Shown one piece after another: positions 1-32,000 of a stretch of DNA of 32,000 bases. This DNA is from Methanosphaera stadtmanae DSM 3091 (GTDB lineage Archaea; Methanobacteriota; Methanobacteria; Methanobacteriales; Methanobacteriaceae). Made by a program: the position numbers and the translations under genes. Position 1 is the stretch's first letter; every line of letters begins with the position of its first letter. The notes below the pieces were generated by a model. That model had not been told where the DNA came from. It ran no database searches and saw only the letters and a program-made list of their open reading frames with translations. Where the stretch lies: the NCBI RefSeq assembly GCF_000012545.1, contig NC_007681.1, forward strand, positions 240,001 through 272,000. The letters are read 5' to 3'.

Positions 1-1
1 T

Positions 2-358
2 CTTGTAAAAGGAGTACGTAATATCTTTATTCTATGGTTAATTAGTAAAGAAAAAATTCATGGTTATGGAATAATGTCCATATTAAATAAAACCCATTCT
101 GATGTGTCTGGAAAGAAAGCTGTACATAGTAGTACAATCTATCCAATATTACATACTTTAGAAAAAGATGGTTTAATAAAAAGTTCTCAAGAATTAAATG
201 GAAATCATAAAGTTAAAATGTATGAAATTACAAATAAAGGTCTTAAAATGCTAGATTCACTAAAACAATTCATGCATAAAAAACGACCAGAAAATAACAT
301 GCTAATTTCATTCTTTGATGACATGCTTTTTAATGATAACATGTTTATAAAAAAATGA
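2..358 (+). CDS. PadR-family winged-helix transcriptional regulator (5' end runs off the left edge of the window)
   Basis: The frame of the 74..358 ORF stays open back to nt 2. The extra residues LVKGVRNIFILWLISKEKIHGYGI, followed by YPILHTLEKDGLI and KMYEITNKG, match the PadR wHTH pattern. The stop lies 10 nt before the ABC ATPase start. Confidence 0.8.
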   Translation, partial: LVKGVRNIFILWLISKEKIHGYGIMSILNKTHSDVSGKKAVHSSTIYPILHTLEKDGLIKSSQELNGNHKVKMYEITNKGLKMLDSLKQFMHKKRPENNMLISFFDDMLFNDNMFIKK

Positions 359-368
359 GGGTGAATAA

Positions 369-1445
369 ATGAAATATTCTATAGAAACTCATGATTTAGT
401 AAAAATTTATGACAATGGTTTTAAAGCTGTGGATAATTTAAATTTATTCATCGAAGATAAAACTATAGGTGGAATATTAGGACCAAATGGTGCTGGTAAA
501 ACAACAACAATAAAAATGCTAACATGTCTTATTCAAAAAACAAGTGGAGATGCAAAGGTAGCAGGGTTTGATGTTTCAACCAATCCTGATGATGTAAGAA
601 GTAGAATAGGAATGGTACCACAACAAATAAGTTTATATAAAGACTTAACAGTAAGAGAAAATGTTGAATTATGTGCAGATTTTTATAATGTTGACCAAAG
701 AATTAAAGATAAAAAAATTGATGACCTACTTGATCTAGTAAATATAAGCTATGCTCAAGATAAATACGTTAATCAATTATCTGGTGGAATGCAACAAAAA
801 ACATCAGTTGTAGCTAGTTTGATTCATAATCCTGAAATCTTATTTTTAGATGAACCTACAGTAGGATTAGATCCTACAACAAAAAGAGTATTATGGGATT
901 TAATGCTTGAATTAAATGATGAAGGAAAAAGCATAATTCTATGTTCACATGATATGTATGAAGTAGATAAAATATGTGATTCAATAAATATCATAGATTC
1001 AGGTAAAGTAGTAGCAAACAATACACCACAAGGACTTAAAGATCAATTACTAAAAACAAAAGAAGAAACTAATAAAAATATTCGTTCAATGATTTTAAAA
1101 TTAGAAGAAGAAGGAACAAAAGGTAATGAAGAAAAAATAAATCATCTAAGAGCTTCATTAACTGATGAAAATGAAAAAGTTACAGTCATGGTATCTAACA
1201 TTACTGATGAAATGGTTGAAGCAGTAAGAGACTTAGAAGTAGTAACAGATGCAAAACATGTGGGTAATGGTCGTTTGAATATAGACCTAAAACGTTCAGA
1301 AACTTCAGTAAATCATGTAATAACAGCTATTTTAAGTAATGGTGGAAATATAGCTTCAATAAAAACGAATGATCCTACATTAGAAGATGTATTTGTAGCT
1401 ATCACTGCAAAACAAAGAACGGAGATTAAAAATGGCAGAAATTAA
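369..1445 (+). CDS. ABC transporter ATP-binding protein (ABC-2/CcmA-like) with an extended charged C-terminal region
   Basis: Walker A GPNGAGKTT, signature LSGGMQQK and Walker B ILFLDEPTVGLD are present. SD GAGGGTGA lies upstream. The 3' end overlaps the permease start by 14 nt. Confidence 0.9.
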   Translation: MKYSIETHDLVKIYDNGFKAVDNLNLFIEDKTIGGILGPNGAGKTTTIKMLTCLIQKTSGDAKVAGFDVSTNPDDVRSRIGMVPQQISLYKDLTVRENVELCADFYNVDQRIKDKKIDDLLDLVNISYAQDKYVNQLSGGMQQKTSVVASLIHNPEILFLDEPTVGLDPTTKRVLWDLMLELNDEGKSIILCSHDMYEVDKICDSINIIDSGKVVANNTPQGLKDQLLKTKEETNKNIRSMILKLEEEGTKGNEEKINHLRASLTDENEKVTVMVSNITDEMVEAVRDLEVVTDAKHVGNGRLNIDLKRSETSVNHVITAILSNGGNIASIKTNDPTLEDVFVAITAKQRTEIKNGRN

Positions 1446-2559
1446 TAAGATAAAATGGATGATTAAAAAGGATCTCCTAACATTATGGAGACATAAAGTT
1501 CAATTTGCATCTTTAATTCTATTTCCAATTTTAATGATTGCCTTATGTGGATGGGGTATGGGAGGAACAGTAGAAAACACTCCTGTAGTCGTTGTAAAAC
1601 AATCATCTGGTGATGTAACAGATCAAGTAATCAATGCATTAAAAGCAGATGATACATTTGATATAAAGGACATAATGACAAATTCGGATGATGCAAAGGA
1701 AAAAGTAGATAATGGTGAAGTTAAAGCAGCAATCATACTTTCAAGTGACTTTGAAAGTTCAAATTCAAAGAATGCAGTCTTATATATTGACTCATCAGAT
1801 CAACTGACAACACAAACACTAGTTCCAAAAACAGAACAAATATTTGCCTCACTATCAGAAAAAGTAGGAACACAACAAGTAAATGCAAACACCACAACAA
1901 ATCCAATAACACAAACAGCACAAACAATAAAATTACAAGTTAATAAGATATATGGTGATTTAGATTACATAGATTTCCTATTACCTGGAGTACTTGCAAT
2001 GACAATGTTTATGTCATCTATGATGACAATGGGAAACAGTATTGCAGGAGAACGTGAACGTGGAGAATTATCAAGACTATTTATGACACCAACAAATGTA
2101 TCATCAGTACTAACAGGTAAAATAATATCACAAGTAGTAAGAGAACTTATCAGAGCTTTAGTCTTAATAATAGCAGCTATGCTACTATTTAATGTAATGA
2201 TAAAAGGTAATTTATTACTATTGGTACTTGTAATACTAATAGCAGTATTATGTTTTGTAGGTTTTGGAATGATGTTTTCAGCTACTGCAAAAACACAAGA
2301 AGATTATATTCAAATAGTAATGCCAGTTGCAATGCCAATGATGTTTATATGTGGAGTATTTTTCCCTACAGAAACAATGCCATGGATTTTACAAAAAATT
2401 GCACTATTCTTACCTCTAACATATGCAAATGATGCATTCAGGGCTGTAATGTTAAAAGGTGCAGGATTAGGTTCAATAGCATTTGATTTAATAGTATTAT
2501 TAGCATTTGCACTACTATTTTTCATAGTAGGAATTGTAAGATTTAATAGGGATGTTTAA
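1432..2559 (+). CDS. ABC-2 type transporter permease with a large extracytoplasmic loop after TM1
   Basis: TM1 is followed by a loop of about 140 aa and then five or more hydrophobic helices, which is the ABC-2 membrane layout. It is translationally coupled to the upstream ATPase. Confidence 0.8.
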   Translation: MAEINKIKWMIKKDLLTLWRHKVQFASLILFPILMIALCGWGMGGTVENTPVVVVKQSSGDVTDQVINALKADDTFDIKDIMTNSDDAKEKVDNGEVKAAIILSSDFESSNSKNAVLYIDSSDQLTTQTLVPKTEQIFASLSEKVGTQQVNANTTTNPITQTAQTIKLQVNKIYGDLDYIDFLLPGVLAMTMFMSSMMTMGNSIAGERERGELSRLFMTPTNVSSVLTGKIISQVVRELIRALVLIIAAMLLFNVMIKGNLLLLVLVILIAVLCFVGFGMMFSATAKTQEDYIQIVMPVAMPMMFICGVFFPTETMPWILQKIALFLPLTYANDAFRAVMLKGAGLGSIAFDLIVLLAFALLFFIVGIVRFNRDV

Positions 2560-2568
2560 GTAGGAGGT

Positions 2569-3816
2569 ATGAAAATAATGAAAAGCAATATGAAAAAATT
2601 AGGTGTATGTTTTATTATATTATGTGTTCTCATGGGAAGCTTATCTTCTCTAGCTGCAGCAGAATGGCCAATGTTTCAAAACAATCCAAGACACACTGGA
2701 TATGTAAATCAAGATTCTTCCTTTTCTACTCAAACATGGACTGTTAAAGTAGATGGGGCAGTATCAACAACTCCAGTTTTATGTGGAGATCAAATCTATC
2801 TTGGAACTGATAAGGGAACATTATATGCATTAGATGCACAAGATGGAAATGAAACATGGAAATATGAAACAGAAGGAGCTATAACTTCAAGTCCTACAGT
2901 ATCAGGTGATACAGTATATGTAGGATCAGAAGATGGGTACTTATATTCAAATAATGCAAATACAGGAAGTAACAACTGGAAATTTAAATCTGGAGATAGA
3001 ATAAAATCAACTCCTGCAATAGATTCAACAAAAATCTATGTAGGATCAGATGATGGATATGTATATGCATTAAATAGGAATGATGGTTCAGTTGTATGGC
3101 AATACAAAACTGAAGATTCAGTAGAATCATCACCAGTAGTTCATGGAGACACATTATACATAGGTTCTAACGATGATAAAGTATATGCATTAAATATAAA
3201 TGATGGTTCAGTAAAATGGACATACACCACAGGAGATGATGTAAAATCTTCTCCAGCAATAAGTAATGGAAATGTATACATAGCATCTGAAGATAACCAG
3301 GTATATGCATTAAGTGAAGATACAGGATTAGAAGTATGGTCATATAATACAGGTTCTAAAGTAACATCATCACCATCAATAGATGAAAGACACTCCTCTC
3401 TATATATAGGAACAGAACAAGGAGATCTCTACTCTTTAGACTTAAGAGATGGACTTAAAAAATGGGATATTGAAACAGGAAGTGCAATTAATTCAACACC
3501 AACAATATTTGGTAACAACATAGCAGTAGGAACAGCATCAGGAAGTACCAATATATATGATAAATTCACAGGAAATCAAGTATGGAACTTCAATCCAGGA
3601 TATATTCCAAATATATCTGGAAGTATTTCAGCATCAACAGTAGCTAGTGGTTCATCATTATTTGTAGCTTCAGAAGATGGAAATATCTACTCATTAAATA
3701 CAGATCAAAAGGTAGGACCAACAAGTACCTATCTATACTACTATGTAGCAGCAATAATAATACTCATAGGAGTAGGTTGTGGAATTAAGAAATTACATAA
3801 CAAGCCTAGAAAATAG
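2569..3816 (+). CDS. Secreted PQQ-like repeat beta-propeller protein with a C-terminal TM anchor and basic tail
   Basis: An N-terminal signal peptide is present. About eight repeats fit the pattern G.lYal...dG...W.y.t...i.SsP...g..vYvGs.Dg. The C-terminus is YYYVAAIIILIGVGCGIKKLHNKPRK. The SD AGGAGGT abuts ATG 2569, so ATG 2578 (10 nt spacing) may be the real start. Confidence 0.8.
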   Translation: MKIMKSNMKKLGVCFIILCVLMGSLSSLAAAEWPMFQNNPRHTGYVNQDSSFSTQTWTVKVDGAVSTTPVLCGDQIYLGTDKGTLYALDAQDGNETWKYETEGAITSSPTVSGDTVYVGSEDGYLYSNNANTGSNNWKFKSGDRIKSTPAIDSTKIYVGSDDGYVYALNRNDGSVVWQYKTEDSVESSPVVHGDTLYIGSNDDKVYALNINDGSVKWTYTTGDDVKSSPAISNGNVYIASEDNQVYALSEDTGLEVWSYNTGSKVTSSPSIDERHSSLYIGTEQGDLYSLDLRDGLKKWDIETGSAINSTPTIFGNNIAVGTASGSTNIYDKFTGNQVWNFNPGYIPNISGSISASTVASGSSLFVASEDGNIYSLNTDQKVGPTSTYLYYYVAAIIILIGVGCGIKKLHNKPRK

Positions 3817-3844
3817 TTTTATTTTCTTTTTCTTATTTTTTTTT
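3817..3844 (+). terminator. Oligo-T tract after the PQQ gene (archaeal-type terminator candidate)
   Basis: The sequence is ttttattttctttttcttattttttttt, immediately after the stop. This is a convergent gene junction with albA. Confidence 0.4.
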
Positions 3845-4138
3845 AAATAAAATACGTAATTACATCTATTTTTAGAAAAATCTTTTTAATATATTTATTT
3901 TTTTCATAGTTTACAATTATTTTTGTTTTATTTATTGGAGAATAAGTATATATTTTAAAAATTAGTTTTTAGTTCTATAATTTATAAAAAGTAGGTTAAA
4001 ATGTATTTTTTGTATAAAATAAGTTGAAATACTCTATATTTAGTTTTTTTAGAGAAATAAAAAAATTAATTATAATAAAAAAAGTATTATCTTTTAAAAA
4101 AATTTTAAAAAAGAAATATTATAAAAATACTTCTCTAT

Positions 4139-4411
4139 CTATTTGCTTAATCTTATTTCGATTGCTGATACGTTGGAGGAGGTTCCTTCGTTTCCAACAA
4201 TTTCTTCAGTACTTATGTCGATGCTTTTTACATCAACATCAGAAATAAATCTGTTTCTTACTATTTCAGCAACATCTACAGCTCTGCTTATAGCTCGGCC
4301 TCTTGCTTTTAGTATAACTTCTGTTACTCCGCTGTTCATTTGTGTTACTACAGCTAATACATAGTTCATTACTGGTTTGTTTCCAATGTATACAATATTT
4401 TCTTCTGCCAT
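4139..4411 (-). CDS. albA: Alba (Sac10b family) archaeal chromatin / nucleic-acid-binding protein
   Basis: The 90-aa product carries [20 protein letters not shown]...[24 protein letters not shown], a classic Alba sequence. SD GGAGGA lies 6 nt upstream. Confidence 0.92.
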
Positions 4412-4527
4412 TTCAGTTCCTCCGTATAAAGTGACTATAATTATATAGTTATTAATTAATTTATAACTTAATATATTTAATATTAACGTTTTAGACTTAT
4501 TCTTTCTCTATTATCCATAACTCATAC

Positions 4528-6039
4528 TTAATTTCTAAGCATTAATAATTTGTTAGTTGAGCTAAGAATTGCATCAATACTTGCTTTTACAATATCCTCA
4601 TCTGTTGCTCTACCAGTAGCTTTATTTCCATTTTCATCAACAGTTATAACAAATACTTCACCTAATGCATTGGTTCCACCTGTTATAGCTTCAATATGGT
4701 ATTCTTCTAATTCAATATGTACAACTTCATTGATAAGTGATTGTATAGCATTTAATGCTGCATCTACAGGACCAACACCTGTTTCTGCACGATATTTAAT
4801 TTCACCATCTAAATCTAGTTTTACAGTAGCTGTTGGTAGTGTACTGTCTCCTGTCATAACACTTATACCACAGAGTTTTATTCTTTCTTCTGTAGGTTTT
4901 CCTTGTATTGCCTCAGCAATAGATCTAAAATCAAGATCTGTAATAGTTTTACCAGCATCTCCTAATGATTTTATTTTTCTAAATAATGTGTTGAATTGTT
5001 CATCATTTAATTTAATGTTGTATTCATCAAGTTTTGCTCTAACAGCATTAGCTCCTGTTAATTTACCAAGAACAATTCTTCTTTTATGTCCTACTTCTTC
5101 TGGATTTAAAGCTTCATATGTTTCACTATTTGCAAGAATTCCCTGTACATGTATTCCAGCTTCATGAGCAAATGCATTTTCTCCAACTATTGCTTTGTTA
5201 GGTGGCATTTTAACTCCAGTAATTCTTGAAACTGTTTCGGAGGTATTTACAAGTAATTTTGAGTTGATGTTTGTATTTATGTCATAGAATTTATGTAAGG
5301 ACATTACAATTTCTTCAAGTGAAGCATTACCTGCTCTCTCTCCAAGACCATTTATTGTACATTGTGCTTGTTTTGCTCCAGCTTCTATAGCAGCAAGTGT
5401 ATTTGCAACTGCAAGTCCAAAGTCATTGTGACAGTGTACACTAATTGGTACATTAATTTCTTGTCTTAGATTTGTAATTAATTCATTCATTTTTCCAGGT
5501 CTTGTAACACCAACAGTATCTGGTACATTGATTTTATCTACTTTAGCATCTTGTACAGCACCAAATACTTTAAGTAGGTAGTCTAGTTCAGTTCTTGTAG
5601 CATCTTCACATGAAAATTCTGCTATAATTCCATGGTCTTTAATGTATTCAACAGCAGTAACTGCTTTATCAAGAATTTCTTCCTTGGACATTTTTAATTT
5701 ATAATCCCTATGGAGTGGTGATGTTCCTATAAATGTGTGAATATAGTCTGCATCAGCATCTATTGCTTTATCAATATCTTTGGTTAATGCTCTGGCAAGA
5801 CCACTAATTTGAGCATTTAATCCTAATTTACTTGCTTCTTTAAATGTTTTTTGTTCACCAAGTGATGCTGCAGGAAAACCCAATTCGATAACATCTACTC
5901 CAAGTTTATCTAATTTTTCAGCTATTGTTATTTTTTCATCAGTTGTTATCGTAACACCAGGTGTTTGTTCACCGTCTCTTAGAGTGGTGTCATATATCAT
6001 AACATCTGATGGTGGGTTAAAAGTCATTTTATTTTTCAC
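4528..6039 (-). CDS. leuA: 2-isopropylmalate synthase / (R)-citramalate synthase family (LeuA/CimA) with a C-terminal regulatory domain
   Basis: Motifs present are [62 protein letters not shown], and a LeuA-dimer-like C-terminus. Choosing leuA over cimA is a judgement from motif flavour only. Confidence 0.8.
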
Positions 6040-6295
6040 TCCTATAATATTATACTTATATATTATTTCTGTTATTTTATATAATATTATCTAATATGCT
6101 TTTTAAAAAAAGTATTAAAAAATTAAATTGATTTTAAATCAATAAAAACCATAATTTATAAGTTAAAATAGGTATCTTCTCTTTAAATCTTTATTTTTAA
6201 TATAATAACTCATATTTTTCTATTAGAAAAATAACTATAAAAATAATTAGATTGTATTATATAACTATTTTATAACAATAAAATGAGGATTATGT

Positions 6296-7573
6296 ATGAG
6301 TGAAACAACAAGTATATTAATTAAAGATACCACTATTTTATCAGATAAAATAAAAAAAGCATCCATATTAATTGTAGATAATACTATTGAAGAGATAAGT
6401 AATGATTTATCAGTGACTGATGCAAGTAAAGTTATTGATGGAACAAATAAGATAACAATGCCTGGCCTTGTTAACACACACTCTCATGTGGCAATGACAC
6501 TGCTTAGAGGAGTAGGTGATGATGAAGAATTACAAACATGGCTTAATGATTATATATGGCCTAAAGAAGCAAAACTGGATGAAAAATTAGTATATGCTGG
6601 TTCAAAGTTGGCAATGGCTGAAATGATAAAAACAGGTACAACAACTTTTAATGATATGTATTTCTATATGGAAGAAACTGCAAAGGCAGTTGAAGAATCA
6701 GGAATAAGGGGAGTTTTAGGTTATGGTATGATTGATCTTTTTGATGATGAAAAAAGAAAACAAGAAATTAAAGCAACAAAAAATCTTATAAAAAACTCAC
6801 ACAATACTGCTAATGGTAGAGTACAAGTAGCAGTAGCACCGCATGCTCCATATACTTGTTCTAAGGAATTATTAAGTGAATCTAAAAAATTAGCTAATAA
6901 ACATAATCTAAAATTACATATACATGTTTCAGAAACACAACAAGAAGTAAATGATTTAGAAAAACAGAGAAATCAAACACCATTTGAATATTTGGATAGT
7001 ATAGATTTGCTTGATGAAAATACTATTGCAGCACATGGAGTATGGACAACAGATAATGAAATGAAACTTCTTAAAGAAAAACAAGTATCCATATCACATA
7101 ATCCATCAAGTAATATGAAATTAGCATCAGGTATTGCACCAGTTAGTAAATATATTAAAAATGATATTAATGTAGCAATAGGTACTGATGGAGTATCTTC
7201 AAATAACAATCTAGACATGTTTAGTGAAATGAAACTAACAGCACTTCTACAGAAAGTAAATACTATGAATGCAAAAACACTACCAGCACAAGCAACATTC
7301 AATATGGCAACAGAGAATGGTGCTAGAGCATTAGGTATAAATACAGGTTCTATAAAAGAAGGTAAACTAGCAGATATTGTACTTGTTAATATGAATGTTC
7401 CACATATGATACCTGTTAGAAATCCATTAAGTAACATAATATACTCAGCATTAGGTAGTGATGTTGATACAGTAATATGTGATGGACAACTACTTCTAGA
7501 AGATAAGAAATTATTAACAATCAATGAAGAAGATGCTATTTATGATGCAAAATTAGCAGCACAACAGCTATAA
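6296..7573 (+). CDS. mtaD: Amidohydrolase-family deaminase of the 5-methylthioadenosine / S-adenosylhomocysteine (5'-deoxyadenosine) deaminase type
   Basis: The metal-binding motif PGLVNTHSHVAMTLLRG is present, followed by LHIHVSET, AAHGVW and GTDG, in a 425-aa product. This matches the MtaD/DadD layout. Confidence 0.8.
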   Translation: MSETTSILIKDTTILSDKIKKASILIVDNTIEEISNDLSVTDASKVIDGTNKITMPGLVNTHSHVAMTLLRGVGDDEELQTWLNDYIWPKEAKLDEKLVYAGSKLAMAEMIKTGTTTFNDMYFYMEETAKAVEESGIRGVLGYGMIDLFDDEKRKQEIKATKNLIKNSHNTANGRVQVAVAPHAPYTCSKELLSESKKLANKHNLKLHIHVSETQQEVNDLEKQRNQTPFEYLDSIDLLDENTIAAHGVWTTDNEMKLLKEKQVSISHNPSSNMKLASGIAPVSKYIKNDINVAIGTDGVSSNNNLDMFSEMKLTALLQKVNTMNAKTLPAQATFNMATENGARALGINTGSIKEGKLADIVLVNMNVPHMIPVRNPLSNIIYSALGSDVDTVICDGQLLLEDKKLLTINEEDAIYDAKLAAQQL

Positions 7574-7598
7574 AAAAAAGTATATGCTGGAAGCATAT
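7572..7598 (-). terminator. Hairpin plus T-run between convergent mtaD and the recombinase gene
   Basis: ATATGCT-GGA-AGCATAT (7582-7598) forms a 7-bp stem. On the minus strand it is followed by T-rich CTTTTTTTT (the A-run at 7572-7580). Confidence 0.4.
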
Positions 7599-8465
7599 CT
7601 ATTTAGCATATTCTCCAATACTTGAGAACTTCTCAATAATATCTTCTTTTTTTAATTCTTTTTGTGGTATGGATGTTATGTATTTATAATCATCATAATT
7701 TTCTGCAAAAAGTAAATCAAGATAATCTATTCCATGCATAATATATGAATTTCTAATATATCTTGTTTTAAGATTTTTAGAATAGAATGTAGTATTGTAT
7801 TTAGCATCCAATTGTTGTGCAAGTATTTTGAAATTTCTTTGTATATGGTATGGCTTTAGTATGGGCTCCACAGGGCTTTCTGATTCAAAGATGTATGTTA
7901 TATGATACTTTGAATACTTTATTAAGTCTTGTGCAAGAGAGGATGGTATTATCATATGTCGTTCTTTAGATTTTCTTCTAACTGTTATTATAACATGGCC
8001 CTCTGATGTTTTATATTTCAATTGTCTTTTTTTAAGTTGTAAAGCTTCAGTTAATCTAATACCTGTATATGCAAGAAGTCTTATAATTAATGAGTCTAGA
8101 GTGTTTGTTGTATCTTCTAGAATAATACTAATTTCTCGAGGTGTAAGATAATTTATGGGTTTTTCTTTTGTTTTTAAAAGCTTTAATTTTCCCACATAGA
8201 TGTCTGTATAATCATTGAAAAATGATTTTACAATTATAAGTTGTTGATTTATGGTTTTTGGATGTATGTATCGTTTTAGAAGAAATGATTTGTATTTATA
8301 TATTGTTGGATATATGTTGTCTTGAGTTATATTTGTATTTTCTGTTTTTTTTATGAATTTAAGAAATAGATTTAGGCAACTTGAATAGGTATTTCTTGTA
8401 TTTTCATTTTTTATTTCATTTACATAGTTTAATATGACATTTTTATTTATAATCATATTCATCAC
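7599..8465 (-). CDS. Tyrosine recombinase / integrase (Xer-like, phage integrase family)
   Basis: The N-terminus is SAM-like (TRNTYSSCLNLFLKF). The box I Arg sits in LLAYTGIRLTEAL, an HxxR motif in KPYHIQRNF, and a later H (IMHG) and Tyr (DDYKYI) follow. The sequence is very divergent and no SD is visible. Confidence 0.7.
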   Translation of the reverse strand: MMNMIINKNVILNYVNEIKNENTRNTYSSCLNLFLKFIKKTENTNITQDNIYPTIYKYKSFLLKRYIHPKTINQQLIIVKSFFNDYTDIYVGKLKLLKTKEKPINYLTPREISIILEDTTNTLDSLIIRLLAYTGIRLTEALQLKKRQLKYKTSEGHVIITVRRKSKERHMIIPSSLAQDLIKYSKYHITYIFESESPVEPILKPYHIQRNFKILAQQLDAKYNTTFYSKNLKTRYIRNSYIMHGIDYLDLLFAENYDDYKYITSIPQKELKKEDIIEKFSSIGEYAK

Positions 8466-8566
8466 ATGGTATGTGTATTTAGTTATATATATATAGAATA
8501 TGTTCTTGATTTAAATATATTTTTTATAAATAAGTTGTAATTATTAAAAGTTATAAAATATATTCT

Positions 8567-8601
8567 AAAAAAAAGTAATAGTTAGATTTAATTAATCTAA
8601 C
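8567..8601 (-). terminator. Hairpin plus T8 at the 3' end of the LCP-like gene
   Basis: GTTAGATT-TAATT-AATCTAAC (8581-8601, 8-bp stem) includes the stop codon. On the minus strand it is followed by T8 (the A8 run at 8567-8574). Confidence 0.45.
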
Positions 8602-9310
8602 CTAAAAGATTATTTAATCCAGAATAGGATATAAATTGTGCAAATTCAGATGCTGGAACAGCTTTTATATTTCCTTGACTATACTGTTCAATTCCTGCTT
8701 GAATAAGAGCTCCTTTATTGTTATTTTTCTTAGCAGAATCAATAATTCCCTGTGCTAAGTTTTCTATAGCATCTCCACGAGTTGCACCATTATTTGATTG
8801 ATCTTCTCTTAAAAAATCAATAGAACTTACATTTTCAACCAACTGACCATTTGAATATACAGGACCTACTGCATTAATCATAGCATCAATTGCTGTTGGT
8901 GTTACTACTAAAACCATATCTGTTTTCATACCTGTATGATATTCAACAATTTCCTGTGCAATCTTTGTCCCGTTTTCTAAGTCACTACTCCATAGTGAGT
9001 CATGTAAATACCATCTTGTAAGGCCTTCTGCTTGCATATCAGGTGTTGGAGTTAATGTTGGATGAGCAAGACCGCCTGGATATACTGGTGTCACATTACC
9101 CAGTTTTCCATTATTAACATTAACAACAAATGCCATATCAACTGAACCTACACCAGGTCTATTTTCAGAAGGATCACTACATAGTATGAGTATGTTATGC
9201 TCTCCTTTAAATGTTTTTTGTCCTTGCTGGTAATTTAGAAATAAATATACTCCAAATATTACAATAATAGCAAGTATGGCCAGTAATATTATTTTCTTTT
9301 TTGAAACCAT
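8597..9310 (-). CDS. Membrane-anchored ectodomain protein, divergent LytR-CpsA-Psr (LCP)-like
   Basis: An N-terminal TM helix is followed by blocks NILILCSDPSENRPGVGSVDMAFVVNV, MKTDMVLVVTPTAIDAMINAVGPVY and FLREDQSNNGATRGDAIENLAQGII. These occur in the same order as LCP domain blocks as I recall them. Several canonical Arg residues are not obviously retained. SD AGGATGA is present. Confidence 0.45.
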   Translation of the reverse strand: MVSKKKIILLAILAIIVIFGVYLFLNYQQGQKTFKGEHNILILCSDPSENRPGVGSVDMAFVVNVNNGKLGNVTPVYPGGLAHPTLTPTPDMQAEGLTRWYLHDSLWSSDLENGTKIAQEIVEYHTGMKTDMVLVVTPTAIDAMINAVGPVYSNGQLVENVSSIDFLREDQSNNGATRGDAIENLAQGIIDSAKKNNNKGALIQAGIEQYSQGNIKAVPASEFAQFISYSGLNNLLG

Positions 9311-9426
9311 ATAATCATCCTATATATTATTATATATACTTCTTTGAATAATATTATTAAAATATATTTACATTCTAATGATATATTAAATTAATTAATA
9401 ATAACATACATAATGTAACACAGAAC

Positions 9427-9458
9427 TATTTATTAAATCTAATATTAGATAATAAATA
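9427..9458. promoter_or_regulatory. Imperfect 32-nt palindrome in the divergent promoter region (operator candidate)
   Basis: The sequence is TATTTATT-AA-ATCTAATATTAGAT-AATAAATA. The 14-nt core is a perfect palindrome (9437-9450) and the 8-nt outer arms are complementary with a 2-nt bulge. Confidence 0.25.
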
Positions 9459-9473
9459 CATAATTATGAATAA

Positions 9474-11447
9474 TTGGAGGTAATTATCTTGAAAATACCA
9501 CACATATTTGATGAGGATATAGAAAGAATAAGGGAGCTTAGAAATGAAGTATCTGATTCAAAAAACATCTTTAAAGACAAAGTATCCTCTGTTTTAAAAA
9601 GTTCCATTAAAAATAAGAAAGTTCTATCAAAACAGGAAAGGAAAGAAGTATCTTTAAAAATATTAAATGATAATAAATCCCATGAAATACCATTAAACAA
9701 AAAACTACCTCTAGTTTCAATAATTATTAAAGCAACACATAAAAACTATCTATTAAATCTATTAAACACATTTTCTACACTGGATACATATTATTCGAAC
9801 TATGAATTAATTATAATTCATAACATGAAAGATGATCTTTTAAAATACATAGATAATAAGAAAGATGTTATTTTAGTGTCCTGTGAAGATAAATCATTAA
9901 CACAAGCAGAAAATGAGGCATCACATAAATCTAAGGGTGAATATTTATTATTTATTGATGATGATACTATACCCTTCGATGGATTTTTAAATCATATGGT
10001 AAATACAATGCTTACAAAAGAAAATGTAGGTGTTGTAGGTTCACGTTTAATTTATCCAGAATTAAAACTCAATAGAACCAAAAGTTATAAAGTTGCACAT
10101 GAAGGAATCTATTTTAGGGAAAAAAATAACCTTATAGAAACATACAATAAAAATGATGGAAGAAGATATTATACAGCAGATGAAGAAGAATGTGAAGTAA
10201 TAGCAACTTCATCAGTTGCATTTTTAGTTAAAAAATCAGTACTTATGGGTGTAGGTGGATTTAATGAGAATTATGTTGAATTTTATGAAGTAATAGATTT
10301 ATGTTTAAGACTACATAAAAAAGATTATAAAAACTATTATAATCCAAAAGTAATGTTATATCATTTTTGTCTTGAAAATCATGATGTGGATGTATTTGAA
10401 AGGGATAAAAAAATATTTATCAACACATGGAATAAATACATCTTACATAATCTATTAAAAGATAAATTATATGCAAATTATCTCTTCTCAGATAAGGCAT
10501 TAACAGTAGCATTAGTTGTTACACAAAGTGTCTGTGAAACAACAGCCGGAGACTTTTTCACAGCAATAACACTTGCACATAACTTGAAAGATTTTGGATG
10601 GAATATTAAATTCTTATCACAGCACCCCTCAAAGTATGAGAGAAATTGGTATCATTTAGATGATGATATTGATGTTGTAATATCCTTGCTTGATAGATAT
10701 AATCTAAGAAAAATAGAATCAAATAGAAAATCACTCATAAAAGTAGCATGGATACGTAACTGGTTTGAAAGGTGGATGAAACTCTCATATCTTGATGATT
10801 ATAACATAATACTCTCAAGTAGTAAAAAAGCATGTGGTGTTATTGGAGAAAAAATAGATAGAAAAGTATATTTCTATCCACTAGCAACAGATTCAACTAT
10901 TTTCAATGAAAAACTACAACCTAACAATGAATATATTTGTGATTACTGTTTTACTGGAAGTTATTGGAAGTCAGATAGAGAGATTATATCGGCTCTTTGT
11001 CCTGATAATATAGATTATACATTTAATTTATATGGAGCAAATTGGGATAAGATTCCAAGTCTTAAAAAGTATCATAAGGGTTTTATAAAATATGATGATA
11101 TTCCACAGGTTTATGCTTCTACAAAGATAGTACTTGATGATGCAAATCATGTTACACGAGGCTGGGGATCAGTAAATAGTCGTGTATTTGATGCATTTGC
11201 ATCTGGATGTTTAGTACTTACGAATGGAACAATGGGAAATACTGATTTATTTAATGGTATGATACCTGAATATCATTCAAAGGAAGAATTACAAGATAAA
11301 CTTAATTATTATATGGAACATACCCATGAAAAAGAGAAAATAGTGCAGGAGATACAGGAAATTATACTTGAAAAACACACCTATAAACACAGAGCAACTA
11401 AATTAAAAAGTCTTCTTAACTTCTATATACATAAATATACTGATTAA
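9474..11447 (+). CDS. Two-domain glycosyltransferase: GT2 domain plus C-terminal CgeB-like (DUF3880/Glyco_trans_1_2-type) domain
   Basis: The GT2 core runs LVSIIIKA...YELIIIHN...GEYLLFIDDDTIP. The C-terminus GSYWKSDREI...NLYGANW...VNSRVFDAFASGCLVLTN...KHTYKHRA looks CgeB-like. The track start is TTG 9474, but GGAGG at 9476-9480 favours TTG 9489 (MKIPHIF...). Confidence 0.75.
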   Translation: MEVIILKIPHIFDEDIERIRELRNEVSDSKNIFKDKVSSVLKSSIKNKKVLSKQERKEVSLKILNDNKSHEIPLNKKLPLVSIIIKATHKNYLLNLLNTFSTLDTYYSNYELIIIHNMKDDLLKYIDNKKDVILVSCEDKSLTQAENEASHKSKGEYLLFIDDDTIPFDGFLNHMVNTMLTKENVGVVGSRLIYPELKLNRTKSYKVAHEGIYFREKNNLIETYNKNDGRRYYTADEEECEVIATSSVAFLVKKSVLMGVGGFNENYVEFYEVIDLCLRLHKKDYKNYYNPKVMLYHFCLENHDVDVFERDKKIFINTWNKYILHNLLKDKLYANYLFSDKALTVALVVTQSVCETTAGDFFTAITLAHNLKDFGWNIKFLSQHPSKYERNWYHLDDDIDVVISLLDRYNLRKIESNRKSLIKVAWIRNWFERWMKLSYLDDYNIILSSSKKACGVIGEKIDRKVYFYPLATDSTIFNEKLQPNNEYICDYCFTGSYWKSDREIISALCPDNIDYTFNLYGANWDKIPSLKKYHKGFIKYDDIPQVYASTKIVLDDANHVTRGWGSVNSRVFDAFASGCLVLTNGTMGNTDLFNGMIPEYHSKEELQDKLNYYMEHTHEKEKIVQEIQEIILEKHTYKHRATKLKSLLNFYIHKYTD

Positions 11448-11452
11448 TTCAA

Positions 11453-11470
11453 TTCTTCTTTTTTTATTTT
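11453..11470 (+). terminator. Oligo-T tract after the GT2-CgeB gene
   Basis: The sequence is ttcttctttttttatttt, directly after the stop. A gap of about 180-230 nt precedes the next gene. Confidence 0.35.
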
Positions 11471-11625
11471 ATATGTTAAAGTAATAGGTATATGTCTTAT
11501 TTTTTGAAAAACTACTTATTATTACTTCTTTTTTATTATTTAAATATAGAAATATATAATATACTAGAATAATATATCTAATAATTAATTGGATTATTAA
11601 ACATATTTATTATTAATGCTTTAAT

Positions 11626-12468
11626 ATGAATTGTTTAATTCTCTTTTCAGTGTATAATGACGTGGAGCATTATAATATGGGAATGAATAATATATATGAA
11701 AAAATTACTAATTTTTACAAGTATAAATCCTTACTTAGTGAATTAGTACAAAGAGATATTAAAATAAAATATAGAAGGTCTGTTCTAGGTATTTTATGGA
11801 GTTTTCTAGATCCATTATTATCAATGATTGTATTAACAATAATATTTTCAACATTATTTTCAAAAACTATTCCTAATTATCCAGTATATTATCTTAGTGG
11901 AATGTTAACATATGCTCTGTTTAGGGGAGGATCAACCGCTGCTATGCGTTCACTTGTAAGTTCGTCAGGTATATGGAAAACAATTTATGTTCCAAAGTAT
12001 TTATATGTATTATCAGCAGTTTTATCAAATTTTGTAACTTATGTTTTATCATTAGTAATTTTATTTGCAATAATGTTAATAATGAAAGTACCATTTACAA
12101 TATATATAATATTTGCAAGTTTACCAATACTAGCAGTTTTAATGTTTACTACAGGTGTGGGACTTGTTATGGGAACTTTAAATGTGTTCTTTAGAGATAT
12201 GCAACATTTATATAGTGTACTTACACTAGTTTTAATGTATGCTTTACCTATATTCTATCCAGCAAGTATTGTTCCTGTACAATTTAGGTTTATACAAGAC
12301 TTCAATCCATTATATCATATGCTTGTATGTATAAGATCTTGTTTCTTGTATGGAACATTATATCCAATATCATCATTGATTATTTCATTAGTATCAGGTC
12401 TTGTATTTCTGGTATTAGGACTGTTCTTATTATATAAATTTCAGGATAAATTTGTATTATATGTATAA
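11626..12468 (+). CDS. ABC-2 polysaccharide/teichoic-acid exporter permease (Wzm/TagG-like)
   Basis: The motif ELVQRDIKIKYRRSVLGILWSFLDPLL is followed by six hydrophobic helices. SD GTGGAG at 11662-11667 favours ATG 11677 (MGMNNIY...) as the true start. Confidence 0.85.
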   Translation: MNCLILFSVYNDVEHYNMGMNNIYEKITNFYKYKSLLSELVQRDIKIKYRRSVLGILWSFLDPLLSMIVLTIIFSTLFSKTIPNYPVYYLSGMLTYALFRGGSTAAMRSLVSSSGIWKTIYVPKYLYVLSAVLSNFVTYVLSLVILFAIMLIMKVPFTIYIIFASLPILAVLMFTTGVGLVMGTLNVFFRDMQHLYSVLTLVLMYALPIFYPASIVPVQFRFIQDFNPLYHMLVCIRSCFLYGTLYPISSLIISLVSGLVFLVLGLFLLYKFQDKFVLYV

Positions 12469-12491
12469 ATATTTTGTAGGAGGAAAGTGTT

Positions 12492-13241
12492 TTGGATAAA
12501 AATAAGGTAGTTATTGATGTGGAAGATGTGGCTATGAAATTTAATTTAGGCCAGGAAAAAACAGATAACTTTAAGGAATTTGTAATTAAAGCACTGAAAA
12601 AAGAACTTCTTTTTCAGCCATTTTGGGCATTAAAAGGAGTTTCATTTAAGATTCATAAGGGTGAAAAGGTAGCATTCATAGGTTCAAATGGTGCTGGAAA
12701 AAGTACATTATTAAAAATCATAGCAGGAGTTATGAAACCAACAGAAGGTTCTGTTGAAGTACATGGTCGTATAGCACCACTTTTAGCACTAGGAGCAGGT
12801 TTTGATTATAATTATACTGGTAGTGAAAATATTTTCCTTAATGGATCTTTTCTTGGATACTCTAAACAATATATGCATGATAAGTATGATGAAATAGTTG
12901 AATTTTCAGAAATTGGTGATTTTATTGATGTTCCTGTAAAAAACTATTCATCAGGTATGAAATCTCGTCTAGCATTTTCAATAGCAACAACAGTAAAATC
13001 TCAGATACTTATATTAGATGAAGTATTGTCTGTGGGTGATGCAGCATTTAAGGCTAAATCAACTAAAAGAATGAAAGAAATGATGGCTGGGGATGTTACA
13101 TTACTATTTGTATCACATTCAATCTCTCAAGTAAAAGAATTATGTGATAGAGCAATATGGCTTGATCATGGAAAAGTACTTATGGATGGAGAAGTTAATG
13201 AAGTCTGTGATAAATACCTTGAATTTGTAAGAAATAAATAG
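12492..13241 (+). CDS. ABC exporter ATP-binding protein (Wzt/TagH-like, short form without a C-terminal glycan-binding domain)
   Basis: It uses a TTG start after GGAGGA. Walker A GSNGAGKSTLLK, signature YSSGMKSRLAF and Walker B ILILDEVLSVGD are present. Confidence 0.9.
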   Translation: MDKNKVVIDVEDVAMKFNLGQEKTDNFKEFVIKALKKELLFQPFWALKGVSFKIHKGEKVAFIGSNGAGKSTLLKIIAGVMKPTEGSVEVHGRIAPLLALGAGFDYNYTGSENIFLNGSFLGYSKQYMHDKYDEIVEFSEIGDFIDVPVKNYSSGMKSRLAFSIATTVKSQILILDEVLSVGDAAFKAKSTKRMKEMMAGDVTLLFVSHSISQVKELCDRAIWLDHGKVLMDGEVNEVCDKYLEFVRNK

Positions 13242-13298
13242 ATTCTATATCTATTCTATTTTTCTTAAGAAAAAAACTTTTTTTTAGGTTTTGTTATA

Positions 13299-14255
13299 AT
13301 GAACAAATCAGATAATAAAATAACAGTTATAATTCCCAATTATAATAATCAGAAATTATTAGCAAATCTACTTGAATCACTAAAACAAGTTACATTACCT
13401 CATGATATTATTATTGTAGATAATGCATCAAGTGATAATAGTACTACATATATTAAAACTAATTTTCCAGAGATTACTTTAATAGAAAACAAAACAAACA
13501 CTGGTTTTGCTCATGCTGTAAATCAGGCAATAAAAATTGCTACAACAGATTATGTGTTACTTCTAAATAATGATACTATTGTAACAGAATCTGCATTTAA
13601 AAACATGTTTGATTTAATTAGTACTGACTCATCAATCTTTTCAGTCACATCTAAAATGATTCAAAAACATAATCCAAATTTAATTGATGATACAGGAGAT
13701 GAATATTCAATCATGGGTTGGACAAAAAAAAGAGGATTTAATCATTCTGTATCTGAATTTACACAAAGTGGTGAAGTATTTGGGGCATGTGCAGGAGCAG
13801 CACTATATAGGCGGCTTGTTTTTCTAGAAATAGGTTATTTTGATGAAAATTTTGAAAGCTATGTTGAAGATGTGGATATAAGTATAAGGGCAAGACTCTA
13901 TGGATACACTTCATACTACTGTGCTGATGCTATTATATATCACTATGGTAGTGCAACATCTGGTTCTAAATATAATTCATTTAAGGTAAGAATATCTGCA
14001 AGAAACAACATATATCTATTATACAAGAATCTATCATTATGGATGAAGATAGTTAATTTTATTTTCATAGTAATGGGTATTGTTATTAAATACTTATACT
14101 TCTATAGAAAAGGTTATGGTCAAGATTATATTGGTGGTGTATGTGAGGGTTTTAGAACAAGAAAACAATTAGATAAAATAGAAGGTGTTTCCTTTAAGAA
14201 TTATCTTAAATTAGAATTATTATTAATAAAAAATACTTTTAAATATTTATCATAA
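13299..14255 (+). CDS. Family 2 glycosyltransferase (WbbL/rhamnosyltransferase-like subgroup) with a C-terminal hydrophobic helix
   Basis: Motifs ITVIIPNYNN, IIIVDNASSDNS, NTGFAHAVNQA and VLLLNNDTIV are present. Confidence 0.85.
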   Translation: MNKSDNKITVIIPNYNNQKLLANLLESLKQVTLPHDIIIVDNASSDNSTTYIKTNFPEITLIENKTNTGFAHAVNQAIKIATTDYVLLLNNDTIVTESAFKNMFDLISTDSSIFSVTSKMIQKHNPNLIDDTGDEYSIMGWTKKRGFNHSVSEFTQSGEVFGACAGAALYRRLVFLEIGYFDENFESYVEDVDISIRARLYGYTSYYCADAIIYHYGSATSGSKYNSFKVRISARNNIYLLYKNLSLWMKIVNFIFIVMGIVIKYLYFYRKGYGQDYIGGVCEGFRTRKQLDKIEGVSFKNYLKLELLLIKNTFKYLS

Positions 14256-14268
14256 CAAAGGTGGGAGA

Positions 14269-15138
14269 ATGGATCTTTCAATTATCATAGTTAATTATTG
14301 CACATATCAACTAACAAAACAGGCAATTGATTCACTAATAGATACTATTGAGGGTATTAGTTATGAAATTATTGTAGTGGATAATGCATCAGGTGATGAT
14401 AGTTTAAATAGACTCATAAAAGACTATGAAAATACTTCTTTTGTATCATTCATTCCAAATAACAACAATGATGGTTTTGCTGTGGCAAATAATATTGGTT
14501 TTAGAGCTTCATGTGGGGACTATATTTTACTTCTTAATAGTGATGTTGTAGTAGGTGATAAAACAATTATTTCATCACTTAATTTTATTAAAAAAGATGA
14601 AACTATTGGTGCTCTGGGATGTAAAGTACTACTTCCAGATAATACTCTTGATAAGGCATGTAGAAGATCTTTTCCAACTCCTCTTGTTTCATTCTATAGA
14701 ATGGTGGGTTTATCTAGGTTATTCCCAATGAGTAAACAATTTAATAAGTATAATTTATCATATCTTGATGAAGATGATGTATACTCTGTTGATTGTATTG
14801 TTGGAGCATTCATGTTAATAAGAAAAGATGTGTATGAATTATGTGGTGGACTTGATGAATCATATTTTATGTATGGTGAAGATATAGATTTATGTTACAA
14901 TATTAAAGAATTGGGATATGATGTTGTATACTATGGTAAAAAAGAAGTAATTCATTATAAGGGGGCAAGTGGTTCAAATAAACGTTTATTATATGAATTC
15001 TATAATTCAATGAATATCTTCTATAATAAACATTATAGGGATAAGTACAATCCATTAATTAACCTAGTAATGTATATTGGTATTTGGACTATGTACTATG
15101 TTAAATTACTGATTTTTCACATAAAACAACACATATAG
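14269..15138 (+). CDS. Family 2 glycosyltransferase
   Basis: Motifs LSIIIVNYCT, IIVVDNASGDDS, NDGFAVANNIG, ILLLNSDVVV and YGEDIDLCY are present. SD GGTGGGAG lies upstream. Confidence 0.85.
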   Translation: MDLSIIIVNYCTYQLTKQAIDSLIDTIEGISYEIIVVDNASGDDSLNRLIKDYENTSFVSFIPNNNNDGFAVANNIGFRASCGDYILLLNSDVVVGDKTIISSLNFIKKDETIGALGCKVLLPDNTLDKACRRSFPTPLVSFYRMVGLSRLFPMSKQFNKYNLSYLDEDDVYSVDCIVGAFMLIRKDVYELCGGLDESYFMYGEDIDLCYNIKELGYDVVYYGKKEVIHYKGASGSNKRLLYEFYNSMNIFYNKHYRDKYNPLINLVMYIGIWTMYYVKLLIFHIKQHI

Positions 15139-15145
15139 TACTTAC

Positions 15146-15165
15146 TTTTTTTTTATTTATTTTTT
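15146..15165 (+). terminator. Oligo-T tract after the second GT2 gene
   Basis: The sequence is tttttttttatttatttttt, followed by an 82-nt gap before the next SD-led gene. Confidence 0.35.
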
Positions 15166-15220
15166 GAATAATTTTTATTATCCATAAAAAACATATATTA
15201 AAATAATAGGAGTTTGTGTT

Positions 15221-16609
15221 ATGATACGAGAAAATCAAAATGTTTTTAATATATGTAATGTTTTACTAGATATTCTAGTATTGGTTATATCAGTGTTTTT
15301 CTTGTATCATACATCAATGATACAACATAGGTATCCAATATCATTTTATTATACAACACTACTTTCTCTATTTATATTATTAATACCTAGTTATCTGTTC
15401 TTATATTATGAATTTAAATTATACACACCTCAAAGAACAAATAGAAGTATTTTTTCAGAATCATCAAAAATTTTACAAGTAAATTTCTTTGAATATTTAT
15501 TTTTATCAGCAATGTGTTATATGGAATTTTTAAATGTTTCAGCAGATTTTCTAATTAGTTTTTTAGTAATTAATTCTATTTTAGCAGTAATAGAACGCTC
15601 TATTATTAGAGGATTTCTAAGATTACTTAGAAGTAAGGGTTTTAATATAAAATATGTTCTAGTTATTGGTGCAGGAGAAGTTGGAAGAAATCTTGTAGAA
15701 ACTATAAAAATTAACACATACTTAGGATATAAAGTTATAGGCTTTCTTGATGATAATGTAATAGGTACTGTTAATGATGTTAAGGTAATTGGAAAAATAA
15801 ATACTTTAGAATCGATACTAGATACACACATGATTGATAGAGTTATTGTAAGTATTGCACCACGTCATTATAAGACATTAGAATCTATAATGGCTTGTTG
15901 TGAAAAGATGGGTGTCCGTGCAGATATAGTTCCAGATTATTATAGGTTTATAACATCTCATCCTACTATTGAGCTCTTGGATAACATTCCATTAATTAGT
16001 GTTCGTTATCTACCCCTTGATATTTCAATTAACAAGTACTTAAAAAGAACATTTGATGTTTTATTCGTTGTTGTAGCATCAATAATATTATCTCCACTTC
16101 TTGTGATTGTTGCAATAGCAATAAAACTAACATCTCCAGGTCCAATTATATATAAACAAGAACGTGTAGGTGAGAATGCAAAACCATTTATGATATATAA
16201 ATTTAGAAGTATGAAATCTGAAAATGAATATATTGATGATAAAAAATGGACACAGAAAGATGATCCAAGAGTAACAACTATTGGTAAAATCATTAGAAAA
16301 ACAAGTATTGATGAATTACCACAATTCTATAATATTTTCAAGGGGGATATGAGTCTTATTGGACCAAGACCAGAAAGACCATATTTTGTAAATAAATTCA
16401 GAGAATCAGTACCTAAATACATGATAAAGCATCATGTTAAGCCGGGTATGACTGGATGGGCACAGGTTAATGGTTATAGGGGTAATACATCTATTGTAAA
16501 GAGAATTAAATATGATATTTATTATGTTGAAAACTGGTCTATAATGTTGGATATTCGTATCTTTTTTAAAACATTACCTGCTCTATTAAATGATAAAAAC
16601 GCATACTAA
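15221..16609 (+). CDS. Polyprenyl-phosphate hexose-1-phosphate transferase (bacterial sugar transferase family, WbaP/WcaJ/TuaA-like initiating enzyme)
   Basis: Four N-terminal TM helices are followed by a Rossmann-like VLVIGAGEVG segment. The C-terminus carries KRTFDVLFV...SPGPIIYKQERVG...FMIYKFRSM...DPRVT.IG...SIDELPQF...GDMSLIGPRPERP...KPGMTGWAQVNG. Confidence 0.9.
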   Translation: MIRENQNVFNICNVLLDILVLVISVFFLYHTSMIQHRYPISFYYTTLLSLFILLIPSYLFLYYEFKLYTPQRTNRSIFSESSKILQVNFFEYLFLSAMCYMEFLNVSADFLISFLVINSILAVIERSIIRGFLRLLRSKGFNIKYVLVIGAGEVGRNLVETIKINTYLGYKVIGFLDDNVIGTVNDVKVIGKINTLESILDTHMIDRVIVSIAPRHYKTLESIMACCEKMGVRADIVPDYYRFITSHPTIELLDNIPLISVRYLPLDISINKYLKRTFDVLFVVVASIILSPLLVIVAIAIKLTSPGPIIYKQERVGENAKPFMIYKFRSMKSENEYIDDKKWTQKDDPRVTTIGKIIRKTSIDELPQFYNIFKGDMSLIGPRPERPYFVNKFRESVPKYMIKHHVKPGMTGWAQVNGYRGNTSIVKRIKYDIYYVENWSIMLDIRIFFKTLPALLNDKNAY

Positions 16610-18209
16610 AGAAGTTGATATAATTATGAATATAAATTTTAATAAAAAGAAATATTTGCTAATTCCATTAATACTAGCAGCCATACTTTCTTTATCTGTA
16701 TTATTTAGTAGTAAATGGCCACTTAGTTGGGATATATACACTCATATCAATTATGCAATAACATATATTAATTATGGAATCACAACAGTAGATCCATACT
16801 TAAATGCACCTAATGGTAAGGAAATTGGTTATGTACCATTATTTCATATATTGTTAATAGTTATTTCATCAATTACAAATACTAGTCTTATTGATACGGC
16901 TCGTATAATTCAAACAATAACTCCAGTTATTATAACATCAATAATTGTATATGTTACATATAAAATGTATGATGAGGTAGCAGCTATCGTTGCTGGTATA
17001 TTATTAGTATCTAGTTTCATGTTTACACGATTACTACTTCCTATTCCCGAAACAATAGCATTAATCGTGTTTATAATAGGTGTTTATTTATTTTATCAAT
17101 CAACTATTGATAATAAAATGATTTATGCATTCATATCTGGATTTTTAACATTGCCTCTTATGGGAATACATTTTTCATCATGTGTCTATTATGTGATATT
17201 AATTTCAGTGTTGATGATTGCACAATGTATTATTCAAGGAAAACTTGTTGGACTTAAATCATATGGAGTTTTCTTGTTGGCATTAATTATTGTTGGACTT
17301 TGTGGAGTATTTGCTTTAATAACATATAGCCCATCACATTTATCTCAGTTTATAACTGGATTTAATTCAGTATTAAATGACCCTCTTTCATTGTTTATGG
17401 GTCAAAAAGCAATGGGATTAGAACGTTACATAAAATGTGTAGGTCTATTACCTCTAGTTTGTGGTTTTATAGGCCTTTGTTTATCTTTTAGAAATAGGGA
17501 AGTGTTATTTGTTAGTGCATGGACATTAATTGCATTTATATTTAGTAATATGCACTGGTTTGGAATACCTGTGTATACATTTAGAATGCTTATTTATCTA
17601 TTAATACCTCTTGTTATACTTGGAGGATATGGTGTTTCAAAGATATACGGGTATTTAATAAATACTAATAAAAAACAACAAGGTGTAATATTAATATTAC
17701 TCTTAATAATTCTATCATATGGTTGTGGATATATGTCAATACATGATGATTCTGCAAAGATTACATCAGCATCCACCCAAATAGGTGATTATCAAATAGC
17801 TCCACCTACATCAGATGAAGAAGAAGTAATAAATTGGTTTAAAAATGAAGATACACAAAACAAATCAATACTTACAAACAACCAATTCTTTGGTACAGTA
17901 GTATCAAGTATAGATGAAATTCCACTACATTATAAATTTGATGTATATACAAATAAATCATCACAAAAATCATCATTAAAAACATTTAATAATGAAAAGA
18001 TAGGTTATATTATATATGATAAAACACTCGTTGTAAATAATTCCTCAGATTATAGTAATCTGGAGGTAATCTCTGTAAATGGAAGTTATTATCCATCCTA
18101 TTACTTTACCAAGGAAATAACTGAAAAAAACTTCGATCAAATAAAACTAACGAACACTGAGAAGGTATTTGAAAATAACAGATTCATAATATGTAAGATA
18201 AAGTCTTAA
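16590..18209 (+). CDS. Polytopic membrane protein with a C-terminal extracytoplasmic domain; GT-C-like (ArnT/PMT/AglB-like layout), function uncertain
   Basis: About 12-13 hydrophobic helices are present, with an acidic residue in the first loop (WPLSWDIYTH). A soluble tail of about 150 aa begins APPTSDEEEVINWFKNE. No WWDYG motif is seen. The alternative start ATG 16626 would avoid the 20-nt overlap with the upstream gene. Confidence 0.55.
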   Translation: MIKTHTKEVDIIMNINFNKKKYLLIPLILAAILSLSVLFSSKWPLSWDIYTHINYAITYINYGITTVDPYLNAPNGKEIGYVPLFHILLIVISSITNTSLIDTARIIQTITPVIITSIIVYVTYKMYDEVAAIVAGILLVSSFMFTRLLLPIPETIALIVFIIGVYLFYQSTIDNKMIYAFISGFLTLPLMGIHFSSCVYYVILISVLMIAQCIIQGKLVGLKSYGVFLLALIIVGLCGVFALITYSPSHLSQFITGFNSVLNDPLSLFMGQKAMGLERYIKCVGLLPLVCGFIGLCLSFRNREVLFVSAWTLIAFIFSNMHWFGIPVYTFRMLIYLLIPLVILGGYGVSKIYGYLINTNKKQQGVILILLLIILSYGCGYMSIHDDSAKITSASTQIGDYQIAPPTSDEEEVINWFKNEDTQNKSILTNNQFFGTVVSSIDEIPLHYKFDVYTNKSSQKSSLKTFNNEKIGYIIYDKTLVVNNSSDYSNLEVISVNGSYYPSYYFTKEITEKNFDQIKLTNTEKVFENNRFIICKIKS

Positions 18210-18215
18210 ATTCAA

Positions 18216-19550
18216 ATGGAGGGAAATTACATGAATATTACAATAATTGGGACAGGATATGTGGGATTAGTAACAGGTACTTGTTTTTCAGAGATGGGAA
18301 ATGAAGTATACTGTGTGGATGTTATTGAAGAAAAAATAGAATCCCTAAAACAAGGAATAATACCAATATATGAACCAGGACTTGAAGAATTAATAAAACA
18401 TAACTACAACAATGGAAACCTACATTTTACAACAGATCTATTTGAAGGTCTATCCGATTCACAACTCTGTTTTATAGCAGTAGGAACACCTATGGGTGAA
18501 GATGGAAGTGCAGATTTAAGATATGTAAGACAGGTTGCAAAACAAATAGGACAAACAATAACTCAGGACATAATTGTAGTTGATAAATCAACAGTTCCAG
18601 TGGGAACAGCAGATGAAGTTGAAACAATAATAAATAAAGAACTTGATAAAAGAAATAAAAACTACAAGGTAACAGTTGTTTCAAATCCAGAATTTCTAAA
18701 GGAAGGAACAGCAGTAAATGATTTTATGCACCCCGAAAGGGTTATTGTTGGAACAGATGATGATTCTGCAGCAGAAATTATGAAAGAATTATATGATCCA
18801 TTTACTAAAAATCATGAAAGAATGATAATAATGGATGTACGTAGTGCAGAAATGACAAAATATGCATCAAATTCAATGCTTGCAAATAGAATATCCTTTA
18901 TGAATGAAATGGCAAATATATGTGATAAAATCGGTGCAAATATTGATAATGTACGTAGAGGTATGGGTAGTGATTCAAGAATAGGTCATAGTTTCCTATA
19001 TCCTGGATGTGGATATGGTGGAAGTTGTTTTCCTAAGGATGTTACAGCTCTAATAAAAACAGCACAAGACAATGGATTAAATCCTGTACTACTAAAAAGT
19101 GTAGAAGAAGTAAATCATAATCAGAAATATTATTTAATAAATAAGATAATTAACATATTTGGAGAAGATTTATCAGGATTAACATTTGCACTATGGGGAT
19201 TGGCATTTAAGCCTGAAACAGATGATATGAGAGAAGCATCATCAATTATAATAGTAGAAAATCTTCTAAAAATGGGAGCAAAAGTTAATGTCTATGATCC
19301 AAAGGCAATGGATGTTGCTAAAGAATTTTACTTTAAAGATTTGGATGTAAATTATTTTAGTGACAAGTATTCAGTTTTAGAAGATGCTGATGCTTTGATT
19401 TTAGTTACTGAGTGGAAAGAATTTAGAAATCCTAATTTTAATAAAATAAAATCTCTACTTAAAAATAACATAATATTTGATGGCAGAAATCAGTATAAAA
19501 ATAGTTATATGAAAAAATTAGACTTTGAATATCATGCTGTAGGAAAATAA
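18216..19550 (+). CDS. ugd: UDP-glucose 6-dehydrogenase
   Basis: Motifs MNITIIGTGYVGLVTG, catalytic GYGGSCFPKD and AFKPETDDMREA are present. GGAGGG at 18218-18223 makes ATG 18231 the likelier start. Confidence 0.9.
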   Translation: MEGNYMNITIIGTGYVGLVTGTCFSEMGNEVYCVDVIEEKIESLKQGIIPIYEPGLEELIKHNYNNGNLHFTTDLFEGLSDSQLCFIAVGTPMGEDGSADLRYVRQVAKQIGQTITQDIIVVDKSTVPVGTADEVETIINKELDKRNKNYKVTVVSNPEFLKEGTAVNDFMHPERVIVGTDDDSAAEIMKELYDPFTKNHERMIIMDVRSAEMTKYASNSMLANRISFMNEMANICDKIGANIDNVRRGMGSDSRIGHSFLYPGCGYGGSCFPKDVTALIKTAQDNGLNPVLLKSVEEVNHNQKYYLINKIINIFGEDLSGLTFALWGLAFKPETDDMREASSIIIVENLLKMGAKVNVYDPKAMDVAKEFYFKDLDVNYFSDKYSVLEDADALILVTEWKEFRNPNFNKIKSLLKNNIIFDGRNQYKNSYMKKLDFEYHAVGK

Positions 19551-19573
19551 AATTATTCTCCTACAAACATTAC

Positions 19574-19581
19574 TTTTTTTT
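19574..19581 (+). terminator. T8 run after ugd at the convergent junction
   Basis: The sequence is tttttttt, 24 nt after the ugd stop. It overlaps the stop codon of the minus-strand gene. Confidence 0.3.
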
Positions 19582-20731
19582 ATATTACATTGACATATAA
19601 ATGACGTTTAATATATGGTTGTCCACGTTGTGTGTATAAAACATACTGTATATCCTTACGTCCTGGTGTCATAGTTAAATTCACAGGTATCACTTTAGAT
19701 TCTTCATCTTTTAATGTGATTTTTTCCTCTGATAAGACCTTGGATGTTTCATTATGAACTTCAATTTTCATTGTATAGCTCATTTTTTTATTTTCATGAT
19801 TTGTAATATTAACTTGACTTGTTATATTTTCATTACTTGTCATATTGATATAACCATCACTACCTGCTGTTTGATTAATTCCTTCAACAACAAATGTAGT
19901 GTTTCCTTTTGTTAAATTTTCTGTTGTTATTGTAATACCTACAAGAATTAATGCTAACAATCCAATGATTGTTATAAATAGTAAGGCTCTATTTATTTTT
20001 GGATGAGTGTATCTTTGGTTATTGTTGACTTTTTTAACTCTGGAAAGATATGCTGGTATTATTATGATATATGTAAGAATTATAAGTACAATTGATGTAT
20101 GTGCCATGTTAATACTACTTTCTACTCCATAGAGAATTAGGCCTATTGTTGAAGTTATTATTAAACTTAAGAATACTGCAATTCCAACTCTTTCAAGTAG
20201 TGTTAATTCATCTTTTTTAGGAAGTAATGAATTTAATATGTAATATCCTGGAATAAATGCAACAAATGGTGCACATAGACCATACCAAACTGGAATAATA
20301 TTGAATGGTGGTATTAAAATTCCCACAAGTGTAACTAAACCTAATATTATAATAACATATAAAGATTTTTTTGTTGAATTTTCAATATCTATATTAATAT
20401 TAAAAATATCCTTATCATGTTTTGTTCTATAAACTGCAATTAGTATGAGTATAATTGAAATAATAGTCATGACAAGCAAGATACTGGTCATTGTTAACTG
20501 CATGAAGTATATTGTGATTATAGCACTTATTAATGAGAAAATAATAGCAAAACCTAATATTAATATAATTTTTCGAATTATTTGTTTAGTATTAGTTTTA
20601 GGATAAATAATAAATGTACTAACAAGACCTATAATTAGAAAATTAATAGAAAACAATCCAATCATAATATTTTGGTCTGAAGTTATACTAAAGAAACTTA
20701 TTATAAATGTTATCAATGTTATTATTCCCAA
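19580..20731 (-). CDS. DUF1616-like archaeal membrane protein (multi-TM N-terminal part plus extracytoplasmic beta-rich C-terminal domain)
   Basis: Seven or more TM helices are present. The C-terminal block TTFVVEGINQ...ITNHENKKMSYTMKIEVHNET...VIPVNLTMTPGRKDIQYVLYTQRGQPYIKRHLYVNV resembles the DUF1616 pattern as I recall it. The track start is TTG 20731. A possible SD-led ATA start at 20764 is discussed in the findings. Confidence 0.6.
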   Translation of the reverse strand: MGIITLITFIISFFSITSDQNIMIGLFSINFLIIGLVSTFIIYPKTNTKQIIRKIILILGFAIIFSLISAIITIYFMQLTMTSILLVMTIISIILILIAVYRTKHDKDIFNINIDIENSTKKSLYVIIILGLVTLVGILIPPFNIIPVWYGLCAPFVAFIPGYYILNSLLPKKDELTLLERVGIAVFLSLIITSTIGLILYGVESSINMAHTSIVLIILTYIIIIPAYLSRVKKVNNNQRYTHPKINRALLFITIIGLLALILVGITITTENLTKGNTTFVVEGINQTAGSDGYINMTSNENITSQVNITNHENKKMSYTMKIEVHNETSKVLSEEKITLKDEESKVIPVNLTMTPGRKDIQYVLYTQRGQPYIKRHLYVNVI

Positions 20732-21015
20732 AATACCTAATTTTTGTAATGATTTTTGTACTATATGTGTCCCTCCCCTTTTTTCTTTGAATATATCTAG
20801 TATATTATTAATTATTTCTCTATTAATTTTTAAAGTTTATTATTAAATAATCAATATTCGATTAATATTAAAAATAGATAATTATATAAAAGACATATTT
20901 TAGAAAAGCAGTACTAAGAAATATAAAACTTTTTAAGATAGTTATTAGTATTAAATTATAAGAAATAATCTAAATATAAGTAGTAAATACTTTCTAAAAT
21001 TTCTTTATTATATGT

Positions 21016-23682
21016 TCATTCTTTCAATGAATCATATAATAGTTCTTTAATCTCTGGATATTTATTAAGTATATTATGTAATTGTTTATCATTATGTTTT
21101 TTATTATAATACCATAATGTATTAACATTATTCAAAACATCTCTTTCAGGAGTGGTGTATGTTATTCTAGCTATGTTATTTGGAGGTACTTCTATTTTTG
21201 TTTTATTCAAAATAGCCATTGCCCAAAACCATATGTCATCAGAATAGGGTGTTAAATCAGTATATTCTTCTTCATTAAAAACTTCACTATTTAAACTATG
21301 TGGAGGAAAGAGTGTTCCACCTCCCGTTGTAAAGAAGTTAAGATAGCTTGCATTGTTATTCTCTTTTATTATTTGCCAATTATTGTAACTACTTATTTCT
21401 TTTTTGTCATTTAGTGTTATTTTTTTAGATCTATGTGCTATAATATTTTCTGGATGTTGTTTATGAGTTTCATATAATATTTTTAACCAATTCTCTGGAT
21501 AATATATATCATCATCTGCTGTAATTATTATATCATTGGAATATTCTTGTAGTGCTGGGATTAATTTCTTATATGATTTAATATTTTTACACCATTTTAT
21601 AGTTAATCCATTTTTTTTAAGTTTTAATATGTTAGAGAGTATATTTTCTTCTTTATTTGGAAATTCGTCATCAGATAACCAAAGAATTATTTCATCGGCT
21701 TTCAAAGTTTGTGTTAATAAGGAATATATTGTATATTGTATATTATTTATACGTTCAGGATATGTTGTTAATGAAATTATTATTTTCTGTTTTCTTTTAG
21801 TTGTTGTTATTCCAATATCATTAAAAGTCCTTATCTTTTCTTCAATATTCTTTCTATTTATTGTTAATGGTTGCCAACTACTTTCATTTGTTTTAACTAA
21901 TCCTTCATCAAATCCATTCAATACAAGATATACTAATGGATTTAATTCTGACTTTCCAGCATTTTTATTAAATTTCTTATAATAATTTCCATCAAAATTC
22001 TCATTGGGATTTTTTCCTTCTAAATATCCTATGTATATATAATGAAGTAATGGATTAATATGTAATTTATAGTTATATTTTTCTTTATAGTATTCTTCAT
22101 CAAATAAATTATATGAATTTATTTTATTAAAAGCCAATATATTTATATCACTTTTTGTCACATCATTTACTATTTCTCGAAATAGGATATTTTCATATTT
22201 TAATAGAATATTTTCATTATTAAAAGTTTCATCATATACATTATTATTAACTAAATCAAATACAGTTTGTGTTGTAAGTTTTGTATCTAATTTTTTAGTT
22301 GGTCTATACCATTTATTATTAATATCATTTAGTAATTCATCATATCTTATTTGATTATTTTCTATTTTTTTAAATATGTTGTAGAATATGTTATTTTCTT
22401 CTTCAATGTATTCTATGGTTTTGGTCTTTGTTCTATTATTTCTATTATTCCTAATTTTTCGAATAATACTTGTGATATATCTAAATGGTTTTGTAATTTT
22501 CCAACTAGTGGAGGAAGTTATTGATTCATTTAAATAATTTAATTTATTTATTTCATCATATGCTTTTTTATTATTATGTATAAGGGCTTCTATAGTTATT
22601 AAAGTACTAGTCATATCTTCTTTTTCATATTCATGTATTAATTTAAGCATATCATTTAATTTTGTCTTGTCTATTAATTCATGTTCTATTTTACCTAATC
22701 TAACAGTATTTGCAATATTAAATTCCACTGAATTTTTGGAATGTTTTATTGTATTATAAAAGAATCTATTTTTATCTGGCAATTGTTTTACATCATTGTT
22801 GGATATATTCATATTATTGAAATAATTCTTAGCAATTAAAAACAATTCATCTTTAGATTCATTATCTAAGGTTTTATAAATATTTTCTATCTCTGTTATA
22901 TTAAATTCTAAAAAATTTAATTTAAATTCATTCATTAACTTATTTTTTTTCAGAAAAGTTTTTACTTCATTAAATATGTCAAACAATACAAAACTTTTAC
23001 TTGTTTGAATGGAAGTATTCTGTCTTGAATTATCAGTTCTCACATAATGATAGAAAAATTGGGGATTATATGAAATGTTATTTGCCTTTATCATGGTTTT
23101 TATATGAAAGAGCACATCCTCAAATAATACATCTTCTTGGAATTTAATATTATTTTTTCTAAGAAAATCTAATTTATGTAGTTTTGTACATACAATAAAG
23201 TAACTATTCATAACTAATCTTTTATTGTATAAACAGTTAAATGTGAAATTATCATAATTTTTAATATCATTAGATACTGCATATATCCTTTTTCTTAGAT
23301 AATTATCAGGATAGTGTTCAATACTATTAAATAACACTAAATCAGAATTGTTAGATGTTGCTTGTTTATATAATTGTTCTAAGGACTCACTTTCAATCCA
23401 GTCATCAGCATCTAGAAATAAAACATATTCTCCAGTAGCATTTTCTAAACCTACATTTCTTGCTAATCCAGGACCTCTGTTTTCTTGTTTAATTATTTTA
23501 AATCTAGAATCATCACTAGTATAACTTTTAAGTGTGGATAATGAATCATCTGTTGAACCATCATCAACACATATTACTTCTATATCTTTAAGTGATTGGT
23601 TTTTTATAGAAGATATACAGTTATTTAGGTATTTTTCTTTATTATATATTGGAATTATAATTGATACTGTAGGTTTAATCAT
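21016..23682 (-). CDS. 888-aa dual glycosyltransferase: N-terminal GT2, central coiled-coil/linker region, C-terminal second glycosyltransferase-like domain
   Basis: The N-terminus carries VSIIIPIYNKEKYL...VICVDDGSTDDS...GPGLARNVG...VLFLDADDWI. The middle carries SSTSWKITKPFRY and two NPL.HY-type repeats. The C-terminus carries IIISLTTYPERINN...IILWLSDDEFP...SYKKLIPAL...IIITADDDIYYP. Confidence 0.8.
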   Translation of the reverse strand: MIKPTVSIIIPIYNKEKYLNNCISSIKNQSLKDIEVICVDDGSTDDSLSTLKSYTSDDSRFKIIKQENRGPGLARNVGLENATGEYVLFLDADDWIESESLEQLYKQATSNNSDLVLFNSIEHYPDNYLRKRIYAVSNDIKNYDNFTFNCLYNKRLVMNSYFIVCTKLHKLDFLRKNNIKFQEDVLFEDVLFHIKTMIKANNISYNPQFFYHYVRTDNSRQNTSIQTSKSFVLFDIFNEVKTFLKKNKLMNEFKLNFLEFNITEIENIYKTLDNESKDELFLIAKNYFNNMNISNNDVKQLPDKNRFFYNTIKHSKNSVEFNIANTVRLGKIEHELIDKTKLNDMLKLIHEYEKEDMTSTLITIEALIHNNKKAYDEINKLNYLNESITSSTSWKITKPFRYITSIIRKIRNNRNNRTKTKTIEYIEEENNIFYNIFKKIENNQIRYDELLNDINNKWYRPTKKLDTKLTTQTVFDLVNNNVYDETFNNENILLKYENILFREIVNDVTKSDINILAFNKINSYNLFDEEYYKEKYNYKLHINPLLHYIYIGYLEGKNPNENFDGNYYKKFNKNAGKSELNPLVYLVLNGFDEGLVKTNESSWQPLTINRKNIEEKIRTFNDIGITTTKRKQKIIISLTTYPERINNIQYTIYSLLTQTLKADEIILWLSDDEFPNKEENILSNILKLKKNGLTIKWCKNIKSYKKLIPALQEYSNDIIITADDDIYYPENWLKILYETHKQHPENIIAHRSKKITLNDKKEISSYNNWQIIKENNNASYLNFFTTGGGTLFPPHSLNSEVFNEEEYTDLTPYSDDIWFWAMAILNKTKIEVPPNNIARITYTTPERDVLNNVNTLWYYNKKHNDKQLHNILNKYPEIKELLYDSLKE

Positions 23683-24130
23683 ATATATACCTCATGACTA
23701 CTAGATGAAGTTATTCTATATTTTTTTTATTTAAGAATAATAATCTATTTTCTATTTATGATATTATAATTATTTAAGTATATTCTTAGATAATTTTAGA
23801 GAAAACCTAGTAATTATTGAAGTTCTAAATATTAAGCTGTATAACTATTGTTTCTAATACTCTGAAGTATTTTACCTAAAAAAATATGAAGTTCCATTAT
23901 TAATTTTAACAAGAATGTATTATTAAACAAATTCTATTTTGAAAATAGAGTTAAAATATCTAATCTAGAAAAAAGTGTGAATATTACTCTAATTTTAGTT
24001 AATTTCAGTTTTATAATTTAAATTCTTTAATCTAGTGAATTTTTTAATAGATTTTTGTTTTTCTCTAATAAATTATAAGTATTATAAAATGCACATTAAA
24101 CTATAATAACTATTAAATGGAGGTAAAGTA

Positions 24131-24592
24131 ATGAAAAATAATCAGGTAATTATTCTTTTAATATTGGGTATAGTTGCACTATTGGGAATTTCTATTTATG
24201 CGGGAATATTTAGTTTCAGTGATAATTCAACTAACAATTCAACTACTTTTAATATAACACCACCTTCTGGATATAGTATATCCAATCAAACAAATAATAC
24301 TATAACTATAGATAATGGAACTAAACAATTGAAGGTACGTAAATTCAGTGGTAATAATTCTATTTATCAAAGAATAGAAAGTTATAAATCTAAACATAAT
24401 ATTACTAATTTATCAGTAACTGAGTATTATTCTTCAAATTCTCAGAAAATAACAAAAACTGTTTCAGATGTAAATAATATAACTGATGTATGGTATTATG
24501 TGGATAAAAATAACACTGTCTATGGTATTTCAACATCAGGTAATGTGCCTGGAACAGATGATGTTGTTAAACAGATAGTTGATAAATTATAA
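24131..24592 (+). CDS. Small N-terminally anchored, Asn/Thr-rich extracellular protein (12 N-x-S/T sequons)
   Basis: SD GGAGGT lies 7 nt upstream. The signal-anchor is IILLILGIVALLGISIYAGIF, followed by a 120-aa polar domain. The gene is isolated between long AT-rich spacers. Confidence 0.6.
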   Translation: MKNNQVIILLILGIVALLGISIYAGIFSFSDNSTNNSTTFNITPPSGYSISNQTNNTITIDNGTKQLKVRKFSGNNSIYQRIESYKSKHNITNLSVTEYYSSNSQKITKTVSDVNNITDVWYYVDKNNTVYGISTSGNVPGTDDVVKQIVDKL

Positions 24593-24596
24593 GTTA

Positions 24597-24615
24597 TTTT
24601 TTTGATATATTTTTT
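24597..24615 (+). terminator. Two T-runs after the small ORF
   Basis: The sequence is tttttttgatatatttttt, beginning 5 nt after the stop. Confidence 0.35.
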
Positions 24616-24991
24616 CAAAAACATGATTATAATATAAAATAATACTTTTTTATTTTTTTTAATTTTCCAATATATATTATCAAATATTAGTTAAGTCAAA
24701 CTAAATTAGTAAAGTAACTGATTGTATGTATTTTTTCATAGAATCTGTTTATGGGATATGCTTTGAGAATTAACATAATTAAGGGTCTTATTTCTATAAA
24801 ATCTAGAAAAAAAGATAATATTTTAAAGAAATTATTATCTTATCTTAATATTTAAATATAATTAAATATAGACTAATTATTAGTTAAGAAAATAAGTTAA
24901 TTAGATTATAAATTAGTTTGTTTAAGTTAATAATTGTATTTATAATGATTATTTTTTTTATTTTAATATTATCAATTAATAATCATCTTGT

Positions 24992-26293
24992 TTGAATATG
25001 GATTTTAAAAATACCATTATCAATAATAATAAAAGTGATATAATGAAAATATGTGTTATAGGTCAAGGATATATAGGTATACCTACAGCAGCATTATTTG
25101 CATCCAATGGATGTGATGTGGTAGGTGTAGATATTAATGAAGAAATAATAAGTAATTTAAATAATGGAGTTATGACAATAGAAGAACCAAAAATTAATGA
25201 AATTATGAATGCTTGTTTGGATAATGGAACATATCATGCAAGTTTAACTCCTGAAGAAGCTGATGTTTATATAATTACAGTTCCAACACCATTTAAAAAA
25301 GAAGATTTATCCTGTGATTTAGGTTTTGTAATATCAGCATGTAAATCAATATTACCACTTATAAAAAAAGGAGATACTATCATAGTAGAATCAACAATAG
25401 CACCACTATCAACTGAAACAACAATAAAAGGTATCTTTGAAGATAGGGGATTTAATGTTGGTGAAGACATATACTTAGCACATTGTCCAGAAAGAGTTCT
25501 ACCAGGTAACATGGTTGATGAATTAATACATAACAATAGAATAGTTGGTGGAATCAACAAAAGAAGTGCTAAAAAAGCTGCTGAAGTTTATAAAATATTT
25601 GTTAAAGGTGAAGTTATAGAAACTGAAGCAAAAGTTGCTGAATTATCTAAGTGTATGGAAAATACATATAGGGATGTGAATATTGCACTAGCAAATGAAT
25701 TAGCAAAGATTGGATCAAAACTAGGAATTAACATATTAGATGTTATTAAAATAGCAAATAAACATCCTCGTGTAAATATACTTTCACCAGGGCCAGGAGT
25801 AGGTGGACATTGTCTTGCAATAGATCCATACTTCATATATTCACTTATACCAGAGACTGCAAAAATCATAAAACTGGCTAGAGATACTAATAGAAGTATG
25901 CCAGATTTTGTTGTTGAAAATGTTAGAAAAATTCTAAAAAATGAAGATAATCCAATAATATCAGTATTTGGTGTGGCATATAAAGGAAATTCTGATGATG
26001 ATAGGGAAAGTCCATCTTATGAAATAATCAACAATCTTAAAGAAGATTATACTTTGAAAATATATGATCCTCATATAGAAAAAATAGATCTAAGCTTTGA
26101 TGAAGCAATAAAAGATTCATCATTAATATTAGTACTTACAAATCATGATGAATTCATGCATATGGACTTTGATAAAATAAAACAAGAAATGAAAAAGCCA
26201 GTAATATTTGATACAAGAAATATTATAGATAAACATTCAATTCCAGATGATATTATATTATATAACTTTGGAAATTTATATGATGTAGAATAG
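24992..26293 (+). CDS. wecC: UDP-N-acetyl-D-mannosamine 6-dehydrogenase (WecC/Cap5O family)
   Basis: Motifs MKICVIGQGYIGIPTA, catalytic PGVGGHCLAIDP and AYKGNSDDDRESP are present. The track start is TTG 24992. ATG 25043 (MKICVIG) matches the usual N-terminus. Confidence 0.85.
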   Translation: MNMDFKNTIINNNKSDIMKICVIGQGYIGIPTAALFASNGCDVVGVDINEEIISNLNNGVMTIEEPKINEIMNACLDNGTYHASLTPEEADVYIITVPTPFKKEDLSCDLGFVISACKSILPLIKKGDTIIVESTIAPLSTETTIKGIFEDRGFNVGEDIYLAHCPERVLPGNMVDELIHNNRIVGGINKRSAKKAAEVYKIFVKGEVIETEAKVAELSKCMENTYRDVNIALANELAKIGSKLGINILDVIKIANKHPRVNILSPGPGVGGHCLAIDPYFIYSLIPETAKIIKLARDTNRSMPDFVVENVRKILKNEDNPIISVFGVAYKGNSDDDRESPSYEIINNLKEDYTLKIYDPHIEKIDLSFDEAIKDSSLILVLTNHDEFMHMDFDKIKQEMKKPVIFDTRNIIDKHSIPDDIILYNFGNLYDVE

Positions 26294-26306
26294 TGGTGAC
26301 TTTTCA

Positions 26307-28895
26307 ATGCATCCTTTTATTAGTGTAATTATACCTGTTTATAATGTTCAATTCACAATAGAAAGTTGTTTTCTATCTTTAAAAAATCAAACTATAGGAT
26401 TTGAAAATTTAGAAATAATCTTTGTTGATGATTGTTCAACAGATAATAGTCCAACTATAATTGGGAATTATGAAAAAAAATATGACAATGTTAAAGCAAT
26501 CTATTCCAAAGAAAATAGTGGTGTTGCAGGAAAACCTAGAAACATGGGTATGAATATTGCAACAGCAAAATATGTCATGTTTTTAGATCCTGATGATACT
26601 TTTACTGTTGATGCTTGTGAAGTATTATATAATGAAATAGAAAAAAGTAAAGCAGATATAGTTAGTGGACTACATTCTAAGAAAAATAAATTTAATAATA
26701 ATGAAGAGATATTTCCTGGTTTGATTATTAATACATTTTCAGATCCTGAAAAATCATGGTCTGATAGACAGGGTGATGTTGATGTTTTCAAACAAAAATA
26801 TCCTAAACACTTTTATATGGATTCAATTGAAGATAAATTTTCTGTTTTAGGAAATTTTGGGCTTTCAAGTAAAATATTTAATCTTGATTTTATAAAATCA
26901 AATAATATTTCATTTCCAGAATATATTCCAGGTGAGGATTCAGTATTTCTTTTCAATGCATTGATAAATGCAAATGGAATTGCTTTTATAAATAAAATCA
27001 TTTATTCTTACACAACATTTCGTGATGGAGATAATAAATCAGTAAGTTTCCAAGTAGATTTAGATAAAAATCTTGGTCGTATAAAAGCATATAGCCTCAT
27101 GTTAGAAATCAGTGAAGAAAAAGGTATTGTTGATGAATATGTTCACTATATTCTAGCAAATAAATTAACATATTTCTTAAAAAATTTCATAATTAAACCA
27201 GAATATATTCCTGAAACTGATATGTCCTGTATTTTTGATAAGGGTTATGACTTATTTAATGAAGTTAATAAAAGAGATAATGGTGTATTAAGTCCTGAAT
27301 TTAAGAATATTATTGAAAATATTGCCAATAGAAATTATGATGAGACAATAACTGCTTGTTATGAATATAAGAGAAAATATTTTAGTAACATTGTTAAAGT
27401 TAATAAGAAAACTATTCCATTTGCAAAGGATATGAATGTAGCTGTAGTATTAGATCCATTTACATATAATTCATATAGTAATGAATTCAATGCAATACCT
27501 GTTGAACCAGAAAACTGGCATGAAAAATTTGAAAGAGAGGATATAGATTTATTTTTCTGTGAATCAGCATTTAGTGGTGTTGGTGAAGGTAATCTTGTAG
27601 AGGGAATAGCTGTTGAAAATAATTATTCTCCATGGGGTGGAAAAATAGGTGTTAACCTGATTCATGGATGGGATAGTAGAAATCAATTAATGGATATATT
27701 AAAGTACTGTAAAGAACATGGAATTCCTACAATTTTTTGGAATAAAGAGGATCCAACATCATTTGATAACCCTAATTACAACTTTATAGACACAGCTCTA
27801 CATTTTGATTATATTTTTACAACAGATGAAGATAGTATAATAAGATATAGGGCAAGAGGACATGAAAATGTTCATGTACTCTTATTTGCTTCTCAAATAA
27901 ATCTATTCAATCCTATTAGTACTAAACGTTCTAATGATATTATATTTGCAGGTAGTTGGTATAATCAATTCGAAAATCGTTGTAAAACAATGTGTGATTT
28001 TTTTGATAAGGTAATTAACAGTAAGTATGGCTTAAAAATATATAACAGGGCATCTGATTCAACTGCTGAAAATAGAATGTTTCCAGCAAAATATGATCCA
28101 TTCATATATCCAAAAGTATCCTTTGATAAAATGCCCTCAGTATATAAAGAAAGTAAAATGGCATTAAATATTAACACAGTTACTGATTCACACACCATGT
28201 TTGCAAGACGAGTTTATGAATTAATGTCTTCAAATACATTCATACTATCAAACTATTCTAAAGGAATATATGAACTTTTTAAAGATAATGTTATCTATTT
28301 AGATAGAATAGATTCTTTGGATTTATCTGAAGAAGAAATATCCAAAATCTGTGAAGAAAATCTCTATGATGTTCTTCAAAATCATACATATAGTAATAGA
28401 TTTAAATATATTTTAAATTGTATTGGTTTTAAATATAAAGAAAGTATTGAAGAAGTAAATATAATATATAAGGCAGAAAATGATGATGAAATAGATGAAA
28501 TCATAGCAGATTTTAATTCTATTGACTATTATTACAAGAACTGTTTTATTCTCTCTAAAAATGTAAATCTTAAAAAATCAGTTGAGAATAAAGATAATAA
28601 TATAACATTTATGGACTATGAAAATATTTACTTCTTATCTGAAAATAGCTCAGATGAAAATTATTTCTTATTTAGAAATATGGATAATAAAATCAATTCT
28701 GACTTTATTAAAAAGGCATTGTTACATTATAAATATTTAGAAAATAACATAGGCATAAAAGAAAATAATGAAAAATATGTATTTAACAAAACAAGAGAAT
28801 ATGAAGATACATTATTTAATATGAGTCAATTTGATAATATAATTGAAGTTTTACTAAAATACAGAATAAATAAATTCTCTGTTTATAATATTTAG
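26307..28895 (+). CDS. 862-aa two-domain glycosyltransferase: intact GT2 plus CgeB-like (DUF3880/Glyco_trans_1_2-type) C-terminal half
   Basis: The GT2 half carries ISVIIPVYNV...IIFVDDCSTDNS...VMFLDPDDTF. The second half carries VAVVLDPFTYNSY...DLFFCESAF...IPTIFWNKEDP...DYIFTTD...IIFAGSWYN...FARRVYELMSSNTFILSN. Confidence 0.8.
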   Translation: MHPFISVIIPVYNVQFTIESCFLSLKNQTIGFENLEIIFVDDCSTDNSPTIIGNYEKKYDNVKAIYSKENSGVAGKPRNMGMNIATAKYVMFLDPDDTFTVDACEVLYNEIEKSKADIVSGLHSKKNKFNNNEEIFPGLIINTFSDPEKSWSDRQGDVDVFKQKYPKHFYMDSIEDKFSVLGNFGLSSKIFNLDFIKSNNISFPEYIPGEDSVFLFNALINANGIAFINKIIYSYTTFRDGDNKSVSFQVDLDKNLGRIKAYSLMLEISEEKGIVDEYVHYILANKLTYFLKNFIIKPEYIPETDMSCIFDKGYDLFNEVNKRDNGVLSPEFKNIIENIANRNYDETITACYEYKRKYFSNIVKVNKKTIPFAKDMNVAVVLDPFTYNSYSNEFNAIPVEPENWHEKFEREDIDLFFCESAFSGVGEGNLVEGIAVENNYSPWGGKIGVNLIHGWDSRNQLMDILKYCKEHGIPTIFWNKEDPTSFDNPNYNFIDTALHFDYIFTTDEDSIIRYRARGHENVHVLLFASQINLFNPISTKRSNDIIFAGSWYNQFENRCKTMCDFFDKVINSKYGLKIYNRASDSTAENRMFPAKYDPFIYPKVSFDKMPSVYKESKMALNINTVTDSHTMFARRVYELMSSNTFILSNYSKGIYELFKDNVIYLDRIDSLDLSEEEISKICEENLYDVLQNHTYSNRFKYILNCIGFKYKESIEEVNIIYKAENDDEIDEIIADFNSIDYYYKNCFILSKNVNLKKSVENKDNNITFMDYENIYFLSENSSDENYFLFRNMDNKINSDFIKKALLHYKYLENNIGIKENNEKYVFNKTREYEDTLFNMSQFDNIIEVLLKYRINKFSVYNI

Positions 28896-28911
28896 TTAAG
28901 GTGGGATTATT

Positions 28912-30165
28912 ATTAAAAAGGAAATAAAAATTTCTCTCTGTTTATCAGTTTTTCCAGATAAAAAATCAACAGCAGAGTGTTTTGAAAGCTTACTTAATCA
29001 AACATTAGATGAAATTGAAATTATATGTATGCCTGATAATAATTGTGATGAGGATGTTTTAGAAATAATAGATTATTATAAAACTCAAAGTAACATCCCA
29101 ATATCTGTAATGAAACAAGAATTTAACTATAATCAAGTAAATGGTGAATATATATTCTTATGTAATTCTAAAGATTGGTTATCTATGGTAGCTTTAGATT
29201 ATATTTATAATATTGCTAAAGAAAATAATTCTGACATTGTACTAAGTTCAGTAAATATTTATGATGAGAAATTAAAATCCATATATGAATTAGATTATGG
29301 TTTAAGTAATGATTTTATGAATTCTAATTCATTATCTCATAAATTATTTTCAAATGAACTTTTTAGTATGGTAAAATATCCATATAATCTTTATAAAACT
29401 TCGTTTTTAGAGAAAATAGATGCGGATTTAAATTTAAATGAATATGATATTGGATTTTTCTTCTTTAAAACTGTTTTCAATACATCAAAAATTTCATTTA
29501 GTATGGAACCTATTTTGAATATAAGAAAAAAAGAAAGTGATCTATATTATTTTATGGCTAATGATTTTAATAGAAACTTAAATAAAGAATATGTTTCATT
29601 TGACGTAGATTCTTTTTTCAAGAGTATGGAGAATATAAAATCTTTTTTTAGAGAAAAAGGAATATATGATCTTTATAAATATGATTTAACTAATTATTTT
29701 ATGAATATATATAGAAATATTTGTACTTTTAATATGGAAAATGAAGAAGTTTTTTATAAAAAATTACATGAAACTATTCTAAATTATTATAAAACAAATC
29801 ATACAGATTATCTATTAAATTTAACTTCACCTAATATGGAATTTTATAGAATTCTTCTAAAATCAAAAAGTAAATTTGAAGTAGATGCTTTATATAAAAT
29901 AAATGATTTAAAACTTGAAAATGAAAAATTAAGTAGAGAAGTTAATAAGTTAACTAAATTATTAAAAGAAGAAAAAAACTTAAAAAATAAAGAAATAAAA
30001 CAAAATAAAAAAATAAGACATAAATTAGATGAAGTTTTAAATTCTAATTCATGGAAATTAATGAATGGATTTAGAATGATAGGACTTTATAAGTCAGTTG
30101 CTTTAGTTATTTTTATTCTTTTATTAATTATTTCTATTATGATTATTTTAATAATAAAATATTAA
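28912..30165 (+). CDS. Degenerate GT2-like protein with a C-terminal coiled coil and TM anchor. No canonical start covers the GT2 N-terminus. The conservative ATG-initiated ORF is 29029..30165.
   Basis: The frame is open from 28900. Residues (I)KKEIKISLCLSVFPDKKSTAECFESLLNQTLDEIEIIC precede the first ATG (29029). SD AAGGTGGG at 28898-28905 is followed by ATT ATT ATT. The DXD region reads FLCNSKDW. The C-terminus carries KLENEKLSREVNKLTKLLKEE...NSNSWKL plus the hydrophobic tail VALVIFILLLIISIMIILII. Confidence 0.6.
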   Translation: MKKEIKISLCLSVFPDKKSTAECFESLLNQTLDEIEIICMPDNNCDEDVLEIIDYYKTQSNIPISVMKQEFNYNQVNGEYIFLCNSKDWLSMVALDYIYNIAKENNSDIVLSSVNIYDEKLKSIYELDYGLSNDFMNSNSLSHKLFSNELFSMVKYPYNLYKTSFLEKIDADLNLNEYDIGFFFFKTVFNTSKISFSMEPILNIRKKESDLYYFMANDFNRNLNKEYVSFDVDSFFKSMENIKSFFREKGIYDLYKYDLTNYFMNIYRNICTFNMENEEVFYKKLHETILNYYKTNHTDYLLNLTSPNMEFYRILLKSKSKFEVDALYKINDLKLENEKLSREVNKLTKLLKEEKNLKNKEIKQNKKIRHKLDEVLNSNSWKLMNGFRMIGLYKSVALVIFILLLIISIMIILIIKY

Positions 30166-30194
30166 TTAAATACAACAAACATATATTAAAAATC

Positions 30195-31517
30195 GTGATA
30201 ATTATGAAAATTGGGATTGTACTTGGAACTAGACCTGAAATAATTAAAATGGCGCCTGTAATTGATGAAATAAAAAGAAATAATTCTGAATTAGTTCTCA
30301 TACACACAGGACAACATTATGATATTAACATGTCAAAACAATTTTTTATTGACCTGGATTTACCCTTACCTCAATATAATATTGGTATAGGCTCAAATAC
30401 TGCTATTAAACAAATAAGTATCATCATATCAAAACTTGAAGAAATACTAAAAAAGGAAGAAGTTGACATAGTATTAGTTCAAGGAGACACAAATGCAGTA
30501 TTAGCAGGAGCATTAGCTGCAAATAAACTTAAAATTCCTGTAGGACATGTGGAGGCAGGACTAAGATCATTTGATAAGAACATGCCCGAAGAAATAAATA
30601 GATTGGTTGCAGATAGTTGTTCTACACTCTACTTTGTACCAACAAAGGAAACTGGAATAAATCTATTAAATGAGGGAATCAGTCATAAATCAATCTATGT
30701 TACAGGTAATACTGTGGTAGATGCATGTAAAAGAAACATAAATCTTGCACTTAAAAATAGTAAGATAAAAGATGAAATAAAATTCAATAATTACATAGCA
30801 CTAACACTACACAGAGCAGAAAATGTGGATGATGATGAAAGACTAATAAACATAGTTAATAGTCTTATTAATTTACCATATAACATAGTATTTCCAATAC
30901 ACCCACATACAAGAAAATCTCTTGAAAAACTAGATTTATACAAGAAAATTGAAGAATCAGAACATATTCAAATAATAAAACCATTAGGATATCTTGACTT
31001 CCTATATTTAATATCACAAGCTACCCTAGCACTAACAGATTCTGGTGGAGTACAAGAAGAAGCAATAACACTTGATGTTCCATGTGTTACATTAAGATAT
31101 AATACAGAAAGACCAGAAACAATTACATGTGGTGGAAATGTACTTGCAGGAACAGAATCAGAGGAGATTACAAGAAATATTAGCAACATACTAAATAATG
31201 AATCAGTATATGAAAGTATGAGCAGTGCTAAAAATCCATATGGTGATGGAGACAGTGCAAAACAAATATATTCAATAATAGAAGAACATTACAATGAAAA
31301 CAACCTTAAAATAACTCGTGCAGATAAGATAATGGACTTTGAAGGATACTATATGTATGTTATTCAAGAGAATATTACAGTAGCAGAATATGAAAATAAA
31401 AATAAGGGACAAATCATTGAACAAGTATTTACTAATGGAAGGCCAGAATATATAGAAGAACAATTAAATCTAGAAAATAAAACAATTATAGTAAAAAAAT
31501 TTGAAAATGAAGATTAA
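30195..31517 (+). CDS. wecB: UDP-N-acetylglucosamine 2-epimerase (non-hydrolysing, WecB/MnaA family) with a C-terminal extension of about 74 aa
   Basis: Motifs GTRPEIIKMAPV, HTGQHYD, VQGDTNAVLAGALAA, HVEAGLRSFD, MPEEINR, TDSGGVQEEA and YGDGDSA are present. The track start is GTG 30195, and ATG 30204 (MKIGIVLG) is more likely. Confidence 0.9.
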   Translation: MIIMKIGIVLGTRPEIIKMAPVIDEIKRNNSELVLIHTGQHYDINMSKQFFIDLDLPLPQYNIGIGSNTAIKQISIIISKLEEILKKEEVDIVLVQGDTNAVLAGALAANKLKIPVGHVEAGLRSFDKNMPEEINRLVADSCSTLYFVPTKETGINLLNEGISHKSIYVTGNTVVDACKRNINLALKNSKIKDEIKFNNYIALTLHRAENVDDDERLINIVNSLINLPYNIVFPIHPHTRKSLEKLDLYKKIEESEHIQIIKPLGYLDFLYLISQATLALTDSGGVQEEAITLDVPCVTLRYNTERPETITCGGNVLAGTESEEITRNISNILNNESVYESMSSAKNPYGDGDSAKQIYSIIEEHYNENNLKITRADKIMDFEGYYMYVIQENITVAEYENKNKGQIIEQVFTNGRPEYIEEQLNLENKTIIVKKFENED

Positions 31518-31521
31518 ATAC

Positions 31522-31539
31522 TTTCTTTTTTCATCTTTT
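31522..31539 (+). terminator. T-rich tract after wecB at the convergent junction
   Basis: The sequence is tttcttttttcatctttt, 5 nt after the stop. Confidence 0.3.
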
Positions 31540-31583
31540 AAAAAAACTATTAGATAATGTTGAAATATTATTAAGGATAATTA

Positions 31584-32000
31584 TTAAGACTTAGATTTAT
31601 TTTCAATATAATCTAATATATCTTCAGAGGATTTTTTTAAAGTAATACTTCTTTTCTTTTGTTTAGAACTTTGTTGTATTAAATATAAGTTATTATATTG
31701 ATTATTTAATTTTTTGAATAAAATATTTATGTCCTGGTTTATTTTGGATAAATTTTCAGTTTCTTCTTGAATCATTTTTAAATTTATAAATTCATATAAA
31801 GAATTTGATTTTAAAATTAAATTAAACTTTTGCAGAGTCATCATAGGTATTTTTTTCTTTATTTCATCATTTAGAAATTTCTTTTCTATTATTCTAAATT
31901 CAATTTTTGCTTTTTGAAAGTATTCCTCAGATGAGGCTGGTATTAAATAAGCAAGAATTTGATTTATTTTAAATAAAATGAATTCATCTATAAATTCTTC
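31584..32000 (-). CDS. Hypothetical coiled-coil-rich protein, C-terminal part only (the reading frame stays open to the right edge of the window)
   Basis: The frame of the 31584..31844 ORF continues without a stop through 32000 (EEFIDEFILFKINQILAYLIPASSEEYFQKAKIEF...). It is Lys/Asn/Gln-rich and I recognised no motif. Confidence 0.5.
   Translation of the reverse strand, partial: EEFIDEFILFKINQILAYLIPASSEEYFQKAKIEFRIIEKKFLNDEIKKKIPMMTLQKFNLILKSNSLYEFINLKMIQEETENLSKINQDINILFKKLNNQYNNLYLIQQSSKQKKRSITLKKSSEDILDYIENKSKS

Follow-up and report, generated by a model that had tools for sequence, protein, structure and literature searches.

The window analysed here, a 32,000-nt stretch of Methanosphaera stadtmanae DSM 3091 (NC_007681.1:240001-272000), carries between positions 8597 and 31517 genes for an initiating sugar transferase, an ABC exporter, glycosyltransferases, nucleotide-sugar enzymes and membrane proteins of predicted LCP and GT-C fold. 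Exact protein matches assign it to this species, a gut-inhabiting methanogen with a pseudomurein wall, and so agree with the original prediction, made from the DNA alone, of a pseudomurein-walled member of the Methanobacteriales. All ORFs named in that prediction were recovered at their coordinates, together with the motifs quoted, and Pfam and NCBIfam profile searches of the major non-shadow ORFs in 8597-31844 confirmed the WbaP/WcaJ-type transferase, Wzm, Wzt, Ugd and WecB. The features are as follows.

8597-9310, minus strand: 237-aa membrane-anchored DUF4012 protein with predicted LCP fold (Pfam DUF4012, E 2e-30)
9474-11447, plus strand: 657-aa two-domain glycosyltransferase, GT2 plus CgeB-like Glyco_trans_1_2 (Pfam)
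11626-12468, plus strand: Wzm-type ABC-2 permease (ABC2_membrane, PF01061, E 1.5e-15)
12492-13241, plus strand: Wzt-type ATPase, 249 aa, no carbohydrate-binding tail (PF00005, 83.6 bits)
13299-14255, plus strand: 318-aa GT2, first of a GT2-GT2-PGT triad (Pfam)
14269-15138, plus strand: 289-aa GT2, second of the triad (Pfam)
15221-16609, plus strand: WbaP/WcaJ-type polyprenyl-phosphate hexose-1-phosphate transferase, the initiator (Bac_transf, PF02397, E 1e-71)
16590-18209, plus strand: GT-C fold membrane glycosyltransferase, STT3-like without WWD (AF2 model and Foldseek)
18216-19550, plus strand: UDP-glucose 6-dehydrogenase, Ugd, for UDP-GlcA supply (all three UDPG_MGDP_dh domains, Pfam)
19580-20731, minus strand: polytopic DUF1616 membrane protein whose C-terminal domain is extracellular (PF07760, E 4e-22)
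21016-23682, minus strand: 888-aa transferase, species-specific module (two GT2 stretches, Pfam)
24131-24592, plus strand: 153-aa N-terminally anchored Asn/Thr-rich protein (one N-terminal hydrophobic segment)
24992-26293, plus strand: UDP-ManNAc dehydrogenase-like (WecC-like) enzyme (best matches are UDP-ManNAc dehydrogenases)
26307-28895, plus strand: 862-aa transferase, species-specific module (GT2, DUF3880, Glyco_trans_1_2; Pfam)
29029-30165, plus strand: 378-aa truncated GT2 paralogue, membrane-anchored at its C-terminus (similarity to the 888-aa protein)
30195-31517, plus strand: non-hydrolysing UDP-GlcNAc 2-epimerase, WecB (Epimerase_2, E 2e-116)

The initiator carries a CoA_binding_3 domain (PF13727, E 6e-16), exceeds the TIGR03023 cut-off (497 versus 411 bits) and aligns over residues 32-462 with the solved WbaP structure 8t53. 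The transferase family originally proposed for it is therefore upheld, although the protein is of the full-length WbaP/WcaJ type, with N-terminal membrane helices, rather than a minimal monotopic enzyme. Both small GT2 enzymes preceding it are probable adaptor transferases, the 289-aa protein being 46-69% identical in nearly all related loci and the 318-aa protein 42-63% identical in many archaeal and Firmicutes loci, with weaker, paralogue-level matches elsewhere. Orthologues of the 657-aa glycosyltransferase are 44-48% identical in Methanosphaera and 38-41% in two Methanobacterium loci, and this enzyme is the candidate polymerase of the conserved core.

The permease and ATPase genes, separated by 24 nt inside the same glycan locus, form the predicted Wzm/Wzt pair with a short Wzt. 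The permease matches PF01061 at 57.8 bits (cut-off 26.9); its best NCBIfam matches, galactan Wzm and KpsM, each fall under their own cut-offs (83 versus 380 bits for galactan Wzm). The ATPase consists of the nucleotide-binding domain only, spanning positions 2-240 of the 244 in the galactan Wzt model (220 bits, cut-off 400) and the first 239 of the 549 in the TagH model (199 bits, cut-off 320), such that equivalog-level identity with a characterised exporter was not reached for the galactan Wzm/Wzt and TagH models. Across the major non-shadow ORFs of 8597-31844, Pfam returned no match to Polysacc_synt, Wzy_C or O-antigen ligase. Judged by sequence, the locus combines paired exporter genes with the absence of Wzx/Wzy, the two marks of a Wzm/Wzt system, and the bacterial-type, ABC-transporter-dependent route first proposed is borne out.

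Precursor enzymes follow the original prediction in part. Ugd passes TIGR03026 and scores 514 bits against the TuaD model (cut-off 700), and WecB passes the TIGR00236 equivalog (446 versus 210 bits, residues 4-365 covered) and bears a C-terminal extension of ~75 aa. The gene called WecC encodes an enzyme that passes TIGR03026 but is WecC-like only, at 397 bits for NF040825 and 390 bits for PRK11064, each under its cut-off.

The protein at 8597-9310, previously called LCP-like, retains that assignment at the level of fold, having withstood the structural comparison that had been named as a possible refutation, whereas its family is DUF4012 and not LytR_cpsA_psr. In its AF2 model (pLDDT 87, helix at 4-34), the top 33 Foldseek matches in the PDB are all LCP enzymes, TagT, TagU and TagV among them, with E-values from 1e-8 to 0.011 (32 at <=4e-4) and TM-scores of 0.37-0.58 when the whole model is counted, anchor helix included; HHalign of DUF4012 against 15 LCPs gave 85% probability (E 6e-6). 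LytR_cpsA_psr (PF03816) did not match the window protein even at E<=10, and matched 15 of 26 DUF4012 relatives weakly (best E 3e-4). We compared the LCP polar set, comprising the Asp of GxD, the Asp of (T/S)D(S/T), the Arg-Asp of SIPRD, K-x-N, R-x-R and R..R. D46 and D58 line up with the LCP Asp residues of GxD and (T/S)D(S/T), while the invariant Arg-Asp of SIPRD is absent from the DUF4012 family, in which residues 69-93 lack a conserved Arg and contain an invariant TPVYPGG; R168 and R178 are conserved, neither being aligned by HHalign. Because the Arg-Asp is absent, activity is uncertain; 15 residues, including D58, D104 and R178, are nonetheless invariant among family members 35-77% identical, pointing to a site under constraint. 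The protein is a candidate ligase that would hand the polymer, once exported, from lipid carrier to wall. Its gene adjoins the operon in the eight Methanosphaera loci that carry DUF4012, and in most of the other eight the contig ends before that position.

The protein at 16590-18209, whose translation probably begins at the Met at 16626, has no Pfam match, yet its AF2 model (pLDDT 87.6) supports the earlier GT-C-like call. The top 19 Foldseek matches are STT3, AglB and PglB structures, and the C-terminal domain resembles the globular domain of AglB (3vu0 C-terminal domain, probability 1.00, TM 0.55); ArnT (TM 0.60) is about equally close in TM-score and closer in rmsd. No WWD motif occurs in 21 family members, no STT3 Pfam match was found in the protein or its relatives, and the N-terminus matches archaeo_STT3 at 24.5 bits (cut-off 450). 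The statement that AglB is not visible here holds for the WWDYG motif, but the nearest folds are those of STT3/AglB/PglB. Distant sequence relatives match PMT_2 or DUF6541. This protein is a candidate for outer-face decoration or glycan transfer. EpsG was matched in two homologues; the fold of the window protein is nevertheless GT-C.

Comparison with related loci divides the region, originally read as one unit, into a core module (8597-20731) conserved across Methanosphaera (16 loci compared) and a right half (21016-31517, WecB and WecC-like enzyme included) that is specific to M. stadtmanae within this genus. In 16/16 Methanosphaera loci the gene for the GT-C protein comes immediately after that for the initiator, and it occurs in none of the compared Methanobacterium and bacterial loci. 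DUF1616 is limited to archaeal loci among those compared (15/16 Methanosphaera, 0/39 bacterial), and in six Methanobacterium loci it directly flanks the transferase or LCP gene. In Methanobacterium, where LCP proteins are common among cultured species, canonical LCP genes (PF03816, E 1e-39) stand directly beside the orthologous transferase, one of them on a 323-kb archaeal contig, and Ugd also adjoins Wzm/Wzt; for every Methanosphaera locus compared, the 10 kb around the transferase contained no canonical LCP.

Loci around the homologous transferase in Firmicutes (Acetobacterium, Eubacterium, Eubacteriaceae, Lachnospiraceae) have the GT2-GT2-transferase triad in common with M. stadtmanae, at 42-50% identity, as well as multi-domain GT2 proteins, and some also contain Wzt (47-57%), polytopic GT-C-like proteins, peptidoglycan hydrolases and LCP. 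These counterparts are LCP-bearing wall-polysaccharide loci, an LCP being encoded no more than 10 kb away in 13 of the 39. They differ in having canonical LCP (PF03816), membrane proteins of the DUF2142/DUF6056/DUF7657 kinds and peptidoglycan hydrolases that bear GBS_Bsp-like repeats, and in lacking DUF4012, DUF1616 and an adjacent Ugd. The bacterial origin of these transferases has already been published.

Among characterised systems, the Gram-positive ABC-dependent wall polysaccharides (group A carbohydrate/RGP, Epa, lactococcal rhamnan) have in common with the locus a lipid-linked primer, multi-domain transferases, a tail-less Wzm/Wzt-type exporter, an outside-acting GT-C enzyme and an LCP-type ligase, the last a candidate here. 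The streptococcal, enterococcal and lactococcal pathways are initiated by a GlcNAc-1-P transferase of WecA/GacO type and draw on dTDP-rhamnose, whereas M. stadtmanae has a WbaP/WcaJ-type initiator, uronic-acid precursor genes, no rml genes, a pseudomurein wall, a DUF4012-type LCP variant as ligase candidate and the DUF1616 protein of archaeal loci. The label teichuronic-acid-like fits in composition only. The B. subtilis tua product is likewise anionic and uronic-acid based, and UDP-glucose dehydrogenase, a Bac_transf-family initiator and GT2 enzymes are common to both, but tua depends on TuaB/TuaE as flippase and polymerase instead of an ABC exporter; in our locus, neither was found and the tua equivalogs were not reached (TuaD as above; TuaG 20-92 versus 400 bits). 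Wall teichoic acid synthesis (TagO, TagGH, TagTUV) shares with the locus an LCP-fold protein and an ABC exporter, the ATPase of M. stadtmanae resembling the TagH nucleotide-binding domain (199-219 bits, under the TagH cut-offs); TagO, TagB/TagF and CDP-glycerol/ribitol genes are lacking in M. stadtmanae. Archaeal N-glycosylation (AglB/STT3) supplies the nearest fold for the GT-C protein; the locus departs from it in having a bacterial-type initiator and ABC export and in lacking WWDYG.

Reading sugar usage, step order and a covalent end point from these genes, predicted folds and synteny, we tentatively propose, at slightly under even odds, that a uronic-acid glycopolymer is assembled here on a polyprenyl carrier along the ABC-dependent Gram-positive route, followed by LCP-fold transfer to pseudomurein. 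Ugd would provide UDP-GlcA and, in M. stadtmanae, WecB and the WecC-like enzyme UDP-ManNAc(A); the WbaP/WcaJ-type transferase would load hexose-1-phosphate (glucose, by equivalog) onto polyprenyl phosphate at the inner membrane face, the two small GT2 enzymes would add adaptor sugars and the multi-domain transferases would extend the chain. After export of the lipid-linked polymer by Wzm/Wzt, the anchored DUF4012 protein would pass it to pseudomurein, with the GT-C enzyme most likely decorating it. Attachment to pseudomurein is a plausible prediction. Pseudomurein lacks MurNAc, the usual LCP acceptor, which counts against it, as do the missing Arg-Asp of DUF4012, the lack of a canonical LCP near the Methanosphaera transferase and the STT3-like GT-C protein, an alternative end point within the operon. 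In favour of the pathway, besides the family assignments, the LCP fold of DUF4012 and the gene neighbourhoods in Methanobacterium and Firmicutes, pseudomurein methanogens possess an undecaprenyl carrier and are bacitracin-sensitive (PMC10117817), and cell walls in a related genus have additional sugars and phosphate at teichoic-acid level (PMC2812497). Wall glycopolymers of uncharacterised kind have been suggested in these archaea before (Leahy 2010; Lurie-Weinberger 2012), and the cluster opens to testing an old question, that of the additional sugars and phosphate of methanogen walls. A further-reaching version, possible but doubtful in our view, is that pseudomurein methanogens adopted the Firmicutes wall-polysaccharide pathway and refitted its last step, such that DUF4012 without the pyrophosphate-clamping Arg-Asp, DUF1616 and the WWD-less STT3-like GT-C protein would couple an ABC-exported acidic polymer to MurNAc-free pseudomurein through linkage chemistry not seen in bacteria.

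Because the GT-C protein has its best structural matches in STT3/AglB/PglB, down to its AglB-like C-terminal domain and weak N-terminal archaeo_STT3 match, protein glycosylation has to be weighed: this enzyme, encoded right behind the initiator in all the Methanosphaera loci compared, might move the exported lipid-linked glycan whole to surface proteins, for instance the many Asn/Thr-rich ones, or the LCP-fold protein might itself use a protein acceptor. Geobacillus and Paenibacillus S-layer glycan loci pair a WbaP-type initiator with Wzm/Wzt, and the A. oris LCP 5v8c, a structural match of DUF4012, is known to glycosylate a protein, which speaks against wall attachment. We nevertheless hold this outcome to be improbable, since recognition of N-X-S/T sequons is unlikely in a family devoid of WWD, ArnT is as good a structural match, the distant relatives point to PMT_2/DUF6541 rather than STT3, and Methanobacterium loci retain transferase, exporter and LCP without the GT-C gene.

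A loosely held or released capsule or exopolysaccharide, with the LCP-fold protein non-catalytic or acting only as a lipid-link hydrolase, seems to us unlikely to a similar degree. The constrained DUF4012 site and the canonical LCPs filling the same position in Methanobacterium argue against it, while the incomplete LCP catalytic set, DUF4012 genes in a Bifidobacterium exopolysaccharide/capsule locus (PMC5412050) and the reported biofilm formation by M. stadtmanae (PMC4086402) are in its favour. It is very improbable that the polymer stays on its carrier after export or is shifted to a membrane lipid: Pfam identified no lipid-transfer enzyme in the locus, and a polymer left on polyprenyl would occupy a pool shared with pseudomurein synthesis (PMC10117817), although such a lipoglycan would accord with a ligase that is a candidate and a DUF1616 membrane protein confined to archaeal loci.

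Within the species-specific right half, family searches with the 153-aa protein gave no match. Of the six GT2 proteins originally counted, five are confirmed by Pfam and the sixth (29029-30165), in which Pfam detects no GT2, is a truncated paralogue 23% identical to residues 40-403 of the 888-aa transferase (391 columns, E 2e-8); its DxD position is degenerate, with NSK in place of DAD, and it is probably inactive, judging from sequence. The 888-aa transferase has no counterpart at the loci of other Methanosphaera species, and its N-terminal domain resembles GalT1 and chondroitin synthase.

The region at 8597–31517 very probably makes a lipid-linked, ABC-exported uronic-acid polymer. The full statement, in which this polymer is also attached to the wall, is tentative, with somewhat less than an even chance of being right, and the original prediction of a teichuronic-acid-like polymer hung on pseudomurein is supported in part. 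All ORFs named in that prediction were found in place, and the motifs it quoted were found in the sequence. The principal features are:

8597–9310 (−), DUF4012 protein, 237 aa, membrane-anchored, predicted LCP fold
11626–12468, Wzm
12492–13241, Wzt
15221–16609 (+), initiator, a polyprenyl-phosphate hexose-1-phosphate transferase (PGT)
16590–18209 (+), polytopic GT-C protein
18216–19550, Ugd
19580–20731 (−), DUF1616, polytopic archaeal membrane protein with a C-terminal beta-rich domain
24992–26293, WecC-like dehydrogenase
29029–30165 (+), truncated paralogue of the 888-aa GT2 protein
30195–31517 (+), WecB

Window proteins (G+C of the 32-kb window ~26%), including Alba, were identical to Methanosphaera stadtmanae DSM 3091 entries, with exact matches for ABC56625.1 ('predicted bacterial sugar transferase'), ABC56619.1 ('conserved hypothetical membrane-spanning protein') and ABC56634.1 (WecB). 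By accession arithmetic, 8597–31517 would correspond to Msp_0202 to Msp_0217, in keeping with the glycosyltransferases listed by Lurie-Weinberger et al. (2012); because Msp_0218 and Msp_0220 are on that list too, the locus probably extends beyond the window on the right. The same study inferred lateral transfer, in some cases from bacteria, for many M. stadtmanae glycosyltransferases, several of which accession mapping probably places in this region. The identical PGT protein occurs on >100 metagenome contigs, and gene order was the same at 99–100% identity on the six examined.

Assignments by Pfam and NCBIfam confirmed Wzm, Ugd and a short Wzt of 249 aa, consisting of the nucleotide-binding domain only and lacking a glycan-binding tail, as proposed. 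The initiator, previously described as monotopic, is indeed a phosphoglycosyl transferase but of the full-length WbaP/WcaJ type, with N-terminal helices and a CoA-binding-like domain (Bac_transf, E 1e-71 in Pfam; TIGR03023, 497 bits vs a cut-off of 411; alignment to the solved WbaP over residues 32–462). WecB scored above its equivalog cut-off, whereas the protein called WecC is WecC-like and scored under the equivalog cut-offs. WecB carries a C-terminal extension of ~75 aa past the 366-position model, and gene callers favour starting 3 codons further downstream, which yields a protein of 437 aa. The proposed count of six GT2 proteins holds for five by Pfam (657, 318, 289, 888 and 862 aa, with two domains in three of these), but the sixth, at 29029–30165, lacks the first ~40 domain residues, reads NSK at a degenerate DxD position and ends in a coiled-coil-like stretch followed by a membrane anchor; it may be a scaffold without catalytic activity or a gene in decay.

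Comparison of loci around homologous initiators (one genome per species, 80 loci returned) divides the region into a core and variable modules, a division not previously reported. Among 16 Methanosphaera loci (PGT identity 61–73%), GT-C was present in all, DUF1616 in 15, DUF4012 in 8 and canonical LCP in none; in most loci without DUF4012, the contig stops before that position. The core kept across the genus spans 8597–20731 and comprises DUF4012, the 657-aa transferase, Wzm, Wzt, two GT2 proteins, the initiator, GT-C, Ugd and DUF1616. Counterparts of 21016–31517, including two giant transferases, WecB and WecC, were not found in other Methanosphaera species, and this part is species-specific.

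The 25 Methanobacterium and Methanobrevibacter loci (PGT 45–54%) encode Wzm/Wzt (13–14), Ugd (10), DUF1616 (6), DUF4012 (3) and canonical LCP (2), with no GT-C. In Methanobacterium, the gene order is Ugd-Wzm-Wzt...GT2-GT2-initiator, and the initiator is directly adjoined by DUF1616 (6 loci), DUF4012 (3) or a canonical LCP (2; PF03816, E 1e-39), one of the LCP loci lying on a 323-kb contig that also encodes Cdc48 and archease. In two loci, L025 (11537–13802) and L022 (1069–5678), the canonical LCP and DUF1616 both adjoin the orthologous initiator, and in L022 a DUF4012 gene lies on its other side, so that one transferase is bracketed by both LCP types. Canonical LCPs occur widely among cultured Methanobacterium species, where NCBI names them 'LCP family protein'. 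DUF1616 recurs beside the initiator in Methanobacteriaceae (L021, L022, L025, L027, L030 and L032) and is found in 0 of 39 bacterial loci; its sole match in the literature is an N-glycoprotein in Haloferax. This recurrent association of initiator, LCP/DUF4012 and DUF1616 is likewise new.

The 39 Firmicutes loci (PGT 41–49%) include canonical LCP in 13 and Wzt in 14, with DUF4012, DUF1616 and GT-C in none, and retain the GT2-GT2-initiator triad at 42–50% identity. Two loci examined in detail are typical wall-polysaccharide loci, with multi-domain GT2 proteins, GT-C-like DUF2142/DUF6056/DUF7657 proteins, peptidoglycan hydrolases with GBS_Bsp-like repeats and, in one of them, Wzt. Large hydrolases of this kind (amidase, glucosaminidase, M23) lie beside the glycan genes in L042 (5289–7919) and L077 (1216–4041 and 5671–7926), which suggests co-location of wall-polysaccharide-binding autolysins with polymer genes in Firmicutes. 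In an unrooted neighbour-joining tree of the initiator, which gives no direction of transfer, the archaea form one clade following genus boundaries, apart from Firmicutes, compatible with one old inter-domain transfer and subsequent vertical descent. The initiator of a Methanobrevibacter MAG (L053) takes a basal position in the bacterial clade, away from the other archaea, and an LCP protein (P0327) is assigned to a 'Methanomicrobiales archaeon' MAG; either case may reflect an independent transfer or an error of binning.

The LCP-like call on the 8597–9310 protein survives structure and profile comparison, set beforehand as the test that could refute it, but the Pfam family is DUF4012 rather than LytR_cpsA_psr and the SIPRD Arg-Asp is missing. 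In its AlphaFold model (pLDDT 87; alignment of 26 homologues), the best 33 PDB matches are all LCP enzymes (E 1e-8 to 0.011, 32 at ≤4e-4), including Cps2A, TagT, TagU, TagV, LcpA, LytR, BrpA, MsrR, Psr and the A. oris LCP, and the next matches fall below a probability of 0.5. LytR_cpsA_psr is matched weakly by 15 of the 26 family members (best E 3e-4), and HHalign of the family against 15 LCPs gave 85% probability (E 6e-6, residues 35–155), falling to 58% against four LCPs only; the C-terminal arginines were not covered even with the 15-sequence profile. Single-sequence and profile-HMM searches of the PDB with this protein and GT-C returned nothing useful, fold comparison alone being informative. 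Some homologues are labelled LCP family by JGI, and two M. smithii protein clusters were annotated as LCP from structure in 2024 (PMC10939349). Since D46 and D58 align with LCP aspartates, while the SIPRD Arg-Asp, invariant in bacterial and Methanobacterium LCPs, has no counterpart in the family, which carries an invariant TPVYPGG in its place and further invariants of its own (E49, H103-D104 and R178), model and sequence point to an LCP fold with a remodelled site, and membership of the enzyme family is not clean. DUF4012 is reported as enriched in Gram-positive bacteria and occurs in a bifidobacterial exopolysaccharide locus (PMC5412050). A distant archaeal homologue, P0115, lies in a non-glycan context, so adjacency to glycan genes is not universal.

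In the proposed pathway, precursors would come from Ugd and, in M. stadtmanae, also from WecB and WecC; the initiator would begin the chain on polyprenyl phosphate, two GT2 enzymes would add adaptor sugars, multi-domain transferases would extend the chain, Wzm/Wzt would export it, the LCP-fold protein would attach it to pseudomurein and GT-C would decorate it at the outer face. Undecaprenyl-linked pseudomurein intermediates have been isolated and the organisms are bacitracin-sensitive (PMC10117817), so a bacterial-type carrier is available. In its working, the locus resembles ABC-dependent wall polysaccharide systems of Gram-positive bacteria. Membership in the B. subtilis tua and tag systems was rejected because equivalogs were not matched and tua uses a flippase and a polymerase.

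The GT-C protein has no Pfam match, and its close homologues, some annotated as ArnT family or with PMT_2 matches, are limited to Methanosphaera and a few other Methanobacteriaceae. The AlphaFold model (pLDDT 87.6) adopts a GT-C fold, in agreement with the earlier call; its 19 best PDB matches (E 3e-13 to 2e-8) belong to STT3, AglB and PglB, and AftA, ALG12, DPY19 and ArnT come next (the last with TM 0.60 and a lower rmsd), and its C-terminal domain matches the AglB-S2 globular domain. The earlier statement that no AglB is visible was right about the motif, WWD being found in no family member, but understated this resemblance. An exhaustive profile search recovered 40 clusters at E≤1e-30, and distant relatives match PMT_2 or DUF6541, not STT3. 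A canonical AglB pathway was dropped after motif and equivalog tests failed. Transfer of the glycan to proteins by this WWD-less, STT3-like enzyme, itself a new description, is improbable, as is a loosely held capsule; a lipoglycan is a distant prospect. The first ATG of the GT-C ORF (16590) overlaps the initiator stop by 20 nt; since homologues measure 523–532 aa and the first 12 residues of the model have pLDDT <50, translation probably begins at the Met at 16626.

Sugars and phosphate besides pseudomurein have been known in Methanobacteriales walls since 1978, without identification of the polymer or its attachment, and teichoic-acid-like genes suggest glycopolymers yet to be identified (Leahy 2010, PMC2812497). 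Literature searches turned up neither an experimentally defined polymer or ligase of this type from any archaeon nor an experimental link of LCP proteins to Methanobacteriales walls; the model-based fold assignment of DUF4012 in this context is also new. Initiator, exporter, LCP-fold protein, DUF1616 and GT-C provide a concrete conserved gene set for a candidate wall polymer of human-gut M. stadtmanae. If wall-linked, the polymer would give Archaea their first defined secondary wall polymer system and show how a bacterial ligation enzyme adapted to a wall of another type. A polymer of this kind at the cell surface would probably have a bearing on host immune recognition, on receptors for phages and lytic enzymes, and on targets for vaccines or inhibitors directed at methanogens of the gut and rumen.

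The first 8.5 kb, which has no connection with the glycan locus, encodes PadR, an ABC exporter, a secreted beta-propeller protein, Alba, LeuA and an amidohydrolase. A search of the whole window for tRNAs and Rfam RNAs found none. Two genes of this left part are:

7599–8465 (−), tyrosine-recombinase-like (integrase) gene, between the amidohydrolase and DUF4012 genes
2569–3816 (+), 415-aa secreted PQQ/BamB-like beta-propeller with a signal peptide and a C-terminal membrane anchor

The recombinase-like protein is marginally over the Pfam threshold and scores 77 bits with the XerA model (cut-off 220); no att-like repeats flanking the gene were found, and all M. stadtmanae contigs carry it, but it is missing from this site in the other Methanosphaera species with loci extending that far. 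The beta-propeller gene lies directly downstream of the PadR-regulated ABC-2 exporter and bears no relation to the glycan locus.

Follow-up and report, generated by a model that had tools for sequence, protein, structure and literature searches.

A membrane-anchored DUF4012 protein of LytR-CpsA-Psr fold beside a glycan-export cluster of Methanosphaera stadtmanae: a candidate ligase for the pseudomurein wall

Pseudomurein-walled methanogens include the main species of the human gut and the rumen. A locus of Methanosphaera stadtmanae DSM 3091, in which a small membrane protein is encoded beside a sugar-polymer export cluster, raises the question of which enzyme could decorate this archaeal wall. 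Our analysis covered a window of 32,000 nucleotides (positions 240,001-272,000 of contig NC_007681.1), to which the coordinates below refer unless another locus is named; the source genome is a single contig of 1,767,403 bp with one DUF4012 gene, the gene considered here. A sequence-only reading had taken its product for a divergent LytR-CpsA-Psr (LCP)-like protein that ligates a polymer to pseudomurein. We confirm the observation and support the structural reading; the ligase function is plausible but unproven.

The walls of Methanobrevibacter contain neutral sugars and teichoic-acid-like levels of phosphate, and the glycopolymers behind them have not been identified (PMC2812497). The literature thus gives a candidate ligase a job. 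Literature searches on pseudomurein with LytR or LCP, and on DUF4012, found no paper proposing such a ligase, and the DUF4012 protein is absent from recent pseudomurein gene catalogues. The entry OG0000169 of PMC11915815 is ruled out as the DUF4012 protein, being a zinc peptidase with a signal peptide.

Topology, fold and predicted active site

The DUF4012 gene (8597-9310, minus strand) starts with ATG, 4 nt downstream of a Shine-Dalgarno-like AGGATGA motif, and its open reading frame, Pfam match, structural model and fold match describe a type II membrane protein of 237 residues. The hydrophobic stretch I7-L25 (9236-9292, minus strand), read from the sequence, is preceded by K4-K6, and in the AlphaFold2 model a single long helix (residues 4-34) is followed by an alpha/beta domain; the protein is therefore assigned an N-in, C-out orientation. 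The single N-terminal transmembrane helix and ectodomain described in the sequence-only reading agree with the frame, the hydrophobic stretch and the modelled helix. The extracytoplasmic domain (residues 36-237; 8600-9205, minus strand) carries D46, E49, R51, D58, Y77-P78, H103-D104, R168 and R178, which were picked out by conservation and hhalign. PF13196 (DUF4012) matched residues 36-171 over profile positions 2-143 of 144 (E 2.4e-30; 106.4 bits against a gathering cut-off of 28). PF03816 (LytR_cpsA_psr) did not match the protein at E up to 1, an NCBIfam search with it gave no match, and a profile search of the whole M. stadtmanae genome found no PF03816 gene.

Nevertheless, the structural comparison retrieved LCP enzymes, backing the LCP-like ectodomain of the sequence-only reading. 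The AlphaFold2 model, built from 24 homologues, had a pLDDT of 85.9 and a pTM of 0.80. In a Foldseek search of the PDB with this model, LCP structures filled the first 30 ranks (E 7e-9 to 3e-4, probability 1.00), and the matches below rank 30 were at chance level except for one LCP entry (PsrSp, rank 39). VIA-align superposed the model on residues 220-428 of Cps2A with Z 12.9 and an rmsd of 3.1 A over 179 aligned residues; all 26 of 26 LCP entries scored Z 8.2-12.9, against 4.2 for the best unrelated fold. The DUF4012 alignment was also compared by hhalign with eight canonical LCPs, which are PF03816 proteins from other Methanobacteriales, giving a probability of 81% and E 1.2e-5 over 179 columns. 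This profile-profile alignment reproduced the three motif blocks of the sequence-only reading: NILILCSD pairs with NILLLGVD, VDMAF with TDSIT, and TDMVLVVTPTAIDAMINAVGPVY with IDYYILINFEEFKNIVDTLGGIYV. It also places R168 and R178 at the RxR and GD..R arginines of LCPs.

Sequence searches against the PDB with the single protein, an archaeal profile, a mixed archaeal and bacterial profile, and P0210 matched no LCP. The tie between DUF4012 and LCPs is detectable only through fold and profile-profile methods. Some DUF4012 paralogues have sub-threshold PF03816 matches at their DUF4012 coordinates (20-22 bits against a cut-off of 24.6). In the metagenomic protein P0210 (263 residues), overlapping stretches match PF03816 (E 1.4e-4) and PF13196 (E 3.8e-4); by these profile scores, P0210 may bridge the two families. 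A few DUF4012 homologues are named "LCP family protein" in the JGI automatic annotation; the resemblance was thus already latent in the databases. The modelled fold and the alignments strongly support the DUF4012 protein as a minimal membrane-anchored protein of the LCP fold, from a divergent branch.

Residues were mapped with a TagT alignment and the roles described in PMC7831098, and conservation was counted over 104 family members. D46 (TagT D82, Cps2A D234; kept in 103/104) and D58 (Cps2A D246; 104/104) correspond to Mg2+ ligands of LCPs. R168, at the first Arg of RxR (Cps2A R362; 102/104; the alignment register has a possible two-residue offset), and R178, at the Arg of GD..R (Cps2A R374; 103/104), correspond to phosphate-binding residues. 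The retention of these four residues in 102-104 of the 104 members argues for a live enzyme. E49, R51, Y77, P78, H103, D104 and N214 are conserved at a similar level (100-104 of 104; R51 in 100).

Other arginines of LCPs are missing, as the sequence-only reading had cautioned for the RsDT and PRD blocks. The Arg of RsDT is Ser56, and the PRD block is replaced by the Arg-free T74-P-V-Y77-P78-G-G, which hhalign does not place confidently and in which Y77 and P78 are invariant. The PRD Arg (TagT R118, Cps2A R267) is absent from the DUF4012 family, and the second RxR Arg (TagT R219) aligns with Asp or Glu. In LCPs, the PRD Arg is the proposed activator of the MurNAc C6-OH acceptor (PMC7831098); R51 might stand in for it. 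Since the Asp pair, R168 and R178 are conserved while the PRD Arg and the second RxR Arg are gone, the Mg2+/pyrophosphate donor side appears to be kept and the acceptor side to be remodelled, on an alignment of moderate confidence.

Glycan locus, related loci and distribution

The DUF4012 gene is transcribed divergently from the first glycosyltransferase of the locus, as had been claimed from the sequence. This gene (9474-11447, plus strand) encodes a two-domain enzyme with GT2 and Glyco_trans_1_2 matches in Pfam. Its listed TTG start at 9474 overlaps a GGAGGT motif, and TTG 9489, 7 nt past that motif, is likely the true start. On the same strand follow a Wzm permease (PF01061; 11626-12468), a Wzt ATPase (PF00005; 12492-13241), two GT2 glycosyltransferases recognized by Pfam (13299-15138), an initiating phosphoglycosyl transferase (PGT) of the WcaJ type, a maker of polyprenyl-PP-hexose (15221-16609; PF02397, 240 bits), a polytopic membrane protein of 539 residues (16590-18209), and a UDP-glucose 6-dehydrogenase (UGDH; Pfam; 18216-19550) for uronic acid supply. 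Wzm and Wzt form an ABC exporter of the polysaccharide/teichoic-acid type, with galactan Wzm/Wzt and TagH as best NCBIfam matches, all below the equivalog cut-offs. The PGT scores 497 bits with TIGR03023, above the equivalog cut-off of 411; as a WcaJ equivalog, it implies that the lipid-linked donor is a pyrophosphate, the donor class of LCPs. With the initiating PGT, glycosyltransferases and Wzm/Wzt, the set for an ABC-transporter-dependent glycopolymer pathway is complete in the locus.

The polytopic protein encoded at 16590-18209 matched no family in a Pfam search. TIGR04154 (archaeo_STT3) matches it at residues 61-138 only (E 8e-6), and PMT_2 occurs in 12% of the members of its nearest Atlas cluster. 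It is probably GT-C-like by these weak similarities, and it is conserved after the PGT across Methanosphaera loci.

The AT-rich divergent spacer (9311-9488) contains the 14-nt palindrome ATCTAATATTAGAT (9437-9450). The palindrome noted in the shared promoter region is thus present; however, a perfect palindrome of at least 14 nt arose in 348 of 2000 shuffles (17%) of the 163-nt spacer, which has 12% G+C, and the corresponding spacers of 22 related loci do not contain it. Being at chance level and not conserved, it is not meaningful and is ruled out as an operator.

On the other side of the DUF4012 gene, an insertion separates it from an amidohydrolase gene: a weak tyrosine-recombinase-like frame (7599-8465, minus strand; Phage_integrase, 27.3 bits, cut-off 27.1). 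The amidohydrolase and DUF4012 genes are directly adjacent in several other Methanosphaera loci and have a different intervening gene in others. DUF1616 membrane proteins recur in glycan loci (19580-20731, minus strand, in the window; L094:6919-8685, plus strand), and in one Methanobacterium clade a DUF1616 gene lies immediately 3' of DUF4012.

Gene contexts were derived from open reading frames called in 100 loci, labelled by BLAST against the window genes and Methanothermobacter neighbours, and were placed on a maximum-likelihood tree of the 104 family members. The window's clade (27 rows, SH-aLRT 99) comprises Methanosphaera and some Methanobacterium. DUF4012 stands head-to-head with the two-domain glycosyltransferase in nearly all 27 rows, followed in Methanosphaera by Wzm-Wzt-GT2-GT2-PGT, and a glycan gene lies within two genes in 24 of them, the other three being short contigs or contig ends. 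In the sister clade (M. oryzae and relatives), Wzm-Wzt-GT2-GT2-PGT-DUF4012 runs on one strand beside hemL-cbiC, a site that looks ancestral. A homologous Wzm/Wzt-GT2-GT2-WcaJ cluster adjoins DUF4012 in two different arrangements, the set being conserved in both Methanosphaera and Methanobacterium, and the co-occurrence with Wzm/Wzt glycan loci, proposed as a check on the sequence-only reading, is borne out by repeated linkage to Wzm/Wzt-PGT clusters. In the next clade, that of Methanothermobacter and others, the order hemL-c15-DUF4012-Mmp4-uppS-tatD puts DUF4012 two genes from uppS, and a separate clade has UGDH-DUF4012-DUF1616-GT. Two further clades, with many family members from many genera, lie in housekeeping contexts, beside pilus genes or argJ-argB/asd-secFD.

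Several smaller observations concern these loci. In many genera, a zinc-ribbon protein of 190-220 residues is encoded beside DUF4012 (L024:8918-9487, minus strand; L069:7054-7716, plus strand); it has an N-terminal CxxC...CxC, a charged coiled region, a C-terminal membrane anchor and no Pfam family. A clade of N-extended paralogues (about 333 residues, with an extension of about 95; L031:9587-10588, L081 and L085:5620-6618) has an unrelated context of metallophosphoesterase, ion channel and Nre genes. Tandem DUF4012 duplications occur in L103 (three copies), L038 and L110, and Mmp4-uppS-tatD adjoins those of L103 and L038.

In the order Methanobacteriales, 179 of 201 genomes carry DUF4012; for the phylum Methanobacteriota the figure is 236 of 266. 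The family spans 26 of 29 genera, often in two or three copies. The phylum set of 266 genomes covers four families, with Methanopyrales and other archaeal phyla outside it; the one genome that represents the fourth family gave no match. It is missing from 22 of the 201 order genomes, including the complete single-contig genomes G043 and G087. Among 1.84 billion representative proteins, 31 clusters match the DUF4012 protein at E < 1e-30, and the weaker matches beyond them are long bacterial proteins. Species-representative genomes contributed 80 named loci, of which 78 bear the labels Methanosphaera, Methanobacterium, Methanobrevibacter, Methanothermobacter, Methanobacteriaceae or Methanobacteriota, and the other two come from one metagenome-assembled genome (MAG) labelled Methanomicrobiales. 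A restriction to the pseudomurein lineage, another check proposed from the sequence, thus holds for the labels of all named homologues apart from this MAG. The two outcomes named beforehand as refuting the sequence-only reading, absence of an LCP fold or homologues equally common in S-layer-only archaea with no tie to glycan loci, were not observed. The MAG (JBNGDB01, Methanomicrobiales archaeon E05-015) has two DUF4012 genes, one with the synteny tatD-uppS-Mmp4-DUF4012-c15 typical of Methanobacteriales (L063) and one in the context of the N-extended paralogues (L081); its taxonomic label is probably wrong. A Bac_transf PGT is carried by about 154 of the 179 genomes with DUF4012 and is missing from 14 of 20 named genomes without it, although related genomes are non-independent observations. 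The Methanothermobacter-type thermophilic families have DUF4012, with a Bac_transf PGT in 0 of 14 genomes.

Of 201 Methanobacteriales genomes, 30 encode canonical PF03816 LCPs (also seen at L013-L020); the thermophilic families have none. This count weakens the premise that an LCP would be out of the ordinary in a wall without MurNAc. A wall ligase of bacterial type is also noteworthy in itself in archaea that have no murein. The canonical LCPs are TagU-like (E 2e-41 to 6uf6), with IPRD, RxR, GD..R and RxQ intact. In two Methanobacterium genomes, the canonical LCP gene is the immediate neighbour of the PGT gene in a UGDH-Wzm-Wzt-GT2-GT2-PGT cluster (L121:9157-9984 in G064; L122:16054-16896 in G053); since this cluster is homologous to that of the window, the two LCP-fold proteins occupy equivalent positions. 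A complementary distribution of the two is ruled out, as several genomes have both and about 20 have neither; their co-occurrence indicates that they are not simple substitutes.

Proposed function and its alternatives

The LCP fold and the position beside a sugar-polymer export cluster make the DUF4012 protein a candidate wall ligase, and the best candidate that we have for an enzyme decorating archaeal pseudomurein. To the observed fold, conserved residues, topology, distribution and gene linkage, we add catalysis, donor and acceptor by inference. In the proposed pathway, the WcaJ-type transferase would start the glycan on polyprenyl phosphate, giving polyprenyl-pyrophosphate-sugar; the GT2 enzymes and the two-domain glycosyltransferase would extend it in the cytoplasm, and Wzm/Wzt would export the lipid-linked glycan. 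At the outer face, the DUF4012 protein would bind the pyrophosphate through Mg2+ (D46, D58) and R168, R178 and perhaps R51, and would transfer glycan-1-phosphate onto a hydroxyl group on the pseudomurein strand, plausibly the C6-OH of GlcNAc or GalNAc, releasing polyprenyl phosphate. That the protein is a phosphotransferase moving an exported polyprenyl-PP-linked glycan onto pseudomurein is a reading to which we give an even chance.

Several findings weigh against it: the PF03816 match and any sequence match to solved LCPs are absent, the PRD Arg is gone, the second RxR Arg is replaced by Asp or Glu, and many family members lie in housekeeping contexts or in thermophiles that have no PGT. The lost acceptor-side arginines of wall-ligating LCPs would also fit an LCP-fold ligase acting on a surface protein or lipid. 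Protein glycosylation by LCPs is documented, with Actinomyces oris LcpA modifying the protein GspA (PMC7831098, PMC6381275), and a Methanobrevibacter clade adjoins pilus/secretion and adhesin-like genes. We consider such an acceptor unlikely; homologues are confined to pseudomurein-walled lineage labels (one Methanomicrobiales-labelled MAG apart) in 236 of 266 genomes, and a canonical wall-type LCP stands at the equivalent spot beside a homologous cluster. The same pattern of donor-side residues retained and acceptor-side ones lost could instead describe a hydrolase, a polyprenyl-pyrophosphate or PP-glycan phosphatase recycling or releasing the lipid carrier at the outer face. LCP enzymes have pyrophosphatase activity in vitro (PMC7831098), and DUF4012 lies near uppS in many genera and is present in families without a Bac_transf PGT. 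However, the invariant polar residues Y77, H83, H103, D104 and N214 suggest a second substrate site, and DUF4012 repeatedly closes export-type glycan clusters, the place expected of a ligase, so that we rate the hydrolase as low as the ligase with another acceptor. The GT-C-like protein encoded at 16590-18209, assigned from its remote similarities, could make the final transfer instead.

The near-universal presence of DUF4012 in the order, and its place beside uppS in thermophilic families without PGT clusters, would also suit a role in building pseudomurein itself, such as handling the undecaprenyl-PP-linked disaccharide-peptide precursor; published surveys of these archaea have turned up neither a transglycosylase nor a PBP homologue (PMC2812497, PMC10117817). 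This role is weakened by the complete genomes without the gene (G043 and G087, among the 22 of 201 lacking it), and the fourth family's only genome lacks it as well. LCP chemistry would leave a phosphodiester, of which pseudomurein strands have none, and DUF4012 is not among the pseudomurein-specific genes of PMC11915815; we regard this role as very improbable. Scarcely less doubtful is a non-catalytic scaffold, sensor, or chain-length or export accessory of glycan clusters. Bacterial DUF4012 proteins, loosely annotated in this way, lack both Asp residues yet are conserved in EPS clusters (PMC5412050), and our literature search found no activity reported for any DUF4012 protein; against this, the Asp pair and three Arg kept in 100-104 of 104 archaeal members are hard to explain without catalysis.

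A broader form of the pseudomurein-ligase reading takes the short archaeal DUF4012 as a pseudomurein-specific LCP with an ancestral donor site and a rebuilt acceptor site (Tyr-Pro, His-Asp), which would be the general enzyme coupling undecaprenyl-PP-linked material, perhaps nascent strands as well, to pseudomurein throughout Methanobacteriales. We know of no transglycosylase for nascent pseudomurein strands. We offer this generalization as a long shot.

The catalytic residues named for this candidate ligase and the defined donor pathway make the attachment of polymers to the wall of pseudomurein methanogens testable. DUF4012, which has no assigned function in bacteria or archaea, would gain its first mechanistic hypothesis. 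If the pseudomurein-ligase reading is true, a chemically different archaeal wall would follow the wall-assembly logic of Gram-positive bacteria. Glycans on the surface of Methanosphaera and Methanobrevibacter also bear on immune recognition and on anti-methanogen vaccines or inhibitors.

Comparison with known systems

The DUF4012 protein shares with the LCP phosphotransferases (Cps2A of Streptococcus pneumoniae, TagT/U/V of Bacillus subtilis and LcpA of Staphylococcus aureus) the alpha-beta-alpha fold (Z 11-13), an N-terminal anchor with an outside domain, and an Asp pair at 12-residue spacing with two pyrophosphate arginines. These enzymes likewise adjoin a glycan cluster that is ABC-exported and primed on a pyrophosphate lipid. 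In contrast, the DUF4012 protein has about 15% identity to them and no PF03816 match, and its domain is shorter (about 200 residues), without an accessory or LytR_C domain. The PRD Arg has given way to an invariant Tyr-Pro and the second RxR Arg to an acidic residue, an HDS motif stands at the KxN position of LCPs, and the wall of the host is free of MurNAc.

The canonical LCPs of Methanobacteriales share with DUF4012 the order, size, topology and adjacent UGDH-Wzm-Wzt-GT2-GT2-PGT cluster. Unlike DUF4012, they are TagU-like, keep IPRD and are limited to 30 of 201 genomes, with M. stadtmanae among those that lack one.

Bacterial DUF4012 proteins, such as BL105A_0406 of the Bifidobacterium longum EPS cluster, belong to the same Pfam family, have E49, R51, G55 and the L-[HR]-D-S-x-W motif in common with the archaeal form, and adjoin a priming transferase in polysaccharide clusters. 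Their domain is embedded in proteins of 480-1000 residues, whereas the archaeal form is a stand-alone domain of 235 residues. Both Asp residues are missing from the bacterial proteins (Asn at 46, Gly or another residue at 58), while the archaeal form keeps the LCP Asp pair. Because the bacterial proteins are long and lack both Asp residues, the archaeal branch of DUF4012 is the more LCP-like one.
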